Virus record (IMG/VR): IMGVR_UViG_3300005683_000013 | Reading direction: 5' to 3' (one strand) | From: an uncultured virus (IMG/VR IMGVR_UViG_3300005683_000013) | Lineage: Duplodnaviria; Heunggongvirae; Uroviricota; Caudoviricetes | Length of the DNA: 64,000 nt | Shown: positions 1-64,000 of the stretch, in pieces | Numbering within the stretch: position 1 is the stretch's first letter | How the letters are laid out: each line of letters opens with the position of its first letter | The notes under the pieces: generated by a model | Database searches by the model: none | What the model saw: the letters and a program-made list of their open reading frames with translations, nothing else | Told to the model about the DNA's origin: nothing | Position numbers and translations under genes: made by a program

Positions 1-533
1 AGGAGATGAAATTGTTCACGAATGATGTTTTGCACAGCCGTGTGACTCTTGACGATCTCAGCTCGTTTCTCTTCTGCTGTGATCTCGTCTCGAGTCATTG
101 CCAATGCTCGAATCGGTTCGATACCATTGAACGCAAGACCCAACGTTGTCATCTTCTGAATGATTGGAGCTGAATCAGAGAATTGTTGCAACGTCTGACG
201 ATAACTGACACACTCGAATGAGTGCGTCAACGTCAGCGTCATTGGCAAACCGTCGTCTTCCACCTTATGCCACTGCGTGGTGATACCAATCGTCAATTTG
301 ATTTCAAGATTCAGGTCATGCCACTGAAATGAGAACTCTCGCCAGGATGGAAGATATTCTTCCGGGGGCTCAAGGTAACCTTTGATTCGTTCCTGAACCA
401 CGGGTGTTAGGTTATGAAACGTGTCAGACTCGACAATGATACGATACGCCGCTGTCATTAGCGCGTTGTGATGATTTTTTGACGCACCCATTCGACATCC
501 TCCACCAAGACACATCGTTGCCATTGAAGTCAT
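1..533 (-). CDS. hypothetical protein (runs off window edge)
   Basis: Open frame from ATG 533 (GAGGAGG upstream) to window start. Confidence 0.6.
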   Translation of the reverse strand, partial: MTSMATMCLGGGCRMGASKNHHNALMTAAYRIIVESDTFHNLTPVVQERIKGYLEPPEEYLPSWREFSFQWHDLNLEIKLTIGITTQWHKVEDDGLPMTLTLTHSFECVSYRQTLQQFSDSAPIIQKMTTLGLAFNGIEPIRALAMTRDEITAEEKRAEIVKSHTAVQNIIREQFHL

Positions 534-652
534 AATATCCTCCTCTGAGAAGTCTTACACTGACACTTGCTTACCACGGAGTGTGATCTGGACCGTCACT
601 GCGATGTTGACACTGGTTCATACCATCGAGGTGGTGACGGTCCAGAGCGTCA

Positions 653-946
653 TCAGAGACCGACTCTCACCACTTTGGGATTGTCACCATCTTCATAAAT
701 GGAGAGTATGACATGTTTGGTGATAATATTGATGATGTCACGTTTCTCATCTCGTTTTACGTTAAACGGAACGTTATTTTCACAGAATGCTGTGGTGATG
801 AGGAGTTCCACGGTTTCAGGCATCAAGTCTTCTTTGATGTCAGTGACGATAAGTTCATCGCAGTCTTCCACGACATCATATTCACGTCCGAGCGCGGAGT
901 CAACCAGATCGATCACTGCGGTGGAGTATTCGTTGGAGTTCTTCAT
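653..946 (-). CDS. hypothetical protein
   Basis: ORF preceded by GTGTAA-N17-TAGAGT promoter. Confidence 0.7.
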   Translation of the reverse strand: MKNSNEYSTAVIDLVDSALGREYDVVEDCDELIVTDIKEDLMPETVELLITTAFCENNVPFNVKRDEKRDIINIITKHVILSIYEDGDNPKVVRVGL

Positions 947-955
947 TGTTTAAAG

Positions 956-984
956 ACTCTATACTTTCCGAAGTGATCTTACAC
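956..984 (-). promoter_or_regulatory. phage promoter GTGTAA-N17-TAGAGT
   Basis: Example of the recurrent motif, 9 nt upstream of ATG. Confidence 0.7.
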
Positions 985-1225
985 TAGATCTTGTCTTCGA
1001 CAGTGATGTCAGAATTTCACAGACCGAGATACTTTTTGACTTTGGGATATTTTGGGTTACTGGGACCAACAATTGCGATGTATCTGATTCGTCTACCTAC
1101 GATCTGTTGTGCAATTCCTTTCGCCTGTTGAAAGTTTGGAGCAATGAAATAATCGACGTGTCCCGCAGAGTTTGCGGTGCTGTAAATATCCATGATTCAG
1201 ACCATATCACGTTGATGATTGACTT

Positions 1226-1588
1226 TCACTTTTTGTCTGGATCGGGCTGACAGATCTCTGGCAAATGAGAGGTGAGATCTTCAGATATCATTTGCAATTC
1301 ACGCTTGATGACTTTTGCACCGTGCCGTGCCTGTTGAATAAGAATTGCATTCCGCGCCAAGTAATTGAACGTTGATACATGTCTATTACAGTCTTTGACA
1401 AGATCATCCAAATCTTGGAGCGTCGCAGCGTCGTAAGACTCACTCTTGGCGATAGAGATCATCTTGATTAACAACTGCGTATGTGCTTGATCGATTGCAA
1501 CGTTAACTTCAGCGAGGTCGGTGTGTAGATCTGTCATGTTCAATCTCTTGTTGAGATAGACTTTAAACCTCTCGATCCGGTCTTTCAC
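1226..1588 (-). CDS. hypothetical helical protein
   Basis: ORF co-oriented with neighbours. Confidence 0.6.
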   Translation of the reverse strand: MKDRIERFKVYLNKRLNMTDLHTDLAEVNVAIDQAHTQLLIKMISIAKSESYDAATLQDLDDLVKDCNRHVSTFNYLARNAILIQQARHGAKVIKRELQMISEDLTSHLPEICQPDPDKK

Positions 1589-1615
1589 CGGATCGAGGGT
1601 GTGTCGACTTGTTTT

Positions 1616-1906
1616 CTACTCCAGCTCACAAATCAGATTTTCACAAATCTGATCGACTGCCAACTTTGCCTCATGTTCATCAATGAGTGCGTCGCTGAGC
1701 AGGTGTGCATTTGCCGCAAGTTTGCTAAATGCACCAGCATGTTTTTCACATTGCTGAATGATCGTCTTGATGAGTTCTTGTGAAGGTTTGCGTTGGGCAG
1801 CAATAGACGACAATGTCTCCACAAGTTGCGTGAATCCTTCATAAACGCTGACGTTTGAGGTAGTGACAACATTTTGCACAAAAGCTTGAAGTTCGGTTGC
1901 GTCCAT
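1616..1906 (-). CDS. hypothetical protein
   Basis: AGGAG RBS; GTGTAA-N17-TATAGT upstream. Confidence 0.7.
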   Translation of the reverse strand: MDATELQAFVQNVVTTSNVSVYEGFTQLVETLSSIAAQRKPSQELIKTIIQQCEKHAGAFSKLAANAHLLSDALIDEHEAKLAVDQICENLICELE

Positions 1907-1964
1907 GGTATTTACTCCTGCTTCTATCAGTTGATTGTTAGACTATAATCTTTTTGTTTGAGTC

Positions 1965-2150
1965 TTACACTGATTTCGAGGTGTTTCGATTGTGTAAGAA
2001 CAACTCGTGATCGTCGCACTTGGGGCACATCCACGTCAGACCAACGTCAGTGAGACATGAAAGTTCATACAAATAAGCAAATCCAATTTTGCCACATTGG
2101 CACTTCACACGTTTTTTACGTTGGGTCGGGGATGCTTTGGTTTTTGCCAT
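1965..2150 (-). CDS. small zinc-ribbon-like protein
   Basis: CQCG...CPKC; promoter motif upstream. Confidence 0.55.
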   Translation of the reverse strand: MAKTKASPTQRKKRVKCQCGKIGFAYLYELSCLTDVGLTWMCPKCDDHELFLHNRNTSKSV

Positions 2151-2169
2151 TTGATGGTTTAGACTCTAC

Positions 2170-2208
2170 ATCTTTGCCGGTGAACCTTCACAATTCACCG
2201 GCAAAGAT
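2170..2208. terminator. 15-bp stem hairpin overlapping a promoter
   Basis: ATCTTTGCCGGTGAA-N9-TTCACCGGCAAAGAT. Confidence 0.5.
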
Positions 2209-2220
2209 TTAAGTGCAAAT

Positions 2221-2520
2221 TTATGCCCAGTCTGAACCGTCCCAATAATAGTAGCCTCTATCATCTACCGAAACTAACATAAATCCAGCGTAACCATGAA
2301 GTGGGGGAAGAAGTTTGGGGTCACCGGCATTTTTTGGTTGCAAGAAGAATTGTGTGTGATCTTCACTGGGATTATATTTGTTTGCATCATCACAATCTTC
2401 ATCATCCAACAACTTACACGCAACATGAGCATCATATGCTTCTGGAAACTTCACTTTCAGGTCTTGAATAGTGAGTGAAATTGACTCTTTTTTGCTGTGA
2501 TTTGCCATTGAGACTACCAT
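2221..2520 (-). CDS. hypothetical protein
   Basis: ORF track. Confidence 0.6.
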   Translation of the reverse strand: MVVSMANHSKKESISLTIQDLKVKFPEAYDAHVACKLLDDEDCDDANKYNPSEDHTQFFLQPKNAGDPKLLPPLHGYAGFMLVSVDDRGYYYWDGSDWA

Positions 2521-2543
2521 AAATCTATGGCTTTAAAGGTTCA

Positions 2544-2861
2544 CTAAATGTTGCCACGAACTGTCGCACGACCAGTTGCACTATCGATGCCGCATCCACC
2601 ATACGTGGGAGTGCTTCCTGGCCCGTACCACCTGTCATGAGATGACGTTGAGAACCCTCTTACGATACGTGGTGGCACTCGCTGTGCAAGTGTAAGTCCG
2701 TAAGATAACAACTCTTCTCTGACAACTTTTTGAGACTTGCGAAGTGAATAACACAAGACGGTGAGATCGTTATGATCGTAACTCGTCTTCTCCTCGTCAT
2801 AGCAATATTGCACAAAACTCTCAATGTTTTTGTGTTCTGCGTCGACGGTGATGTGTTCCAT
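2544..2861 (-). CDS. hypothetical protein
   Basis: GTGAAA-N17-TACATT-7nt-ATG. Confidence 0.7.
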   Translation of the reverse strand: MEHITVDAEHKNIESFVQYCYDEEKTSYDHNDLTVLCYSLRKSQKVVREELLSYGLTLAQRVPPRIVRGFSTSSHDRWYGPGSTPTYGGCGIDSATGRATVRGNI

Positions 2862-3013
2862 GATTTAGAATGTATCACCAAGCCCAGCGATTTTCACAAC
2901 ACCGAGATTGACGCAGAGTGTGATCTCGTCGCTTTTCGAAAATTGGACAGATGAAACCACATCGAACACAGAAAGTGTCCCGTGACACACCCAGCATCAC
3001 GGGACACCATTGC

Positions 3014-3529
3014 TCAATGCTCTGTTGCTACCTTGGCGTAGTGTGCTTTTGCAGCGTTTAACACTTGCAACCGGCGAGCACTCTGTGAATTTTCAATGGC
3101 GTATTTGATATCATTATCAATGATTTGAAGAACTTCTACGTAAAACTCGTGAGATGGCCATTCAACTGCAATGGCATCATACTTGGTTTTGTCAAAATTT
3201 GCACAATCAAATTCGGTTTCGTGAGCTTCTTCAAAATCAATCCATGTGAACTTTTTCACATATTTTGAAGCTCGCTCGATATCTAACTGTGCAATAGTGG
3301 TTTCTGCTCCGTGAATGTTTTTGTAGATCGCAAGAATCTCACCGTAAGCTATGGCGTACACAAAGTCATCGCGATCAAAGACTGGCACGCCAACAGCAAC
3401 GAGTTCTGCTTTGGGAATTTCACCTACACAACCTCGAGCGTGCTCACCACAACAATAAATCTCATAATCATCGATAAGATCACTGATGGGTTTGTAAAGC
3501 ACCTTGGTGTCTGTCATGGTTTGCTCCAT
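3014..3529 (-). CDS. hypothetical protein
   Basis: Start re-called at MEQT after GTGTAA-N17-TATGGT. Confidence 0.7.
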   Translation of the reverse strand: MEQTMTDTKVLYKPISDLIDDYEIYCCGEHARGCVGEIPKAELVAVGVPVFDRDDFVYAIAYGEILAIYKNIHGAETTIAQLDIERASKYVKKFTWIDFEEAHETEFDCANFDKTKYDAIAVEWPSHEFYVEVLQIIDNDIKYAIENSQSARRLQVLNAAKAHYAKVATEH

Positions 3530-3742
3530 TGAGATGGACCATATCACTGGCTCAATAATCTTACACAACATTTTTGTTGTATGACGATGTAAGTGTCATC
3601 AAGCCATAACATACTGTTATCATAGAATCGAAATTGACGCCTCGTGAGTTTATCACACAGTCGTAAAGATAATTCTTGACTCGGAGTTCAAGATCACATA
3701 CGATAGATATCCACCACACACCCGACGATGAACAACTGTGAA

Positions 3743-4009
3743 TCAGTCAGTTTCACTGCATGGGCAAGATCGGCGGCCGAGGGGCACGGTTTCAATAATG
3801 ATCTCAGCCTTGCTGACTGCGTTGATTTTGTTGGAAAGAGACTTGATTGCATTGATCCGATCTTCCATCGTTTCAATCGGAGTTTCACGATCTCGATCGA
3901 AGTCACGATTGGAGACGTCGGTGAAACCGACTTCTTTCAAGAAGATGTTGATCAATTGTGCAACAGTGGTCTTGCCTTCAGCGACTTCACCATAGATAAT
4001 GATTTTCAT
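3743..4009 (-). CDS. small protein with P-loop-like motif
   Basis: IIIYGEVAEGKTT. Confidence 0.5.
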   Translation of the reverse strand: MKIIIYGEVAEGKTTVAQLINIFLKEVGFTDVSNRDFDRDRETPIETMEDRINAIKSLSNKINAVSKAEIIIETVPLGRRSCPCSETD

Positions 4010-4461
4010 TGAAAACTCACCGTAATTTGATGTTTGTTGGTGTGGTGTGAATTTGTTGAGGCGGCCAAAATTGCGGCGCCAAGGACAAGACCGAGAATCA
4101 GTTCGTTAAGAATTCTCCTCATGTTTTCTCCTGAAACCAGTTTACACCGTGTTCAGAAAATGTTCACTTACTTCAATAACTCTCTGCACTTATGACACGT
4201 GACTCTCGGGGCGCTTGTGGTGTAATTGGGACTCTCCACACCACATAACGATCGTAAAATCCAACAAGCATAATAGTGCACCACAAGTTTCATCTTTGCT
4301 GGGTTTTTCTTTGACCGTTTCTTCATTGTAGAAATACAATAAACCGTCGTGTTGGCACTTTCATCACCAACAACAATGAAAGTGCCAAACAGATAAGTTA
4401 CGATGAAAAATGAATTGTAACGACAGTGTAATTATACCGTGGTTACAATTACCCGTTTATC

Positions 4462-4689
4462 TTAGACTTTCTGTTTTCCATCAATCACTTCAATTGGAAA
4501 GTTGTTGAAATGAATTTTCGCGTAGGCCTCGCCTTCACCCTTCGCAGTCGTGAACTTTGCGATCAACGGATACGTAGAAAGGAATTGACTGTACGTCCCA
4601 GGTCCGTCAAGCTCGACATGAATGTGATCCTCACTCTGAACGTTCTTGATCACGACAACTCGCACCACATTGAACGGAAAGTTTGACAT
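4462..4689 (-). CDS. hypothetical protein
   Basis: AGGAG RBS before MSNF. Confidence 0.6.
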   Translation of the reverse strand: MSNFPFNVVRVVVIKNVQSEDHIHVELDGPGTYSQFLSTYPLIAKFTTAKGEGEAYAKIHFNNFPIEVIDGKQKV

Positions 4690-4743
4690 TGATTTCTCCT
4701 GAAACATCTTTGGGGGGTTTATGTTCAGTGTTGGATCAGATCG

Positions 4744-4944
4744 TTATTGCCGATTTTTCAAAAAGTCAGCAAGCTTACCGATGTCTGCAAAGACGATTCC
4801 ATTTGCGATGCAGTTCTCATAGAAAATGTAACTGCAAGGGTTGATGATGACTGATTCTCGTCGTCGGCTCCACCAGTGACCACCTCGATGGACAAACCCA
4901 AACTCTTTGAGGGTCGTCTTTTCTTTCAAGCTGACGTTTGTCAT
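4744..4944 (-). CDS. hypothetical protein, paralog of 5740..5928
   Basis: Shared FGFxHRxGxWW and GIxFxxIxKL. Confidence 0.7.
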   Translation of the reverse strand: MTNVSLKEKTTLKEFGFVHRGGHWWSRRRESVIINPCSYIFYENCIANGIVFADIGKLADFLKNRQ

Positions 4945-5213
4945 TAAGAAGACCTTACCTCACCCCTCTGTTCAGTTTCACATCACTGTCTGGGTGGTTG
5001 TGCCTCAATCAACAATTCAAGAGTCAAATTACCACGACCTCAAGAAAATTACACAGAGAAAATGATGAAAGTTTGTTATGACGTGTTGTCATAGCGTTGA
5101 TTGACAATCATGACATGACGCATCAATAATTGTGTCAGTTAAACACAACGAGAGAGATGGAATTAACCATCTCCCTCAAATTGCCCTCGAGTGGGCTCTC
5201 GATTATTTTCGAA

Positions 5214-5735
5214 TCAGAGCACTGGAATAGCCAAAGAATTATCCACATCCATCAGAGGGTGCTGGCTGGGTCGCCACCAGGACCTGTAAAGACACACATT
5301 CCAGTGTCGAGGAAGAGGTTGTTTCATGTTCTCCGCCATGCGAGCCCACGAATGTCTCGGAACGTTATGTGTTTGTCGAGAGAACGCAATTTCGGGATCA
5401 CAAACAACCTCAGCAACCCTGACATCAGCTCCGTAATAGTTTGCGACCACGTAATAAGGAGCGATTTCGTATGCCTGCGTGTTGGTGTTGTCAACAACGA
5501 TCAAATCGAATTGAGCTCGAGGAACATAACTTGCGAATTGCCGATAACAGGCGTCGTGAGCATCTCCCAGTTCTGTCGGATTGAATTTGTAAGACCCATC
5601 AAAGTCGACAAAATAATTGTCAGCCGAAACGATGACGTTATGAAACTTGTCTCGCGCAACGTTCGCGTCAACAAGCTGACGAGCATAGTGACTCTTTCCA
5701 CTTCCCGGAAGACCACGCAAGATGACAACTTCCAT
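5214..5735 (-). CDS. P-loop polynucleotide kinase-like protein (AAA_33 / N4BP2-like)
   Basis: LRGLPGSGKS, SAD, VVDNTN, RQTHNVP. Confidence 0.8.
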   Translation of the reverse strand: MEVVILRGLPGSGKSHYARQLVDANVARDKFHNVIVSADNYFVDFDGSYKFNPTELGDAHDACYRQFASYVPRAQFDLIVVDNTNTQAYEIAPYYVVANYYGADVRVAEVVCDPEIAFSRQTHNVPRHSWARMAENMKQPLPRHWNVCLYRSWWRPSQHPLMDVDNSLAIPVL

Positions 5736-5739
5736 GTGA

Positions 5740-5928
5740 TCACCTCTTTTCGAGATACGATTCGAGTTTGTGAATGTTATCGAATTCAATTCCAATGCTC
5801 TGATTGTTCGGAAAGTATGTGTACGTTCCGTAACCAATCATGATCAGTTCGTGACCACACCTCCACCACATACCATCACGATGAAAGAAACCAAACTTGT
5901 TGAGTGTTCCTTCAATTTCGTTCGGCAT
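5740..5928 (-). CDS. hypothetical protein, paralog of 4744..4944
   Basis: Sequence similarity. Confidence 0.7.
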   Translation of the reverse strand: MPNEIEGTLNKFGFFHRDGMWWRCGHELIMIGYGTYTYFPNNQSIGIEFDNIHKLESYLEKR

Positions 5929-5937
5929 GAGAAGACT

Positions 5938-6555
5938 CTATACTTTCTTGCACACATATTCATCAGGCTCTTCGTCATAGCCGACTTTTGACGACAACGC
6001 AGCGCTCTTGACGTTTTCAGCAGATTGCAACAGAGAATGATACTCGACAAGACTTTGAAGCTTTTTGAAGCTTTCAGCTACAGGTTGAACGATGTCATAC
6101 AACGTGCAGACAGTCTTGCAATCAGGCGTTGTCATTGCAAACAATCGATTGATTTCTTCGTCAAGCTTTTTGACATCAATGCTAACGTTTTGCGCTTTGA
6201 CCTCTTGCGTTTCGACAACTTCAGGTCGAGACAAAGAAATCATCAACCATTCAGTGAAATGTCTGACAACTCCCGGTGCCGCGTCAACCCCCCATTTCCC
6301 AGGTGTCACAACATACCACTTGAGTAGCTTGACATCATTTGCATTTTCAAACGAAATCAACTGAACTAATTCTTTCGGTGAACTCTCGGTGACAAATGAA
6401 ACGTAATTAGCGATTACAGTATTTCTTTCATAAATGCCTCTTGCTGGCAATCCTGAAAGCTTCACGAGTTCCTTGTATGTCGCAAAAACAAACGGTGTAG
6501 CTTCGCTTGGCTTACACGATGGCGCGTCGATGAGCAATGATACGAACTTTTTCAT
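5938..6555 (-). CDS. hypothetical protein
   Basis: 205-aa ORF with AAGGA RBS. Confidence 0.7.
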   Translation of the reverse strand: MKKFVSLLIDAPSCKPSEATPFVFATYKELVKLSGLPARGIYERNTVIANYVSFVTESSPKELVQLISFENANDVKLLKWYVVTPGKWGVDAAPGVVRHFTEWLMISLSRPEVVETQEVKAQNVSIDVKKLDEEINRLFAMTTPDCKTVCTLYDIVQPVAESFKKLQSLVEYHSLLQSAENVKSAALSSKVGYDEEPDEYVCKKV

Positions 6556-6595
6556 GTTGTTTCCTTTGTTACAGAGACAGTCTACAACAACGACA

Positions 6596-7054
6596 TCAAA
6601 GTTTCACTCGGAGATGAGTGATCTTTGGAAGAAGATCGTCACTAAAATCAACGTACTTCCTGATAAAATCAGCCGACACTACGCCATGAACTTTGTCAAC
6701 GGAGTAACCAACGTATTGTGCTTCAAACGGTGAGACGTCGAGGTGCGGCAAATTGTTGGATAGAAACCTTTTGCACTCCTCAAACGTCTTGAGACAAAAT
6801 TTGTTGTCGACTGGATGGGTCGTCAACAAGTCAACGATGCATCGAGCGAGCTTTCGTTGCGTCTCAACTAGATTAAGTTGAGGAAGTTTGTCGTTTGTCC
6901 TGTCTTTTTTCGAGATTCGAGAGACAAACCAATACAACCACCCAAGGTTGTTTGTCGACAACCACGCACTTTCAAAGTCTTCGCCAAACCGTTCGACCCA
7001 CGTTCTTGATGCCTTGCAAGCATCCAGTTGACGCATCAAGGCGAAGACACTCAT
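6596..7054 (-). CDS. hypothetical protein
   Basis: ATGA-coupled to upstream gene. Confidence 0.7.
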   Translation of the reverse strand: MSVFALMRQLDACKASRTWVERFGEDFESAWLSTNNLGWLYWFVSRISKKDRTNDKLPQLNLVETQRKLARCIVDLLTTHPVDNKFCLKTFEECKRFLSNNLPHLDVSPFEAQYVGYSVDKVHGVVSADFIRKYVDFSDDLLPKITHLRVKL

Positions 7055-7452
7055 GGCTCTTGTTCCAAGAGGCAGATCAACGCCACTTCAATCGTGCTGT
7101 CGCCAAGAATGTCTGATAGTTTTCGTGCATACTCCAGTTCGATAGCAGCAGTCTTTAGATTGTAAATTTTGAATGCAGCATATGCATGTTCGATGTGGTG
7201 TTTTGCGAGCCGAGCGAGGTTGATCGGAATTGCTGACTTATGTTTCAATTCGATGTCTTTAAGACGAACGTTCACGTCAGTAACAAGTTTTTCCCATTGG
7301 TTTCGTCGATCTCGGAATTGTGAAATTTTCGTCTCGGTGTATTGTTCGATCTCGTCAGCGACGCATTCGATAGCGTATTCGTAAGATTCACGAGTCGCAA
7401 TGTGAACCATCATCTTGGCAAAATCCTTGTAAGGTTCCAGTTTGGTGTTCAT
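7051..7452 (-). CDS. hypothetical protein
   Basis: GTGTAA-N17-TAAGGT-7nt-ATG. Confidence 0.7.
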   Translation of the reverse strand: MNTKLEPYKDFAKMMVHIATRESYEYAIECVADEIEQYTETKISQFRDRRNQWEKLVTDVNVRLKDIELKHKSAIPINLARLAKHHIEHAYAAFKIYNLKTAAIELEYARKLSDILGDSTIEVALICLLEQEP

Positions 7453-7583
7453 GAATCAGACCTTATCCTTTGTTGGGTTCAATTACACAAACGTCATCAG
7501 ATTGTAAGTTGAGGTTCAAAAAACACTTTTGCGTCTTCTTTACGTGCAAGTTCCAACAATTCGTTAGAATCGACAGAGATTAG

Positions 7584-7922
7584 CTAGGCGATCTTCTTGA
7601 GATGTTCCATGAGAGCAACAACTTTTTTTGCAAGAATTTGATCGTTCTGTCTGTTGGCAGATTGTTTATCCAACAAGACACCAAGAGCCAAAGAACCAAG
7701 TGATTCCTTGGTGAGTTGCACGAAATAACTTCCGTCTTCTGCTTTCACACAAGTGTTGTTAGTGAACGACCACTGATCATAAAGATCGAACAGATCACGT
7801 AAGCAGACAAAAACACATTTTTCGTCTTTTGTCCAACGAGTGGCACAACAACCTGACGACAGGGTAAAAATCAAGCCCAACGCAGTGACATTTGCGAGTT
7901 CAACGTTGTGTTTCATTGACAT
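7584..7922 (-). CDS. hypothetical protein
   Basis: ORF with promoter motif upstream; start re-called. Confidence 0.6.
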   Translation of the reverse strand: MSMKHNVELANVTALGLIFTLSSGCCATRWTKDEKCVFVCLRDLFDLYDQWSFTNNTCVKAEDGSYFVQLTKESLGSLALGVLLDKQSANRQNDQILAKKVVALMEHLKKIA

Positions 7923-7953
7923 TCCCCTTTGCAGTGCAACTAAGAACAACTTA

Positions 7954-8532
7954 TCACTTGTTGGGCTCAATTACACAAACGTTGTCGGTTGACGTCCAGT
8001 GAACTTTTCCGTCAGAATCTTTGATTCCACACTTCTGACCCCATTCATTGACTGAGAAGCCAACAACAGTGCCTTTCGTTCCAATTTTCACCTTTCGACC
8101 CTTTTTCACCTCGACGATCGAACCCTTCTTCAATTGGTATTGAGATTCAAGTTCATTAATTCGTTGGGAGACAATTGCAATGAGAATATTGATCGGTTCG
8201 ATGACGCCAACGTATTGACCGTTTTCCAACATAGGATTTGCCAATCCACGATTGGAATCATACTTGCTGTAATATGATGCGTCAAGTCCGACAGTGTTTG
8301 CGGTGCAATTCTCTGCCGGACACTTTCCGTACTCAGCATAACATGCCGTTATCGAATCCATTGTGTCCCAGACGACAACCCATCCACGGCCACCACACTT
8401 CGTGCATCCACCGTTGTTGATCCACACGTCGTGGATGGACTTTTTGACAATTACGAGAGATTCGGTCTTCATCTTCTGGAGAGAAGCCAACAGAACATGC
8501 TCTTTGACGACAATGTCATTGTTGAGTGCCAT
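7954..8532 (-). CDS. protein with CxxCxGxG zinc motif and C-terminal KOW/SH3-like domain
   Basis: CTKCGGRG; KGSIVEVKKGRKVKIGTKGTVV...DGKVHWT; GGAGG RBS. Confidence 0.65.
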   Translation of the reverse strand: MALNNDIVVKEHVLLASLQKMKTESLVIVKKSIHDVWINNGGCTKCGGRGWVVVWDTMDSITACYAEYGKCPAENCTANTVGLDASYYSKYDSNRGLANPMLENGQYVGVIEPINILIAIVSQRINELESQYQLKKGSIVEVKKGRKVKIGTKGTVVGFSVNEWGQKCGIKDSDGKVHWTSTDNVCVIEPNK

Positions 8533-8588
8533 GACTCCCTCCAGAAGTGTTGAATTGAGAATCAGTCTAACATGATCGTGTCAAAGGT

Positions 8589-8846
8589 TCACTGTGACAG
8601 ACGCCAATGAGTCAGACCGTCCTCTGATTCCAGAGCAGTACCGATGACACTTACACCACGTTGAATCCCGAACTCAGTGTCAATTTCATGATCAAGCAGG
8701 ACGATGTACCCAAACACGACATGCATGAAAGACACACCGATGACAGTTCCAGTCACAGCTTCTGGCCTGACATATCCCGCTTGAATTTTCACTCGAGTTC
8801 CCATCGGGACAGGCTTGTGCAACGAAGGTTCCATTGGCTTGTTCAT
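8589..8846 (-). CDS. small KOW/SH3-like protein
   Basis: GTRVKI...GTVIG...YIVLLD; leaderless promoter. Confidence 0.6.
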   Translation of the reverse strand: MNKPMEPSLHKPVPMGTRVKIQAGYVRPEAVTGTVIGVSFMHVVFGYIVLLDHEIDTEFGIQRGVSVIGTALESEDGLTHWRLSQ

Positions 8847-8953
8847 GAAACAGACTTTACCCCCGTTCACAGGAAAGGTCACAGAAAATTTGTTGAGCCG
8901 TTACAACACAGGGTGCAGTATCCAACACACAAATTATAGAAGCGATTCTGGGG

Positions 8954-9346
8954 TCACTGGTAAGAGATTGGCAATGGAGCATATAACTCCTCATTGCATA
9001 GGATGACGCCGCGTTCACCTAACTTCATCTCGCCCCAGTGCCATGCTAACGTGACTCCCTTAAGCGGTTGAGAAACCTCAGTTCCACCGTCTGGGAACCA
9101 TACCTGACACAACCACATCATTGATTTCTTGTTCGTTAGGTGTGGCTGCAACTTGCGAGTTAGTTTTATTGCGTAGTTGAGAACGATGTCTTCGACGACA
9201 GCGTCCTTTGGAAAGAAGAGATTTCCTGATGGACGAACCTGATAGATGTATTTTCGTGACAAGTCCTTATCGTCTCTGGGACCCGTCATTGACGGTATTT
9301 CTGCGACAGCTCGTAATCGAGCCAAGTATTTGTCTTCAATCTTCAT
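8954..9346 (-). CDS. hypothetical protein
   Basis: ORF track, coupled. Confidence 0.6.
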   Translation of the reverse strand: MKIEDKYLARLRAVAEIPSMTGPRDDKDLSRKYIYQVRPSGNLFFPKDAVVEDIVLNYAIKLTRKLQPHLTNKKSMMWLCQVWFPDGGTEVSQPLKGVTLAWHWGEMKLGERGVILCNEELYAPLPISYQ

Positions 9347-9672
9347 AAGGCTCCTGTTACCAACATCCAGATCCTAAACCACAGTCTTCCACGCCAAGAA
9401 CCTGACCTGTCCTTGTAAACATATTGCGTGTAATTATTCAAGATCAATTCAATTTCAGTCGGAGACAACGAACCACGAGGCAAAAATTCATATGACGAAA
9501 ATTTGCCATTGCCGTTGACAAGACATCTCCATAAAGAATAACGCATAAAAGAAGGATTAAATAGTGCGATAACTGTTGATTTTTGTGCCTTCCAGCGTAA
9601 ACCATCGTTAAACGTTTTTCGTGTTGCTGCGTCGATGCCCTTATACAGATCAATTTGCATTAGGATCACCAC
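9343..9672 (-). CDS. hypothetical protein
   Basis: ORF track, coupled. Confidence 0.55.
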   Translation of the reverse strand: MVILMQIDLYKGIDAATRKTFNDGLRWKAQKSTVIALFNPSFMRYSLWRCLVNGNGKFSSYEFLPRGSLSPTEIELILNNYTQYVYKDRSGSWRGRLWFRIWMLVTGAL

Positions 9673-9901
9673 AACAAAGGTTGACTTGTTTCCTGTTGAC
9701 TTCTAAACATCCGTCAATTCGAACAAACATGTCCGACAATCCTTCCAATGCTCCGTCAGTCCATATGAACCCATCTGAGTCAAGATACCAATTTGATCTT
9801 CGGGTGTCAATGAATGGAAATTTTTCCTCAAACGCATCAAACAGACCTGTAAATAGCACTCTTGCAGTCATTTCATTGATGATAACAAGGTTCAATTTCA
9901 T
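9650..9901 (-). CDS. hypothetical protein
   Basis: ORF track. Confidence 0.55.
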   Translation of the reverse strand: MKLNLVIINEMTARVLFTGLFDAFEEKFPFIDTRRSNWYLDSDGFIWTDGALEGLSDMFVRIDGCLEVNRKQVNLCCGDPNAN

Positions 9902-10004
9902 AGGTTAATGTTATCATCACATGTGTCACAAGTACACTTTGTTGAGTGTAACTATTTTGTACAAGATCATCTTGTACAAAATAGTTACTTTAATTGAGAA
10001 GAAA

Positions 10005-10271
10005 ATGGCAAGAGCAGCTGTCGTAAAAATCGTATACGTCGAGGACATAATCAGAGTGATGTCTGTCATCCGTCTATATGACGATGACGATGGTCATGAG
10101 AAAGCATTGGCGTTTGTCAGACAAAACTTGGTCATTCCCAAAGATGTCTCTTGTAGGACAGAGTTGCTAATATGCGACATCGATCATGAAGTTATCATCC
10201 CAAAGCCTGTGCCGAAATCAGGAATTTCTCACGTTAGAATGAAAGCTATTAGAACTCAAAAAGCTGGATAG
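10005..10271 (+). CDS. hypothetical protein
   Basis: ORF filling a gap; start re-called at MARA. Confidence 0.5.
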   Translation: MARAAVVKIVYVEDIIRVMSVIRLYDDDDGHEKALAFVRQNLVIPKDVSCRTELLICDIDHEVIIPKPVPKSGISHVRMKAIRTQKAG

Positions 10272-10297
10272 CCAGAAGGCTGAGAGAAATGAACCTC

Positions 10298-10483
10298 TCA
10301 GCCTTCAAACATTGTTATTGATGTATCTCTGAAGTACACTCGTGTGCTGTGTTTTAGATAAATTACGATCGTTTCTTCGTCAGGGTCACCTTCAACAGAG
10401 ATAACCATATCAACGATAGGTTGTTTTTTGAACCAAACTCTTATCAAATCACCAGGAACTAGATCTTTAGCTAGTTTTTTCAT
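10298..10483 (-). CDS. small beta-barrel-like protein
   Basis: AKDLVPGDLIRV. Confidence 0.55.
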   Translation of the reverse strand: MKKLAKDLVPGDLIRVWFKKQPIVDMVISVEGDPDEETIVIYLKHSTRVYFRDTSITMFEG

Positions 10484-10760
10484 TTGAAAGTGAGCAAAAA
10501 TAAGTGACGAAGGAATACATCACAGCGCCTGTCCCACCTCCAACACAGTTTTGAATGACGTTCACGAGATTCATGCCACCATTTTTATATGGTTTTGAAG
10601 TGATCTCTAGTTTCAAACCTTTGACGAATTCAGGAGAATTTTCCCAATTTATTCCTGGAGGAGCAGGTGGTTGCCTGTTTACAACAATGACTGTGCCTGG
10701 TAAAACGTCTTCTCGTTTCAACATATGGTATGTTATACTATCACTTGGGTAAAGATACAC
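10467..10760 (-). CDS. hypothetical protein
   Basis: ORF track; start uncertain. Confidence 0.55.
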   Translation of the reverse strand: MYLYPSDSITYHMLKREDVLPGTVIVVNRQPPAPPGINWENSPEFVKGLKLEITSKPYKNGGMNLVNVIQNCVGGGTGAVMYSFVTYFCSLSNEKTS

Positions 10761-10980
10761 TTGGCGTCATTGCTCGTTTGTCAGCATCGACACGAATCAG
10801 TTCTTCTGGTGACCAACCAAAGTGATAACAGACTGCACGAACGCCAGCCGCTGTCGCGTACATCGGTACGTTAGGATCTTTTTGCAACTTTATCGCAAGT
10901 TCGTTGATGATACCAAGAACATAATACGGATCGAGTGCAGTCGCAGAACGTTTTAGAATATTAAACATTTTTTTCCTCAA
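10741..10980 (-). CDS. hypothetical protein
   Basis: ORF track. Confidence 0.55.
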   Translation of the reverse strand: MRKKMFNILKRSATALDPYYVLGIINELAIKLQKDPNVPMYATAAGVRAVCYHFGWSPEELIRVDADKRAMTPSVSLPK

Positions 10981-11293
10981 TCATTTCGATTTCAAGTTGA
11001 TCTGAAACGAGATCTTCTACGTACGTTTGAAGTTCCTCTAACACTCGAACATGAATTTGAATCAACGTTTTGATTTCAAGGAGATTGTCTGACGGTTTCT
11101 TGAAATCATCAGTAGGATCATCAACGATGATTCGAGCTTTCTTTTGAATTTCACCTCGAATTAACAGTATTTTCTTTGCTTGATTTTCAAGCCATAGTTC
11201 GAAATTTTGTTCTGAAACAGACTCAGACGGTAATCGTGGGGGAGGCGGAATCTGAAATTCAACCTGTTGCTTGTAAGAGTTCGGGACGATCAT
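10961..11293 (-). CDS. hypothetical protein
   Basis: ORF track. Confidence 0.6.
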   Translation of the reverse strand: MIVPNSYKQQVEFQIPPPPRLPSESVSEQNFELWLENQAKKILLIRGEIQKKARIIVDDPTDDFKKPSDNLLEIKTLIQIHVRVLEELQTYVEDLVSDQLEIEMIEEKNV

Positions 11294-11768
11294 AACGTTG
11301 TAGCCCTGTCACAGGGTTATAAGAAAACTTTGACTTACTCTGATAATAGACACGATTCACAATCTCTTGAAGCTCATGTCTCCAACTTGATTGTGATTGA
11401 TCACCCCATCTGGAAAGTCGACAAAATGCAGCACGATCATAGTATTCTGCACGATAACAAGGGTTATCAAACCCTGTCACAAACACCCTGTCTGGAATGC
11501 CAAACTGTGTTGCAGTGACGTCAACAATGTGTTTGTCAATTTCCAACCAACAGTGATTGCCATAATACGTGTCATGGAAATGACTGTTTTTATCATATCG
11601 ACCCATCACAAAATGTGAATTGACACCCAACCTACGATACACTCTATTGAGCACCCACGAGCCGATACCACAGGCTCCACAAAGATCTTTATAAGAAATG
11701 CTGCAATCACGATTTAAAACAAATGCTTCAATTTCCCATCTTACGAGCTCAGCAATCTCAATAAGCAT
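11259..11768 (-). CDS. transglutaminase/papain-like fold protein
   Basis: GAC...HCWLE...IVDVTATQF (Cys-His-Asp pattern). Confidence 0.6.
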   Translation of the reverse strand: MLIEIAELVRWEIEAFVLNRDCSISYKDLCGACGIGSWVLNRVYRRLGVNSHFVMGRYDKNSHFHDTYYGNHCWLEIDKHIVDVTATQFGIPDRVFVTGFDNPCYRAEYYDRAAFCRLSRWGDQSQSSWRHELQEIVNRVYYQSKSKFSYNPVTGLQRYDRPELLQATG

Positions 11769-11798
11769 ACAGCGACAGTAACACCCCCACCCCTTATT

Positions 11799-12008
11799 TT
11801 ACAAGCGCCAGGAGGCGTTATGATAGTCATCGTCAATGCTAAATTGATCATTTTGATCTTCCTCATACTCAGAAAGATAATCGTTGATGCAATTTTTTGC
11901 ACCGCCACGTGGTGCACGTCGATCTCCCATAGGACCTCCGGGACGATTCATGGCAATTTGAACTTGAGTGTTACGAAGCGTAGCAGGAGGAATGCGAATT
12001 GTGTTCAT
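11799..12008 (-). CDS. hypothetical protein
   Basis: ORF track. Confidence 0.55.
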   Translation of the reverse strand: MNTIRIPPATLRNTQVQIAMNRPGGPMGDRRAPRGGAKNCINDYLSEYEEDQNDQFSIDDDYHNASWRL

Positions 12009-12011
12009 TTT

Positions 12012-12200
12012 TTAATTACCAGGTTTTGGGTAAAATGACAACATTTTTTTCTCATGACGTTTATCAATGAGAATACGTGCAAGTTCAAGTTGAGAAGACA
12101 ACGACAGCTTTCCGAGTTCACTCTGAAGCGACGACAAAGGTCTTCCGGATTCATGCGCAATATTTGTAAGCTCAGCATCCAACTCGTTCAGCATGGACAT
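12012..12200 (-). CDS. hypothetical protein
   Basis: ORF track. Confidence 0.5.
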   Translation of the reverse strand: MSMLNELDAELTNIAHESGRPLSSLQSELGKLSLSSQLELARILIDKRHEKKMLSFYPKPGN

Positions 12201-12356
12201 ATCCTATCCGGCAACACAAACAATTTCACAAAACTCCAACACAGAACAGCAAAATGCCAACAATTATGATAGGCAGAACAGAGAACGTAAATCCCTCATA
12301 GATACCCATGTTGACACTCTCGTCACTTTGTGTGTACTGTTCCATGGAATATCCGT

Positions 12357-12728
12357 TCAAGAATTGAGTGACATCACGCAATATTCTGTGGGACTGATAC
12401 TATAGAACGCCCTAACGATGCCCTTGTTTTTTAAGAGCGTTTCACATGCGATGCACGGTTTACTCATTGCAAGCTGCCCATTTCTAGACACTCGGGCAAC
12501 GTAAATCGTGCCTCCCCTGTCCATTTTTTTTACGCATCGATATTCAGCATGGCATTGTGGAAACGACCATCCCTGACCATGTGCTTTGGACTCTTGTGCT
12601 GGACCGTTTCTGGCACTGACAATGATGCCATCGTTTCTCACCCCAACTGCGCCAAGCAAGAAGTTTCTAGGATCGTTTTCAAGCTTTGAGATCGCCACTG
12701 AAGCAGCCAAGAGGATCAACGGATGCAT
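12357..12728 (-). CDS. cytidine/dCMP deaminase superfamily protein
   Basis: HAE...IYVARV...SKPCIAC zinc motif. Confidence 0.8.
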   Translation of the reverse strand: MHPLILLAASVAISKLENDPRNFLLGAVGVRNDGIIVSARNGPAQESKAHGQGWSFPQCHAEYRCVKKMDRGGTIYVARVSRNGQLAMSKPCIACETLLKNKGIVRAFYSISPTEYCVMSLNS

Positions 12729-12784
12729 GTTGACTTAACATACAATTCTTTGAACAAATGTTCATATTTAGATAGAGTGTAAAT

Positions 12785-13033
12785 ATGTCGACAACTGGTC
12801 CACCACCACCCATACCATACGATGCCGAAACGCAAGCGGCCAGAATTGAGGCAGCAACCGCTTATTTGCAGTCTGCGTTGGAAATATTAATTGAAGCGCA
12901 AGAGCATGAAACTCTAGCTGGAATATGTTGGGACACAACGTTGCTTGAGAAGCTCAAGAGAATGACGTTTGCAACAAAGTTAATGTGCGAAGAAATCGCC
13001 GCAAATATCATCAACATTGACGTGTCTGATTAA
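12785..13033 (+). CDS. hypothetical protein
   Basis: ORF followed by hairpin. Confidence 0.55.
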   Translation: MSTTGPPPPIPYDAETQAARIEAATAYLQSALEILIEAQEHETLAGICWDTTLLEKLKRMTFATKLMCEEIAANIINIDVSD

Positions 13034-13040
13034 CGATCTC

Positions 13041-13059
13041 GAGCTGCATATAGCAGCTC
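13041..13059. terminator. hairpin between convergent genes
   Basis: GAGCTGC-ATATA-GCAGCTC. Confidence 0.5.
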
Positions 13060-13088
13060 AGGATCACATTGACGATTTGTGTTGTGAG

Positions 13089-13511
13089 TTACTTTGAGAG
13101 TAAGACTCGAGGCGTCTGTGGTTTTTCTTCTACGTATGAATCAACCACAGTTTGCAATTCTGGCGACAAGAGCTTATACAATCCCTTGAAGCTATCGCTG
13201 AATGCGATACGTTCCTGAAAAAGACCAGAATACCAAGACTGTGGCAGTCGTGACTTGAGTCCTCCGATGATCACCTCTTCAGGCAAGTCTCGAAATACGA
13301 TTGCATTTGTGACATAAGATACCGTTGCACAATTATCGGTGATACCACTCCTTATGACAACGTTACCTTTCTTGTCCTCTGGAAAGAGACTTGTTTCAGC
13401 GGCGTTGATGATCTCTTTTTTCAAGTCTTCAAGCTTCTTCGACAATGACTTGATTTGCCGATTCAAGTCAACAGCGAGATCGACTTTTGACTCAATTTCA
13501 GTCTGATTCAT
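13089..13511 (-). CDS. hypothetical protein with N-terminal coiled coil
   Basis: AGGAG RBS. Confidence 0.7.
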   Translation of the reverse strand: MNQTEIESKVDLAVDLNRQIKSLSKKLEDLKKEIINAAETSLFPEDKKGNVVIRSGITDNCATVSYVTNAIVFRDLPEEVIIGGLKSRLPQSWYSGLFQERIAFSDSFKGLYKLLSPELQTVVDSYVEEKPQTPRVLLSK

Positions 13512-13523
13512 TTTGAGTCTCCT

Positions 13524-13548
13524 GTGTCGGGGGTTTCACCCCCGACAC
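13524..13548 (-). terminator. GC-rich hairpin after 13562..13870
   Basis: GTGTCGGGGG-TTTCA-CCCCCGACAC. Confidence 0.55.
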
Positions 13549-13561
13549 TTAAGGTTGTCAA

Positions 13562-13870
13562 TCAGGCCTCTGCCTCTTGGTCTTTCATAGACGGCGCCCT
13601 GACATATCGGAACTCACCGTTCTGAACAATCTCACGCAGTGCCTCCTTGACAGCTTTCTCAGCTCGTGCTGCGAGGTGGCGGGGGGTGCCCTCAGCGATT
13701 CGACCCTGACCGATTCCGTTGACATAGGTGAGCATGCGGGCCACACCCAGCATTCCGTAGTGTTGGACAAGACCTTTCAGAACCTTGAAGTCGGTGTCCT
13801 TGTCGCCGATGGTGTATGAGACAGTGTTGTCGGTCGAAGCGGCGGGGGCGGTGTTGTCGATGGTGCTCAT
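13562..13870 (-). CDS. hypothetical protein
   Basis: AAGGT RBS; GTGAAG-N17-TATAGT promoter. Confidence 0.75.
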   Translation of the reverse strand: MSTIDNTAPAASTDNTVSYTIGDKDTDFKVLKGLVQHYGMLGVARMLTYVNGIGQGRIAEGTPRHLAARAEKAVKEALREIVQNGEFRYVRAPSMKDQEAEA

Positions 13871-14083
13871 TGTTTTACCTTTGTTGTTTGTTTGTTGTTT
13901 CCAGCCGATGATAAGACTATAAGCTTTCTGTCTTTGACCTTCACCACCCCTGATTTATTTTCTTATGAATATTCGAAAAGAAAATGCGAATATTACACTA
14001 TACCACACTTTCACACCCAGAACAGGAAAAAGTGATGGCCAGCATCCCGACAACATTCATTGTCGAAACCTGGCCATGAATTG

Positions 14084-14156
14084 TCGGACAACTCGGGATT
14101 GAACCGAGGACCGCCCGGATATAAGCCGGATGCTCTAACCGCTGAGCTATTGTCCG
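14084..14156 (-). tRNA. tRNA-Ile(UAU)
   Basis: Cloverleaf CGGACAA/TTGTCCG, anticodon loop CT-TAT-AT, GTTCAATCC. Confidence 0.85.
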
Positions 14157-14452
14157 AATCTTGCTAAGTCAATGTAATTCATTGACCCAAGATGTTTATC
14201 TTACCATGAATAACATGCTAACACTGACGCCAATGATGGCGACACCAAAGACCATGAGAAAGAACAAAGCCAAAAGTTGGATAAACACAACGATAAATTT
14301 AAACATGTCACTGACTCGTCAAGTATCGCCAAACGAACCCGTATAACACGATCCAGACCAACCCACCCACTAAACAAACACCGATGAACGCTCCCATGAG
14401 GAACGCCACCAGTTTCATGACACCACCGGCCAATGCAAATAACGTGTCCATG

Positions 14453-14668
14453 TTAAACATTCTTGCTGATGAGCAGCATCAACATGCTAAATGCCAACAA
14501 CCCACCACCATACGCGATGAATTGAATTTGCCCTGTGCATGATCCGATACCCACAATCAAGATACCAACACTCGCAGATATTGGCGTTGTGAACCTTGCC
14601 AATTTCATCATGAGCCATGCGAAAGTAAAAATGCTTCCGCATACAAACATCCAGTATAATTGCGTCAT
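14453..14668 (-). CDS. small membrane protein
   Basis: Hydrophobic; ATGAAA-N17-TAGAGT-6nt-ATG. Confidence 0.6.
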   Translation of the reverse strand: MTQLYWMFVCGSIFTFAWLMMKLARFTTPISASVGILIVGIGSCTGQIQFIAYGGGLLAFSMLMLLISKNV

Positions 14669-14743
14669 GATAACACTCTACAACATTGGGCATGAACTTT
14701 CATAATTAATAACGTGAAAGTTCATGCCCAACTGAGAGACATT

Positions 14744-15397
14744 TCAATTCTCTTGAGTGACCTCTGGACCGCTTTCAGCAGCTTCAACAGGTTCCGCAAC
14801 CTCCGGCTCGGGTTGGGTCATTGGCGGTGGCGCAGAGGTCAACCGGGTGACGGTCTCGGTCACAACTTCTGGGGTCACCTGCAACACTTGGCCGCCGACA
14901 GGTTCGGCGTCTGCAATGAAGAAATAATCGTCACGATCACGCCCGTTGAGTCGAACATAACATCGCAACCGAGCGACCTTGGTGACGGTGCCAAACTGGC
15001 CCAAAAACTTGGGATTGCCACTGCGAATCTTCACACGCTGTCCGACTGTGAGGCTTTTCGTCGAACCATCGCTTTGGACGAAGGCCGCGATTGACATCAC
15101 GCCTCGCCGACGAATCTCGACATTGAGATGAGCCAACACACAGTTCAGATCTGCCGTGCTGAGGTTCTGAAGGGCGACAAACAACGTTGCAGAATCACCA
15201 CTGAGTTCTGGCAACTGATTGGCGAGCTTGTCGACCTTCGCCATGTGAGCAGGTGCCTTGTCGGCGGGCTTCTGCTTCTGCTGAATGACAACGGGCTTGA
15301 CGTTGACAGTCTCTTCTTTCTTTTGACCTTGCTCGACAAGGGCGACGGGGGCAACGGACTTGGAGGACTGCTTCTGGGCGATTTGCGATTGCGGCAT
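14744..15397 (-). CDS. KOW-motif protein with low-complexity termini
   Basis: LTVGQRVKIRSGNPKFLGQFGTVTKV; AAGGA RBS before MPQS. Confidence 0.7.
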   Translation of the reverse strand: MPQSQIAQKQSSKSVAPVALVEQGQKKEETVNVKPVVIQQKQKPADKAPAHMAKVDKLANQLPELSGDSATLFVALQNLSTADLNCVLAHLNVEIRRRGVMSIAAFVQSDGSTKSLTVGQRVKIRSGNPKFLGQFGTVTKVARLRCYVRLNGRDRDDYFFIADAEPVGGQVLQVTPEVVTETVTRLTSAPPPMTQPEPEVAEPVEAAESGPEVTQEN

Positions 15398-15500
15398 GGA
15401 TTTTCCTTGGTTTCGCAAGTTAGAGGAACCCTTTCCCCTTTGCTTGCCATCTGTAGCCACTCTACCCCTCTCCTCGATCTTTTTCACTGGCATCATAACT

Positions 15501-15770
15501 TTATGCACCTTGCAAATATTGAGGCAACACGTGAAACTTCTTCCCGTCGATGATCATTGACTGAACGAGTCGTTGCACGGATGCGTGTCGCACCGTGCAA
15601 GTCTCGAAATCGTCTCCTATGTAAACTCCGATCGTGCCAGGCTCAAACGCTCGGCGCCATTGCCGAGCCGTTGGTGTGTATACCAACCACCCTTCCCATG
15701 CACCCTCGCCAACAGCGAGGCATTTCGTTAATGAAACTAACATGCCTGGAGTGATGTTGCATGTGGCCAC
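15501..15770 (-). CDS. small SH3-like protein (dispersed relative of array family)
   Basis: PGMLV...PGTIGVYIG...MIIDGKKFHV. Confidence 0.55.
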   Translation of the reverse strand: MATCNITPGMLVSLTKCLAVGEGAWEGWLVYTPTARQWRRAFEPGTIGVYIGDDFETCTVRHASVQRLVQSMIIDGKKFHVLPQYLQGA

Positions 15771-15788
15771 TATACATATGTATAACCA

Positions 15789-16256
15789 TCAAGTGTCAGT
15801 TGGACAGGCCAGTTTTAGTGAAAGTGCAAGGGCGGCGGCAAACACTGCTTTCGCATCGTCTTCAGCAACATCCTGAACATGATGATACGCAATTGAACGT
15901 GCTTCACTTAGCACGTTTTTCATGAGATGTTCTTGATCTGTTCCCCAACGCTCTCCGTTTCGTCTTATATTATCACGATGTTCTTTGATAAGTTTGCGTT
16001 TGACTTTTTCAACGTTTTTGGCGATGGTCGTTTTTATGACTTCAACAACGATCGGTTGCACACCTGGAATGTCATAAAACCAACGAACGTAAGATTCTGC
16101 GGCCGACGAGTAGTGCAACTTAATGGTAGGTGAATAGTTGTTGTTAAGACCAAACTTCTTGAACAACGCATGGCTAATCAAGGACGTGATGATGTTGTCA
16201 ACGATCTCACCACAATCTTGTGTGACAACATCATCAATGTTATTGTGCTTGCTCAT
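15789..16256 (-). CDS. hypothetical protein
   Basis: ORF track. Confidence 0.65.
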   Translation of the reverse strand: MSKHNNIDDVVTQDCGEIVDNIITSLISHALFKKFGLNNNYSPTIKLHYSSAAESYVRWFYDIPGVQPIVVEVIKTTIAKNVEKVKRKLIKEHRDNIRRNGERWGTDQEHLMKNVLSEARSIAYHHVQDVAEDDAKAVFAAALALSLKLACPTDT

Positions 16257-16262
16257 TTGAGT

Positions 16263-16754
16263 TCAAACGTCATCATCAGAAATAACTTCTTGATTTGACT
16301 TGATCGCTTTGATAACTGGACCGCAGACGACGTCAATGTTCTTCAGGAACAATGCCATGTCGTCTTTCATGTTTTGCTTGATCTTTTCTTCGTGTTCTTT
16401 TGTCAACCTTGCAATTGCGGCATGAAATTGCTCAGAATAATGCCTTCTGTATGCCTCAACAACGACTTCCTGAAAATTGACGATGAACTTTTCGTCCTGA
16501 AAAAGGCGAGTGACTTCTTTCAACGCATCGAATTGAATCGTGTTTTGTGCGATGTCACGAATCAACTCGATCAACTTATTGGTGAAGCAGTTCGTTACTT
16601 GTGCCTCATACCCTTGAGCATAATCGTTGACGAGCCCAAGACCAGCGATGACGACTTCTTTCATCGACTTCTTGATGAAGTTGCGAGTGACGGCGTCAAT
16701 CGTGCTGAGCTTCAACGACAACTGGTGTGCAAGAGACTGTTGTTCCTCGTTCAT
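16263..16754 (-). CDS. hypothetical helical protein
   Basis: ATGA-coupled to vWA gene. Confidence 0.65.
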   Translation of the reverse strand: MNEEQQSLAHQLSLKLSTIDAVTRNFIKKSMKEVVIAGLGLVNDYAQGYEAQVTNCFTNKLIELIRDIAQNTIQFDALKEVTRLFQDEKFIVNFQEVVVEAYRRHYSEQFHAAIARLTKEHEEKIKQNMKDDMALFLKNIDVVCGPVIKAIKSNQEVISDDDV

Positions 16755-18208
16755 CGCCACGCACCCTTTGCATGCTTCTTCTCAAGATCCATGTTAATGA
16801 CCATCTCATTTGTCTCGAACAACAACTTCTGACCAGGAGTGATGACCCAACCTCGCTTGACACGAGATTGCTTTGGAGCGTTGCATACACCGTCAGTACA
16901 GATCAACAAGCCATCAAACTGGCCGCGATGCTCTGGACTGTTGACGTATTCGGTTGGAGCGTCAAAGTTGGTACCGCCGCTCCGAGTTCGAAACAAATCC
17001 AGCTTTTGACCCTTCTTCCACTCTTTGATATTTCGTATATCGACCTCACAATCGAACGGAATGATGGTGAACGACACTTGCTTGGCAAGAGACCCGAGCA
17101 CAGAAAAGATTGCGTCAAGCTGAACATCATCCACTGAACCAGACTGATCAATTGCAATCGCAAGTCGAGGAGTCCGGCCACGTTTGATGCCAGGATGCAC
17201 ATATGCATAACGTTTGTTAATCTTTTTGATTGATGTTGCACGCGAACCGCTGCTAAACATTGCAACAAAGTTCTTCAACACTTCACGCCAATCAACGATG
17301 TCAGACACGCTTGCACGAATCTCAGCACGAATTTCAGCAGGGATGTTTCCCCACCCGTTTGCCGTGGCATCTGCTGCTCGAACGCCCTCTGCCACGATCT
17401 TTTTGATCTTACCTTCGACCAACGTCTTCAAATCATGGGGAATGTTTTCCCAGGCGTCATGCGAATCAAAAGAGTACGAGTCGTCCGACCATTTGTGCTC
17501 GCTGCTCTCACCCCATTTCATCAACATCTCAAAATACACTTCGCTAGGAAGTGCCGGGGGCAAGCTTGCGATGACTTTCTCAAACGATTCTTGTTTGGCA
17601 CGCTGGATTGATGTCAACTGACGCCAACCCTTTTTCGTCCTCACTGGCGTGACGCCCGGAAAGAGACCACAACTCGGAAGCTTCATTCCATACGACTTCG
17701 CAAGATCATTAATGGACAGATCCTGTGCCATGTTACTCACAATGTGAGGTTCTCGTCGACGAGTCGTCAAATGTTGCAGGATGAGGTGATAGAATTCGTG
17801 ACTGCATGTCCCCTTCAACTCATCATTTTGCAACCGCGCAGCAAATCTGGGACTGTATAGCATCTCAACGTCTTCATTGACGATGTTATAGCTCATAGCA
17901 AACGTACCGATTGTCTCGTCTGGACGCTTACGAACGTGACGAGAAATCGTCTGCATGAACACAGACTCTTTCAACCAATCAACAAGGATTGCCTGAAAGT
18001 TAAAAGTCTTGACTTTCTCGTCAATGAGACGTTCTTCACGTTCCTCTTCACACATGTCGACAAGATCTTCTGCAGTGAGTTCCATCACCTCCTCGTCTTT
18101 GACGCGAGGCGTGGCATAATCTTTCATCACCGCTTCAGTGCGATCGCAAAGAAGACCTGCGTTGTCATACGCTTTACGAAGACGCTCAATCGATTGTTTG
18201 CTGAACAT
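16751..18208 (-). CDS. HExxH metallopeptidase-like plus vWA domain protein (DUF2201 type)
   Basis: HEFYH; MIDAS DQSGS; GGT; TDG. Confidence 0.85.
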   Translation of the reverse strand: MFSKQSIERLRKAYDNAGLLCDRTEAVMKDYATPRVKDEEVMELTAEDLVDMCEEEREERLIDEKVKTFNFQAILVDWLKESVFMQTISRHVRKRPDETIGTFAMSYNIVNEDVEMLYSPRFAARLQNDELKGTCSHEFYHLILQHLTTRRREPHIVSNMAQDLSINDLAKSYGMKLPSCGLFPGVTPVRTKKGWRQLTSIQRAKQESFEKVIASLPPALPSEVYFEMLMKWGESSEHKWSDDSYSFDSHDAWENIPHDLKTLVEGKIKKIVAEGVRAADATANGWGNIPAEIRAEIRASVSDIVDWREVLKNFVAMFSSGSRATSIKKINKRYAYVHPGIKRGRTPRLAIAIDQSGSVDDVQLDAIFSVLGSLAKQVSFTIIPFDCEVDIRNIKEWKKGQKLDLFRTRSGGTNFDAPTEYVNSPEHRGQFDGLLICTDGVCNAPKQSRVKRGWVITPGQKLLFETNEMVINMDLEKKHAKGAWR

Positions 18209-18250
18209 GAGACTAACCTACCCTAGATTGAGGCAAATTACACACCGCGC

Positions 18251-19018
18251 TCACTCTGCTGCGTCGTCATCATCGCCTTCGAAAGGCGATTCTGCGATGA
18301 GTCCACCATCGCCAGTCATGTTGAGAATGCTTCCCATATTTGCAGGACCAAAGCGATTTTTCTCAAACTTGAAGATACGCTTGCCATACGTTTCAGAAGT
18401 CGGTCGCTGATCAATGTAAACGTGGGCATGAGAATCAATGTTGTGTTGCAACTGTTGTTTGCCTGCGAACTTGCCGCCCTTGGTGACCTGACCGATCATG
18501 ATCGTCATTGCATACGTTGCTTTGCAATATTCAGATACCATCTCTGCAATGCGAACTGGCGTCATGCTATTCGTCCCGCCGTCCTTGTATTTGCCATCAT
18601 CATGGACCTGGAGTGAGTCCAGAATAATCAGCGCCTTCTTGTTTGGGTTTGCAGCCCTCAATTGATCAAAGTGCTCGAGGGCCGCCGGGACCAACCGATC
18701 TTGGCCACAGATGAACCCAGACGTGAGACCGAGACGCTTGGTGACCTTTCGCACCTGAACAAGCGCTTCCTCGACCGTGTTAAGGAGACAAATGTTCCCG
18801 CTTTTCGTCCAGGCATCAGCGATCTGCAACATCGTTGTCGTCTTACCTGCACCCGGCGTGCCAGTAAACAGACAGACCTGGCTGGGAGTCAGACCATAAC
18901 CGCCCAGCGCGTCATCAAACCATTTGACCCCAGTCAGGATCGACTCTTCCAATTGAGGCGGGATGACAAGATCAAGAATGTTGGTGCCACGAGAGATCTG
19001 GCCATTAATCATCGACAT
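18251..19018 (-). CDS. RadA/Sms-like RecA-fold ATPase (ATPase domain only)
   Basis: GTPGAGKTT, ILDSLQ, GQVTKGG, KNRFG. Confidence 0.8.
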   Translation of the reverse strand: MSMINGQISRGTNILDLVIPPQLEESILTGVKWFDDALGGYGLTPSQVCLFTGTPGAGKTTTMLQIADAWTKSGNICLLNTVEEALVQVRKVTKRLGLTSGFICGQDRLVPAALEHFDQLRAANPNKKALIILDSLQVHDDGKYKDGGTNSMTPVRIAEMVSEYCKATYAMTIMIGQVTKGGKFAGKQQLQHNIDSHAHVYIDQRPTSETYGKRIFKFEKNRFGPANMGSILNMTGDGGLIAESPFEGDDDDAAE

Positions 19019-19245
19019 GTTAATCCCTTTCAGACAGTTTGAAGATATTACCAGGCTCGCTCAAGGTTTACACTCTTCAGCGACAGGTTTTTTCAACATC
19101 GCTAATGAAACTGTTATACACCCCACTGCTGGAACTATCACAATCGAAGCCAAAAAAAAGTTTTACCTCTTGTTGTGTAAAAGGTGACGCTTGGTGGTAT
19201 CCTCTAGCAAGTCAGCAACGGTGGAACAACCGGAGAGAAAAAAAC

Positions 19246-20328
19246 GTGGACATCAAAACTTTCGTAAGTGCCGCTCGCAGTCTTCCCGCCAATCATTCGA
19301 TTCTCATCCATGGTGAAACCGGGATTGGAAAGTCCCAAATCATGCGATTTCTTGCCACTGGGTTTTCGCTTGACACCATTGACAAGCGTCTCTCCCAACA
19401 GACTGAGGGTGACTTGGTGGGTCTTCCCGTCATCGTTGACGGAACGACGAGGTTTGCTCACCCAGATTGGTATGTTGAGGCTTGCAAGCGTCCAGTGATG
19501 TTGTTTTTCGATGAGCTCAACCGCGCGACCCCTGAGGTCATGCAAGCAGCGTTCCAGATCGTTCTTGATCGAGAACTCAATGGGATGCGACTTCATCCCG
19601 AAACTCGGATTGTCGCAGCTGTCAACATGTCGAGTCGATATCAAGTCAATGAGATTGACCCTGCACTTTTTGATAGATTTTGGGTGGTCGCCCTTGAGCC
19701 TTCAGTCGATGACTGGTTGGATTGGGCAAAGATGCCAAGCGACCACGATCCCAAGGTCTCCATCATTCATCCAATCGTACAAGGTTACATCCAAACGAAC
19801 AAGACGATGTTGGATCCCCCGGGAAGGAGTGAACCAAACGTCAAGCACTCTTCTCGACGATCTTGGCAGCGTTGTAACGACGCTCTCATGATGAATGGAC
19901 TTCTTGACGTGGATCTCAAGAAGGACGCAAGTGCTCTGGCAAAGTTTTATAACATTTGCCTTGGGTATCTTGGTCTGGAAGTCAGTCAGTCGTTCGTTTC
20001 GTATGCAAGCAACCTCGAGCGTCAGTTGTCTGCGACTGACATCCTTGATCGATTCGATGAGAATCTTCATCGGATTCAAGACCTTGGTGTTGACAAGTGG
20101 AACATCTGCATTGCAAAGATGGTGGAATACGCAAAGGAGAACAAGTTCACTGACACTCAGGCAAAGAACGTTGGCAAGTTTTTCAAGTTGATCCCTGGAG
20201 AGTTGTGTGTCTTCGCTTGGACGCAATTTGCGACCGACAACACTCCACATGGAATTGGCAACGTCAAGGCAATTCACCCTCATGTTGTTGCGGAAATCTT
20301 GAAAAATTTCCCACAGTCGAAATCGTAA
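19246..20328 (+). CDS. MoxR-type AAA+ ATPase
   Basis: GETGIGKS, FFDELNRA, DPALFDRF; GTG start with GGAG RBS after GTGTAA-N17-TATCCT. Confidence 0.85.
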   Translation: MDIKTFVSAARSLPANHSILIHGETGIGKSQIMRFLATGFSLDTIDKRLSQQTEGDLVGLPVIVDGTTRFAHPDWYVEACKRPVMLFFDELNRATPEVMQAAFQIVLDRELNGMRLHPETRIVAAVNMSSRYQVNEIDPALFDRFWVVALEPSVDDWLDWAKMPSDHDPKVSIIHPIVQGYIQTNKTMLDPPGRSEPNVKHSSRRSWQRCNDALMMNGLLDVDLKKDASALAKFYNICLGYLGLEVSQSFVSYASNLERQLSATDILDRFDENLHRIQDLGVDKWNICIAKMVEYAKENKFTDTQAKNVGKFFKLIPGELCVFAWTQFATDNTPHGIGNVKAIHPHVVAEILKNFPQSKS

Positions 20329-20336
20329 ACGTCTTC

Positions 20337-20359
20337 CGATGGCCCATTTCGGGCCATCG
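20337..20359 (+). terminator. hairpin after MoxR gene
   Basis: CGATGGCCC-ATTTC-GGGCCATCG. Confidence 0.5.
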
Positions 20360-20376
20360 CTCGTTAAAGAGTCATA

Positions 20377-20928
20377 ATGAATACATTCACGAGGGTAAAA
20401 TCACAAGGTAAACGAATTGAATTATTGAGGCATGGCTGGGCCAGTCCTGCCACAAGAATGAAACGCAAGCGTGACAGGCGTAACTTCCAATTGGGAATTG
20501 CTCGACTTGAACGTTGGATTAATGAGAAAGGATTTGAACTACGCTTTTGCAAAAACATCATTTCATACGTGTCTTTTAATGACATGGAAGTCGTGATCAA
20601 TAAGTGTTATGCTCCAGGTTCTCAACTTGCTCAACTAGCTCATGAATGTGGGCACATCCTTATTGACCTTCAAGGAAAAATTGAAGAGAGATTTCGTCGT
20701 GGTTATCCGTTACAATACGACAAGAAGTTCCAAAACAATCTGACACACAAAACTTCAATCGTTGAAGAAGAGATTGAAGCATGGAAAAGAGGCGAAAAGT
20801 TGTTGGGAACACTAAACATTCCTTACAATAAGGATACGTTTGCTGAATGCAAATCGAGGAGCTTGAAATCATATTTCCGCTGGGTCGTCCGAAAACCGAA
20901 GAAATTTTCCTCTGGCTTGACGACATAA
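20377..20928 (+). CDS. HExxH zinc metallopeptidase-like protein (ImmA/IrrE-like)
   Basis: LAHECGH...EEIEAW. Confidence 0.6.
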   Translation: MNTFTRVKSQGKRIELLRHGWASPATRMKRKRDRRNFQLGIARLERWINEKGFELRFCKNIISYVSFNDMEVVINKCYAPGSQLAQLAHECGHILIDLQGKIEERFRRGYPLQYDKKFQNNLTHKTSIVEEEIEAWKRGEKLLGTLNIPYNKDTFAECKSRSLKSYFRWVVRKPKKFSSGLTT

Positions 20929-21224
20929 GGCTTCCACCAGTCGGTTGGGTGTGGGTCAAGACTGCAGCTGAGGCAATTAAAGTCCTAGAAACTGGTCGTG
21001 TCGTTGAATGCAGTCTTGACCATGACTTAGCCACCGAGCATTATAACGACATTCATGGTTATAGTGATTCAGGTTACGTCAGAGAACCGACAGGATATGC
21101 AGTTGTTCTCTGGATGGCTGAACACAACTCATTTCCAGACATTGTCAGGATTCATTCAATGAACCCAGTTGGTGCCAAGGCCTTGGCACCAACTGGTTGG
21201 AAGGTTTCGCAACTCTTCTCTTAA
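20847..21224 (+). CDS. cyclic-phosphate-processing receiver-like domain protein
   Basis: LWLDDIR..P, SLDHDL, TGY, IHSMNPVG; start uncertain. Confidence 0.75.
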   Translation: MQIEELEIIFPLGRPKTEEIFLWLDDIRLPPVGWVWVKTAAEAIKVLETGRVVECSLDHDLATEHYNDIHGYSDSGYVREPTGYAVVLWMAEHNSFPDIVRIHSMNPVGAKALAPTGWKVSQLFS

Positions 21225-21323
21225 ACCACAACTTAACTTTGGAGCGCATGAAAAATACGAACCTGACGAGATAGAACGTCTTGAAATCCTAAACAGTTGC
21301 TTCTGACAATCAGGTAAAATAAC

Positions 21324-21352
21324 TCGAGGGTGGCCAATACAGCCACCCTCGA
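21324..21352. terminator. hairpin between convergent genes
   Basis: TCGAGGGTGGC-CAATACA-GCCACCCTCGA. Confidence 0.55.
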
Positions 21353-21382
21353 ATCGTTTAAACCACCCTCAGAATATTCTTC

Positions 21383-21712
21383 TCAGACAACAATAGTTTC
21401 AGGTGTCGTTGGTTCAACGATTTTTTTATCACCGTCTGGCACAACTGGAAGTGATACTTTTTGCTTTTTTGCGACAGGTTTTGCTTCAACAGATTCAGCG
21501 GCTTCCACGACCTGTTTAACTTCAACGGGTTTGACGACCGGTTGACTGGGAGTTTTTACTGCTGGGAGTTTTGGACATTGCAAATCATTTTCTACACAAT
21601 ATTGAACCAACGTTTCACGATTCAAGTGTCTCTCTTCCATGAAGTCTTGCAACGTCTGTTGTCTGCGATTTAACACGTCAGATAGTTTTATTTGAGCTGG
21701 TTTATATTTCAT
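21383..21712 (-). CDS. hypothetical protein
   Basis: ORF track; start re-called. Confidence 0.6.
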   Translation of the reverse strand: MKYKPAQIKLSDVLNRRQQTLQDFMEERHLNRETLVQYCVENDLQCPKLPAVKTPSQPVVKPVEVKQVVEAAESVEAKPVAKKQKVSLPVVPDGDKKIVEPTTPETIVV

Positions 21713-21786
21713 GTTCTTAAGTATGGGGTCGTTAAACACGAACAGCCCTGATTTTCATCAGAGCCGTGAGTGCAAACTTATATTCT

Positions 21787-22071
21787 TTAGAAGCTAAATT
21801 GTCGTTGAATAAGCTCAGTCATTGCAGACTGAAACCTTGGATCTCTTGCAGTCGACGTCACCTTATCATCATCCACTGGATCACCAGAGGCCTCTGCAAA
21901 GGCAATCGCAAACTTTTTCATGATTCGCAACACATGATTTCTTGCACTTGCATGATTCATGGGTTGACCGAGTTTAGTCATGTGTTCTGAAATTGTTCGA
22001 TAGTTTGCTCCGTCATCATCGACGACGGTCGCATAACCAACAGAAACTTTCTTTCCTTTCGGCATACTCAT
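21787..22071 (-). CDS. HTH protein resembling sigma region 4.2
   Basis: [12 protein letters not shown]...[19 protein letters not shown]-coupled to sigma gene. Confidence 0.55.
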
Positions 22072-22874
22072 TTGAGAGAAATTCCCTTCTTCAAGTTTTC
22101 AAGTTCTTCAGTTGTTATTGGAAAGTCTTGAGAATTTGTCGGATCTTCTGTTATCCCAAAGCGTAGTCGCAAGATAATCGATTCTTTCGCTGATAGGTTT
22201 TTTAGCACCTGTCTAGTGACAGCAAGCAATTGTTTTTCTGCAACTCGAGCAAATGGGTCACCGTTCGCTGAATTGTCAACAATTGAATGACCGATCGTTC
22301 TTTCGTTATCACCACCCGTCGATTTTCTAGACATTTGTGGAGATTCCAGCGAAAGAACCTCACGTCCGCTTTGAACAGTGGCTCTAACAACTTTTTCGCT
22401 AGCTCCGATTAGCTCAGCAAGATCTTCAGCACTTGGCTCACAACCAAACTGTCGCTTATAATCTTCAGCCGCAGCAATTAGTTTATTTTGCAAGCCAGCA
22501 GCATGAGCAGGCAAACGAATTGTCTTACGACGTTTTAGGATAAGTTGTTGGATTGCCTGTTTAATCCACCAAGTTGCATAAGTTGAAAAACGAAAACCTT
22601 TTTTGTAATCAAACTTATCGACAGCTTTGATAAGCCCAAGATTACCTTCTTGAATCAAGTCTTCAAGAGGAATCCTCGACTTACGAAACTGTTTGGCGAT
22701 GGAGACGACAAGACGAAGGTTTGAACAAATAAGCTTGTTTTTTACCGTCTTCTTCTTTTTTTCGTCTGCAGTCTCGACTTCGGCAAAAAGCGACATACTT
22801 GCATCATGCTCAATACGAGGAGTCTTGTTAATTTCTTCAAAATACCAAGCAACAGTGTCTTTAGTTCCAAACAT
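22068..22874 (-). CDS. sigma-70 family RNA polymerase sigma factor (RpoD-like regions 1.2-4.1)
   Basis: [47 protein letters not shown]. Confidence 0.92.
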
Positions 22875-22931
22875 TTTTGTCTCCTCGTAATTCTTAAGAA
22901 GTGTTATGTCGCTTTCGGCCGCGCGCTATCT

Positions 22932-23234
22932 TCAGTTTTTTGGAGACCAGTAAGGAGGCGGAGGCGTCGGCTCGTACTCTGGGTAAGAATACTCGTTCGC
23001 TTCGGCGACTCGAATTGAGTTGATGTATTTGTTGTGTTGCTGACGACGGATTTCACGAATCTGTTGTTCACGTTGAGCATAACAAATCTCAACTTCATGT
23101 GCAACCGACCCATCACGCTTGGACAATTCTGACGTCATGTATCCAATCCTGTTGTAAAGTTCGTCATCACTCCACATTGCCAATTCATCAGACGATTGAA
23201 TGTCAACCTTGGAAACGCGCTTCTTAGTGCTCAT
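22932..23234 (-). CDS. hypothetical protein
   Basis: Coupled to methyltransferase. Confidence 0.65.
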   Translation of the reverse strand: MSTKKRVSKVDIQSSDELAMWSDDELYNRIGYMTSELSKRDGSVAHEVEICYAQREQQIREIRRQQHNKYINSIRVAEANEYSYPEYEPTPPPPYWSPKN

Positions 23235-24094
23235 TTATCAATACCTTGATTGTTAGATTGCCAATTAATTACTGATTGTGGCATCGCTCGATCAAATCTT
23301 TCTTTCATGACCGAGATTGCCTTCTCGTTACTTTCAAACAGTATCCAGTGTCTGTTCAGGTGTTCACTCGCCTCACCAACTGTTCCTGACCCACCGCAAA
23401 AATCTAGAACAGTCCCATTTTCATGTGAAGATGCCTTAATAATACGAGTTGCTAGTTGAATTGGCTTCTGGTTTGGATAACCCGTCCTCTCTTTTCCGTT
23501 TGTTGGAACGATGGTTTGCCACCATACGTCAGTCGGAAACTTTCCTTTTGCAGCTTTTTCAGGTCCTGCAAGGTCTGGTGCCATGTAAGGAATACGATCA
23601 ACATCATCATAATTAAAGATGTACTTGTCTGGGTCCTTTACGTAAACAAGTATGTTGTCGTGTTTTTTTGGCCAGCAACGTTTTCCTCGCCCACCAAAAT
23701 CATAAGACCAGATTATTTCATTCAAAAAGCATTGTCGACCAAACAATCGATCAAGGTAAACTTTTGCGTAATGGACTTCCCTTTGATCGAGATGTAAATA
23801 GAGTGTACCGTCGTCAGTCAGAACTCGATGACATTCTTGCAATCGTGGTCCCAACCAACCATCGATATAATCGCTAAAGCTGTCGAGATAAGAAATATCA
23901 GAAACAATCTCGTGAGAGTATCGAGATCCAGCGAATCCAACAGAACCAGAGTCATTCAATTTTGACTTGACACGTTTCATTCGCTGGACATCGCCAGTAT
24001 TAAACGGTGGGTCTGTGTAAATTAGTTGAATTGAAGACGATTCAAGCTTTTTGAGGCTCTCCAGATTGTCTCCGTTGACCACCGTTCCTGTCAT
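23231..24094 (-). CDS. site-specific DNA methyltransferase (N6-A/N4-C, beta class)
   Basis: IYTDPPF, DVW, QKP, LDFCGGSGT. Confidence 0.9.
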   Translation of the reverse strand: MTGTVVNGDNLESLKKLESSSIQLIYTDPPFNTGDVQRMKRVKSKLNDSGSVGFAGSRYSHEIVSDISYLDSFSDYIDGWLGPRLQECHRVLTDDGTLYLHLDQREVHYAKVYLDRLFGRQCFLNEIIWSYDFGGRGKRCWPKKHDNILVYVKDPDKYIFNYDDVDRIPYMAPDLAGPEKAAKGKFPTDVWWQTIVPTNGKERTGYPNQKPIQLATRIIKASSHENGTVLDFCGGSGTVGEASEHLNRHWILFESNEKAISVMKERFDRAMPQSVINWQSNNQGIDK

Positions 24095-24262
24095 GTAACC
24101 TACTGTACCATGTGCTTGTGCTAAGTACAATGGAAAGTGTAACAAAATATCACATGTGATGTACACGGTTTGACCAACGTGTATACGTATTGTCAGATGG
24201 TGTGAAAAAACAGTACACCACCATTTTGTGAACATTATGCCTATCGATGTTAAAATCACTCT

Positions 24263-24874
24263 ATGCCGTTGACAAATGACGTTGAACTTTCAATGATTCC
24301 TAATGAAAAAATTGTTGAAGACAATGTCGAAGAGGCCGAAGCAAAAACTTCTGCTTTGATAAAATCAATTTCAATGAGTGATGCGACACAAGGTCCAGCA
24401 GTTCAGGGTATTGGACGACCAGGATGGAAACCACAAATTGATCATCTTCAGAACGCGATTGACCCAACGACAGGTCGATTCCTGTTAAAGGTCGGTGACA
24501 AAGTTCTCATTCAATATCCACATCCCTGGCGTGACACGACTGTGTTCATCATCAAATCAGTTGACCCTTCACACATGGAACATGGTTTCATTGGTCTTTG
24601 GGATCCCAACGGAATGCAATTCACTTGTAGCAGTTACATAACAGGTCCTCGTCGAGGATTGATGTTTAAAATTCCTGACAGTTCTAGGAATTGGGTTCCA
24701 GGAGAAAACGAAGACCTGTACACACAAGTGAAGAGGAAGTATACTCGCAGAGCAACAGAAGAAAAACCCATTGTCGTTGTTCCCACAGTGACTGACAAGA
24801 ACGGCGATATCGTTCCTGTGAAGCGTCCTCGTGGTCGACCAAAGGGTTCAAAGAGCAAAAACAAATCAACGTAG
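24263..24874 (+). CDS. AT-hook-containing protein
   Basis: C-terminal KRPRGRPKGS; GTGAAC-N17-TAAAAT-6nt-ATG. Confidence 0.7.
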   Translation: MPLTNDVELSMIPNEKIVEDNVEEAEAKTSALIKSISMSDATQGPAVQGIGRPGWKPQIDHLQNAIDPTTGRFLLKVGDKVLIQYPHPWRDTTVFIIKSVDPSHMEHGFIGLWDPNGMQFTCSSYITGPRRGLMFKIPDSSRNWVPGENEDLYTQVKRKYTRRATEEKPIVVVPTVTDKNGDIVPVKRPRGRPKGSKSKNKST

Positions 24875-24949
24875 AAAATCGAGGCTAGCACGTGAACATT
24901 ATTAAATTGGTGGGGATCATATTAGGATTATTGGTTTGCGTCGCTAGCT

Positions 24950-25303
24950 TTGGTGGAATTGTCCAGATTGTTCGAGCACTCGTTATCAAAAAGGGATAAT
25001 GTTATGCATCACATGATGTGTGTTCATCTTACCGAACTGTCACTTGCAACAAAGGCATTGAAGTTGATGTTTCCAAACGGGACGTCAGAATTGGAGTTTT
25101 ATGACATCCCGGAAGGCGGCAGAGTCTATAGAGTGAATAGTGAAAGTCTAAAAGGAATTGAACAAGTCCCTGATTGCCCTCCAGGGACCCATGGAAAAAT
25201 CATTGACGGTGTGGTGATGGCATTCACCCCCTACTCGCAAACGGCTCTTAGGTATATTTGTGGGACTCTGTCGATTGATTGGAAGGTTTACACATGGGAA
25301 TAA
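24950..25303 (+). CDS. hypothetical protein
   Basis: ORF track; start uncertain. Confidence 0.55.
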   Translation: MVELSRLFEHSLSKRDNVMHHMMCVHLTELSLATKALKLMFPNGTSELEFYDIPEGGRVYRVNSESLKGIEQVPDCPPGTHGKIIDGVVMAFTPYSQTALRYICGTLSIDWKVYTWE

Positions 25304-25665
25304 GTGAACACGTTGGTGAGGGTGGAATCGTGACGCCTTACGATGTCATCGAAGAATATAAACACAAAGTCACTGAACTACAATCAGTGAATGAGGAACT
25401 CGAGGAGAGACTCCGTCGACTTGAGACAAATTATATTGATTGTTACACGTTGTATGAGGTTGGAACGAAACTAAGAGTCAAGCTTCATAATCACGTTCTT
25501 GACAAGATCAAGAATCGATCGATCAGTGATCGAATCGTGTTGTGGTTGATCGATCGTTACGTCCCATTCTGGAGTGAGGCGACAAAGTTGAGCATCGCAG
25601 CGACAGAAGTTGTCAAGTTAGATCGTGAACGTCATGTCCAATGTCACATCGACAAAGACTGTTAG
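25279..25665 (+). CDS. hypothetical coiled-coil protein
   Basis: ORF track. Confidence 0.6.
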   Translation: MEGLHMGISEHVGEGGIVTPYDVIEEYKHKVTELQSVNEELEERLRRLETNYIDCYTLYEVGTKLRVKLHNHVLDKIKNRSISDRIVLWLIDRYVPFWSEATKLSIAATEVVKLDRERHVQCHIDKDC

Positions 25666-25877
25666 GAACATTGTGGAGATACACTGGTCACCCTGAACAC
25701 GACAGCGTCGTTTGGGTTCAGGGTGACATTGTTTTTGTATCTGAAGATGATATCGTGTTAATTGTTGATGTTAAAACTTTCGGTGACAGGCACACTATTA
25801 AATCAATTCATGGAAATCGTTGTGTGACTAACACAACTCTTGATAGATTTCTTATGACACATACACAAATTAAATGA
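25641..25877 (+). CDS. small SH3-like protein (dispersed relative of array family)
   Basis: GTLW...DDIVLIVD...SIHG. Confidence 0.55.
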   Translation: MSHRQRLLGTLWRYTGHPEHDSVVWVQGDIVFVSEDDIVLIVDVKTFGDRHTIKSIHGNRCVTNTTLDRFLMTHTQIK

Positions 25878-26420
25878 CAATCGAATCAAGTCGATTGTCA
25901 TTTAAACAGCAAATGGGACAAAGTCCCATGTTTGACACTTAGAACACTTTTTCAATCTACTGATAGAACCAGTGTTCGAATCTCAAAAGAATTTCTAAGT
26001 GACTCGAGAGTGACAGTCAGTCAAGCAAGTGCCAAGGTTTTTCGTCATTCTTTGCTACTTGAAGACGTTCACGTGCAGAATGGTAGTATTGATAGAGACT
26101 ATAAACGACACCGATAGCTCCGATCACGACAAATGTGTAATGAATACCAAGATCGTTAAATGATGTGTATCCTAACAAAAATGAAAACAGGAATGCCATT
26201 GCAGAGACAACGACAATTTCAATCCAGATTAGCTTAACCATGTCATCTCAACTTTCAAAGTCAACTGTTATGATATAATGAATCAAAAGAACGAACATAC
26301 AAGTCGTGCCTAAGACGTAAACGACAAGATCCATAGGCTTTCCAAGCCACATCATTTTGACAAACTGATAATACCAAAAACCCGTCAGCCACACTGGAAA
26401 CAGTTTCTTTAGTTTTTGTT

Positions 26421-26636
26421 TCATCTTAGTTTTCCGTTAATTGTGACTCTCATGTATCCGTTTGGCATGTAACGACGTAATACAACATCGGCAGCAAGTG
26501 CCGATGAAAAAACTTGAAGTGTTGGATCGCTTAAATCATCGACAAGTTTAACACCTGTCTCAGCATGAGCAAGAAACTTTCCTTCTGAGTGTTGAATGAC
26601 AAAGCATACGATTGGATAAGTTTGTGGTTGATTCAT
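26421..26636 (-). CDS. hypothetical protein
   Basis: ORF track. Confidence 0.55.
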   Translation of the reverse strand: MNQPQTYPIVCFVIQHSEGKFLAHAETGVKLVDDLSDPTLQVFSSALAADVVLRRYMPNGYMRVTINGKLR

Positions 26637-26790
26637 GGTATGTGAATACAGTCAAGAAACTTACACAAAGTTATCATCAACGCTGTCATCCATAAAATGT
26701 CCCTGACATCTTTTAGGAATGAATGACGTTCACGCAATGGCCTTCTACGCTCTGACCAATAACTTCTTGGTTTATTTTCGTTAATTCTCA

Positions 26791-26875
26791 TGGTGCCGGT
26801 GGTGGGACTCGAACCCACATGTCTTTCGACGACGAATTTTAAATTCGCTCCGTATGCCAATTCCGGCACACCGGC
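26791..26875 (-). tRNA. tRNA-Leu(UAA)
   Basis: Cloverleaf with long variable arm, loop TT-TAA-AA, encoded CCA. Confidence 0.9.
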
Positions 26876-26886
26876 AAGTGTGTCAA

Positions 26887-27153
26887 CTAAATCTTCTTTT
26901 GCTCTTGCAACCTAAAACCCTTGGGTGTCCTGTGCCAAGAACACTCAATATGGTTCTGCACCCACTGTTTTGTCTCCTCTTTTGAGAGATGACCCAACAC
27001 TGACAAGTTATTGTCCCAAGTCGTTTGAAACGTTCGTTCAAGAAGAGGTTTGCTGATCGGCCAAACGTTTGATTCACAACGCAGAATGAGATAACTGTTA
27101 CCTGTCATCGTAACGTTCTGAATCTCAAGAGCCATGTGCAGTTCATTTGCCAT
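26887..27153 (-). CDS. hypothetical protein
   Basis: GAGGT RBS. Confidence 0.6.
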   Translation of the reverse strand: MANELHMALEIQNVTMTGNSYLILRCESNVWPISKPLLERTFQTTWDNNLSVLGHLSKEETKQWVQNHIECSWHRTPKGFRLQEQKKI

Positions 27154-27187
27154 GAAACACCTCTCTTAGATAAAGTGATTAACTATG

Positions 27188-27271
27188 TGCTGGTGGTGGG
27201 ACTCGAACCCACAAGACCTTGCGGTCGATTGATTTTAAATCAACTCCGTATACCGATTTCGGCACACCAGC
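27188..27271 (-). tRNA. tRNA-Leu(UAA), second copy
   Basis: GCTGGTG/CACCAGC, loop TT-TAA-AA. Confidence 0.88.
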
Positions 27272-27280
27272 GAACTCATG

Positions 27281-27487
27281 TCATCGTTCTACGATAAATG
27301 ACAATCGATATTCAGATCGATTCTCTTTTCTAATTATCACCATTGGGACTGCTCCATCTTGACCGTGTGTTGGTGGAAGATCCGCAAGCAACGCTGTCAA
27401 ATAAGTGATAACTCCAAGTGCCTCTTTTTTAGAGAATTTGACGACTTGAAATTGAGGAATATTTTCTGGAATGATTAATTCTGCCAT
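27281..27487 (-). CDS. hypothetical protein
   Basis: ORF with promoter motif upstream. Confidence 0.55.
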   Translation of the reverse strand: MAELIIPENIPQFQVVKFSKKEALGVITYLTALLADLPPTHGQDGAVPMVIIRKENRSEYRLSFIVER

Positions 27488-27543
27488 TGTTTGACCATGA
27501 AATATACTTTATCATAACACAAACTAACTTTCACGGTTAGCGG

Positions 27544-27616
27544 CTCCCAAGGTAGGGATCGAACCTTCAACGTCTCGATTAATAATCGAGGGGCTCCACC
27601 TTTGAGCTACTCGGGA
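27544..27616 (-). tRNA. tRNA-Asn-like with anticodon AUU
   Basis: TCCCGAG/CTTGGGA-G, stem CTCGA/TCGAG, loop TT-ATT-AA; one T-stem mismatch. Confidence 0.65.
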
Positions 27617-27639
27617 ATATTGTTAGAATTACATACCTG

Positions 27640-27713
27640 TCAGAGTGGCGAGAATTGAACTCGCAATCTCGGCTTCTCCACGAAGCCGTGCCGTATCATT
27701 AGACTACACTCTG
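27640..27713 (-). tRNA. tRNA-Pro(UGG)-like, atypical anticodon arm
   Basis: CAGAGTG/CACTCTG-A, intact T arm, arm CGGCTTC-GTGGA-GAAGCCG. Confidence 0.55.
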
Positions 27714-27716
27714 AAA

Positions 27717-27789
27717 ACTGCATTGACAGAATCGAACTGTCGATTTCCATCTAATATTAGAGGAGGTGTTGCCATTACACCAAGTGCAG
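27717..27789 (-). pseudogene. degenerate tRNA-like element, anticodon undetermined
   Basis: D arm GTGT-AATGGCA-ACAC and T arm GACAG-TTCGATT-CTGTC intact; anticodon arm irregular. Confidence 0.55.
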
Positions 27790-27861
27790 TTTTGGTTGTA
27801 AACTAAAGAAACTTACTACGACATCATAATGAATTAGCAAGTATCACGTTTACAACGCAAG

Positions 27862-27935
27862 CGTCCTCGACACGATTCGAACGTGTGACCGATGGCTTAG
27901 AAGGCCATTGCTCTATCCAGCTGAGCTACGAGGAC
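27862..27935 (-). tRNA. tRNA-Arg(UCU)
   Basis: Canonical cloverleaf, loop CT-TCT-AA. Confidence 0.92.
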
Positions 27936-28049
27936 ATTGATCGTTGATCAAAGTCTTACATCAACGATCAGATTATTTATCCAACTCTTGCATAGATAAT
28001 CTTGACGAAGTTTGATCAGAGCTTTAGGCATAGACTTACACTTCGTCAG

Positions 28050-28132
28050 TGGAACGGGTTGGATTTGAACCAACGATAGGCGGAGCCACTTGATTTACAG
28101 TCAAGCCCTTTTGACCACTCAGGCACCGTTCC
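28050..28132 (-). tRNA. tRNA-Tyr(GUA)
   Basis: Loop CT-GTA-AA, long variable arm. Confidence 0.9.
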
Positions 28133-28176
28133 ATAATTACACTATATTACATATCACGTTCAGATTCACTTATTTG

Positions 28177-28415
28177 TGTCTCAGAAGGGAATCGAACCCT
28201 CACGACATTGACAAAAGAACGCTTAGAACGAGCTTCCCTCCCTCGGCAGTTCGCGGCCAGACCCAGTTTGTTACCAAACGTGGCGAGTTTCGGTGCATCC
28301 GCAAATCAGTGTTCTACCTCCACCATGAGAGTTTGCTCTCACAGCAGCTTCAACGCCCCTCTTCTCGAGGCTAATTGTTCCGTTTACAATTGCGGCGCCA
28401 GTTGCTTGCTGAGAC
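28177..28415 (-). ncRNA. ~240-nt structured RNA with tRNA-like acceptor stem and T arm
   Basis: GTCTCAG pairs with CTGAGAC-A; GAGGG-TTCGATT-CCCTT; several internal hairpins. Confidence 0.6.
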
Positions 28416-28437
28416 TTAATCTTTCAAAGAGCACTAG

Positions 28438-28522
28438 CGGAAGGTGTGAGATTCGAACTCACGGACCCTTTCGAGCCGGCGGTATTCAAAGCCGCTGCCA
28501 TCGACCACTCGGCCAACCTTCC
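28438..28522 (-). tRNA. tRNA-Ser(UGA)
   Basis: GGAAGGT/ACCTTCC-G, loop TT-TGA-AT, long variable arm. Confidence 0.88.
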
Positions 28523-28554
28523 AAGAGTAACTATACTCTATCCTCCGAAGATGT

Positions 28555-28782
28555 TCACTTTACCAGTTCAAGTATTCCCTTTCGAATTGCATTCACAGTC
28601 GCGGCATTCCATTTATACAAGTTTGCATCAAGGTTAAGATTTGCAAGAGCTTCTTGCCGAGTCAGGTCATCAAGAGACGATAAGAAATTGATGACAGCGA
28701 TACTCTTCACGCCCTTACCTTCGGACAACTTGACGATACGATCGTTCAAAGGAACCTCACCTACGTCGTTCAAATTGATCAC
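28555..28782 (-). CDS. hypothetical protein
   Basis: ORF track. Confidence 0.55.
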   Translation of the reverse strand: MINLNDVGEVPLNDRIVKLSEGKGVKSIAVINFLSSLDDLTRQEALANLNLDANLYKWNAATVNAIRKGILELVK

Positions 28783-28951
28783 TCAACGATTGAATCTGAT
28801 CTTTCATCTTGTCAAGTGCATCTGGCAACGATTTAAGAAATCGTAACGTCGTTGGACTTGACAACCACTTGAGTAGCTCTGGATCAATCTCCTCTTTTTT
28901 GTCTGCCATCCGAACCTCTTGATTCAACTATACTCTCCTCTCGTAGATTGT

Positions 28952-29167
28952 TCACTCGTCAGTTATGTCGCATGTTCCGTAAGTCGTGATATGACACAAT
29001 CCACGCGATGACATAACAAGAATCTTTGGTGCTGGGACCATCTGATCAACTTCTGACGCATCAAGGACGACAAGAATTTCATCTTTTAGAACGATGCCAG
29101 GTCCTAACCCGTCAATACGTTCTGCAAAAATGAATTCTTTCCACACCTTCAGCAGTGATCCCCTCAT
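28952..29167 (-). CDS. SH3-like array protein
   Basis: RGSLL...VMSSRGLCHI. Confidence 0.75.
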   Translation of the reverse strand: MRGSLLKVWKEFIFAERIDGLGPGIVLKDEILVVLDASEVDQMVPAPKILVMSSRGLCHITTYGTCDITDE

Positions 29168-29412
29168 AACTGTTTAACATATACTGGACTCACGTAACCT
29201 ACACCGTGTGACGTCAATACCTTAATATAAACATCATCAAAATTAAGCGAACCCAAACCCAACATGACTTCGTCAATCCCGATGTGGCACAAGATTGTCA
29301 TTGAATTGTGGCCTTTGCTGAGTGCCCATACGATGATTGTGCCTCGGCCACCAAGGGTGTCTGCGATCAATAATTTTCTCTCGTAACATCTCGGGTTCAC
29401 CAGAATAATCAT
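29164..29412 (-). CDS. SH3-like array protein
   Basis: VLTSHGVGYV; start uncertain. Confidence 0.7.
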   Translation of the reverse strand: MIILVNPRCYERKLLIADTLGGRGTIIVWALSKGHNSMTILCHIGIDEVMLGLGSLNFDDVYIKVLTSHGVGYVSPVYVKQL

Positions 29413-29482
29413 CCTTTCGTGACATAGGGAACTTCAAAAACAATCAATCAAATTTTCTTGCAGCGATTGGAATGGCATACCT

Positions 29483-29821
29483 ATGGTTATGGCAAAGGCA
29501 AGACCACTGTTCAAAGAACTCACTGTCTCAAACTGGAAATCAAGTTCACTCCCTAACGGAAAGATGAGATTTAACGGCGAAGTGCGATATGATGTGACAT
29601 ATCGCGTTTATTCAGAAACCAAGAAAATTGCTGCTGTAATCTGGAAAGAGGATCCGAACGACACAGATTTTGTGGCGAGTGTCATCATGCCAGATTCAAC
29701 AGAAGAAATAGTGTCACGAAAGAATTTTAATGGTAAACCTGGAGCAAAAGCTTGGTGTGATAGAAAATCACAATTGTTACTAACACCAATAATTGTTGGC
29801 ACTGGTGTAAACAACGCCTAA
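29483..29821 (+). CDS. hypothetical protein on opposite strand inside left array
   Basis: 112-aa ORF filling the gap in the array. Confidence 0.65.
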   Translation: MVMAKARPLFKELTVSNWKSSSLPNGKMRFNGEVRYDVTYRVYSETKKIAAVIWKEDPNDTDFVASVIMPDSTEEIVSRKNFNGKPGAKAWCDRKSQLLLTPIIVGTGVNNA

Positions 29822-30042
29822 TCACGTTTCAATTGATCAGCTGCTATGAACCCAATACCAAACTGAGTGAGACAACGACACAAACTCAAACTGTTGACAT
29901 TGAGCAATGGTAAACAGATGACAATTGCTCTGCCATCTAGATGTCCCCATCGAGTTGAGTCGCCGTGACAATCTGTTTTCCAGATATAAGTTCTCACTGC
30001 GACGTAAAGAAGATCACCAGGAACGAACGTTGATTCTTTCAT
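29818..30042 (-). CDS. SH3-like array protein
   Basis: PGDLL...CLTQFGIGFI. Confidence 0.8.
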   Translation of the reverse strand: MKESTFVPGDLLYVAVRTYIWKTDCHGDSTRWGHLDGRAIVICLPLLNVNSLSLCRCLTQFGIGFIAADQLKRD

Positions 30043-30296
30043 ACGTCACATAGGCCGGTGTGATAAACCCATCCGACTCCTCGAGCTGTGAGACATTTTA
30101 CGTACTCTGTGTCAATGTAATCATGTTCAGTCGCAATGATCAAAACACACTCAGTTTGGTCTTCTATTCTGTAAAGACTGTCATAAATAAACAACTCACC
30201 ATCCATCACGTAAGCTTCCCAAACAGTCGTGTTATACCCGAGTTGTAACAATCGACCATGTTGGAACGCGGGTTTTTGGCATGAAATCTTTGACAT
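30039..30296 (-). CDS. SH3-like array protein
   Basis: HGRLL...CLTARGVGWV; start uncertain. Confidence 0.75.
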   Translation of the reverse strand: MSKISCQKPAFQHGRLLQLGYNTTVWEAYVMDGELFIYDSLYRIEDQTECVLIIATEHDYIDTEYVKCLTARGVGWVYHTGLCDV

Positions 30297-30507
30297 CGAT
30301 CCATCCGATGCCATACTGAGTGATGCAGAGTTCATAGTTTTCATCATCGCCAAGAAATTTGTTCTGTTCAACAACTCGTTCACAAATTCCAAGTCTTATG
30401 ACGCAACCATGATTGGAATCATTCGATGATAACTTGCGAAACTGACCTTCGCCAATTGTTGCCCAGATCATCGTCATTGGCTCCAATTCGATAATCGCAC
30501 CTCTCAT
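30232..30507 (-). CDS. SH3-like array protein
   Basis: RGAII...CITQYGIGWI. Confidence 0.8.
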   Translation of the reverse strand: MRGAIIELEPMTMIWATIGEGQFRKLSSNDSNHGCVIRLGICERVVEQNKFLGDDENYELCITQYGIGWIDVKDFMPKTRVPTWSIVTTRV

Positions 30508-30743
30508 TTGTCTCGGCGCTCACGTTCCAACTGTTCAGAATTGATCCAACCAATACCACCTGACGTGAGCATTTTCATTTCAACAATCTCGAAATTCGTT
30601 TCAGTTTGACCCAAATAGATCAGTGCTGAATCAAACTTGGCTTTCCAACTGTTCTCCCAATATGGTCCTGGGGTGTCATAGATTGACACTGTGCTACGAA
30701 TGAAGAACAACGTGCCAGGAAGGACTGTCACTTTCGTTGACAT
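30504..30743 (-). CDS. SH3-like array protein
   Basis: PGTLF...MLTSGGIGWI. Confidence 0.8.
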   Translation of the reverse strand: MSTKVTVLPGTLFFIRSTVSIYDTPGPYWENSWKAKFDSALIYLGQTETNFEIVEMKMLTSGGIGWINSEQLERERRDK

Positions 30744-30761
30744 TGTGACGCTCCACGATTG

Positions 30762-31010
30762 TCACAGACATTTCATGTTATGAGACGGAATCCATCCAAT
30801 TCCTAATGGAGTTAACACCAAACACTGATCATAAAGAATCTTATTAACTGTTGTAACTTTGTGTTCTAAAAGAACTACGACTGTGTTGTTGGGCATCAAC
30901 TTCCTAGGAGACATGAGAACGCCGTGTTCCTCTGCCAACGTAACAGTGTTTATTGTTCGGTAAGTTGATACCGCACGAAATATTCGACCTGAAATGAACT
31001 TCTTGATCAT
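30762..31010 (-). CDS. SH3-like array protein
   Basis: SGRIF...VLTPLGIGWI. Confidence 0.8.
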   Translation of the reverse strand: MIKKFISGRIFRAVSTYRTINTVTLAEEHGVLMSPRKLMPNNTVVVLLEHKVTTVNKILYDQCLVLTPLGIGWIPSHNMKCL

Positions 31011-31201
31011 GTTTCGACCAAGTTTTCCTTGCGAACCCAGCCAATCCCAATCGATGTCAACACACAAAATTCTGATACGATCTCTTCATCGGAAATGACC
31101 AGAACGATATCGTTTGTGTTTAGATGATATTCTGTGGTGGCCCCTAATGAGTTTGGAGCCTCAGAATTAAGTAACGCCCGCTGGCAATGGTTCAACATCA
31201 A
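31007..31201 (-). CDS. SH3-like array protein (5' end may be frameshifted from ATG 31215)
   Basis: VLTSIGIGWV; close paralog of 31212..31418. Confidence 0.7.
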   Translation of the reverse strand: MMLNHCQRALLNSEAPNSLGATTEYHLNTNDIVLVISDEEIVSEFCVLTSIGIGWVRKENLVET

Positions 31202-31211
31202 TTGCCCTTGA

Positions 31212-31418
31212 TCATGTTTTGATCAAGTGTCCTAGATGGACCCAACCGACACCGATTGATGACAATACCAGAAACTCAGATTCAACTGGTTTGTTAGAAA
31301 CCACAACCACAATTTCACCACTGTTTATTTGACATTGCTCGTTATGTTTTGCTGTGAACGGTGGTTGAGAATTAAGTGACGCTCGAGAACCAACGATCAA
31401 CATCAATTGACCGAACAT
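31212..31418 (-). CDS. SH3-like array protein
   Basis: FGQLM...VLSSIGVGWV; GTGTAA-N17-TATCTT-6nt-ATG. Confidence 0.8.
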   Translation of the reverse strand: MFGQLMLIVGSRASLNSQPPFTAKHNEQCQINSGEIVVVVSNKPVESEFLVLSSIGVGWVHLGHLIKT

Positions 31419-31447
31419 GATATCAAGATACCACAAATAGAAAACAA

Positions 31448-31702
31448 TTACACATCGCTAGGTCGTTGCATCACCCTTTTAACGAGAGTGTTATCAACAA
31501 TCCACCCGACACCGTGTGCTGTCAACACATAAAGTTCATCGAGATGTTGTCCTGCAACCACCGATCTCCACGATGACAGGAAAATAACGACAGAAGACTT
31601 TTTAAAATTAGCGATCGATTTGTTGCACACACCAGAGCGTGGGAACAATGACATGCCAAGACGGCTTGTTCTCAACAAATCTCCAGCTCGATATTTTGTC
31701 AT
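31448..31702 (-). CDS. SH3-like array protein
   Basis: AGDLL...VLTAHGVGWI. Confidence 0.8.
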   Translation of the reverse strand: MTKYRAGDLLRTSRLGMSLFPRSGVCNKSIANFKKSSVVIFLSSWRSVVAGQHLDELYVLTAHGVGWIVDNTLVKRVMQRPSDV

Positions 31703-31935
31703 TCTATTATCCTAATTCGACTGAAATCAATCCATCCGATTCCCAGATGTGATATGACACAAAATTCCTGGATGCGTTTGTCTATTTCAACGACAAATAA
31801 AACATCACCAGCCTTCACGTATTGATTGTTGCGTCGAATCGTTAGACGCATACGATCATCATACAATCTCACAAATTCGCGGCCGGGCGTCAATAACGAT
31901 CCAACCTTAACGTCATCAAAGTATTCAATATTCAT
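31699..31935 (-). CDS. SH3-like array protein
   Basis: VGSLL...VISHLGIGWI. Confidence 0.8.
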   Translation of the reverse strand: MNIEYFDDVKVGSLLTPGREFVRLYDDRMRLTIRRNNQYVKAGDVLFVVEIDKRIQEFCVISHLGIGWIDFSRIRIIE

Positions 31936-32177
31936 TTGACGTCTTTTAAATCACGGTTATCAATCCATCCCACACCATGTTTGCTCAGTGTCAGCGTCAT
32001 AGTGCCGAGAGGGGCGGTATTACCTGGAACACTAATCCCAAGAATGATCGCCACGTCATTTTGTGTCAGATCACCAAACCACTCAACTCGCCTACTAACA
32101 ACACCGTCAATGTTGCCTTTCCAGACAGAAGAAACGTTAATGTATGGAGAAATAGAATTAAGGTCACCGACTTTCAT
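31932..32177 (-). CDS. SH3-like array protein
   Basis: VGDL...TLSKHGVGWI. Confidence 0.8.
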   Translation of the reverse strand: MKVGDLNSISPYINVSSVWKGNIDGVVSRRVEWFGDLTQNDVAIILGISVPGNTAPLGTMTLTLSKHGVGWIDNRDLKDVK

Positions 32178-32409
32178 TTTTTATCTTATCGACGTATTCA
32201 ATGTCAACCCACCCGCATCCCAATCGACTTAATATGAACACTTCTGTCCGGTTATCAGGACCAAAATAGTAATCAATGATAAGAATCTGCTCGCCGTCTT
32301 TGAGAAAACCGACCGTATGTTGACCACCTGCTCTGTTACGATGTGTGGCCCAACACATACATCCACAATCAACCTTGTCTACTATCGTGGATAAAACACC
32401 AGTCACCAT
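32164..32409 (-). CDS. SH3-like array protein
   Basis: ILSRLGCGWV. Confidence 0.8.
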   Translation of the reverse strand: MVTGVLSTIVDKVDCGCMCWATHRNRAGGQHTVGFLKDGEQILIIDYYFGPDNRTEVFILSRLGCGWVDIEYVDKIKNESR

Positions 32410-32654
32410 AGTTCAACCGTAAAACCACAATCATTTCCGCCGCGAATCCAACCATGACCATGAGCTGAAATGACGTGATACTCTTCGATTCGCAAACCTC
32501 TTGGCGAAAAACTAAGGTGAAAATCAGTGACAACGAGAAGCGCGTTCACTGGAAGTTTTGAGACAAGATCACCCATTGGAAAGGGACAAGACAGTAATTT
32601 AACAGGTGACCCGTCCTCTTTCGCTTCTGCTCTTAACAACATTCCTATTGTCAT
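32403..32654 (-). CDS. SH3-like array protein
   Basis: IGMLL...VKLLSCP...VISAHGHGWI. Confidence 0.8.
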   Translation of the reverse strand: MTIGMLLRAEAKEDGSPVKLLSCPFPMGDLVSKLPVNALLVVTDFHLSFSPRGLRIEEYHVISAHGHGWIRGGNDCGFTVELW

Positions 32655-32655
32655 C

Positions 32656-32901
32656 TTACGATCCTATGAATTCGTCAAACGTTTTCAACAATGTCAAACT
32701 ATCATGACGCAACCAACCAAGACCATATCGCGTCAACACACAGCAATGGTTGCTGGTGACAGGTGTGGAAATCAAGAGGGTGACTTCTTCTATTTTGATC
32801 CGTCGAAACCATGCACCAGATCGTTGAAAACCTTCCGTCGTTGGGTCAACAGAATACAACCTGACGTTGCTCTTTGCGACACGACAGAGTTGACCGATCA
32901 C
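32656..32901 (-). CDS. SH3-like array protein
   Basis: IGQLC...VLTRYGLGWL. Confidence 0.8.
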   Translation of the reverse strand: MIGQLCRVAKSNVRLYSVDPTTEGFQRSGAWFRRIKIEEVTLLISTPVTSNHCCVLTRYGLGWLRHDSLTLLKTFDEFIGS

Positions 32902-33125
32902 GATGTTCTCTTCTCTTTCAGTCGTTTAACAAGAATCCAACCAACGCCGTCACGTGACAACACATAGACCTCATCAGGACACAATGCGTCAAACCCAACA
33001 ACGATAACAATCTCGTCTGGATCGATAATCGCCGCGACCGATGATCTGATTGATTGGTGACTGATCCTATTTCCACGCCATAACGTTGTATTTTCAGTGA
33101 CATTCATCAGGTCGCCCCTGTTCAT
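32898..33125 (-). CDS. SH3-like array protein
   Basis: RGDLM...VLSRDGVGWI. Confidence 0.8.
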   Translation of the reverse strand: MNRGDLMNVTENTTLWRGNRISHQSIRSSVAAIIDPDEIVIVVGFDALCPDEVYVLSRDGVGWILVKRLKEKRTS

Positions 33126-33448
33126 GACACTTCCTCAACGTCCTGCTTTTTAATCCACCCGATCCCGGCGTGTGACAGGACAAAATATTCAACACGCTTG
33201 TATTTTTCGCCGTATTCAGTGGATGCCATTGCCAACACAACATCATGTTGCTTCATGTGTTTCACGTTTGCTTCTTCTGTTTCTTCAATAGTGTTGGGTG
33301 CCAGCAAGAACAGGAGAATTCCATCACATTTGACTTGGAACAACTCTCCGTTCATAGCTCGTTCAAATGTTTTTTCCATACAAAACCCACCCCGCGATGA
33401 AAACAGTGGAATCTTTGCTGCGTTGATATAACAAAGTTTTCCAATCAT
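33122..33448 (-). CDS. SH3-like array protein, fusion of a truncated and an intact member
   Basis: MIGKLC... then internal MNGELF (33355)...VLSHAGIGWI. Confidence 0.75.
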   Translation of the reverse strand: MIGKLCYINAAKIPLFSSRGGFCMEKTFERAMNGELFQVKCDGILLFLLAPNTIEETEEANVKHMKQHDVVLAMASTEYGEKYKRVEYFVLSHAGIGWIKKQDVEEVS

Positions 33449-33651
33449 AAGTCCTCTGTTGCCTCGCCCAGGACTCACCCACAACCCAGACCCGACATCA
33501 CATACGCCTCGTCCCAATCTGTGTCAAGGATTAACACCGTGTCATCGACTGACACTTTGCCTGTTAGAGCTCCACTTACTTCGTGTCCCGCTCTGTCATG
33601 ATAAATTGGAACGTTGTTCCACGACTTCACCCAGAACAACCTCCCAATCAC
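33445..33651 (-). pseudogene. SH3-like array member with TGA at conserved Trp
   Basis: VMSGLGCG*VLGEATEDL*; second stop overlaps next ATG. Confidence 0.75.
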
Positions 33652-33881
33652 TGATGATTTTTCAGATCGCTCCGGTGCATCCATCCTTCACCAAGTCGTG
33701 TTAACACATGACAACTGAAACTTGTTGTGTCTATCTCCGATTGTATCAGGATGACAACGTCACCACTGGACAACCAGAGTCGTGGTTCTATCGGTTTGAC
33801 AAGTTCACGATGTGACCTCACAACTCGAGCCCATCCCGACGTAATACGCAATAATGACCCTTTGCCTGCAAGACCGATCAT
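33648..33881 (-). CDS. SH3-like array protein
   Basis: KGSLL...VLTRLGEGWM. Confidence 0.8.
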   Translation of the reverse strand: MIGLAGKGSLLRITSGWARVVRSHRELVKPIEPRLWLSSGDVVILIQSEIDTTSFSCHVLTRLGEGWMHRSDLKNHQ

Positions 33882-34105
33882 GACGTTGTGATGTCCGAGA
33901 GGTGAACATAACCTTCACCAAGTCGACTGAGAACCCGACACCCGAACGGACCAGTGTATGCCGAGGACAACAACATGACAGTGTCACCCTTCTGGAGATG
34001 ACGACCTTTCCCGGTCGCCTGTCTGATAAGTGATAGAGTATTGTTGAAGAGAATGGGACGGGCGGAGACAATAACAACAATGCTTCCTGTGTCTAACTCT
34101 TCCAT
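33878..34105 (-). CDS. SH3-like array protein
   Basis: TGSIV...VLSRLGEGYV; ATGTAA-N17-TACTGT-7nt-ATG. Confidence 0.8.
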   Translation of the reverse strand: MEELDTGSIVVIVSARPILFNNTLSLIRQATGKGRHLQKGDTVMLLSSAYTGPFGCRVLSRLGEGYVHLSDITTS

Positions 34106-34118
34106 TGAGTTTACAGTA

Positions 34119-34334
34119 TCACGAAATCTCGTATTTTACATCAAACACCCACAACCACCCAACGCCATGTCGGGTTAGAACTTCATAATATTCGATATTT
34201 GATAGTCCAGTCTTTTTCCGCAGCACAACAGCAACTTCACCTCGACGCAAGTATTTGTGTTGAGGTGATTCCGTGCTGCCAGGAAATTGTTGATGAAGCA
34301 TCGAGAGGTCGACGTCAATGACAGACAAACCCAT
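34119..34334 (-). CDS. SH3-like array protein (first of left array)
   Basis: VLTRHGVGWL. Confidence 0.8.
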   Translation of the reverse strand: MGLSVIDVDLSMLHQQFPGSTESPQHKYLRRGEVAVVLRKKTGLSNIEYYEVLTRHGVGWLWVFDVKYEIS

Positions 34335-34341
34335 TTGATCT

Positions 34342-34370
34342 ATCATACCTCAATCCCGTCTCTTTTACAC
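34342..34370 (-). promoter_or_regulatory. promoter heading the left array
   Basis: GTGTAA-N17-TATGAT-7nt-ATG. Confidence 0.7.
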
Positions 34371-35257
34371 TGGATAATCAGTCTATAGACAAGGGGTCAG
34401 AGACAGAAGAAACGGTGACTCCGCCGTTAAAAACCACACAGAGTGTCACTGAGATGAATTGGCGGTCATCGAGCTTATAATGGTCTCCTCTCCCCGCTAG
34501 AAGAAGTCGACAGTTGACGCAAATTGGGTGTATGAACCTTCCAATCAGCCACGGTAAGATTGAACTGTCGACCATCATCAATCACGAACACCGGGGTTTA
34601 TCACAATGTCAAACTTTCATACACCACAACAACCAATTTGGGTCTACTTTTCCCGCCGGCAGAACTCTAAATTGTGACAATTGATCAACTTTTTGTCCCG
34701 CGCGTAAGGCACGCTCGCGGGCGACGACGCGCGATTGCGCGATCTTGTCATCACATTTTCACTCATTAATCGCGTGCCCGCGGGCGATTGCGCGCGACCT
34801 TTGCAAAGAACCGTTTTACATCACACTTGCATATCACCCACAGCGGCGAGCAAATTTAAAAAAGACTATACGTTGAGATTTACACCATCCCACACGACAA
34901 AACTCACATATCACACGAACACAAATTGTGAAAGTCCCAGGGAAGTTTCGTCACACAACTTTCAAATTTTTCTGATAAGAGTGACACACGTTGAAAACGG
35001 TCGGTGCACCCAATTTCGAACTGAATTTCTCGTGGGTTGACGAGGCTTTGTCGGATTATGACACTGACGGGACAGTCACATCCACCCTGAAGAGGACCGC
35101 ACTCACCGTTTGGTGTGGAAATGGTTGTTCTGTTCCCTGAGGTGTGATTGATAATTCTTTTATGACATATCACTGATTCAACTGTCAGATTCTTGAGAGA
35201 ATTTCTGAGGGCATCCTGAGTGAAAGATAGAAAAGTGCAAGGACAAAAAATCTTTCA

Positions 35258-35650
35258 ATGAAAAATACTGTGGAACGTTATACTTTTCTTTACATGAACG
35301 GACTGTTCGACAACATCAAAGCCAAAGCAACCCTATTGAATGATGCCATCCCAGACTTCTTTATAGACAAGGTGATGACACATCCTTTGTATCGACAACT
35401 CGCATGGATTGGCCTCGCTCCATTGTTTGTCCTCATCGTCAACATCATTGTCGGTGTCGGAATTCGGTCACCACTTCTCGCCGCGGCAATGGTTTACATG
35501 ATTCTCTGCAACGTTGTCTACCGGATTGGATGCAAGGTCGCAGTCGCACAACGTGACAAACAAACGTACGAGGAACTCAAGCTGATTGTCAACGCAATCA
35601 AGGAACGCCGTCGTCATAGTTTCAAGGGAGACGATGGATCTGTAAAATAA
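35258..35650 (+). CDS. putative two-TM membrane protein
   Basis: Two hydrophobic segments; only convincing ORF in the hub. Confidence 0.65.
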   Translation: MKNTVERYTFLYMNGLFDNIKAKATLLNDAIPDFFIDKVMTHPLYRQLAWIGLAPLFVLIVNIIVGVGIRSPLLAAAMVYMILCNVVYRIGCKVAVAQRDKQTYEELKLIVNAIKERRRHSFKGDDGSVK

Positions 35651-35914
35651 AAGTGTGTCATTGTGAATAATAATTGACAATAATTGATGTGAAGGGTAAG
35701 TAATGATATAGGATAGAACACAAGGATAACATAGCAGGAAGGGCCCGGCCATCGAGAATCTCTATCGATGGCATTAAAGGGCGGGGCAGGCCGGCGCAAA
35801 AGCCCCTTTTTTACATTCGGTAAATATCCCCACCATACCCGAAACACCGTCCATACCGATTCACCGCCCTTGCCACCGAATTCCTCACGATCCCTCTCTA
35901 TCCGCCGTCCATTC

Positions 35915-36204
35915 ACAGCGATAGGAAGTGAAACACTTCCGCCGAGGTGGTGCAACCCTGTGCACTGCCGTCAGCAACGGTTAACGGTCAGGATATAATC
36001 GAGGTCAGGATACAGTCCAGGTCGGGATGTATCCCGACCGTCTGACCGTTTGACCTCGAATTTGTCCCAACATGTGCAACCCTGTGACAGCGATAGGAAG
36101 TGAAACANNNNNNNNNNNNNNNNNNNNNNNNNNNNNNNNNNNNNNNNNNNNNNNNNNTTTCCTGAACTTCCACAGGATGTATCCAGACAGTCTGACCGTT
36201 TGAC
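35915..36204. repeat. interleaved direct repeats and hairpins around an assembly gap
   Basis: ACAGCGATAGGAAGTGAAACA at 35915 and 36087; GTGCAACCCTGTG at 35950 and 36074; GGATGTATCCnGACnGTCTGACCGTTTGAC at 36025 and 36175; Ns at 36108-36157. Confidence 0.75.
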
Positions 36205-36364
36205 TCTTCTAGAACGTTGTCTCCTCTGCGATCCTATCCTCTAGGACAGAGATGATGTGGAAGACGTTCTAGATTTTGCCCCTGCGCGAGTCTTTTTAAA
36301 AAATGCTAAGACAGGACTGAATCCTGTCTGTTATCGGAAATGATTTTGCATTTCCTTGAGCTCG

Positions 36365-36393
36365 GTGACCATTTGTCTTTTCGTTGATAGGAT
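36365..36393 (+). promoter_or_regulatory. promoter heading the right array
   Basis: GTGACC-N17-TAGGAT-6nt-ATG. Confidence 0.65.
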
Positions 36394-36399
36394 CGTATC

Positions 36400-36837
36400 A
36401 TGAAAGTTGTTTTCCTTGATATCGATGGTGTGTTGAATCATACCGACATGTTCTGTGTCCTGAACTCGTGTCGGAACGTTGACATGCTTGATGGAGAGGC
36501 GGTTCTGTTGTTGAATCGGTTTGTTGAGAGCGATGTCAAGTTTGTGCTGTCGTCTTCATGGCGGTGCGCGTTCAGTGTTGAGAGCGTCGAGGGTGACCTA
36601 AAAGAGAAGGGATTCAAGGGTGAGTTGATCGGGGCGACGCCGATCATGGGTGATGGTCATCGTGGTCGAGAGATCGAGACGTGGTTGTTGTTGCATCCCG
36701 AGGTGAGGGATTTTGTCATCTTTGATGATTGTTCTGGGATGGAACCGTTGATGCACCGTCTTGTCCAGACTGACGTTGACGTGGGATTGACTGAGGATCA
36801 TGTCGTTCTTGCCATGAAGTTGCTCGGTGTTGGGTGA
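36400..36837 (+). CDS. HAD phosphatase of the 'Swiss army knife' RNA-repair type
   Basis: FLDIDGVLN, LSSSWR, RGREIETWL, FVIFDD. Confidence 0.85.
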   Translation: MKVVFLDIDGVLNHTDMFCVLNSCRNVDMLDGEAVLLLNRFVESDVKFVLSSSWRCAFSVESVEGDLKEKGFKGELIGATPIMGDGHRGREIETWLLLHPEVRDFVIFDDCSGMEPLMHRLVQTDVDVGLTEDHVVLAMKLLGVG

Positions 36838-37025
36838 AGAAGTATGATGCTCTCGGGCAGCTCATAGAAACATGTGCTGACCATGATGGTCATAACCTCG
36901 GTCTGTGGAGAGTTGCGATTGTCATTCGTGACAGGCGCGACGGTCACCACCTCGATGTCTTGCTGTGGAACGGTCGAGTAACAGTTGTTCACATATCAAA
37001 CACATGGTTTGACAATGAGCTCTAG
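36834..37025 (+). CDS. SH3-like array protein (short subtype)
   Basis: GQLI...AIVI...DVLLWNG; paralog of 37481. Confidence 0.75.
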   Translation: MKKYDALGQLIETCADHDGHNLGLWRVAIVIRDRRDGHHLDVLLWNGRVTVVHISNTWFDNEL

Positions 37026-37212
37026 GGTGTATCGGATTGGTGAACTCGTGGAAACATGGTTCTCACCTCAACATATGGTCACCGGACGATGGGTCATCGC
37101 GATTATCGTTCGTGAGAGAAATAATGGGCACTGATTTGACGTGTTGCATCTTAGCGGTGTGAGCATAGCTTGGTCATGTAACGTAAAAGACGTCGGCGAG
37201 GAAAGAGATTGA
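37015..37212 (+). pseudogene. array member with in-frame TGA at 37132
   Basis: GH*FDVL aligns with GCWTDVL of 37868..38065. Confidence 0.8.
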
Positions 37213-37228
37213 GGCCGTTGTATCATCA

Positions 37229-37297
37229 ATGAGATCTAAACAGAACTATAAACCTGGTGACCTTGTGTCAATGTGGATCGGCGTCTTGTTTGATTGA
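37229..37297 (+). pseudogene. truncated array member
   Basis: NYKPGDLVSMW, as in 38085 NYKRGDLVTMW. Confidence 0.65.
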
Positions 37298-37316
37298 AAG
37301 TTAATTTTGTCCCTTC

Positions 37317-37484
37317 ATGATAAATCCCAAAGCAGGTAAACTTGTTGAAGCATGGATTTCATTTCAGATGGATCATCCAGTCGTCGCTTTGGTTGTTTAT
37401 GAACGTGGATTTTATCTCGATGTTTTGAGTGCTGATGGCAAGACGAGGGTTCATCATGCAAGCGTTAGGAAAATTGATCAATGA
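37317..37484 (+). CDS. SH3-like array protein (55 aa, below ORF-track cutoff)
   Basis: AGKLVEAW...DVLSADG. Confidence 0.75.
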   Translation: MINPKAGKLVEAWISFQMDHPVVALVVYERGFYLDVLSADGKTRVHHASVRKIDQ

Positions 37485-37663
37485 ATCAAATTGTCGGTGA
37501 ACTCGTTGAAGCATGGGCTAACTATGATACCGATAACATCGGTTTATGGAGACTTGCAATTGTCATTAGTGAGAGGCTCGAGGGATATTACGTCGATATC
37601 TTGCTTGCTAACGGACGAAAAACTGTTGTGCACCAAGCAAACATAAGAAGATTTGACCAATGA
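37481..37663 (+). CDS. SH3-like array protein
   Basis: VGELV...DILLANG. Confidence 0.8.
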   Translation: MNQIVGELVEAWANYDTDNIGLWRLAIVISERLEGYYVDILLANGRKTVVHQANIRRFDQ

Positions 37664-37878
37664 ATGCCGAAAATAACGTTGATTATAAACCTGGTGATCT
37701 CGTTACAACGTTGATGTCAGGGAGATACGGCGCTCGTAAGTTCTGTGTGGGCATCGTTGTGGGTCCATCGATGGGTGTGGCACGGTTACAGAGTGCTGGG
37801 TGGTTTAGTGTGTTGTGTGATGGTGAGCAGATCGTGTTTCATTGTGCAAACATAAGAAGATTTGATAATGAGTCCTAG
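37660..37878 (+). CDS. SH3-like array protein
   Basis: PGDLV...VLCDG. Confidence 0.8.
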   Translation: MNAENNVDYKPGDLVTTLMSGRYGARKFCVGIVVGPSMGVARLQSAGWFSVLCDGEQIVFHCANIRRFDNES

Positions 37879-38065
37879 AGTCTATCGAATAGGTGAACTC
37901 GTGGAAGCTTGGATCTTGCCTGAACAGATGGGTTACGGTCGTTGGGTCATCGCGATTATTGTTCGTGAGAGAAAACAAGGATGCTGGACTGACGTGTTGT
38001 ATCCAGGCGGAGTGAATACTGCTTGGGTAGGTAACGTAAAATGCGTCGGTGAGAAAAGAAACTGA
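37868..38065 (+). CDS. SH3-like array protein
   Basis: IGELV...DVLYPGG. Confidence 0.8.
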   Translation: MSPRVYRIGELVEAWILPEQMGYGRWVIAIIVRERKQGCWTDVLYPGGVNTAWVGNVKCVGEKRN

Positions 38066-38084
38066 GATTGTGGAATCAACACCA

Positions 38085-38330
38085 ATGAGCTCTATCAAAA
38101 ATTATAAACGTGGCGATCTTGTGACAATGTGGCGGTCACGACACGTAGCAGGAAAATTTGACAACACTAAAGTCATTGCGTTGATTGTTCACTACAAAGG
38201 AGATGAATATATTACTGACATCTTACACGAAGGTGGAGTGACCTCGGTATGGCGAGTGAACTTGAAAGACTTACAAGACAACGAAGCCATTAGCGCATTA
38301 TATCAAAATGCGAAAGTCAAAGACAGGTGA
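38085..38330 (+). CDS. SH3-like array protein
   Basis: RGDLV...DILHEGG. Confidence 0.8.
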   Translation: MSSIKNYKRGDLVTMWRSRHVAGKFDNTKVIALIVHYKGDEYITDILHEGGVTSVWRVNLKDLQDNEAISALYQNAKVKDR

Positions 38331-38509
38331 ATGATGACGTCTGAGAATAAACTTGTGGAGTTAGGAGATTATTAGCTGTCCCACCCAGCATCTGGGGAGA
38401 CTCCAACGTGGTGGCAATTGTCGTGCATATTCATGAGTATTTCTGGGTTGACGTCTTGTGTTGCACGGGCATAATGACAATTCATTTGGCGGAAACGTGT
38501 TTATTATAA
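38331..38509 (+). pseudogene. frameshifted array member
   Basis: LVELGD/LLAV...VAIVV...DVLCCTG; one base missing near 38369. Confidence 0.65.
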
Positions 38510-38531
38510 ACGTCATGATGACTGGTAAGCA

Positions 38532-38696
38532 ATGAGACTTGAAAGAGGAGATTTGATCTTGTTGATGACTCCCGCAGGCTGGACACCTGCGATTTATCTT
38601 GAGCACGAAAGTAAGAATTATTTTCCATGTCTCACTGAAAGAGGTTATAGGCTAATCTCAGTTGACGAACATGGGTTCATCGAGAAACTCTTATGA
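38532..38696 (+). CDS. SH3-like array protein (54 aa)
   Basis: RGDLI...CLTERG. Confidence 0.75.
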   Translation: MRLERGDLILLMTPAGWTPAIYLEHESKNYFPCLTERGYRLISVDEHGFIEKLL

Positions 38697-38860
38697 AATT
38701 CGAGAGAGGAGAGTTGATAACCTTGATACGTCATGGATTCACTGACGTCGTGATGATCATTGACAAGATCGATGACGAACGGTTGATGATGTTGAATCCA
38801 GAAGGTGGCACATTTAGGGTCACGATAGACATTCTCATGATATATGCTAAAGTTGATTGA
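38693..38860 (+). CDS. SH3-like array protein (55 aa)
   Basis: RGELI...MLNPEG. Confidence 0.75.
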   Translation: MKFERGELITLIRHGFTDVVMIIDKIDDERLMMLNPEGGTFRVTIDILMIYAKVD

Positions 38861-38871
38861 AGAGTTAAATT

Positions 38872-39126
38872 TTGTCTCTTCATATCGGTTCTTTGATTAC
38901 GTTCGAACTGTACCCACCAGCCAAATTGAGTTTGTGGTCATCTGATGTCATTCAATCAAGATCAATGCGGTCACGTACCTTGTTAACAGAGTTTGATTCA
39001 AAACATGTTGTCATGTTTTTGCAATACAGCATTGATAAAAAGAGGATGCTTGTCGTGTCGCAGTTCGGCGTGGGGTGGGTAAGCACTGAGATTTCTGGGA
39101 AATGGTCGATCAATAAGGAAATTTAA
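38872..39126 (+). CDS. SH3-like array protein
   Basis: IGSLI...VVSQFGVGWV. Confidence 0.8.
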   Translation: MSLHIGSLITFELYPPAKLSLWSSDVIQSRSMRSRTLLTEFDSKHVVMFLQYSIDKKRMLVVSQFGVGWVSTEISGKWSINKEI

Positions 39127-39128
39127 TT

Positions 39129-39362
39129 TTGTCACTTCATAAAGGTTCTTTGGTTGTGATCAATAACATACCCAACGACGTTGGGGGAGGTCTGTTATGG
39201 ACTTCACCGTCTGAATTTGACATTGTATCATATATCATTAATTACTTTGATTCAGAGCACGCTGTCATATTACTACGTTACAGTAATGATAAGAGTGACG
39301 CATTTGTTTTGTCACAATTTGGTGTTGGGTGGGTTGCTACGAGTTATTTGAAGGAACAATGA
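39129..39362 (+). CDS. SH3-like array protein
   Basis: KGSLV...VLSQFGVGWV; close paralog of 38872. Confidence 0.8.
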   Translation: MSLHKGSLVVINNIPNDVGGGLLWTSPSEFDIVSYIINYFDSEHAVILLRYSNDKSDAFVLSQFGVGWVATSYLKEQ

Positions 39363-39541
39363 ACACTTACCAACGTGGTGATCTCATTACAATGGCATGG
39401 CGAAAGAAGCTTGGCGTCGTTCTTGTCATTGAAAAACTCTATGACGGGTTTGTCATAGTCTTGTCAACAGAAGGAAAAATTAACATCTTAGAAGGATTGT
39501 TCGACGAAATCATCTACAAACTAGAAGATGAACTCCGATGA
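39359..39541 (+). CDS. SH3-like array protein
   Basis: RGDLI...VLSTEG. Confidence 0.8.
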   Translation: MNTYQRGDLITMAWRKKLGVVLVIEKLYDGFVIVLSTEGKINILEGLFDEIIYKLEDELR

Positions 39542-39729
39542 AACTCATTTCTGTTGGTGATCTTATCGTCGTGAGGCGACAACCATACCCGTTAGAGTTT
39601 GGAACCAGATGGCATTGCATCGTGATCAATTGTTTGCGAAATAATTCTTACGAAGTGTTGTCGTTTCAAGGTTTAGTAATTGTAGACATACATTGTATTG
39701 AAATTGGCCCATGTCATCGTTTATCATAA
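39538..39729 (+). CDS. SH3-like array protein
   Basis: VGDLI...VLSFQG. Confidence 0.8.
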   Translation: MKLISVGDLIVVRRQPYPLEFGTRWHCIVINCLRNNSYEVLSFQGLVIVDIHCIEIGPCHRLS

Positions 39730-39890
39730 CTCGAGGTCAACTTATCATCGTTCAAAGCATGATACATTTTAATTCACCACACATCAGAGTTGCAATTGTC
39801 CTGTCTGAAACTGACAAAATTTTGCTTGACGTGCTAACAGAAAACTGTCGTAAGTTTGTTTCTAGAGAATGTTATGTATGTGATGCATAA
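39711..39890 (+). CDS. SH3-like array protein (59 aa)
   Basis: RGQLI...DVLTEN. Confidence 0.7.
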   Translation: MSSFIITRGQLIIVQSMIHFNSPHIRVAIVLSETDKILLDVLTENCRKFVSRECYVCDA

Positions 39891-39910
39891 ACAACATATA
39901 GTAAGAGCAT

Positions 39911-40114
39911 ATGAAAAATCCTAAAGTTGGTGATTTGATTCTTATCACAGAGTATGTCAGCGCGACAAGTTTTAGAAATGCAATGACTCAATTTCCAAAA
40001 GGAACGATTTGCATGTGTGTTGATGTGCTCGATTCTAAAACTTCTCTTTCACAATTTTTGACAACACGTGGTGTTTTCTGTATTTGGAATCATGTTCACA
40101 TGGAATTGTTATGA
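39911..40114 (+). CDS. SH3-like array protein
   Basis: VGDLI...FLTTRGVFCI. Confidence 0.8.
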   Translation: MKNPKVGDLILITEYVSATSFRNAMTQFPKGTICMCVDVLDSKTSLSQFLTTRGVFCIWNHVHMELL

Positions 40115-40317
40115 CGCGTCCCAAAGTCGGAGATTTGATTCTTATCACAAAGTCAGTCTGGGCAAGTGACTTAATAAACGCAATGACTAAAATTCCAGAA
40201 GGAACAATTTGTGTTTGTCTTATCAAATCAGATGATAACCTCGATCGGTTTTTGACGACAACCGGCGTTTTCTGCATTTGGAGCGATTACAACATGGAAT
40301 TGTTGTGTTTTATGTAG
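40111..40317 (+). CDS. SH3-like array protein, recent duplicate of 39911
   Basis: VGDLI...FLTTTGVFCI. Confidence 0.8.
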   Translation: MTRPKVGDLILITKSVWASDLINAMTKIPEGTICVCLIKSDDNLDRFLTTTGVFCIWSDYNMELLCFM

Positions 40318-40475
40318 GAGAGATGGTCGTGATACGCACGAACGTATGGCCCAAGTTTGTTTTGTTGGTGCTTTCCGGTCCTGACACTGACGGGATGGTT
40401 GACGTGTTGACGATCATAGGAAAAAAACGTATGTCTGAATCGTATATCTGTGGAAGATGGTTACAACATGAATGA
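40305..40475 (+). CDS. SH3-like array protein
   Basis: VGEMV...DVLTIIG. Confidence 0.7.
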   Translation: MFYVGEMVVIRTNVWPKFVLLVLSGPDTDGMVDVLTIIGKKRMSESYICGRWLQHE

Positions 40476-40653
40476 CGTTGACATTTCAGCTCGTGGTCAA
40501 TTTGTTGTCGTCCAATGCAAGTTGGGTTCAGCCAAGAGTTCAGAGTCAGCGATCGTTCTGCATCACAACAACATCTCATCATCTGTGTTGACACGACACG
40601 GCATCTTTAATCTTGTTCCACGTATAGACAACGATCTTGAACAAGATGAATAA
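40468..40653 (+). CDS. SH3-like array protein
   Basis: RGQFV...VLTRHGI. Confidence 0.75.
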   Translation: MNDVDISARGQFVVVQCKLGSAKSSESAIVLHHNNISSSVLTRHGIFNLVPRIDNDLEQDE

Positions 40654-40834
40654 AAGTGTTTATTTAAAGCGCGGAGATCTTGTGATAATAAACGTTCGTG
40701 GGTCTCAACACAAAACAGTCGGCATCTTATTGAAGAACATTGACGTTTATGATGCAAATATTTTCGCGGTCTCGCTCATAACAGACATAGAAAAATTTCG
40801 TCGAGAAATGTTCGAGATTCACAAACTCACATGA
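40646..40834 (+). CDS. SH3-like array protein
   Basis: RGDLV...VGILL. Confidence 0.7.
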   Translation: MNKSVYLKRGDLVIINVRGSQHKTVGILLKNIDVYDANIFAVSLITDIEKFRREMFEIHKLT

Positions 40835-41034
40835 CAGCAAATAAGTTACGAAAATGGAATGCGCTAAAACCTGGAGACTTAATTCAGGTTGCATTTCCTT
40901 ATCGACTGGGATACAAACACACAGCGATCGTGTTAAATTGTTACACATATGCCGACAGAATTGATGTTTTGTGTTGTGATGGTTTGTATTTTGCCTTTAG
41001 ACAAGATGTTAGAAAGTTTTGGTGTTGTCAATGA
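40831..41034 (+). CDS. SH3-like array protein
   Basis: PGDLI...DVLCCDG. Confidence 0.8.
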   Translation: MTANKLRKWNALKPGDLIQVAFPYRLGYKHTAIVLNCYTYADRIDVLCCDGLYFAFRQDVRKFWCCQ

Positions 41035-41390
41035 AACACGCTGTTGTCATTTTAGTGTCAAATGATAATAAAGTTCTTGGTGTCTCCAGAAAAGATGATC
41101 CCACAGCGTTTGGTCTTCCTGGCGGGAAAGTCGAAGCCGGTGAGTCGTTAGAACAAGCGGCCGCTCGAGAGCTGCTCGAGGAGACAGGATTAATCGCAAC
41201 CTCTTTGAGGTGTGTCTATGTTGCACTAGAGAAAGAATTTTCTACTGTTGCTTTTGAGGCAACTGTGACAGGCGAGATATCTACGACTGAAAGTGGCGTC
41301 GTTAGATGGGTCGAACCTGAAGTTTTATTTTCTGGTCCCTTTGGTGTGTATAACACTCGTCTTTTTGAACATCTGCAAACGTCAGAATAG
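41031..41390 (+). CDS. NUDIX hydrolase
   Basis: Nudix box GGKVEAGESLEQAAARELLEETG. Confidence 0.92.
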   Translation: MKHAVVILVSNDNKVLGVSRKDDPTAFGLPGGKVEAGESLEQAAARELLEETGLIATSLRCVYVALEKEFSTVAFEATVTGEISTTESGVVRWVEPEVLFSGPFGVYNTRLFEHLQTSE

Positions 41391-41516
41391 AATTGTCAAA
41401 GAGACACGTGTTATCGTGCACTTTTCTGGTGTGCGTGAGACGCAAATCATCTTGACACCTAACGCTGAACGTTCTTTACAGATGAACGCAAAGTTGCCGT
41501 CAATAGAAAGTTGATA

Positions 41517-41735
41517 ATGCTAAACCCAGGTGATATTATAGTTGCAAGAGTCAGCATGATGGCAGCAAATCAAAAAGATGCTCACATAAAGGGTTCTTTG
41601 GCTTTTATTTTACGCTGTAACAATTATTCAATATTGATTTTATCACGTCATGGTGTGGAAATTGTCACAGGTTGGAAACTCGAAAATTGGTTGAAAATTG
41701 AACTATATGATGCGATATCGACCACAACGAGGTGA
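41517..41735 (+). CDS. SH3-like array protein
   Basis: PGDII...ILSRHGV. Confidence 0.75.
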   Translation: MLNPGDIIVARVSMMAANQKDAHIKGSLAFILRCNNYSILILSRHGVEIVTGWKLENWLKIELYDAISTTTR

Positions 41736-41898
41736 TCTCGCTAAATGTCGTGTGATTGGTGGGAGCGTCGACAGTATTCTTATTACAGCTGACGTCGTCA
41801 TCGTCATTGAACACAACACCGTTTTATCACGTTATGGATTACAACACTGGCGAACAAACTGGGCTTCACTATCGAGTTTGATGAATGAACACCAATGA
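41707..41898 (+). CDS. SH3-like array protein
   Basis: RGDLA...VLSRYGL. Confidence 0.75.
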   Translation: MMRYRPQRGDLAKCRVIGGSVDSILITADVVIVIEHNTVLSRYGLQHWRTNWASLSSLMNEHQ

Positions 41899-42109
41899 TA
41901 TTACTCTCATGTTTACGTCACACAACAATGTCGAAGTTTTTGCTCACGGGCTAATCAGTGTGTTGGGTGTTCTAACGAAAAACGAGCCATTGTTAATTAT
42001 CAAAAGGACACCATACGACGAACTTATCGTATTGACAAAACACGGAATTGGCATCATTCATGTCGATGAAGCAAAATCAACGTATTGGTATGATGATGTC
42101 TACGAATAA
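41885..42109 (+). CDS. SH3-like array protein
   Basis: VLTKHGIGII. Confidence 0.75.
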   Translation: MNTNDITLMFTSHNNVEVFAHGLISVLGVLTKNEPLLIIKRTPYDELIVLTKHGIGIIHVDEAKSTYWYDDVYE

Positions 42110-42305
42110 CGTTTTTCCTGGTGATCTGTTATTTGTAACAAAGACAACTCAACTTCTATTGAAAACTGAAAACTGGCGAAGGCCGGGTGCTGATCTGCTC
42201 GAGTTCTTGATACAAGATGATGTCATGATTTGCATCCAACCATCAAGTCAGTTTGGAACATGCAAAGTTTTGACTCGTCTTGGAATGAGTTGGATCTTCA
42301 TATGA
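42096..42305 (+). CDS. SH3-like array protein
   Basis: PGDLL...VLTRLGMSWI. Confidence 0.8.
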   Translation: MSTNNVFPGDLLFVTKTTQLLLKTENWRRPGADLLEFLIQDDVMICIQPSSQFGTCKVLTRLGMSWIFI

Positions 42306-42526
42306 AGATAGAGAATGGTCAATTATCGGTCGTCAAAGACAGATTGGTGACTTGGTCACGTGTAACGAGAGCACACCAACCTGTCATATCACACCGAACA
42401 TTAAAATGTAATGACGTGCTGATTGTGATTAATATGTTTGATCATAGTACAATCAGAGCTCTGACAAAGTTTGGTGTCGCTTACATACATAAAAACGATT
42501 TTTTGATTGAACGTCAATGTGGGTAA
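42302..42526 (+). CDS. SH3-like array protein
   Basis: NGQLS...ALTKFGVAYI. Confidence 0.8.
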   Translation: MKIENGQLSVVKDRLVTWSRVTRAHQPVISHRTLKCNDVLIVINMFDHSTIRALTKFGVAYIHKNDFLIERQCG

Positions 42527-42771
42527 AAACCGAACGAAATCAACTAATCGTCCTAAAACTAACTGACAGAGAACCCTATTTGTGGGGAAAGAAATTTGAA
42601 CGTATGATACATCATCCATCGAATGAGCAAGTCGGTCCATTCAAATGTGACGATGTTTTCATTGTGATAAACCATAGAAGCATCAGAACTGGATGCACAC
42701 AAGTCTTGACTCGCCTTGGTGCGTGTTGGTTCGATTCACATTTTCAACGCTTCATTGAAGACATCGCATAA
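42517..42771 (+). CDS. SH3-like array protein
   Basis: VLTRLGACWF. Confidence 0.8.
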   Translation: MWVKTERNQLIVLKLTDREPYLWGKKFERMIHHPSNEQVGPFKCDDVFIVINHRSIRTGCTQVLTRLGACWFDSHFQRFIEDIA

Positions 42772-42807
42772 AAACCAACGTACAATACGTAGAAATTGTA
42801 AACCGTT

Positions 42808-43002
42808 ATGAAAAATCGTGGTGAATTGCTCGTTGCCAAAAATGACATACTCATTTGGAATGACACCGGTCTTGATGATTTGTTCACGTCCGAACATGTC
42901 GTTTGTCTTACAACGCATGCAACCAGCGGACTTGTCTTGCTGGGGTCCCATCAAACTTTGGAGACGACATGTCAACGAAGGTTACTCTGGAATCATTGGT
43001 GA
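42808..43002 (+). pseudogene. internally deleted array member reading out of frame into next gene
   Basis: RGELL...CLTTH then unrelated frame. Confidence 0.55.
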
Positions 43003-43102
43003 ACTTGTCGAAGACGATGTTGCATTAGTCATTGACGATCGAGTGTTGACAAGACTTGGCGTGGGTTATGTAATTGATGTTCATATGAAGTATATTAGAT
43101 AA
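42917..43102 (+). CDS. SH3-like array protein
   Basis: MQPADL...VLTRLGVGYV. Confidence 0.75.
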   Translation: MQPADLSCWGPIKLWRRHVNEGYSGIIGELVEDDVALVIDDRVLTRLGVGYVIDVHMKYIR

Positions 43103-43106
43103 TGTC

Positions 43107-43343
43107 ATGACACATGGTGATATTTTAATTGTTCAAGACATGCCGCTCAACGTGCCAGGCATAAGCGTTTGGTCTGTCATGACCGCGGGTAAAAGTCGTG
43201 ATTTACTTGGCACCATTCGTGACAATGACATTGTCATGGTGATAAAACGTGAGACTGGAAGCACCGCAGTGCAAGTAATCACAAAATTTGGATTGAGTTA
43301 CGTGCGTTTAAACATGCTTGATAACTTTACGAGCGTAATATGA
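43107..43343 (+). CDS. SH3-like array protein
   Basis: HGDIL...VITKFGLSYV. Confidence 0.8.
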   Translation: MTHGDILIVQDMPLNVPGISVWSVMTAGKSRDLLGTIRDNDIVMVIKRETGSTAVQVITKFGLSYVRLNMLDNFTSVI

Positions 43344-43361
43344 GTTTTTTACCTGGAACGT

Positions 43362-43703
43362 TGAATACCTAAAATCATTATGAACAAAAAAGTACAAATT
43401 GGCGATTTGATCATTCTTGATAAACCTAGTTCTCTAGCATGGCGTAAGATACAACATGATACTCTGTTACCTCTTTTTGAAACGCCAGAATGCAGGCTTA
43501 CAAAGGATATGAAATTCATGAGAGACGGTGAAGTTGTTCTTGTCGTCATGACAAGTTACACGCCGCAAGATAAGAATCACAATTCCTATAGAATTTTATA
43601 CGTCATCACATGCCAAGGCATTGGGTGGATCAAGAGTGAATACCTAAAATCATTATGAACAAAAAAGTACAAATTGGCGATTTGATCATTCTTGATAAAC
43701 CTA
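43362..43703 (+). repeat. 67-bp exact direct repeat (43362-43428 and 43637-43703)
   Basis: TGAATACCTAAAATCATTATGAAC...GATAAACCTA occurs twice. Confidence 0.9.
43380..43658 (+). CDS. SH3-like array protein (chimeric N-terminus)
   Basis: IGDLI...VITCQGIGWI. Confidence 0.8.
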   Translation: MNKKVQIGDLIILDKPSSLAWRKIQHDTLLPLFETPECRLTKDMKFMRDGEVVLVVMTSYTPQDKNHNSYRILYVITCQGIGWIKSEYLKSL

Positions 43704-43894
43704 TACATTTGCGTTTTGGGAAAACAGAAACAGTATGCATTGTTGTTGGGATTCAACATGTCATGTCTAGATCAAACGTGTTGTTTAAAGAAACAAGACT
43801 GTTAACGTCACTTGGTTTAGTTTGCCTCGGAGACGAGTGGAATACTCCGGTGTACGGTTATGAATATGACAGAGACGAGAATACAGCAGAATAA
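43655..43894 (+). CDS. SH3-like array protein
   Basis: IGDLI...LLTSLGL. Confidence 0.8.
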   Translation: MNKKVQIGDLIILDKPIHLRFGKTETVCIVVGIQHVMSRSNVLFKETRLLTSLGLVCLGDEWNTPVYGYEYDRDENTAE

Positions 43895-43952
43895 ATCGTA
43901 ACTCGCAGAAACAGTTTCCAGTGTCAAATGTCAGAAGAGTGTCCAGAAGGCG

Positions 43953-44222
43953 ATGAGTGCCATCTGGACTTGTGTAATTTGTGGCGCAGCGTTGTACTAT
44001 TATGACATGGCGCCTTGCGTTCAACCGGAATTTGGTCAACTTGTCAAAACAAAGTCACGAATTTGGATGAGAGATAAAGAACTTAAAAGCGGTGAACTTG
44101 CGATTGCTATCAAGACAACAAATTTTGCGAATTGGTCACAAGATACTTTGTTCAAAACTATGATCATTTCACGTTATGGTCTCGGATGGGTGGCATCTGA
44201 AGAATTGATCATTATAGCATGA
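43953..44222 (+). CDS. SH3-like array protein
   Basis: FGQLV...IISRYGLGWV; start may be 44007. Confidence 0.75.
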   Translation: MSAIWTCVICGAALYYYDMAPCVQPEFGQLVKTKSRIWMRDKELKSGELAIAIKTTNFANWSQDTLFKTMIISRYGLGWVASEELIIIA

Positions 44223-44434
44223 ATCGAGGAAAGCTCGTTCGACCACGTTTCAGCAGAGTCGCTATTTACGAATCTGACGATTTAGACTCTCAGATCGTAT
44301 TATGTCGAATTGACAAAGATCCTTGTATCATACTTGAAGAGCACAAACCTCGTAGCAGAGGTCAAGACCAATTGAAAGTTTTGACATCGTTCGGTTGTGG
44401 TTGGGTCGCAACAAATGACATGGAGTTGTTATGA
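44219..44434 (+). CDS. SH3-like array protein
   Basis: RGKLV...VLTSFGCGWV. Confidence 0.8.
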   Translation: MNRGKLVRPRFSRVAIYESDDLDSQIVLCRIDKDPCIILEEHKPRSRGQDQLKVLTSFGCGWVATNDMELL

Positions 44435-44679
44435 AAAGAGGCGACGTTGTGTCTGTCTTCAGTCTTACAAAGAGTAAGTTTCCAGTTTATGCACTAGACG
44501 ACATACACGATAGTACTGTTGCATATTACCTTAAAAATGATGACAAAGTCATCGTGTTAATTGATCAGATTCAATCTGCGATCAATGGTTACGAAGATGA
44601 AACAAAAATTTTGTCACGTTATGGGGTCGGATGGATTCGGACGGCATCGCTCTTTGAAGACGAAGACGGAGAACAATGA
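44431..44679 (+). CDS. SH3-like array protein
   Basis: RGDVV...ILSRYGVGWI. Confidence 0.8.
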   Translation: MKRGDVVSVFSLTKSKFPVYALDDIHDSTVAYYLKNDDKVIVLIDQIQSAINGYEDETKILSRYGVGWIRTASLFEDEDGEQ

Positions 44680-44885
44680 AAACTGGTGATCTTGTTCGAG
44701 TGTGGGTGATCATGAATCGGTATTCAGTGTCAAACGTACCAAGAGATAGTGAAAAAATGACTGGAATTGTTATTGCAGCGGCTTTGCACAGTCAACGGTT
44801 ATTTCAGGTTTTGACGCCGATGGGTGTTCAAGTTTCATCAGATTTAGAACTCTATTTAGGAGTGACAACACTTTATGACATCTAA
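44676..44885 (+). CDS. SH3-like array protein
   Basis: TGDLV...VLTPMGV. Confidence 0.8.
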   Translation: MKTGDLVRVWVIMNRYSVSNVPRDSEKMTGIVIAAALHSQRLFQVLTPMGVQVSSDLELYLGVTTLYDI

Positions 44886-45216
44886 AACGTTAGGAATTGT
44901 AGGCATAGGTTGGTCCGTTCTGTTGTCACATCATAGAAATTCAGACGATTACGCTCTAAAACCTCTCGACCCTGGCGATGTATACATCGTAATTGATGTT
45001 TTGCGTGACGATTTCTATGGCGACATCAGTGCAAAATTGTTAACAAAACACGGTGTCTTTTACTGTCGACGCAAGTATCGTTCACCATCTTTCTACAACT
45101 GGTATGATCAAAAAATAGACAGCCTTCAACGTTCGGAACGTGAGATACACGTAGATGACTACAATGGAACGAATAAATCGTTGGGAATGAATGTAACATA
45201 TCGTGGTAAGTTTTAA
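44875..45216 (+). CDS. SH3-like array protein with C-terminal extension
   Basis: PGDVYIVI...LLTKHGVFY. Confidence 0.75.
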   Translation: MTSKTLGIVGIGWSVLLSHHRNSDDYALKPLDPGDVYIVIDVLRDDFYGDISAKLLTKHGVFYCRRKYRSPSFYNWYDQKIDSLQRSEREIHVDDYNGTNKSLGMNVTYRGKF

Positions 45217-45430
45217 CGTTGGTGAAATTTTAACAATAACAGCTGATTTTTGTACCTCTGTTCGACATGAGTGCGAACTTTCGTACTTCGACAAAGGTGA
45301 ACTTATCATGGTTGTTGGGTATAGTATTGATACCACAGATCAAAAAACTGTTGTTGTTTTGACAAACAACGGCATAAAACAAATTTATGCAGGCATCATG
45401 CCAATGATTTCAACACAAAATTCAAAATGA
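45203..45430 (+). CDS. SH3-like array protein
   Basis: VGEIL...VLTNNGI. Confidence 0.8.
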   Translation: MVSFNVGEILTITADFCTSVRHECELSYFDKGELIMVVGYSIDTTDQKTVVVLTNNGIKQIYAGIMPMISTQNSK

Positions 45431-45651
45431 TAAACAACGGTGACTTGTGGATTTACACTGACTTGGTCAAATCCATGATTGAACTTCACCATGACAATTA
45501 TTATTCTCATAGTGAACTAAGTTATGATGATATTTTCATAGTGTTAGAACGTGTTGAACACGCTCATGGCAGTTACATCAAAATTTTGTGCAAAAGTGGT
45601 GTGTTTTTGATGTGGGCGCTTGACATCAAAAGTGCCAAACAAGTTTCATAA
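45427..45651 (+). CDS. SH3-like array protein
   Basis: NGDLW...ILCKSGV. Confidence 0.8.
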   Translation: MINNGDLWIYTDLVKSMIELHHDNYYSHSELSYDDIFIVLERVEHAHGSYIKILCKSGVFLMWALDIKSAKQVS

Positions 45652-45666
45652 TGAAAGAAAAACATC

Positions 45667-45924
45667 ATGATATCAAGCGATGTCGTCGTTCTTGAAAGAG
45701 GCGACCTTACGGTTGTCAAAACAAAACCTAATGTCGAACCTTCGAAAGTGGGTCTTTATACTCGATATAGAAAACGTTATCCGTTGTTAGAACACTACTT
45801 GTTCAATTCAGACGTGATGATAATCCTCTCTAACGAGGATGATGAACATCCTTGGATTTTGTGCAAATATGGTACATTTCAATTAGAAATTGAATATTGT
45901 GAAGGTATCATTTGGCAAGTTTAG
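45667..45924 (+). CDS. SH3-like array protein
   Basis: RGDLT...ILCKYGT. Confidence 0.8.
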   Translation: MISSDVVVLERGDLTVVKTKPNVEPSKVGLYTRYRKRYPLLEHYLFNSDVMIILSNEDDEHPWILCKYGTFQLEIEYCEGIIWQV

Positions 45925-45935
45925 CGAGGTAAAGA

Positions 45936-46184
45936 ATGCGCCCAGGATCGTTGTTTGTTGTTTCGGATGAAAAGTTCGATTTTGATAAAAACATATTTGT
46001 GTTGTGGTTGTACAATACAATTAATAGTGCAAAATTTTCTCTGAAACCCGATATGAAAGCAAAAATTGGCGACGCGATGATCGTTTTGAAACTTACACAA
46101 GAACATTGTCAAGTCTTAACTCGAACGGGATTCTACTGGATTCCGATGTCAACTGCGAGACAGTTCCTCGTGGTGGTTACGTGA
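45936..46184 (+). CDS. SH3-like array protein
   Basis: PGSLF...VLTRTGFYWI. Confidence 0.8.
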   Translation: MRPGSLFVVSDEKFDFDKNIFVLWLYNTINSAKFSLKPDMKAKIGDAMIVLKLTQEHCQVLTRTGFYWIPMSTARQFLVVVT

Positions 46185-46411
46185 GCATCATCGTTCCAAA
46201 ACTTGGTGAGTTACGTAGCCACCATAAAAAACGTGTTGGATTATATGACGTCAGTAATGGAATGCAACGTTCTTCTTTACGTCCAAACGAGTATTATATC
46301 GTGTTGCGTGAGCTTCCGGGCAGGTATCTTGTCTTGACTCGTCATGGAGTTTTTCGAATCACAAAAGCTATCGCTTCCGCATCAACAATTCTATGTGACG
46401 GTGTCGAATGA
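46181..46411 (+). CDS. SH3-like array protein
   Basis: LGELR...VLTRHGVFRI; GTGA-coupled start. Confidence 0.8.
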   Translation: MSIIVPKLGELRSHHKKRVGLYDVSNGMQRSSLRPNEYYIVLRELPGRYLVLTRHGVFRITKAIASASTILCDGVE

Positions 46412-46593
46412 AATTTTTGTCAGCGGATCGGTTACATATAGGAATGCTCGTTGAGACGATGTTTTGGGGAAAATCAATAGGAGCGTGTCTCATCGTAAGT
46501 CACGAGTTCAATGATTCCGTAGATGTCTTATCTGGCGAAGGGTTATTCACCATTGATTTTGAATTGATGGCATGTAGCATGATTGAAATTTGA
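46408..46593 (+). CDS. SH3-like array protein
   Basis: IGMLV...DVLSGEG. Confidence 0.8.
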   Translation: MKFLSADRLHIGMLVETMFWGKSIGACLIVSHEFNDSVDVLSGEGLFTIDFELMACSMIEI

Positions 46594-46823
46594 TGTCAAA
46601 AATGAATTTTAAATGTGGCCATTTGTATCTCGCGAACACAAAGATCTACCTTGGCACAGATCATTGTGTTCATACTTTGCAACGCAAAGATTTTTTCATG
46701 TACCTTTTTCGAGATGGTTGTCGTAGTTCTGACAGACATTATGTTCTGTCTAAATTCGGAACCTGTTATGTTTTTGAAAAACAACTCGTTAATGAAACGG
46801 TAAGACATGTCCCATGGATTTAA
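46593..46823 (+). CDS. SH3-like array protein
   Basis: CGHLY...VLSKFGTCYV. Confidence 0.8.
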   Translation: MSKMNFKCGHLYLANTKIYLGTDHCVHTLQRKDFFMYLFRDGCRSSDRHYVLSKFGTCYVFEKQLVNETVRHVPWI

Positions 46824-47007
46824 TTTTGTCGTCGGTTCGTTAATTCATCATAAATGGGACGTCTCACGTAAAGTAGCAATTGTGATCAATATCAATGATG
46901 ATCATGTAAAAATACTTACACAAGATGGTCTGCTACAATCAATACACACTTCGTACTATTGGTCGTTGTCAGAAATAAATTATCGTTCAAGTTTGATAAA
47001 TGATTAA
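46807..47007 (+). CDS. SH3-like array protein
   Basis: VGSLI...ILTQDG. Confidence 0.8.
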   Translation: MSHGFNFVVGSLIHHKWDVSRKVAIVININDDHVKILTQDGLLQSIHTSYYWSLSEINYRSSLIND

Positions 47008-47197
47008 AGTTGGAACGTTGTGTACGTTCATGTCGGGAATACAATACACTCTCACAGGTCATAAATCACTGAAGACGGGTGACGTTTGTTTAGAGACAAA
47101 CGTTAATATCGTCGATGATTATACTGTTGTGAACGTTCTCACAAGGGTTGGTATAATTGAACTAACACGACAATGGGACATACGTGAACTAAAATGA
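47000..47197 (+). CDS. SH3-like array protein
   Basis: VGTLC...VLTRVGI. Confidence 0.8.
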   Translation: MIKVGTLCTFMSGIQYTLTGHKSLKTGDVCLETNVNIVDDYTVVNVLTRVGIIELTRQWDIRELK

Positions 47198-47469
47198 CAA
47201 CAGAACATTGGGATGTCGATAAACTTCCAAAAATTTATGACACAGCTTATTCAATTAGAAGATTGTTCAAAAGAGGAACGTTACTCATAACTCCTGCATC
47301 ATGTGATGAATTTGGATTGCGTGTCTATAGCAATCAATTTGAAAGAGGACGTTCGAATTCATTTGTTGGAATCTTGACCAGTCACATGCCTGTCATTATT
47401 TTAGAAGATGATGGTAGCTGTAGCCCGCGTGTGCTATGCAAGTTTGGATTGTGTTACATTGACATATAA
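47194..47469 (+). CDS. SH3-like array protein
   Basis: RGTLL...VLCKFGLCYI. Confidence 0.8.
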   Translation: MTTEHWDVDKLPKIYDTAYSIRRLFKRGTLLITPASCDEFGLRVYSNQFERGRSNSFVGILTSHMPVIILEDDGSCSPRVLCKFGLCYIDI

Positions 47470-47480
47470 GGACAATCACA

Positions 47481-47768
47481 ATGAAAAATGAAGACACGTT
47501 GTTAGCTGACTCGTTGTTGGGGACTGTCACCTTGGTACCTATTGTAATCGCTGTCGCACTTGCTGTTGCAATTATGCTAAGTTCATGTTTTGATGACACT
47601 GCTTTGCTACAATACAGAGTAGAGCGACAGAAAATGTTGCAATGCATCAAACTCCCAGAAGACCATGATCAAAAGTTAAGTTTCATTCATTCGTTGAGAA
47701 CATCGAACTTCATCACAAATGACGAAGTCATCTACCTGTTGATGCCACGAACTGATTGCGTAAAATGA
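47481..47768 (+). CDS. single-TM hypothetical protein inside array
   Basis: LLGTVTLVPIVIAVALAVAIML; AAGGA RBS. Confidence 0.6.
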   Translation: MKNEDTLLADSLLGTVTLVPIVIAVALAVAIMLSSCFDDTALLQYRVERQKMLQCIKLPEDHDQKLSFIHSLRTSNFITNDEVIYLLMPRTDCVK

Positions 47769-48121
47769 CAGAAACTGACATGTATGCAGCGGTTTTTGAC
47801 ACCATCTGCACCGCCATAGTGAATTTGTTCACAACGAAGTCTCGCAAGAAAAGATTCAATGATAAAATCATATCAGTTGCCAAAGCAAACGTTGGTAAGT
47901 TTGCAAGAATCAAATCAGACAGTTTAGCTTGTCGTGACCTAACTTCAAATCTCAAATTTCGTGCACACATTGATCACATTTTCTTGCAAGGTGGCGACAA
48001 TTGTTTGATTCTTGATGTAACTTTTGAAAAGACTGAAGAGTTTGTGATCCCACAATATAAAATTCTTACGTCGATAGGTGAATTTTACATCTGGGAATAT
48101 AACATTGTCATCGATAATTGA
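47765..48121 (+). CDS. SH3-like array protein with N-terminal helical extension
   Basis: VGKFA...YKILTSIGEFYI. Confidence 0.75.
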   Translation: MTETDMYAAVFDTICTAIVNLFTTKSRKKRFNDKIISVAKANVGKFARIKSDSLACRDLTSNLKFRAHIDHIFLQGGDNCLILDVTFEKTEEFVIPQYKILTSIGEFYIWEYNIVIDN

Positions 48122-48152
48122 TTGTCTAAGCGTTGCTTTTTACGTGTCGTTA

Positions 48153-48479
48153 ATGATCGTACCGATCATCATCCCGTTATTCGTATTTATGTTTTTAACT
48201 CACAATGTTGATTTGAAAAATTTGACGATTGAAGTCAAAACAAAAAATCGCATAGGTCAAATTATCGCTATTAAAGATAACGCAATTTTGCACTCAACTG
48301 GCATATCACGCTATCGTAATTCAAACGAAAGCGTTGCAATCATATGCGATGTTGAATTTTCTTACGATATAGATCATTGTATTTGTGGTGTCACATACAA
48401 GATCTTAACGTCAAACGGAGTTCACTGGTGTGGATCTTACAATGAAGATCTTGACAGCAAACGTAGTCCATTAGGTTGA
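48153..48479 (+). CDS. TM-anchored SH3-like array protein
   Basis: IVPIIIPLFVFMFL then IGQII...YKILTSNGVHW; start uncertain. Confidence 0.7.
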   Translation: MIVPIIIPLFVFMFLTHNVDLKNLTIEVKTKNRIGQIIAIKDNAILHSTGISRYRNSNESVAIICDVEFSYDIDHCICGVTYKILTSNGVHWCGSYNEDLDSKRSPLG

Positions 48480-48597
48480 GTCTTGCACAACCAAACTGTT
48501 CCTTCACTCTTGACACCCTCAGAATATTCTTTATGTCTAAAGCAGGTTTCCATATGTCAAAAAATAATGATTTACCTAAGGGCACACAGCACAAGTC

Positions 48598-48834
48598 ATG
48601 AAATCAATGAGAAAATACAAGGGTCATCTGGCAACAACGTGTCAATCAAATTCAATACGTGTGTATCCTTATACGATGGGTTCTAGAAGCCAAAAAGCAA
48701 ATGTTCTTGGTGATAATGAAGTGTTGTTGTTCATACAGGGAACACGCCAAAGTCAGTTTGTCATGCTAACTCGATTTGGAATTAGATATGTTTCATCAAA
48801 TGACTTTGCTTTTCTTCGATGGATAACTTGTTAA
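48598..48834 (+). CDS. SH3-like array protein
   Basis: KGHLA...MLTRFGIRYV. Confidence 0.8.
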   Translation: MKSMRKYKGHLATTCQSNSIRVYPYTMGSRSQKANVLGDNEVLLFIQGTRQSQFVMLTRFGIRYVSSNDFAFLRWITC

Positions 48835-48839
48835 ACAAA

Positions 48840-49118
48840 ATGACTCACTCAGATTACGTTTCACAAATCAGGATCGTCATTAGCACGTTCCAAACAATAC
48901 CCAGATCACCAAAATCACTTATCAAAAATGACATAATAATCGTGTTATCTATCACATCAAAATTTGAAGCCAATGTGCTGACTCGCTTTGGTCCAAAGCA
49001 AATAACGTATTATGCATTACACTACATGACAATGAGTCAAGATAACAATGTGAAATATTCTCACGATAAATGGTATGATGCATTTGATGGAAATTGGCGC
49101 GACGTACACAACGTTTAA
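48840..49118 (+). CDS. SH3-like array protein
   Basis: NDIIIVL...VLTRFGP. Confidence 0.7.
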   Translation: MTHSDYVSQIRIVISTFQTIPRSPKSLIKNDIIIVLSITSKFEANVLTRFGPKQITYYALHYMTMSQDNNVKYSHDKWYDAFDGNWRDVHNV

Positions 49119-49329
49119 GTCACGATGTAGTGTTTGGCACAGTCGTTTTCTCGGTCAAGATGGAAACATAGAACACGATTTTTTGTTTAAAAACGATCTA
49201 ATGTTCGTTGTGAACATTGTAGATTGTGAAGACGAACATGATTTTACAGTTGACATGAATATTGTTCAAGTGTTGACACGACACGGTGTTAGATACATAC
49301 ATGATGAATATGATGTGAAAAAAGTCTAA
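49075..49329 (+). CDS. SH3-like array protein
   Basis: IGATY...VLTRHGVRYI. Confidence 0.8.
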   Translation: MMHLMEIGATYTTFKSRCSVWHSRFLGQDGNIEHDFLFKNDLMFVVNIVDCEDEHDFTVDMNIVQVLTRHGVRYIHDEYDVKKV

Positions 49330-49610
49330 TGTCAAATCAAGATAAAAACTACCCTAAAATTGGCACGTTGTGTGAACCGAAATGGCAAATCAATTGCTGG
49401 AATTTGTTAGATTACGCAAAACCTGACAACACCAGACAACAATCAGAATACATAAGAGAGCTCGATGCTTTTATAGTGTTGTCTGAACAAATTCGAACGT
49501 GGGAAGGTGATGTTTCGTTCATGATCTTAACAAAGAATGGAATCAAATACATAAACAGACTTTACATGAATCCAATCAACGATCATATCTCCAAATTAAG
49601 TGAGCCATAG
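49329..49610 (+). CDS. SH3-like array protein
   Basis: IGTLC...ILTKNGIKYI. Confidence 0.8.
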   Translation: MSNQDKNYPKIGTLCEPKWQINCWNLLDYAKPDNTRQQSEYIRELDAFIVLSEQIRTWEGDVSFMILTKNGIKYINRLYMNPINDHISKLSEP

Positions 49611-49619
49611 TTATGTTCT

Positions 49620-49853
49620 ATGGCAGTCTATCTTGGTCAGCTGTGGAAAAGCAACGACACGTTATGGGTTTGGGAGAACGTTGACATAGAAAAAACGTTT
49701 GTCATCCCGCCAAACGAGATGTTTTGTGTCGTTCGACTTCACAAGGACAAAAACGATTGTCATAACATAGCGACGATATTGACGATCAATCACGGACGTT
49801 GGATGACAACTTTCAGCACAATCACCCAAAAATGTGATATGGTTGTGCAATGA
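49620..49853 (+). CDS. SH3-like array protein
   Basis: LGQLW...ILTINHG. Confidence 0.75.
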   Translation: MAVYLGQLWKSNDTLWVWENVDIEKTFVIPPNEMFCVVRLHKDKNDCHNIATILTINHGRWMTTFSTITQKCDMVVQ

Positions 49854-49942
49854 AGCGAAAGTTTTGTCCAGCTCAAGTTGTGACGGTGAAGAAAGGCACA
49901 ACGTATTTAACGTCATTGTCAAAAACGTTGACTGATTGTTGA
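49850..49942 (+). pseudogene. probable truncated last array member next to TnpB element
   Basis: ATGA-coupled MKRKFCPAQVVTVKK, stops after 30 aa. Confidence 0.45.
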
Positions 49943-49979
49943 TATTTTACTAATCAACAGTACCTTATATATTTGAATC

Positions 49980-51179
49980 ATGTTTACGTACCAGTTCAAA
50001 TTATTACCTTCGAAAGAGACACAAAGTCTTCTTTGGAAGCATGCTAATCGTTTGAATTTGTTGTATAACCGTTTTTTGAATGAGCGAATTGAAAATTACT
50101 CTGCTCATAAAGTCGACAATTCAGTTAAACTGATAACGTCATATGATCAAAGCAAGCAGTTACCAATTCTAAAATCTCAAAAAGAGTTTGAAGATCTAAA
50201 AGGAATACACTCTCAAGTTTTACAAGCCGTTATTAAACGTTTAGATAAAGCTTATAAAGCGTTCTTCAGTAGATGCAAAAAGAAATCCACACCAGGATTT
50301 CCCAAATTTAGATCTTGCAAAGACTTTTTTGGTCTTCTGTATCCTCAAAATGGGTACAAAATCAAAGACAACTTCTTTGTCACAAAGAATTACGGAAAGA
50401 TCAAGTTTAATAAAAACAGGGAAATATTAGGCAAAATCAAACAAGTCTATATTTCAAATAAGAACAACGTTTTCTACATTAGCATTGTGACTGATCATTC
50501 TTATACGATAACAGAAAGAAATTCTAACATTCTAGCAATAGATTTAGGATTGAATAACTTAGTCGTGGGAAAAGATAACAATGGAAAGATCGTAACAATA
50601 AAGAATGTTGGTCATGCAAAACATTACAGAAAAAAGATCTCAAAACTTCAAAGCATAAAAGATAAGTTACCGTCACAAAAAACAAATGGAAAAGTAAACA
50701 GATCAAGGAAACACAAGAAACTAAGTCAAAAAATACAACGATTGTATGAGTTGAAAAATCGTAAAATTAATGATTTTCAACACAAAGTATCTCATCGATT
50801 ATCTCATCAATATGATACAATCATTGTAGAAGATTTGTCAGTCAAGAAGATGTCAGAGTCTGACATCACATGTCTAAATCGAAACATCAGAGACGCAAAG
50901 TTAGGTCAGTTTCTAACGTTCTTGGGTTATAAAACACATTCACTAATCACTGTCAATCCTTGTAACACAAGTAAGACGTGTAATAGATGTGGACATGTTA
51001 ACAAGAATCTGAAACTAAGCGACAGACAAATCAAATGTCCGGTATGCGGTCATGAATATGATCGAGATGAGAATGCAGCAGAAAACATATATTGCTTGGG
51101 ACAAGCCATCCTTGATTGTCATGATCAAGGATCAGTGACAAGANNNNNNNNNNNNNNNNNNNNNNNNGCGTCTTATTGA
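49980..51179 (+). mobile_element. tnpB: IS200/IS605-family TnpB RNA-guided nuclease (no TnpA adjacent)
   Basis: YQFKLLP, PKFRS, RuvC motifs AIDLG / IVEDL / DRDENAA, CNRC...CPVC; 3' end in N gap 51144-51167. Confidence 0.92.
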
Positions 51180-51188
51180 CGCAGTCCA

Positions 51189-51407
51189 TCAGGCTTCGTA
51201 AAGTTCGTAGTTATATACCCATCCATACCATTGATTTTCAACGAGAACAACAAACGCATTATTTTCGAGCACATGCTGAACGACACCAGTCTTGTGTTCT
51301 CCAATTTCAATGCCTTCGTTCATTCCAGACTGAAGAAGTTGTTTGTCTTTGATTGCACGCAACCTAGAACCAGCAACGAACCGAACCTTTGTGTCTCTTT
51401 TGATCAT
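51189..51407 (-). CDS. small SH3-like protein
   Basis: GVVQHV...VVLVENQWYGWV. Confidence 0.6.
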   Translation of the reverse strand: MIKRDTKVRFVAGSRLRAIKDKQLLQSGMNEGIEIGEHKTGVVQHVLENNAFVVLVENQWYGWVYNYELYEA

Positions 51408-51763
51408 TTATCACCTACGTATTCTTGAATTTGTTTGACAGTGTCATTGTGACTAGAGATTGTTTTTGCAAGCTTATGTTTATAAACGTAATGTGCCAGT
51501 TGGTTCGCTGCAGCCAACGCTCCAGCAAATATCATGTTAATGAAACAAATTGTAAATATGTCTATGTGTAGTCTGGTGCCAACCAATAAGACACCCACAC
51601 AAAAGAACGTGTATCCCAACATAAACTTACAAGCAAGACTGTGTGAATAAGACCCAATTGCAAGTTGAGTGATTTTTTCAAGCCTTTCAGAATAAGTCTT
51701 GATTAGGTTTTTTGGAACTTTGTCCCAAGCGACTGCACTTGTTGATGTTTCAATTTCAATCAT
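51404..51763 (-). CDS. two-TM membrane protein
   Basis: Two hydrophobic segments; coupled to groEL. Confidence 0.65.
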   Translation of the reverse strand: MIEIETSTSAVAWDKVPKNLIKTYSERLEKITQLAIGSYSHSLACKFMLGYTFFCVGVLLVGTRLHIDIFTICFINMIFAGALAAANQLAHYVYKHKLAKTISSHNDTVKQIQEYVGDK

Positions 51764-53367
51764 TCATTCTCCACGATGACAGCGTCCAAGGAAAGAAACG
51801 TTGATGCAACGGATGATGCGTTTTGCAACGCTGTCCGTGTCACCTTCACTGGATCGATGATCCCACAATCAATTAAATTGACCCACTCTCCGTTTGCGGC
51901 GTTGTATCCATATGGAACATTATATGTTCTCATTCGTTCAATGATCACCTCATGAGAAACGTCGGCGTTACGACAAATTTGTCGAAGAGGTTCTTGACAT
52001 GCCTTCTTGATCAACTGGACGCCGGCAAGAAAACTTTGTGTTGATTCTGATGGCAGATCAAAGTTTTCTTCACAAACATGAAACAATGCTGATCCCCCAC
52101 CTGGAACGATACCTTCATCGACGGCGGCACGAGTTGCATTGAGAGCATCTTCAATTCGATATTTTCGCTCTTCCATTTCAACTTCTGTTGTGCCACCGAC
52201 TTTGATGATTGCAACACCTGAAGCAAGCTTGGCAATCCGATGTCGAAGAATGTTTCGTTCTTCAGCTGTGAGTGTCACATCAGAACTTTGTGTTTTTAGC
52301 TCAGCGACACGGTCTTGAATTGCAACCGCAGTCTTTCCTGTCGCAACGATCGTTGTCATCTTTGCGTCGACGATAATTTTCTTCGTCAATCCAAGGTGAC
52401 TCTTAACCCTCACATCTTCAAGCTTGATTCCAGAACCTGCACCGACCAACGTGGCGCCGGTCAACGTTGCGATGTCTTGAAGCAACTGATCTTTTAGCGC
52501 ACCGAATCCCGGTGCCTTAATTGCGACCACACGTAGTTGACCATGATTTTTATTCAAAATCAACCCTTGAAGCGCCTCACCTTCAATTTCATCAGCAACA
52601 ATCAACAACGATTTATTGTTTTTCTTAACATCTTCTAACAACGGCACGATTGATGCCAAAGTTGAAATTTTCTTGTCTGTCACAAGAACACATGCGTCAG
52701 CGTACGCAGCTTGCATCTTTTCGTTATTTGTGACAAAATACGGACTAAGATATCCTCTTTCAAATTGCATGCCTTCGACGACGTCCATTGTCGTGGCCAT
52801 TCCTTTTGCATCCTCAACTGTGATGATGCCGTCACGACCGACTTTTTTCATTGCATCGGCAATGAGCGTTCCAATGTCTGAATCTCCGTTTGCAGAAATC
52901 GTTCCAATCTGGACAATCTCATCAAATGACTCTATTTGTTTAGCAATCGCATTCAATTTACCGATCACAGCACTCACAGTCCATTCAATTCCCCTGATGA
53001 GCTCTGTGGTGTTATATCCAGCAGCGACAAACTTCAACCCTTCAACAATCATTTCTTTTGTGAGAACTGTGGCTGTCGTAGTGCCGTCACCAGCAACCTC
53101 ATTTGTTCTTTGTGCTGCTTCACGAATCAATTCAGCACCCATTCTTTGAATGGGAATTTTTAGGTTTATTGATTTGCTAACAGTCACACCGTCTTTTGTG
53201 ACAAGAGGGACGCGACCGTCCCTTTGAATGAGAACGCATTTTCCTTTTGGTCCCATGGTACAACTCACTGCATTTGCTGCAGTCAAAAGACCTATGACAA
53301 GAAGTTCACGTGCCTCTCTTCCAAAAAAAATGTTTGTTGTTTTTCCTGCGCAATCGTTTTCTGTCAT
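51760..53367 (-). CDS. groEL: chaperonin GroEL
   Basis: TMGPKG, TKDGVTV, AGDGTTTAT, GMQFERGYLSPYF, GIVPGGG. Confidence 0.97.
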   Translation of the reverse strand: MTENDCAGKTTNIFFGREARELLVIGLLTAANAVSCTMGPKGKCVLIQRDGRVPLVTKDGVTVSKSINLKIPIQRMGAELIREAAQRTNEVAGDGTTTATVLTKEMIVEGLKFVAAGYNTTELIRGIEWTVSAVIGKLNAIAKQIESFDEIVQIGTISANGDSDIGTLIADAMKKVGRDGIITVEDAKGMATTMDVVEGMQFERGYLSPYFVTNNEKMQAAYADACVLVTDKKISTLASIVPLLEDVKKNNKSLLIVADEIEGEALQGLILNKNHGQLRVVAIKAPGFGALKDQLLQDIATLTGATLVGAGSGIKLEDVRVKSHLGLTKKIIVDAKMTTIVATGKTAVAIQDRVAELKTQSSDVTLTAEERNILRHRIAKLASGVAIIKVGGTTEVEMEERKYRIEDALNATRAAVDEGIVPGGGSALFHVCEENFDLPSESTQSFLAGVQLIKKACQEPLRQICRNADVSHEVIIERMRTYNVPYGYNAANGEWVNLIDCGIIDPVKVTRTALQNASSVASTFLSLDAVIVENE

Positions 53368-53419
53368 CTATCAACCTTTCAGAGTTGTTTTAACTTATAA
53401 CACATCACTGAATTGTTTA

Positions 53420-54355
53420 TCACGCAAACTTCAATCCAAACTTATTTTGCAACGCAATCAACGAAAGATTTTTCAATTTTGCCTCAACCTCAACGTCAAT
53501 CGTGTTGGCCTTGAGAGCCTCTAGCTGACACTCAGGAATATAATTGATATAGTTTGAGTGTTTCCTACGCTGAGAGAAAGAAGAATTTTCTAGGCCTGGT
53601 TCTGTGTTTGCAACATGCTGCAAGGGTTTGACGTAGGAAGGCCACGTACGAGAGGCCACGTCGAACGCTTGTTGCATCGTAAGAGATCCTGGGTTGAAAA
53701 CGTGATGGTGCGAGTCAAAGACAACTGGAACGCCGGTTGATTGAGAGACGGCGACGAGTTCCTCGACATTGCCAACACTTTCACAGTTTTCAAGAGTGAG
53801 CCGAGAACGTATGCCATGTGGCAACGTTTTAATGGTGTCAATTAAATTTGAGATGCGGCCGCCGACGCCAGCGTGAATGTTGATTGCGTAATGTGGCGAT
53901 CGATCAAACCCACATGCATCAAATATCCAAGCATGACGTTCGAGGTCGGTGATGGCATTTTGAATGACGTCATCACGAACAGAATTCAATACACAAAATT
54001 GTCCAGGATGAGAACTTATGCGCATCTCATGTTCACGACAATAATCACCAATACGCTTATACACGTTACGAAGTTGATCATTGTCCCAATACTCACGTGG
54101 AACACGATCACCCAACGGAATGGTGTCACTTGACATACGAAAATGCCTGATACCTAACGCAACAATCTTCGGAAGAATTTGAAGATGCATCTTGGCATTA
54201 TGCAAGTATGTGTCACGAATTTTCTGTTCAGAATACGCGCCGGAACGCAGACGACCTAATTGTAACGTCTTCGCCTCAAGAATGTTTTTATACGTGATAG
54301 AACCATTACGATGTGTAACTGTTTCGATAAACTGGCAACAAAGGCCTAGGGACAT
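53420..54355 (-). CDS. uvsE: UV DNA damage endonuclease
   Basis: FRMSS, HPGQF.VLNS, LTLEN, FDSHH, HS.YI, VEAKLK. Confidence 0.92.
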   Translation of the reverse strand: MSLGLCCQFIETVTHRNGSITYKNILEAKTLQLGRLRSGAYSEQKIRDTYLHNAKMHLQILPKIVALGIRHFRMSSDTIPLGDRVPREYWDNDQLRNVYKRIGDYCREHEMRISSHPGQFCVLNSVRDDVIQNAITDLERHAWIFDACGFDRSPHYAINIHAGVGGRISNLIDTIKTLPHGIRSRLTLENCESVGNVEELVAVSQSTGVPVVFDSHHHVFNPGSLTMQQAFDVASRTWPSYVKPLQHVANTEPGLENSSFSQRRKHSNYINYIPECQLEALKANTIDVEVEAKLKNLSLIALQNKFGLKFA

Positions 54356-54389
54356 GTTCTAACAATAACACGTCCGTGTAAGATTTACA

Positions 54390-55205
54390 TCACTCTTGAG
54401 GGGCTTTTTCTAACGCTCTTTCGTAGAAACTGACGGCTCGTTTTAGCACTTTCCGTTTATTTTCCTCGCTCCAGTGTTTTCTTGCACGTTTATCAAGATA
54501 TGTGGTCATGAATTTATCCACGAATTGATGGACGTCATTTCCCATGATCTCTTGCCATTTTGATAAAGATTTCACGCCTTTAAGCATGTTCTGAACCTTG
54601 ACAAAAGATTCATGAGTGTACGCGTTTGATTCTAAAGGATCATTTACATATGCGTTGAAATCTTTTTTCAATCCAGATTCTTTACGTGATTGTTTTGTTG
54701 CCGCCCTTGATTTTATGTACTCGTCAGTCAATCGACGAAAGTCCAAAACATGAACAAATTCATGAATGAAGTGCTCTCGATTTTCTGGTTTAGCAAAAGC
54801 CTTTGCAACAGTTGATTTAAACAGCTCGTTATAGAGTTTTGGATCTGACTCTGGGATGTCTAAAAACACTGAAATAATATATTGCCGTGCGTTTGTTTCA
54901 TCATCAAACGCAACGCCAGCTGTCGCAGAAACAGTCTTTTTTGTCTTAGAGACGTTTCTGTCTGTCAATTCTAAATACACACCTTCGTGTTCTGGTCTTG
55001 GCAACACGTTTTGAAGATAAAGGTATCTATACTTGCCTTTATCTTTCGTGAACGTTTGTGAATAAACTTTATCTGACGAATTCTGCAATTCATACAAGAG
55101 TTTTGAGATCGCAATATAACTGTTGTTCGCTGTCCTAAGATAGCGATCATCATTTTCACGTTCCATGACAAGCTCTATGTATTCACGCAATAATTCGTCA
55201 GACAT
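54390..55205 (-). CDS. HExxH-containing hypothetical protein
   Basis: N-terminal LLREYI; HEFVH...Y.NDPLE.NA. Confidence 0.65.
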   Translation of the reverse strand: MSDELLREYIELVMERENDDRYLRTANNSYIAISKLLYELQNSSDKVYSQTFTKDKGKYRYLYLQNVLPRPEHEGVYLELTDRNVSKTKKTVSATAGVAFDDETNARQYIISVFLDIPESDPKLYNELFKSTVAKAFAKPENREHFIHEFVHVLDFRRLTDEYIKSRAATKQSRKESGLKKDFNAYVNDPLESNAYTHESFVKVQNMLKGVKSLSKWQEIMGNDVHQFVDKFMTTYLDKRARKHWSEENKRKVLKRAVSFYERALEKAPQE

Positions 55206-55214
55206 GTACATTAA

Positions 55215-55631
55215 TTATTGTGTTGTACGTAAATCATATAGATACGCTAACGCATGATCGTTTGGTCTCGCATTTCCAGTTATACCCAAACATAACATTT
55301 CCCAAGCTCTGGCACCATACTCACCAATTCCGTGTAACTCAGATGCATGTGACCATTTGCCATTAACGTATTCTTGACAAAAACGTTTTAGAAGTTTTGT
55401 TCTCCTGTTGTAAAAACCAAGAGAACGAATTGTGGCCACGATGTCAACGTCATCAGCTTCTAATAACGCTTGTGGTGCTGGAAACTTCTCAAAGAAATCC
55501 CAAATCATCTTTTCAACTTGTGCTCGTTGTGTACAGTTTAAAAAGATACAAACAACGAGCACTTTCCATTGATCGGGCAAAAAGTGTTCTTGTAAAAGTT
55601 TACGAGAATTATCGTGATTCTTTAATTTCAT
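55215..55631 (-). CDS. MBD4-like HhH-GPD DNA glycosylase
   Basis: WKVLVVCIFLNCT, LGFYNRR, LHGIGEYG, DHAL. Confidence 0.85.
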   Translation of the reverse strand: MKLKNHDNSRKLLQEHFLPDQWKVLVVCIFLNCTQRAQVEKMIWDFFEKFPAPQALLEADDVDIVATIRSLGFYNRRTKLLKRFCQEYVNGKWSHASELHGIGEYGARAWEMLCLGITGNARPNDHALAYLYDLRTTQ

Positions 55632-56937
55632 CGGCAGTGATTTGATCGTTTATGTCGCGCCAAACAGCTATTGGATTCTTTTCTTTGGCTGAACTTTTTG
55701 ACTTTACAGAAGATCTCTTTTTGACCTTGAATTTTGGAGTTGGATTTTCGTTCTCTTCTTCGATAAGATCATCATTTTTCAAGAGACGATCAACACGTTT
55801 TTGAAGTTCTTTCATCGAAGACAGCGCTTCTTCTTTGTTCATAAATCGTCGTCGTATGACGTATTCTCGAATAAACGCAATTGGCCAATTCTTGACATCA
55901 TCAAAAACTTCAATGTTGTCTTCACCAAGAATTGTTTTTGCAACAATATCATCGAGCTTTCGAACACAACAAATTTCATCAAACCGTCCTGGCCGCATTA
56001 GCGCGTTGTCAAGTTGATTTCTATCGTTCACTGTTGCGAACACGACCTTTACGTGATTGTGGAATCTCTCCAACATTTCAAGCAAGTGATCTTGAGAATG
56101 AGCTCGATCAAGATCATCAAGAATGATTGCATCGGGTTCAAAGATTTCGATCGTCTCAAAGATGTTTGTGTTATCAACCAAGTTAGAAACATCTTCAACT
56201 CTAATTCTAAGAGTTTTCAGCTTCAGTTTGTCAACAATCGATCTAGAAAGCGTGCTCTTTCCAGTTCCAGGAGGACCATAAAACAAAATCGTACGTGGAA
56301 CGCCAGCAGCGATCGTTCTCGTTAGATATGAGACGTACTTGTCTGCAAGTTCAGAAGGACGCGAGGGAATGTCTTCATCTTTCTGAAACCAGATTCGTGG
56401 GTTATCGTCATCACGTGGAGCGTTATTGCGTTGCATAACAATGAAATCATGTTTCATATTTTGCCATAACAACTTTTTGATTGCTCGTTTTGATTCTTCT
56501 AGACGATCAATTCTAGCAAACACATTTCCACTAGAACCACGTGACGGACCGCTTATGGTTGTCGCCCACGAAACTTTTTCGCCATCAACAATTGCCTCTT
56601 TGATACAAACATCTTTGTCTTGGGTGTGAATTGTCTTAACCTTACACGAACTGGAAATATTGTCAATGATAAAGTCTGCAAGAGCCATGCCATACATCTT
56701 GTCCCAATTGCTATCAAAGTACTCGTTTACGTATATGCCAATTGAATCAAATTGGCGATACAACACAAGACACCCTTTCAACGCGCTAAAGAACGAAGGT
56801 TCTTTTATAAAGGCTTGCGTTGTGTTGATAACTTCTTCAGCAATGGTCAACGATGTTTCAAGATCAGTGTTTGCAATACGATCATAAATCAATTTTAAAT
56901 TTGTCTTGAAATTAGAATAACGCTGCGAGTTTCCCAT
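55609..56937 (-). CDS. AAA+ ATPase
   Basis: YGPPGTGKS, ILDDLD, ALMRPGRFD. Confidence 0.85.
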   Translation of the reverse strand: MGNSQRYSNFKTNLKLIYDRIANTDLETSLTIAEEVINTTQAFIKEPSFFSALKGCLVLYRQFDSIGIYVNEYFDSNWDKMYGMALADFIIDNISSSCKVKTIHTQDKDVCIKEAIVDGEKVSWATTISGPSRGSSGNVFARIDRLEESKRAIKKLLWQNMKHDFIVMQRNNAPRDDDNPRIWFQKDEDIPSRPSELADKYVSYLTRTIAAGVPRTILFYGPPGTGKSTLSRSIVDKLKLKTLRIRVEDVSNLVDNTNIFETIEIFEPDAIILDDLDRAHSQDHLLEMLERFHNHVKVVFATVNDRNQLDNALMRPGRFDEICCVRKLDDIVAKTILGEDNIEVFDDVKNWPIAFIREYVIRRRFMNKEEALSSMKELQKRVDRLLKNDDLIEEENENPTPKFKVKKRSSVKSKSSAKEKNPIAVWRDINDQITADEIKESR

Positions 56938-57017
56938 ACATCAATCTTATTCTATCGCCACATTTTTTATAACAACTAGCTCGTTATATCAATCGTCTCA
57001 TTACCATTTAGATAGTT

Positions 57018-57482
57018 ATGAACATGAGAATGACTGTGAAACAACTTCGCTTTATCTTGTCTGAGGCGGTAGGTAATGAAATTGACACAAGGATCGCTGA
57101 ATTTACGAGAAACATCATAAACGTTTCAGAGAAATTTGTGAATTCATTGGTTGCCGATACCCGAGACGCCGCCGCAGCAAAACAATTACAAAAATTGAGC
57201 ACAGACGCAGCAAGTTACGCAAAATGGTTATTGGGTCGAAGAGAACCAAAAGGCGAACAATTTGCCATGCTAACAAAACTATGTGGCGATCTTGCTGCAT
57301 CGAGTGGATTTTGGTCGACACCATCGTTTTTAAACAAGCCACAACATGTAGAAAGCATGCAAAAAATCTTTCGTAAGATGCAATCAATCAGTGGACCATT
57401 GATGACAAAAACATCAAAGTCTGGCACTTACGCTAAAAAGAGCATAAGCATGGACGATGATTCAGAAAAAAAGATAGCATAA
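57018..57482 (+). CDS. hypothetical protein
   Basis: N-terminal MRMTVKQLRFILSE. Confidence 0.65.
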   Translation: MNMRMTVKQLRFILSEAVGNEIDTRIAEFTRNIINVSEKFVNSLVADTRDAAAAKQLQKLSTDAASYAKWLLGRREPKGEQFAMLTKLCGDLAASSGFWSTPSFLNKPQHVESMQKIFRKMQSISGPLMTKTSKSGTYAKKSISMDDDSEKKIA

Positions 57483-57697
57483 TCACGAATCTGGATAATA
57501 AATTGGCGTTATCCAGATTCCTTCATACGTTGTCAAATAACGACGTTTATCTTCTGAGTAATAGTCTTCAATAAATTGCAACGCTAACTCTTCATTTTCA
57601 AACTCTTGCAAAATTTCTGCCTTAAAACATGGCACAATTTTTTGACAAGAGTTTTTAATTTGTGTTTGTGCCATTGACATGACAGCGAATCGTTTGA

Positions 57698-58819
57698 TCA
57701 TTTTCTTCTCAAGCCTGAAAAAATCTGAATAATAATCGCAAAGACGCCAAACAACCACCCAAATATTAGCGGAATGACGCTTGTGTTTTTTGTGACCTGT
57801 TGAACAATTTCTTTGTGTTCTGGTTTGTAAGCTTGAATCTGAACCGTCGGAACGTCCTCTTCGATCATGACAGGTTCAATTTCATACACAGGTGACTCTT
57901 TTGGTTTTTCAACGACGTGAAGTGAAGTGTCTGTCATCCACGATCGTTTTGCAATTTCCAAAGAGTTTTTCGGCAACTCGATCCCAAACAATTTCTCAAC
58001 TGTTTCTCTTATTTCATTGTAACGTCTTGACCAAATTCCAATTCCAGAATTAATCACAAGTTGATAACAAATATCAAGACACCATGCGGGCGACCATTTT
58101 TCAAACTTTGATAACTTGACAGCGATGCCAATCATCTTCGTCGCGGCTGCAGGATTATTCACAGCATATGAAACACAAATTGCTTTAATCGCGCCAAACC
58201 ATTTATCAGTGCCAGGATCATCAACTGTTGGAAATAACACATCCTTTTTTACACCGTACCACGATAACAACCGTGGCACTGTAAAATCAGTTTGAGCAGA
58301 ACATGCTTCGGCGTTTTCCCAAATATTCGCCATCGAAGCGGCCCAGGTTTTTGCGTATGTCTTTCTTGATTCTGACCACGTACCAAACGTTCCAGGACCT
58401 CCCAAGTACAATTTCTCTTGAAGGGCACGAGAATTCACTTCTTGATTTCCAAGGAAGAACCTATATTTGCCTGCACCGTTTTTTCTAAAGTCGGCTGAAG
58501 CCATCTGGAGAGCTGGTTTGAGTGTGGTTATAACATACTCAAGACCACACCGTTCGGCAACGGCACCTAACATGTCGCATACAGAAAATTGACCGCCGTC
58601 GCACCACTGGATGACGCCAACTGTCATGATACAAGAATCATAACAATTCACTGCATCAAAGTGACCTCCTTCGGCTGCGGTGGTGACAGCCATGAGTTTT
58701 TGTTCAAATGACGCAGAATCGTCAATTTGTGGAAATTTAACTTTCCCCCAATAAACGGGTCCTTCATAATCCTTGTAACTACCCCAACGTACGTCTTTTA
58801 CTGTGACTGGCATAACCAT
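57698..58819 (-). CDS. putative lysozyme-fold cell-wall hydrolase with C-terminal TM
   Basis: AEGGHFDAVNCYD...TVGVIQW; hydrophobic tail ending RRK. Confidence 0.5.
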   Translation of the reverse strand: MVMPVTVKDVRWGSYKDYEGPVYWGKVKFPQIDDSASFEQKLMAVTTAAEGGHFDAVNCYDSCIMTVGVIQWCDGGQFSVCDMLGAVAERCGLEYVITTLKPALQMASADFRKNGAGKYRFFLGNQEVNSRALQEKLYLGGPGTFGTWSESRKTYAKTWAASMANIWENAEACSAQTDFTVPRLLSWYGVKKDVLFPTVDDPGTDKWFGAIKAICVSYAVNNPAAATKMIGIAVKLSKFEKWSPAWCLDICYQLVINSGIGIWSRRYNEIRETVEKLFGIELPKNSLEIAKRSWMTDTSLHVVEKPKESPVYEIEPVMIEEDVPTVQIQAYKPEHKEIVQQVTKNTSVIPLIFGWLFGVFAIIIQIFSGLRRK

Positions 58820-58847
58820 ACGTATCAATACATGTTGATTAAACGAC

Positions 58848-58870
58848 TGAAGCACCCAAAAGGTGCTTCA
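58848..58870. terminator. hairpin
   Basis: TGAAGCACC-CAAAA-GGTGCTTCA. Confidence 0.5.
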
Positions 58871-58897
58871 AAACATGATTGAAATTTGTAAGACTAG

Positions 58898-59740
58898 TCA
58901 GTCTTTCTCAAACGTGCCAACAAACTTTTTCCACGACTTGTCATTTATGATGCTGTTGAATTGATACGTGGTAAACACGTTTTTCAGAGCATCCCAATCT
59001 GTGATGCCATCACTTGCAACATACTCACGAACCGCGGGTGTCTTGCTAAATCCAATCAACGACTTGTTGAGATCAAACCTTTCTTGACGACCCGGTTTTT
59101 CAGAAAGATACTTCTTGAGAAGTTCTGGATAGTCAACTGTCATTAATTTGTGTGCTGTTTTATCACCACATCCAGCAATTCCAGGAACATTATCGGTGCC
59201 ATCGCCCCTGAGACATTTCCAATCAACGTAGTCATATTGTGGTGCGACGACAAATTCTTTCTTCACTGGATTGTAGAGACTAAAACGAGATGTCGACGAA
59301 TATTCTTGGACCGACTGAGTGAAATCGGTGTCAGATGACGCCACAACGACTGAATGTCCCTGACCAAGAAACTCTCCTGCTAAGCAGTGAATCACATCAT
59401 CACATTCAAAATCAGGATGTTTGATGACGGTGATCGGTAGGTGTTTTAGCAACTGAATGACTTCAGTTGCGTCAGCGTAAAACTCAGTGTTCTCTGCAAG
59501 TTTTGATTCGTAATTCTTGTCGTTTTTGTCAAGTTGACGATTTGCTTTATAACTCTCCTGAAGATCATAACGATGTTTCGGTCGACCTTCAAGAACAAAA
59601 CAAACCTTATCAGCCTTGAGCACATCAACAATTGATCGAAGATTTCTGAAAAAATTGAAAATCAAAGCATGCGGGCCCTCATTGAATCCAACTCGAGCCC
59701 GATGCATAAAATTCATTCCGTCAATTAGCAGGACGTTCAT
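58898..59740 (-). CDS. 5'-3' exonuclease / flap endonuclease (phage RNase H type)
   Basis: LLIDG, YKANR, ECDDVI, SSDTDF, GDGTDNVPGI.G.G.KTA. Confidence 0.92.
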   Translation of the reverse strand: MNVLLIDGMNFMHRARVGFNEGPHALIFNFFRNLRSIVDVLKADKVCFVLEGRPKHRYDLQESYKANRQLDKNDKNYESKLAENTEFYADATEVIQLLKHLPITVIKHPDFECDDVIHCLAGEFLGQGHSVVVASSDTDFTQSVQEYSSTSRFSLYNPVKKEFVVAPQYDYVDWKCLRGDGTDNVPGIAGCGDKTAHKLMTVDYPELLKKYLSEKPGRQERFDLNKSLIGFSKTPAVREYVASDGITDWDALKNVFTTYQFNSIINDKSWKKFVGTFEKD

Positions 59741-59771
59741 GTCCTGAATCTATCATCACTAACACAAATGT

Positions 59772-60119
59772 TCACCACTCACCTCCACCAAAAGTGCTAA
59801 GACATGTCGAAGCGTGTATTTCATCACGACGTTTCTGAATAAAAGCGCGCCAGTCGTTGCCCGCTTTTTCACCAAATGTCTGATGCACTGTTGCTATGTC
59901 AGGAGCACCGTAACAATCATAACCAAAAAATAATGCTTGCCATTTCCCGTCAATAAAACCTTTTACATGCATCGGCTGACGAATTTTCTCAATCGCAGAA
60001 TTCATCTCACTTTCACTGCCAAATGATAGATGACCTCCATGCGTTCTATAAACATCATGACACGTTGTATCTGAACTATAGGTAAATGGGTTACACAATT
60101 TCATATAATTCACTTTCAA
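59772..60119 (-). CDS. hypothetical protein
   Basis: Coupled ORF. Confidence 0.55.
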   Translation of the reverse strand: MKVNYMKLCNPFTYSSDTTCHDVYRTHGGHLSFGSESEMNSAIEKIRQPMHVKGFIDGKWQALFFGYDCYGAPDIATVHQTFGEKAGNDWRAFIQKRRDEIHASTCLSTFGGGEW

Positions 60120-60730
60120 TGATGCGTTGGTTTTTCACCGCTTGACAACATTTTTTTGTATGCGTCCATAAACGGTTTCAGCCCACCATCAAGCACGGCC
60201 TGCACATAAGTCTCTTGATGATTTGTCACATGATCAATGACAAGATAGATAGGTGACATCATGTATGTACGTCGATACTCATCTGGAGTCGTACAATCAT
60301 TCGAAATGAACTGATTGTTCTTTTCAAAGGAATCAAGCGTAACGTTATCGTGATTACGCAAAATCACGTTATCATTAACTCCGAGGATGCGAACTGTTGC
60401 AAGACTCGATTGCTGATTACTTGTCGCAACAAGCCCAGAAGGAGAAACAAGATTGCTTTTTAGACAATGAATGCCGGCTTCTGGACTGTAAAGATCATGT
60501 GCTCCGTCACCTTCAAACAATATTGAAGCCAAATTAACATACTCATCAGAGTTCTGTACATCAACATATGAAATACCTAAGATTTCACATTTCAATCCGA
60601 GGTGCTCTGCACTACGAAGATACATGCGCATCAACGTTCGAACCCAGCTCGCAGAACGCAACCCTCCTGGACCTGCAGAGATGGTAAGAATCACAGAAGA
60701 ATATTGACAAATATCATCATTGTGTTGCAT
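60116..60730 (-). CDS. RF2-like peptide chain release factor fragment lacking the GGQ domain
   Basis: ISAGPGG...W...LMRMYLR, EAGIH.L, RTY...V.DH.T...VQAVLDG. Confidence 0.8.
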   Translation of the reverse strand: MQHNDDICQYSSVILTISAGPGGLRSASWVRTLMRMYLRSAEHLGLKCEILGISYVDVQNSDEYVNLASILFEGDGAHDLYSPEAGIHCLKSNLVSPSGLVATSNQQSSLATVRILGVNDNVILRNHDNVTLDSFEKNNQFISNDCTTPDEYRRTYMMSPIYLVIDHVTNHQETYVQAVLDGGLKPFMDAYKKMLSSGEKPTHH

Positions 60731-60934
60731 TTGTTACCTCGTAAAGACAACCTTACCACAACGCTGGTCACTTTTCACTCAAATCTTGATACAAAATCAA
60801 CTGGAACCATATTTGGGAATTGAATCCACATATCGAATTCCTCCTTCGACATCTTAAGGAACTCATGCAACGGAACGTCAGCACTTTTCTCATGCCATTC
60901 GTCAACAAGATCGTCAATGTCGATTGTTTTCATG

Positions 60935-61174
60935 TCAAATCTCCAAATAAGGTTTGATTTTTATTTCCCACCACAAATACACAGTGCACACTAATTTTTC
61001 GATGGTTGAAACTTGTCTGGTTCTGAGCCGCCGTGAACGTTTATATCCTGGCATTGGCTCATGGATTTCACCAGGATATATTGGCACGTAGTGTCTTCTT
61101 GAAAGAATAAGTTGTGCCGTCTTTATCGCCTGTTGTTTTGCAATTTCAAAATCATGTGACATCATCACCACCAC
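60935..61174 (-). CDS. hypothetical protein
   Basis: ORF track. Confidence 0.5.
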   Translation of the reverse strand: MVVMMSHDFEIAKQQAIKTAQLILSRRHYVPIYPGEIHEPMPGYKRSRRLRTRQVSTIEKLVCTVYLWWEIKIKPYLEI

Positions 61175-61539
61175 AAGTGTCCAAAATACTTCCCAAACAA
61201 TTGTGATGCTTTTTCGTGACGTTCCATGGTTTTGGGTGAAAAATCAGTCGACGACGAATCATCAAATCCTTCAAGATACCAAATGATTTCATCAATGATT
61301 GAATGCCACTCTTCAAGAGTCAAATCAAACGGTGTTCCATTGGTTTTCTTTCTGAAAACACGCAATCGTGGTAATATGTACGCGGCGGTGTTTTGAGCAA
61401 CGTTCCAACTCGCAGAATCATCCCAACCACGTGTCAATCGTTGAAACAAGAACTTGACTGCACGCTTCCTTGTCCTCAAAGGACCCTTAAAAATGCTTAC
61501 AACCAACTGTGGAATTGAAAAAACACATTCATTTTTCAT
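61165..61539 (-). CDS. hypothetical phage protein
   Basis: QRLTRGWDD...LFGKYFGHLW. Confidence 0.65.
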   Translation of the reverse strand: MKNECVFSIPQLVVSIFKGPLRTRKRAVKFLFQRLTRGWDDSASWNVAQNTAAYILPRLRVFRKKTNGTPFDLTLEEWHSIIDEIIWYLEGFDDSSSTDFSPKTMERHEKASQLFGKYFGHLWW

Positions 61540-61700
61540 TTTTTATCTCAACAGGAAAACACATTCATGACCATTATGAACAACTTTTATTGCTGACACT
61601 TTACTTGACAGTAAATGTAACATCAATGCACGGCGAAGGACTTCGTGTTTTGTCGTATCTAACTCAATTGCTAACTTTAAAAAATCGTTATGTGTCATGT

Positions 61701-62282
61701 CTAAAATCGACCACGACTGAGACTTTTTGCGATTGAAAATCGTGGATCTGCGTATCCTGTCCCGTAAATCCAACGCCAGTCACCGTAAGATCGATAACCG
61801 TAACTACCTATCTCGATTCCATTGAGTTCGAGATCGTAACCATCATATGTACCGCGCAAGTGGCAATCATCTCCGGGATGCAACGTATGAAAAAATGATC
61901 TAGCAATGCGTGCTGTTTCTATAATCTTTGAAGTGATGGCTTGTGGACTATCAAGTCCACCAGGACACGTATCGAATAATTCGACCTTCATAAAATATCG
62001 CTGATGTGTTTTATCAATCGCATCAGGACGAAAACACGGAGTAACAGCGACGTATTTACCATTGAGAGGTGTTCCATTCAACAACAAATGAATGAACGAC
62101 TGTTCTGCACTCCCAACCAAAAGTCCGTCTTGCGTTCTAAGCGGTACTACGTCAACTGGAAGCGTTACGTTGATCGCTTCTTCACATGCATACCAGGGAA
62201 CTTCAATATATTGATAACCTTCGGCGTGATAATAATCTATGGCTGCTGCGATATGATTCCAATATATCAAATTTTGCGACAA
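61701..62282 (-). CDS. minimal class II aminoacyl-tRNA synthetase-like protein
   Basis: GYQYIEVP, GSAEQ, TPCFR...FMKVEL, EIGS, GTGYADPR. Confidence 0.7.
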   Translation of the reverse strand: MSQNLIYWNHIAAAIDYYHAEGYQYIEVPWYACEEAINVTLPVDVVPLRTQDGLLVGSAEQSFIHLLLNGTPLNGKYVAVTPCFRPDAIDKTHQRYFMKVELFDTCPGGLDSPQAITSKIIETARIARSFFHTLHPGDDCHLRGTYDGYDLELNGIEIGSYGYRSYGDWRWIYGTGYADPRFSIAKSLSRGRF

Positions 62283-62291
62283 GTTACACTC

Positions 62292-62912
62292 CTATCTCTT
62301 TTGTTCAAGAATCATCTGTTGGATTATCTCTTTGGTCTCTTCAGAGTACTTGAAATATTTACAAGCATCGCTTGGAACTGTTGATCGAGCAAGGCGACGT
62401 TCTTCCTCAAACCGATGAACAAAGGAGTGCAATCCTTTGAGGGTTTCGATGTTGAAGGGACGTGCTTCGTACCCGACAAATTCCCATGTAGAGCCATGTC
62501 GGAGCGCTTCGGCTCGAACGCGTTCAGGATCCAGCTCACGGGGGTCCCCGAACATGACGAAAATGTTGAGATGAGGGGTTACCGGCTTGGGTTCGTAGTC
62601 TGGCTTGTACTTCCGGGCGAATTTCGCAAAGCGGTCTGTCATCTCCTTGGGGAGTGTTTGGGCCACAACGATACTCAAACGGCCATCGGCGGACTCTGAG
62701 TAGGCAAAGGCATCAGCTACTCGTGCTACATCATGAATCCCTTCCTTTTGAATCCCTAATGGGTAGAAGAAGTCATAGAGCTTATCACGTAAATCCCACA
62801 ATATATTGAAATACGGAGTGTCGCAATGTGGCTGATGCATCTTTAAAACATCTTGTTGCCACTCTTTTAACATCAATTGATCAAATGTTTCTCTATCCAT
62901 GATAACGATCAT
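62292..62912 (-). CDS. hypothetical protein
   Basis: 206-aa ORF. Confidence 0.65.
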   Translation of the reverse strand: MIVIMDRETFDQLMLKEWQQDVLKMHQPHCDTPYFNILWDLRDKLYDFFYPLGIQKEGIHDVARVADAFAYSESADGRLSIVVAQTLPKEMTDRFAKFARKYKPDYEPKPVTPHLNIFVMFGDPRELDPERVRAEALRHGSTWEFVGYEARPFNIETLKGLHSFVHRFEEERRLARSTVPSDACKYFKYSEETKEIIQQMILEQKR

Positions 62913-63063
62913 ATCATGTTATGAAACAATTTACATCTCCCTTTCTCCATCTTGGAAAGCACTCTTTGTCAAGTCTGACATCTTTTTCAGATCTGACATC
63001 GTGCAACCGTAACTCACCACGACGTGCAGAACCAATTCAATTTTGTTTGACATGAGTCAAACT

Positions 63064-63432
63064 TTATACGGAGAGTGGGCGAATTACAATCACTTCATAT
63101 CCATATGATTCAGCCGTCTTAATCATGTTTTTGGTGCCTGGGCTACTCGCCGATTCATCAAGAAAAGCCACGACAACATCAGGATTCGTTTCCAACAACA
63201 TTTTCTTGTTGCGAATCGGGCCTGCGGCTTTTCCCATTTTTTTCCAATCGTCACGTGAGACAGGATACTTGACAATCTTAAACCCTAACTCTTCGGCAAC
63301 GACGTGTGCAATCGTGTCAGCACCAATTGCATCACCATGAACGATTGTCGTTCCGCTAGGAAACTTTGACAAGACATCAATGACAAGTTGTTCGTCTTTC
63401 CAATGACGACTTCCGCTGACCAATACAATCAT
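63064..63432 (-). CDS. SLOG family protein (YspA/DUF2493-like)
   Basis: VSGSR, VHGDAIGAD, AGPIRN..M, GTKNM. Confidence 0.85.
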   Translation of the reverse strand: MIVLVSGSRHWKDEQLVIDVLSKFPSGTTIVHGDAIGADTIAHVVAEELGFKIVKYPVSRDDWKKMGKAAGPIRNKKMLLETNPDVVVAFLDESASSPGTKNMIKTAESYGYEVIVIRPLSV

Positions 63433-63662
63433 AGTTTTTTCCAAACGTTGAAAGGAACCATTTTCAATGTCGTTTTTGACAAGTCAATCGAGTCCCAAAA
63501 GGCTTTCAACTCTTCATCTGAATTTATCTTACCACTTTGCACATACTTTTTCACAAGTTCCTGCAACTCGGTTTTGACGTCTTCTTTCTTTTGATACGAT
63601 GGTGAAATTTTCACCATCTCTTCAAGTATGATTTTACGAATTGTGTTTATTGAAATTTTCAT
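63429..63662 (-). CDS. hypothetical protein
   Basis: N-terminal MKISINTIRKIILEE. Confidence 0.6.
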   Translation of the reverse strand: MKISINTIRKIILEEMVKISPSYQKKEDVKTELQELVKKYVQSGKINSDEELKAFWDSIDLSKTTLKMVPFNVWKKL

Positions 63663-64000
63663 ATCTGTTCTCAAATATCGCAATGTGTCTATCTGCGACT
63701 TTGTCCCAAGAATTTTCCTTGACGTAATTATTTTGTGTAACGATCTGTTGTGATTTCACTTTTTGATCAGTCAACACGCTTTCAAGCGCTGATGAAAGTT
63801 CTTCCACTGTCTCAGCTTTAATTGTCGGTATGTCGCTAAAGTGATTCACATTTGAACTGACGGTTGCAACACCTTTGCTGAACGCCAACCGAGCGGCACC
63901 ACTTGCACCGAAAACTTCATGCTGAGGATGAGACACGTACGGGAACACGACTGCCTGATTCGTTCGCAAGAACGAATCAAGAGACTCGTCAGACTGAAAC
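63634..64000 (-). CDS. GT-B glycosyltransferase (GT4-like), C-terminal part
   Basis: VVFPY...SGAARLA...VSS...NSWDKVA; runs off window. Confidence 0.7.
   Translation of the reverse strand, partial: FQSDESLDSFLRTNQAVVFPYVSHPQHEVFGASGAARLAFSKGVATVSSNVNHFSDIPTIKAETVEELSSALESVLTDQKVKSQQIVTQNNYVKENSWDKVADRHIAIFENRYENFNKHNS

Follow-up and report, generated by a model that had tools for sequence, protein, structure and literature searches.

SH3/Tudor-like folds make up the largest, the fourth largest and the fifth largest of the structure clusters specific to bacterial viruses in the Viral AlphaFold Database, and about 1.3% of the proteins in bacterial-virus clusters (Sci Adv 2025, PMC12487901). [quoted passage not shown] 2025, PMC12152347). 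Lineage-specific expansions of one small domain are known from jumbo phages, and about 35 zinc-ribbon copies in Bacillus phage G have been termed 'unprecedented' (Iyer et al. 2021, PMC7824862). In the hyperplastic regions of T4-type phages, small non-essential genes are gained, lost or replaced singly, and modules are shuffled by cassettes of a promoter and a stem-loop, called PeSL (Arbiol et al. 2010, PMC2839356). Bacterial SH3b domains (SH3_3, SH3_6) usually occur attached to cell-wall enzymes that are secreted, and Tudor domains of the 'royal family' are characterised by an aromatic cage for reading methyl-lysine or methyl-arginine. In engineered SH3-scaffold binders such as the Fyn-SH3 'fynomers' and Sso7d-type proteins, a small barrel obtains its specificity from variable loops and surface strands; these are laboratory libraries with proven binding, whereas for the natural family described here we infer it.

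We find that more than a quarter of a 64-kb stretch of DNA from an uncultured huge phage (the window, meaning the whole 64,000 nucleotides analysed) is taken up by about 72 tightly packed, highly divergent copies of an SH3/Tudor-type mini-protein. No arrays on this scale were found in the published literature. Phage orphans of the SH3/Tudor type have already been reported as the commonest phage-specific fold. The statement in the preliminary description that no system of this kind has been described was too strong in view of these orphan clusters (PMC12487901) and the T4 barrel family (PMC12152347). The orphan clusters belong to the same fold class as the window family, but the accessible part of PMC12487901 describes fold clusters and contains no mention of tandem arrays or of dozens of copies per genome. 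The T4 and window families are both small, highly divergent phage barrels of SH3 topology. However, T4 carries three dispersed copies of about 120–140 aa with an extra C-terminal domain, and the window members, being single domains in arrays, do not have this two-domain build. Profile comparison by hhalign of the family profiles A1 and A2 with GoF and of A1 with MotB.1 gave probabilities of 0.5%, 0.2% and 0.2%, but with a single sequence on the T4 side, which leaves room for a remote homology. As in phage G, one small domain has been amplified many times (72 members in about 18 kb), but it is an SH3-type barrel rather than a zinc ribbon and is present in about twice the copies. With SH3b domains the window family has in common the predicted fold and the C-terminal G-x-G-W-[IV] strand. 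Its proteins stand alone, without signal peptide or catalytic partner, and at 54–133 aa, in arrays of dozens of genes, they lack the usual SH3b context of a secreted hydrolase or surface accessory.

A regular expression for the C-terminal motif, run on the 776 six-frame ORFs of at least 30 aa in the window, matched 30 ORFs (18 minus, 12 plus), all within the previously noted coordinates and on the expected strand. An iterative HMM seeded from these 30 matches settled at 57 ORFs, and in the whole window it picked up nothing beyond the arrays or on the wrong strand. A second, short-form HMM built from 17 shorter ORFs recovered 21 at E<0.01, one of which (10298-10483, minus) lies outside the arrays. 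Within the arrays the two HMMs together yielded 72 ORFs at E<0.01, 20 on the minus strand (29164-34346) and 52 on the plus strand (36834-49610); in the whole window neither had a wrong-strand match at this threshold and only the one match lay beyond the arrays. At E<1 the union comprised 75 ORFs including two spurious ones, of which one is nested and the other is the partner in a frameshift. The two divergent arrays of small SH3-like genes proposed in the preliminary description are thus real and strand-pure, and the two HMMs confine the members to them apart from one outlier. Their proposed ends are less firm, as 28952-29167 is a weak match (E 0.24) and 49620-49853 was missed by both HMMs and is family-like by eye only. 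Long-form proteins have a median length of 81 aa, short-form proteins one of 63 aa. Both arrays are covered by contigs of two metatranscriptome libraries; DNA carry-over is possible, and the contigs give neither strand nor level. The features of the locus are compiled in Table 1.

Table 1. Coordinates of the arrays and of other features of the window
Feature	Position	Strand	Remarks
Minus array	28952..34346	-	20 long-form members at E<0.01 (29164-34346) plus weak terminal match
Gap of 405 nt inside minus array	29413-29817		unrelated ORF on plus strand
Modelled long-form member, 75 aa	32898..33125	-	predicted SH3/SH3b-like barrel
Remnant without last strand	33475-33684
Central divergent region	34347..36399	.	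between arrays; GC-skew sign flips
Hydrophobic 130-aa ORF in central region	35258-35650	+
Direct repeats in central region	35915-36204		150-172 nt spacing
Masked N run in central region	36108-36157
HAD_SAK_2 (RNA-repair-type HAD)	36400..36837	+	heads plus operon; 3' end overlaps first member's start
Proximal plus array	36834..41034	+	mostly short-form (Tudor-like), 54-93 aa; few long-form at 38872, 39129, 39911, 40084
Truncated remnant, 49 aa	36985..37134	+	70% identical to member 37862-38065 (over 40 aa)
Modelled short-form member, 60 aa	37481..37663	+	predicted Tudor-like minimal SH3 barrel
Remnant, 33 aa	38408-38509
NUDIX hydrolase within plus array	41019..41390	+	non-member
Distal plus array	41511..49853	+	mostly long-form; final HMM match ends 49610
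Apparent frameshifted member	42808..43102	+	N-terminal half 42808-43002; C-terminal half in other frame, 42818-43102
95-aa ORF with hydrophobic segment, inside array	47481..47768	+	non-family
Member of 133 aa	48078..48479	+	N-terminal membrane-like hydrophobic segment before barrel
Degenerate-looking member	49620-49853	+	by eye only
IS605-type OrfB/TnpB	49980..51179	+	directly 3' of plus array; contains masked N run
Possible dispersed short-form member, 61 aa	10298..10483	-	short-form E 8e-4

Overlaps occur at 46 of the 70 junctions between members, and the gap is at most 30 nt at 61 of them. Start/stop overlaps of 4 nt, by which many of the genes had been thought to be coupled, were found at 28 of the 70 junctions when in-frame internal starts were allowed and at 20 with the longest-ORF starts. 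Given this tight packing, the arrays are probably operons. The region between them is presumed to carry control elements, although its promoter-like (7 versus 4.6 in shuffled sequence) and terminator-like matches (4 versus 2.7) are near expectation. A PeSL-type region does not fit, since junctions this tight leave no room for the cassettes and the central matches hardly exceed shuffled sequence; exchange of genes without cassettes would need the conserved gene ends themselves.

Alignment of 54 long members agrees with the earlier view of a common scaffold with little likeness elsewhere. The scaffold comprises G (45/49) and L near the N-terminus, L-W in strand 2, D with a stretch of hydrophobic residues, V-L-T, a G present in every member (54/54) and, after it, G-W-I; the entropy is 3.3–4.0 bits in nearly all of the remaining columns. 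The described absence of signal peptides holds in general, as a membrane-like hydrophobic segment was detected in only one of the 72 members (48078-48479, Kyte-Doolittle 2.61). The pI ranges from below 6 (23/72) to above 9.5 (only 5/72) with a median of 6.6, and the net charge from -7 to +8, a spread that a single uniform nucleic-acid ligand fits poorly.

AlphaFold2 models were obtained for two members, one of each form. The long-form model (pLDDT 90.0) is all-beta, and among solved structures it comes closest to the phiSM101 phage endolysin in its SH3b domain (Z 9.0, rmsd 2.0, 63 aa), followed by the SH3b domains of LytB and NlpC1 and many SH3 domains; 215 chains, mostly SH3 and SH3b, were matched at Z>=5. 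Endolysin and NlpC/P60 SH3b domains are among its neighbours in BFVD and PDB, and Foldseek ranked Abl SH3 and NlpC SH3b best (E 4.5e-3). For the short-form model (pLDDT 89.4) the top match is the TDRD3 Tudor domain (Z 9.8, rmsd 1.1, 54 aa; backbone similarity only), with Foldseek TM values of 0.78/0.85 and further neighbours in a PWWP-ssDNA complex (Z 9.3), the PSHCP Tudor domain (Z 8.4) and NusG KOW (Z 7.5). Z values of 9–10 for barrels of 60–75 residues are only moderately above the method background of 7–8, and the Foldseek E-values (3e-3 to 4.5e-3) are weak. Still, both predicted models have the 5–6 antiparallel strands of an SH3-type small barrel with most of the domain matched, and in an hhalign comparison the long and short forms are connected with a probability of 89.7% (E 1.9e-6). 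The models thereby support the SH3-like fold that the preliminary description had suggested, with a predicted SH3/SH3b-like long form and a predicted Tudor-like short form. Fold similarity by itself is uninformative on function.

In the Pfam, PHROGs, NCBIfam and PADLOC libraries, no family protein scored high enough for a curated threshold, and Pfam returned no match at E<=0.01 for any of 13 window members. Among 150 relatives, sub-threshold Pfam matches were to SH3_3 (3), SH3_6 (3) and SH3_2 (2); the best scores for SH3_3 (PF08239, 19.3–19.8 bits) and SH3_6 (PF12913, 16.5–19.0 bits) stayed below the gathering cut-off of 27 bits. Relatives occur on contigs as long as 299,776 bp. A second huge-phage contig (G001), with an estimated completeness of 20%, carries 24 members, all on one strand, and has just one other small ORF in common with the window.

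Between related phages, 29 ortholog-like pairs are identical at 92% of scaffold and 76% of variable columns (overall identity 57–97%), whereas the paralogs agree at 40% and 9%. The closest paralog pair is 58% identical at the protein level, so that there are no recent duplicates. These values suggest that each copy has been kept and that the loops are not continuously changing; on sequence comparison, the repertoire is old and fixed, without ongoing hypervariation. Counterparts of many paralogs in related phages further speak against a recent private burst. The loops earlier called hypervariable do differ among paralogs, but they are conserved in orthologs and no reverse transcriptase lies in the flanks. 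Targets of a diversity-generating retroelement were rejected on the identity of the closest pair and on a Pfam scan of 58 flanking ORFs that contained no reverse transcriptase. What varies among strains is which genes are present: the differences are gene-sized indels ending near gene boundaries, much as in T4-type hyperplastic regions (PMC2839356), and one near-identical strain lacks both the non-family ORF 47481..47768 and the member 47194-47469. Among the joints listed, 13 of 30 ends fall 15 nt or less from a gene boundary versus 5.7 expected, an enrichment that rests on 15 listed joints plus two from the piece table, many of which may be replacements rather than deletions. Ortholog conservation together with the absence of recent duplicates argues against a currently fast arms race.

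We see an about even chance that the two divergent arrays encode some 72 barrels that each bind a different cytoplasmic partner for host takeover or counter-defence. The shared scaffold residues would build the barrel. Individual binding surfaces would come from the parts that differ between paralogs: the first long loop, which the short form lacks, the second loop and the exposed faces of the strands. With a surface of its own, each copy could recognise its own partner in the cytoplasm, most probably a protein of the host, while recombination near gene boundaries would add, remove or swap whole genes between strains. Accessory or conflict-type genes lie near the window arrays (HAD_SAK_2, NUDIX, cREC_REC, a sigma factor, a methyltransferase and tRNAs), and RNA ligases near those of G001; this neighbourhood and the charge heterogeneity are compatible with binding of defence or takeover targets, without being evidence for it. 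The mini-proteins could instead bind RNA or DNA, as regulators or chaperones of an LSm/Hfq-, Tudor/PSHCP- or KOW-like kind whose objects are transcripts, tRNAs or the machinery of transcription. This would agree with the Tudor, KOW and PWWP-ssDNA neighbours of the short form, with a PSHCP cluster at 0.87 in the ESM Atlas (a lead only), with RNA-repair genes and a tRNA cluster that adjoin or lie within the arrays and with the mRNA stabilised by mutant GoF. We nevertheless regard it as unlikely, because the members are not uniformly basic, the low paralog identity at surface positions is hard to square with one common ligand and, in T4, neither GoF nor MotB.1 affected RNA in the wild-type form.

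That the arrays are largely dispensable ORFan DNA, generated by repeated duplication in a hyperplastic region and without individual functions, appears very unlikely. Several remnants, one frameshifted copy, gene-sized presence or absence among near-identical strains and the laboratory non-essentiality of the comparable T4 genes would fit such an origin, but it does not account for the conservation of non-scaffold columns in orthologs, the lack of recent duplicates, intact frames with tight coupling over about 18 kb or the recurrence of arrays in G001, a phage sharing almost nothing else. Jumbo phages have paralog families of packaged proteins, and barrels of the SH3-like type are frequent in structural as well as cell-wall-binding settings of phages, with SH3b domains among the database neighbours of the long form. 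A virion-associated or assembly-related role as packaged internal proteins or decoration modules is still most improbable: no phage structural genes were seen across the 64-kb window, export signals are generally absent and the divergent operons are shared with RNA-repair and NUDIX genes. The search for fusions to catalytic or structural domains among longer relatives, weak evidence by its own account, found none.

Going beyond the reading of the barrels as binders of different host partners, it is possible, if doubtful, that the arrays serve as an inherited 'binder repertoire', the phage equivalent of a bacterial defence island. Each of the dozens of barrels would then block or divert a host target of its own, be it a defence protein, a toxin or a core factor; phages would trade whole genes by way of the conserved gene ends, so that a strain's set suits its hosts. 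If this holds, the conservation of each paralog would make every member a natural inhibitor, ready for use, of one particular bacterial protein. Small SH3/Tudor-like barrels are reported as the commonest phage-specific fold, yet no function is assigned to them in the papers cited here. The locus provides a compact test bed, with about 72 natural variants of one scaffold in one genome that are conserved in related phages and differ in presence or absence at the strain level. Through a single array, dozens of dark-matter proteins could be matched to targets together, and the locus could tell whether domain repertoires serve huge phages in the way that defence islands serve cells.

The preliminary description had reported two divergent arrays of small ORFs, and these arrays are confirmed. 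A regular expression for the C-terminal motif matched 30 of the 776 six-frame ORFs, all 30 within the two regions described and on the expected strand. An iterative HMM, for which wrong-strand ORFs served as built-in decoys, converged at 57 ORFs, every one of them inside the region and on the expected strand. It missed the shorter ORFs at 36.8-41 kb, and a broader pooled profile likewise failed to recruit the short forms. At E<0.01, an HMM built from a separate alignment of 17 of these shorter ORFs (A2) matched 21 ORFs, including one that lies outside the arrays. Within the arrays, the two HMMs together recover 72 ORFs (see table), which take up ~18 kb, equal to 28% of the window. Packing is extremely dense: of 70 junctions, 28 show a 4-nt start/stop overlap, 46 have an overlap of any kind, and at 61 the gap is at most 30 nt. 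Among the copies, four or five are remnants or carry a frameshift. Judged by sequence resemblance, the two weakly similar ORFs outside the arrays may be dispersed family members. The scaffold proposed beforehand coincides with the low-entropy columns of 54 long-form members: a G (45/49) and an L on the N-terminal side, L-W in the second strand, a D followed by a hydrophobic run, V-L-T, an invariant G (54/54), G-W-I and a final L. Nearly all other columns have an entropy of 3.3-4.0 bits.

Features of the window with their coordinates
Feature	Coordinates	Strand	Description
ORF outside the arrays	10298-10483	-	weak family resemblance, short-form E 8e-4
Single tRNA gene	14083-14156
cREC_REC	20847-21224		RNA-repair-associated domain
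ORF outside the arrays	25641-25877	+	weak family resemblance, long-form E 0.56
tRNA cluster	26791-28522		eight tRNA genes
Minus array	29164-34346	-	20 ORFs
Modelled long-form member	32898-33125
Direct repeats	35915-36204		spacing 150 and 172 nt, either side of masked N run 36108-36157
HAD_SAK_2	36400-36837		RNA-repair-associated domain
Plus array	36834-49610	+	52 ORFs
Modelled short-form member	37481-37663
IS605-type OrfB/TnpB	49980-51179		PHROG 506, E 2e-80; directly at distal end of plus array; masked N run inside
PCRF (peptide-chain release factor) domain protein and protein matching PHROG labelled histidyl-tRNA synthetase	60116-60730 and 61701-62282

The SH3-like fold suggested for the family is supported by models of two members, one of the long form (with the long-form alignment A1) and one of the short form (with A2). 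The long-form model is all-beta (pLDDT 90.0, pTM 0.77), and its best Foldseek matches in the PDB are Abl/Abl2 SH3 and NlpC SH3b domains (E ~4.5e-3). Its BFVD neighbours are SH3b-containing lysins and small uncharacterised phage proteins. A Foldseek-independent aligner, whose Z values of 9-10 are only moderately above its stated background for such small domains, placed the SH3b domain of the phiSM101 endolysin first (Z 9.0, rmsd 2.0, 63 aa), followed by LytB, plectin and Csk SH3 domains, with Z>=5 for 215 chains. In the alignments, the short form lacks the long loop after the first strands; its model (pLDDT 89.4) was best matched by Tudor domains (TDRD3, Z 9.8, in that same moderate range, rmsd 1.1, 54 aa, TM 0.78/0.85). 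Since the models are of like fold and hhalign links the long and short alignments (probability 89.7%, E 1.9e-6), neither differing folds nor a failed HMM-HMM link refutes the common-family reading.

Bacterial SH3b domains are nearest to the family in shape and in the G-x-G-W-[IV] strand, yet the family belongs to no curated SH3b family. None of 13 window members had a match in Pfam or PHROGs at E<=0.01, and NCBIfam and PADLOC returned nothing for 20 window members and six relatives except one 16-bit SH3 match on a relative. Eight of 150 relatives gave sub-threshold matches to the SH3 clan (SH3_3, SH3_6, SH3_2), none reaching the gathering score, and a sequence-profile search of the PDB yielded nothing below E 0.03, with Abl SH3 non-significant at E 0.4-1.6. 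Our reading is accordingly that the family forms an uncurated branch of the SH3 class that has diverged very far. Its ESM Atlas neighbours are viral clusters without names (SH3b_T accounts for 1 of 30), and relatives are annotated throughout without a name or as ‘hypothetical protein’. Longer fused relatives were not found, which is weak evidence. According to the Viral AlphaFold Database paper, the largest of the clusters confined to bacterial viruses have SH3/Tudor-like folds (PMC12487901), and Kim et al. 2025 report an SH3-topology barrel in three divergent early proteins of T4, all of unknown function (PMC12152347). Comparison by hhalign with single sequences of two of them, GoF and MotB.1, detected no link to the family. 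An expansion of ~35 zinc-ribbon copies in phage G is called unprecedented by Iyer et al. 2021 (PMC7824862), and our literature search found no paper describing arrays of the present kind; the words SH3, barrel, paralog and tandem are absent from the main text of the HIDEN-SEQ preprint (10.1101/2025.11.20.689424).

The variable loops had been described as hypervariable; instead, they are paralog-specific and conserved. The closest pair of paralogs is 58% identical, and the median identity to the best paralog is 32%. In 29 ortholog-like pairs of a window member and a protein from elsewhere (57-97% identical), scaffold columns are 92% identical and the remaining columns 76%, whereas paralogs share only 40% and 9%, respectively. 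Given 76% versus 9% outside the scaffold, each paralog carries its own fixed and conserved loops rather than continuing to hypervary, and the repertoire is old and probably under constraint specific to each paralog. No reverse transcriptase was found among 58 flanking ORFs. Window members have their nearest relatives in other genomes and in the window itself with about equal frequency (32 and 29), and for members of G001, a second huge-phage contig from IMG/VR, the counts are 12 and 5. Thus, the repertoire is common to a wider group of uncultivated phages.

Despite these conserved paralogs, gene content is fluid between strains. A strain in sequencing run X2 that is at least 99% alike lacks ~1.8 kb (41434-43247) as well as 47190-47760, and numerous skips of gene size are seen in related strains from runs X8 and X9. 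For the joints listed in the strain comparison, some of which may be replacements rather than deletions, 13 of 30 ends fall at most 15 nt from a gene boundary, where 5.7 +/- 2.2 would be expected (P ~6e-4). Gene-wise shuffling in T4-type phages is attributed to PeSL cassettes, each a promoter plus a stem-loop between genes (PMC2839356), whereas 61/70 junctions with gaps of at most 30 nt leave no room for such cassettes here. In a local duplication at 43364-43700, members 43380-43658 and 43655-43894 are near-identical over 20 nt upstream and ~16 N-terminal residues before diverging, and in related strains the skipped stretch is almost exactly 43661-43889.

A profile search of 1.84 billion representatives yielded 205 proteins at E<=1e-3. 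Nearly all of these stand alone and measure 63-108 aa, and two or three long entries are evidently false positives. By blastp identity to window ORFs, nine relatives reach at least 95%, 18 fall at 70-95%, 11 at 50-70% and 76 below 50%, and 36 have no match. Counterparts of array members with 57-97% identity reside on contigs that reach 299,776 bp. In G001 (also L007; 75 kb, with an estimated completeness of 20%), 24 of 692 ORFs are members; all 24 lie on a single strand within ~18 kb, with RNA ligase genes in and beside the array (L012:12182-13195, L013:1265-2449). It has only one small ORF in common with the window besides the members, so the array architecture recurs in an otherwise near-unrelated phage fragment. 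IMG/VR scans with member 42230-42526, P0027 and the exact VLTRFGVGW motif revealed no further arrays, and a motif scan with alignment A3 returned G001 again and nothing else. Among GenBank phages, megablast of 51400-58900 found no close relative and tblastn of member 42230-42526 no match; the GroEL of the window is at most 47% identical to GenBank phage GroEL. Several candidates were rejected: three distant loci from an IMG/VR GroEL scan (L001-L003) hold no family members, a genome-scan locus (L005) has a 25-residue match without an HMM match, and L006/G002 offers a single weak, partial member. The metagenome locus L004 is not independent evidence because its proteins are identical to those of the window.

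The window looks like a section of a very large phage devoted to replication, repair and accessory genes. Among its products are GroEL, a sigma-70-type factor, an N6/N4 DNA methyltransferase, UvdE, a 5'-3' exonuclease, AAA ATPases, a PCRF-domain protein and RNA-repair-type domains (HAD_SAK_2, cREC_REC); structural genes were not seen in these 64 kb, nor was an RNA ligase despite the two RNA-repair-associated domains. The PCRF-domain protein and the protein matching the histidyl-tRNA synthetase PHROG are translation-related, and huge phages frequently carry genes of this type. ARAGORN called nine tRNA genes, eight of them clustered, mostly for A/T-ending codons (Ile-tat, Leu-taa x2, Asn-att, Pro-tgg, Arg-tct, Tyr-gta, Ser-tga). 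The tRNA at 27716-27790 received a four-base anticodon call and is absent from Rfam's tRNA listing. Positions 1-14000 hold a long series of small and mid-sized minus-strand ORFs, the first 21 of which (21/21) lack a Pfam match. Between the arrays, the direct repeats coincide with a sign change in GC skew, and related strains have 98 letters where the window shows a 71-base skip; these repeats could be origin-like or regulatory. G+C drops steadily along the plus array (36000-50000), from ~0.45 near the start to 0.36 at the far end, and remains at 0.42-0.46 in the minus array.

Contigs from two metatranscriptome libraries span both arrays, which is no proof of transcription, and their uncovered bins at 46675-49342 say nothing on expression. 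The main rival to a binder repertoire is that the members are RNA- or DNA-binding regulators, supported mainly by the Tudor/PSHCP/KOW structural neighbours of the short form. Both acidic and basic members occur (median pI 6.6, net charge -7 to +8), a spread more in keeping with many different partners than with a single nucleic-acid ligand. Export signals are in general lacking, and the neighbourhood in both phages is of an accessory or conflict type (RNA repair, NUDIX, tRNAs, sigma factor). A putative function as a binder repertoire is plausible, and we give an even chance to the specific proposal that the members would be cytoplasmic binding modules, each with its own target, that serve host takeover or counter-defence.

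Follow-up and report, generated by a model that had tools for sequence, protein, structure and literature searches.

ArfB/ICT1 are single-module derivatives of the class I release factors that keep the GGQ domain, and PrfH, which rescues damaged ribosomes together with RtcB, keeps this domain as well. Among phages, RF2 genes are carried by huge phages (IMG/VR contigs of 36-481 kb, loci L078-L092) and by the Lak megaphages, and a passage of PMC6784885 discusses the megaphage RF2 as part of TAG recoding. The plant plastid protein PrfB3 is described in a passage of the review PMC5897788 as having lost SPF and GGQ, and thereby its termination activity, while being kept for another role. ArfA and BrfA are described in a section of PMC8012679 as recruiting RF2 through superdomain II/IV in an SPF-independent manner. 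Searches of titles and abstracts found no description of a phage RF2 reduced to the decoding superdomain; where the papers listed dealt with RF2, it was full-length.

The gene reported here, P0001, lies in a window of 64 kb, which is the whole stretch of DNA of an uncultured phage that was analysed. It is an intact ORF of 204 codons on the minus strand (60116..60730) ending in TGA, and homology, profile, AlphaFold and structural matches identify its product as an RF2 homologue cut down to the decoding superdomain (domains 2 and 4). The Pfam PCRF family matches P0001 with an E value of 2e-11 and TIGR00020 (prfB) with 1.7e-19, at 70.1 bits, which is below the family cut-off of 370. With an RF2 profile built from 45 full-length RF2s and applied to P0001 and to all frames of the window, domain 2 (the PCRF part) was located at residues 12-129 (60344..60697, minus strand; profile positions 117-228, 58.5 bits) and domain 4 at residues 155-200 (60131..60268, minus strand; profile positions 315-360, 41.9 bits), with the markers R154-T155-Y156, D166-H167-V168-T169, G182 and F187; in a pairwise alignment residues 154-193 match RF2 323-362. 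Nothing in P0001 corresponds to profile positions 1-116 and 229-314, only 11 residues precede domain 2, so that domain 1 is absent, and GGQ is absent too, with no match to PF00472 (the GGQ domain) at E <= 1 in the Pfam scan. Since P0001 lacks domain 3 and GGQ, it is unable to hydrolyse peptidyl-tRNA. These results bear out what a preliminary description of the locus had proposed, namely an RF2 homologue in an intact frame that has lost its GGQ and N-terminal domains and is catalytically dead rather than a working release factor, given that domains 1 and 3 are absent and the remaining fold is that of RF2 superdomain 2/4. A split release factor was also considered and rejected, because none of the window's frames showed a remnant of domain 1 or 3 (next best E value 0.94), a search that covered 64 kb of a phage contig reportedly 134,075 bp long.

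The AlphaFold model of P0001 (pLDDT 78, pTM 0.78) superimposes on the solved RF2s 1gqe, 9fy1 and 4v5e with Z scores of 20.0-21.6 and rmsd values of 2.2-2.6 Å over 153-158 residues, the match to chain 9fy1_8 having a Z of 21.6 and 2.2 Å over 153 residues. Domain 3 is replaced by a linker (residues 130-154, 60269..60343, minus strand, delimited by pLDDT and alignment), and pLDDT falls below 50 at residues 122-148, the linker beyond its start being predicted to be disordered. The short linker noted earlier was therefore found again, with about 25 residues of low model confidence (approximately 122-148), and at its start it can still be aligned with strand one of RF2 domain 3 (alignment A1).

Bacterial RF2 (prfB) has domains 2 and 4 in common with P0001, together with a conserved core of which W29, R35-M36-Y37, E84, G86, H88, R154, Y156, P160, D166, T169, G182 and F187 are kept, whereas domain 1, domain 3 with its GGQ, the S-P-F motif, the acidic helix residue and the R-(H/Q)-T motif are all missing from the phage protein. 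The altered decoding positions lie within domain 2, at G22-G23-L24-R25, S98-G99-L100 and Q106-Q107-S108. The acidic column that follows GG(T), which is E or D in 45/45 RF2s, is occupied by Arg25 in P0001 (allele A of the gene) and by Phe in a second version, allele B, presented below; S-P-F (S in 45/45, P in 42/45 and F in 40/45) becomes S98-G99-L100, and R-(H/Q)-T (R in 43/45, T in 43/45) becomes Q106-Q107-S108, this last motif being missing from both alleles. With these conserved reading residues replaced, we conclude that P0001 is unable to read UGA or UAA in the way RF2 does. The register at S-P-F is the same in a 50-sequence alignment and in the pairwise alignment with T. thermophilus, the B. 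subtilis alignment requiring a gap. In the preliminary description SPF had been said to read SPS; these letters do occur (S96-P97-S98), but it is S98-G99-L100 that aligns with SPF, and the motif is lost either way.

Several conserved basic residues have also been replaced in allele A, including a Lys and an Arg of domain 4 (now I165 and V168) and two further Arg residues (now S96 and N93), and domain 2 has 7 basic residues, where the 45 RF2s have 11.6 on average. As judged from these substitutions, ribosome contacts could have been lost. The net charge of domains 2 and 4 was dropped as a discriminator, both values being within the RF2 range. Allele B retains T-P-F, QIRTY, VKDHRT and an aromatic residue at the position of the RF2 switch-loop Trp; its predicted fold is the same as that of allele A (pLDDT 79.8), it lacks the same domains, and it also retains a remnant of the first domain-3 strand.

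The phage RF2s described above are phage-borne like P0001 and differ from it in having GGQ and SPF and frames spanning 364-391 residues between stops at 10 of the 11 huge-phage loci examined, the eleventh (L086) having an 80-residue frame only. The phage carrying P0001 uses the standard code, unlike the TAG-recoding megaphages. The likeness to PrfB3, in which SPF and GGQ are lost and the gene is retained, is one of kind and not of common descent, PrfB3 being encoded in the nucleus of land plants, acting on the petB 3' UTR and probably representing a separate lineage. PrfH resembles P0001 in that it belongs to the RF family, is small (about 200 aa) and has no domain 1. Its similarity to the P0001 model reaches a Z of only 10.9-11.6, the PrfH model had no match to P0001 at E <= 1 in the NCBIfam scan, and no RtcB was found among the neighbouring ORFs scanned. 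ArfB/ICT1 is the reciprocal fragment, a GGQ domain without the decoding superdomain, whereas P0001 is a natural protein that keeps the decoding superdomain only, without PF00472.

P0001 and the P0033/P0157 clusters (allele B) form what we name here the truncated phage RF2-like family, which is very rare, with 2 clusters among the best 120 of 664 matches. Among 77 metagenome loci a GGQ-bearing frame runs through the match in 68, and the remaining nine comprise two members of the truncated family (L001, identical to the window, and L002, with allele B), five loci that run off the contig end, and two (L037 and L060) with short domain-4-only frames on contigs of 1-2 kb. In GenBank phages 14 records were obtained for P0001, all below 60% identity and none covering 80% of the query; no relative there was closer than 35% identity, and the nucleotide search with window positions 55000-64000 gave no match. 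No relative was confirmed in IMG/VR for P0001, A2 or P0157, nor in species genomes, and a word-index search returned only P0001 itself among 56 candidates.

A GGL....WV signature is present in 11/12 huge-phage RF2s, and P0001 has it whole (GGLRSASWV), while allele B has only the WV (GCMFSVDWV); GGL and WV occur together in no other full-length RF2 of the set. In a 57-row tree allele B falls inside the huge-phage RF2 clade (L078-L092/P0002/P0006; SH-aLRT 100) and allele A elsewhere, the two alleles being unjoined, and in a 25-row tree both stand beside this clade (98), their join being a meeting of long branches. On these data P0001 may have an affinity to the huge-phage RF2 clade, with a placement on very long branches. 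Metagenomes also contain sporadic predicted "mini RF2" proteins (P0108, 153 aa; P0150, 154 aa; P0099, P0109 and P0065) in which, as in P0001, domain 2 is joined straight to domain 4 and both domain 1 and GGQ are missing. Unlike P0001 they keep SPF (SPH in P0108) and the acidic residue, together with RRHTSF in 3/5, LRHTSF in P0109 and RRHVSF in P0065. They are 47-52% identical to each other, resemble ordinary prfB and have deletion boundaries different from those of P0001. Most are singletons whose contigs measure 0.6-3.7 kb, P0150 being on a 50-kb contig, and separate deletion events or faulty assembly may have produced them. A search with profile A5 for such proteins gave three PCRF-only proteins among the 120 matches listed, a list flooded by ordinary RF2s, and two PCRF-only clusters of the Atlas, of 163 aa (93 members, 0.88) and 199 aa (149 members, 0.87), had scores below the counting level.

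The gene for P0001 lies in a variable cassette (59732..60771) that has no nucleotide similarity by blastn to the syntenic 692 bp of L002 (9927-10618), with flanks that are 84-89% identical. The flanking proteins of the window and L002 are mostly 95-99% identical (GroEL 98.9, AAA 95.0, a 385-aa protein 96.9 and an aaRS-like protein 94.8), and the slot of allele B is that of allele A, between the homologue of a 128-aa ORF and a 5'-3' exonuclease gene. Allele B (the P0157/P0033 cluster, 8 members) is 32% identical to P0001 (64/200, E 2e-20). The second gene of the cassette (59772..60104, minus strand) encodes 110 aa from an ATG at 60104, or 115 aa if a TTG at 60119 is used; its product belongs to no family in Pfam, PHROGs, PADLOC or the Atlas, and the ORF is missing from L002 and retained in the X19 strain. 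In X19, an RNA library whose contigs cover the flanks without the RF2-like gene, one contig bridges the gap by joining 60108 to 60774, so that 665 bp (60109..60773) with the RF2-like gene and its leader are gone; TTCACT is found at both edges of this absence (60109-60114 and 60774-79). X19 is read as a strain without the gene and not as evidence on transcription. Near-identical phages thus have the cassette in three states: allele A with the 110-aa ORF, allele B alone, or no RF2-like gene. The L002 copy of allele B carries a nonsense codon (CGA to TGA), the split allele-B products being found in 3 contigs each, and given this nonsense contig and the precise loss in the third strain we consider the gene dispensable. 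The P0001 gene is intact in contigs from three independent studies (X2, X6 and X7), the sole change being F72I in X2 and X6, with none in the stretches covered by X7. The occurrence of the gene in two highly divergent forms, or not at all, among near-identical phages makes P0001 look like an accessory protein that is optional yet under selection.

A remnant without function, left by a phage prfB that was originally full-length and now in the course of being lost, would account for the disappearance of two of the four domains and of the conserved reading residues, for the nonsense allele in L002 and the complete absence in the X19 strain, for the tiny size of the family, and for a very fast evolution, the branches of alleles A and B measuring 5.7-6.7 against a median of 0.62 in the 57-row tree, at a rate roughly ten times that of the full-length RF2s. 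However, alleles only 32% identical are both open frames of about 200 codons with the same domain boundaries and a confident RF2 core, and in a drift simulation with uniform, unconstrained substitution and indels ignored only 13/2000 frames were still open at 57% identity to the start, that is, halfway along the divergence between A and B. The gene is also preceded by a good Shine-Dalgarno sequence (GAGGT, 60736..60740, minus strand, read from the sequence, 5 nt upstream of the ATG) and is nearly invariant across three independent studies. A decaying pseudogene had been envisaged earlier for the case that all close homologues were full-length; the only close relative, P0033/P0157, proved to be equally truncated and syntenic. 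Because a same-architecture allele of such low identity occupies the same slot and drift rarely leaves the frame open, P0001 is no fresh pseudogene, and a remnant appears quite improbable. Still more doubtful, and disfavoured on the residues present, is a stop-codon-directed form of the termination-modulating A-site decoy proposed in the preliminary description, one that would compete with host RF2 for UGA and UAA and raise read-through or stall termination. P0001 does retain exactly the module of RF2 that docks on the stop codon, allele B keeps T-P-F, and the absence of GGQ would render any occupancy non-productive; yet the acidic residue is Arg or Phe, R-(H/Q)-T is lost in both alleles and S-P-F in allele A. 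Moreover, the phage itself relies on the stops read by RF2, TGA ending 82/147 and TAA 49/147 of its ORFs (together 131/147, that of P0001 included), so that a general blockade of RF2 is unlikely, and no recoding is visible, with frames that are open under table 11 and 9 tRNA genes in the window of which none is for a suppressor tRNA. Stop-codon recoding was likewise rejected for an ORF-poor stretch in the middle of the window, where readthrough of TAG, TGA or TAA gave no coherent gain; the stretch is packed with small ORFs.

Our best reading is that P0001, encoded in a hypervariable accessory cassette, is an RF2 mimic that lacks catalysis, is under selection and evolves fast, and we tentatively propose, with a probability of about 0.4, that it is non-productive and tunes or blocks an RF2-dependent host process, sparing the phage's own TGA/TAA termination. 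The mimic would compete for a place where RF2 superdomain 2/4 usually docks, and no peptide would be released from there. Candidate sites are the decoding centre of ribosomes with no stop codon occupying the A site (stalled or non-stop) and a factor that recruits RF2 through superdomain 2/4, of the ArfA/BrfA type, and in either case the host process would be tuned or blocked and termination of the phage's own ORFs left untouched. A more specific version, that the GGQ-less mimic reaches stalled or non-stop ribosomes independently of SPF, directly or via such a recruiter, and blocks RF2-dependent release or rescue there while leaving normal termination alone, as a naturally occurring inhibitor of ribosome rescue or of an immunity pathway linked to the ribosome, with the two alleles and the presence/absence pattern as traces of an arms race, we regard as unlikely. 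Somewhat unlikely, too, is exaptation, in which the fold would be reused off the ribosome, for specific RNA binding or as a binder or decoy of a host protein in anti-defence or take-over, the RF2 ancestry being only history. PrfB3 would be its precedent, being presented in a passage of PMC5897788 as an RF2 relative without SPF and GGQ that stabilises petB mRNA, and the changed reading and basic residues of allele A are consistent with it, as are the hypervariable presence/absence cassette and the long branches, which are typical of accessory genes that meet variable host factors. On the other hand, no PADLOC model matched P0001, P0157 or 8 neighbours (0 families at E <= 0.01), P0001 matches no family other than release factors, and allele B keeps RF2 hallmarks (T-P-F, the switch-loop aromatic residue, QIRTY and VKDHRT) that have no obvious use off the ribosome.

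If the mimic that we favour does bind ribosomes, it would serve as a natural tool with which to probe or inhibit the decoding centre or RF2-dependent rescue, and phages would be seen to tamper with termination or rescue through molecular mimicry; if it does not, P0001 would be a second case, after the plant PrfB3, of an RF2 scaffold recruited elsewhere. The swap of alleles at a fixed slot in near-identical phages marks this position as a hot spot for mining accessory genes.

A promoter belonging to the gene itself had been reported, GTGAAA-N17-TAAGGT (60750..60778, minus strand). The letters are present, GTGAAA at 60778-60773 and TAAGGT at 60755-60750 with a 17-nt spacer, and GTGAAA overlaps the TGA of the upstream ORF; they match 4/6 and 3/6 of the consensus, that is 7/12 positions, which falls below the 9/12 threshold of the promoter scan, by which the site went unreported, and is no better than chance. 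Over the entire region the scan counted 14 promoter-like sites, where shuffled sequences gave 8.7 +/- 3.0, and the P0001 gene lies within a run of same-strand ORFs that extends from about 51.2 to 64 kb.

The RF2-like ORF P0001 (allele A), at window positions 60116..60730 on the minus strand, encodes a selected, dispensable and fast-evolving RF2 decoding-domain protein that belongs to a hypervariable phage cassette. Its 204 codons run without interruption to a TGA stop, confirming the intact frame given in the preliminary description, whose core observation, an RF2 homolog with the catalytic GGQ domain and the N-terminal domain removed, was essentially right. Residues 11-90 correspond to Pfam PCRF (E 2e-11), no RF-1/GGQ domain was found by Pfam at E <= 1, and the NCBIfam prfB model TIGR00020 was matched with E 1.7e-19 and 70.1 bits, not reaching its cut-off of 370, with the RF1 models lower still (28.3 and 26.1 bits). 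PHROG 19918, whose function is not assigned, was also matched. The sequence matches are release factors throughout, and those among solved structures comprise 38 distinct chains, each named RF1 or RF2. In the alignment with B. subtilis RF2, P0001 residues 11-158 correspond to 125-266 and residues 154-193 to 323-362. An RF2 profile made from 45 full-length RF2s placed residues 12-129 at positions 117-228 and residues 155-200 at positions 315-360, with no match to positions 1-116 (domain 1) or 229-314 (domain 3, GGQ). Every other frame of the 64-kb window, taken from stop to stop, likewise lacks a match to these two domains (next best E 0.94), so the gene has no separate second part within the window.

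The AlphaFold2 model of P0001, based on a 50-row alignment, reached pLDDT 78.0 and pTM 0.78, with low confidence only at residues 1-6, 100-104 and 122-148. Each of its best 50 of 54 Foldseek matches in the PDB (E <= 0.001) was a class-I release factor, with TM by query of 0.61-0.71. VIA-align superposed the model on B. subtilis RF2 (Z 21.6, 2.2 A, 153 residues) and on E. coli RF2 1gqe (Z 20.9, 2.6 A, 157 residues; model residues 6-201 on chain residues 120-365), whereas PrfH was a far weaker structural match (Z 10.9-11.6). P0001 is therefore superdomain 2/4 of RF2, bridged by a predicted disordered linker of ~25 residues, the start of which can still be aligned to the first domain-3 strand, right before the expected place of GGQ.

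In RF2 the three stop-codon bases are read by an acidic residue and by the S-P-F and R-(H/Q)-T positions, the conservation of which was counted in the 45 full-length RF2s of alignment A3. The position after GG(T) is acidic in 45/45 of them, and is Arg25 in P0001 and Phe in allele B, its counterpart in a related phage. The S-P-F columns hold S in 45, P in 42 and F in 40 of the 45, and P0001 has S98-G99-L100; the letters behind the earlier statement that SPF reads SPS do exist (S96-P97-S98), but they lie two positions before the aligned residues. In the R-(H/Q)-T columns, R and T are each found in 43 of the 45, and P0001 has Q106-Q107-S108. Other conserved basic residues are also replaced (R by N93, R by S96, K by I165 and R by V168); the structural core is retained (W29, R35-M36-Y37, E84, G86, H88, R154, Y156, P160, D166, T169, G182 and F187). 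The review PMC8012679 describes SPF, in the decoding loop of domain II, as the motif that recognises the stop codon. Catalysis by P0001 is impossible, and canonical stop reading is likewise impossible.

A search of 1.84 billion representatives with P0001 gave 414 matches at E <= 0.001, among which only P0001 itself fell below 1e-30 and the others were 28-45% identical, mostly full-length RF2s. The same deletion recurs in relatives, as the preliminary description had proposed to check: the short architecture is shared by the cluster of P0033 (allele B; rank 33), which at 90% has 8 members, including P0157 (198 aa) and P0158. Identity between P0001 and P0033 is 32% (64/200, E 2e-20). Both lack domain 1 and all of domain 3 except a piece of its first strand, D-x-x-x-(D/E)-(S/T)-F-(E/N), and they have in common an additional 'YV' and a further insertion behind the conserved His. 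The allele B model has the same fold (pLDDT 79.8, linker 123-145 disordered). A two-allele profile retrieved 664 proteins at E <= 0.001, and among the best 120 of these PCRF stood alone only in the P0001 and P0033 clusters, the other 118 having PF00472 too. Five mini RF2s predicted from metagenomes (P0108, P0150, P0099, P0109 and P0065) have domain 2 fused straight to domain 4, but unlike P0001 they still have the acidic residue and an SPF motif (SPH in P0108), and the limits of the deletion are not those seen in the phage family. Most are singletons on 0.6-3.7 kb contigs, P0108 having 7 members and P0150 lying on a 50-kb contig, and the five may reflect artefacts or deletions that arose independently. 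The Atlas has two clusters with PCRF alone (93 and 149 members), which may be their relatives. Our literature search found nothing on a phage or truncated GGQ-less release factor; work by Mora et al. in 2003 reportedly concerns truncated RF1/RF2.

The metagenome locus L002, which comes from a 297-kb contig and carries allele B, is collinear with the window, with protein identities of 98.9% for GroEL, 95.0% for the AAA ATPase, 96.9% and 97.8% for proteins of 385 and 273 aa, 94.8% for the aaRS-like protein and 78% for the exonuclease, versus ~30% for the RF2-like protein. Flanking DNA is 84% (63023-60772) and 89% (59731-54400) identical, and similarity is lost exactly across window 60771-59732 (L002 9927-10618), a segment that holds the RF2-like gene and a 110/115-aa ORF in the window and allele B only in L002. 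There, allele B has an in-frame TGA (MYL*FAEG) where other members have Arg, and its two pieces occur in 3 contigs each. Allele A was recovered in contigs from three studies besides the possible source (an estuary, an organism-labelled run and a metagenome); the copies in runs X2 and X6 have a single substitution, 60517 A>T (F72I, as in P0151), and that in X7 none in the parts covered. In run X19, an RNA library that may include DNA, 60108 and 60774 are adjacent on a 460-nt contig, which omits 665 bp that comprise the entire gene and its leader, with TTCACT at both edges of the gap and 13 differences in 361 nt of the neighbouring ORF. Past the joint, six bases separate the upstream TGA from ATG 60104, an arrangement that looks like an ordinary gene junction in a strain without the RF2-like gene and suggests that the 110-aa ORF (59772-60104, minus strand) truly starts at this ATG rather than at TTG 60119. 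Neither Pfam, PHROGs, PADLOC nor the Atlas assigns this ORF to a family; it is missing from L002, and the X19 strain has it but not the RF2-like gene.

In a 57-row tree the end branches of the two alleles measure 6.66 and 5.66 versus a median of 0.62; allele B falls inside a clade of RF2s from 36-481 kb IMG/VR contigs (SH-aLRT 100) and allele A is unplaced. In a 25-row tree of 201 shared columns, for which the tool issued a long-branch warning, the alleles join (94) beside this viral clade (98). The pattern GGL....WV occurs in 11/12 clade members; P0001 has GGLRSASWV and allele B GCMFSVDWV, and WV is found in 3 of the other full-length RF2s, GGL in 2, and the combination in none. P0001 likely descends from a phage-borne RF2. 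Full-length RF2 in megaphages has been described (PMC6784885 and PMC13037316).

That P0001 is a functionless remnant seems improbable. When random substitutions, with indels ignored, were applied to the RF2-like CDS down to 57% identity to the start, which is half of the A-B divergence if split equally, only 13/2000 frames were still open, yet both diverged lineages kept theirs open, which argues for long-term selection against nonsense mutations. At the same time, the nonsense variant and the precise absence indicate that the gene can be lost, and it is therefore accessory and non-essential.

The reading we tentatively prefer, at a probability of about 0.4, is a family of models in which P0001 would act as a mimic. 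The retained module would be the one with which RF2 docks in the decoding centre, and presumably also the surface to which ArfA adds a beta-strand. Since release via ArfA and BrfA requires GGQ and not SPF, according to PMC8012679, a superdomain 2/4 lacking both could be attracted by stalled or non-stop ribosomes and occupy them unproductively, and P0001 would not compete at the TGA and TAA stops on which the phage depends. A decoy at stop codons, as proposed earlier, would act at those very stops, and with canonical stop reading impossible it is slightly less probable still than a remnant. Exaptation off the ribosome, like that of plant PrfB3 (PMC5897788), is unlikely, although less so than either of these, and the remaining weight lies with none of the four.

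As to expression, GTGAAA-N17-TAAGGT, formerly taken as the gene's own promoter, is present at 60778-60750 but agrees with the sigma-70 consensus at 7/12 positions only, and was not reported by a promoter scan with a threshold of 9/12. The region has 14 promoter-like sites versus 8.7 +/- 3.0 in shuffles, and GTGAAA overlaps the TGA stop of the upstream ORF. A private promoter is thus not supported; the gene lies within a long minus-strand ORF series, a GAGGT Shine-Dalgarno sequence is read 5 nt ahead of its ATG, and co-transcription with its neighbours is the simpler reading. The same phage has a sigma-factor-like gene (22068-22874). Directly upstream, 60775-61174 (minus strand) contains two ORFs, 79 aa followed by TGA, one base, and ATG with 52 aa in another frame; L002 has one 128-aa ORF (9537-9923), and in X19 14 other letters replace a 109-bp stretch at 60908-61018. 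Either the gene is frameshifted here or the locus is a second variable spot. Another accessory island of the same gene block is L002 2268-7690, ~5.4 kb of extra DNA versus 22 bp in the window (63046-63023).

The window is phage DNA. It encodes a TnpB with OrfB_IS605 and Cas12f1-like TNB domains (49980-51179, plus strand; PHROG 506, E 1.9e-80), the absence of which at the syntenic place of L002 represents a mobile-element insertion polymorphism, and an N run lies at 51144-51167. A 535-aa GroEL-type chaperonin (51760-53367, minus strand), 98.9% identical in L002, is at most 47% identical to GenBank phage collection records. UvdE (53420-54355), an AAA ATPase (55609-56937) and, at 58898-59740, a 5'-3' exonuclease are encoded as well. 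Three genes away from the RF2-like gene there is a small class-II aaRS-like protein of 193 aa (61701-62282, minus strand; PHROG 4806 'histidyl tRNA synthetase', E 1e-38), which lacks a Pfam match and shares ~42% identity with proteins from jumbo phages of Caulobacter and Brevundimonas. Other products of the window are a SLOG protein, a methyltransferase and a sigma factor, most remaining ORFs being without a family. Nine tRNA genes lie on the minus strand at 26791-28522 and 14083-14156, 8/9 of them clustered, including Ile-tat, two Leu-taa, Asn-att, Pro-tgg, Arg-tct, Tyr-gta, Ser-tga and one prediction with a four-base anticodon (aata, 27716-27790); none of the nine is a suppressor. Stop-codon recoding was rejected, given that table 11 frames are open and stop readthrough brings no coherent gain. 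The 147 non-overlapping ORFs of at least 60 aa end with 82 TGA, 49 TAA and 16 TAG, a strong TGA preference, and in the block at 51-64 kb TGA stops are mostly followed by T.
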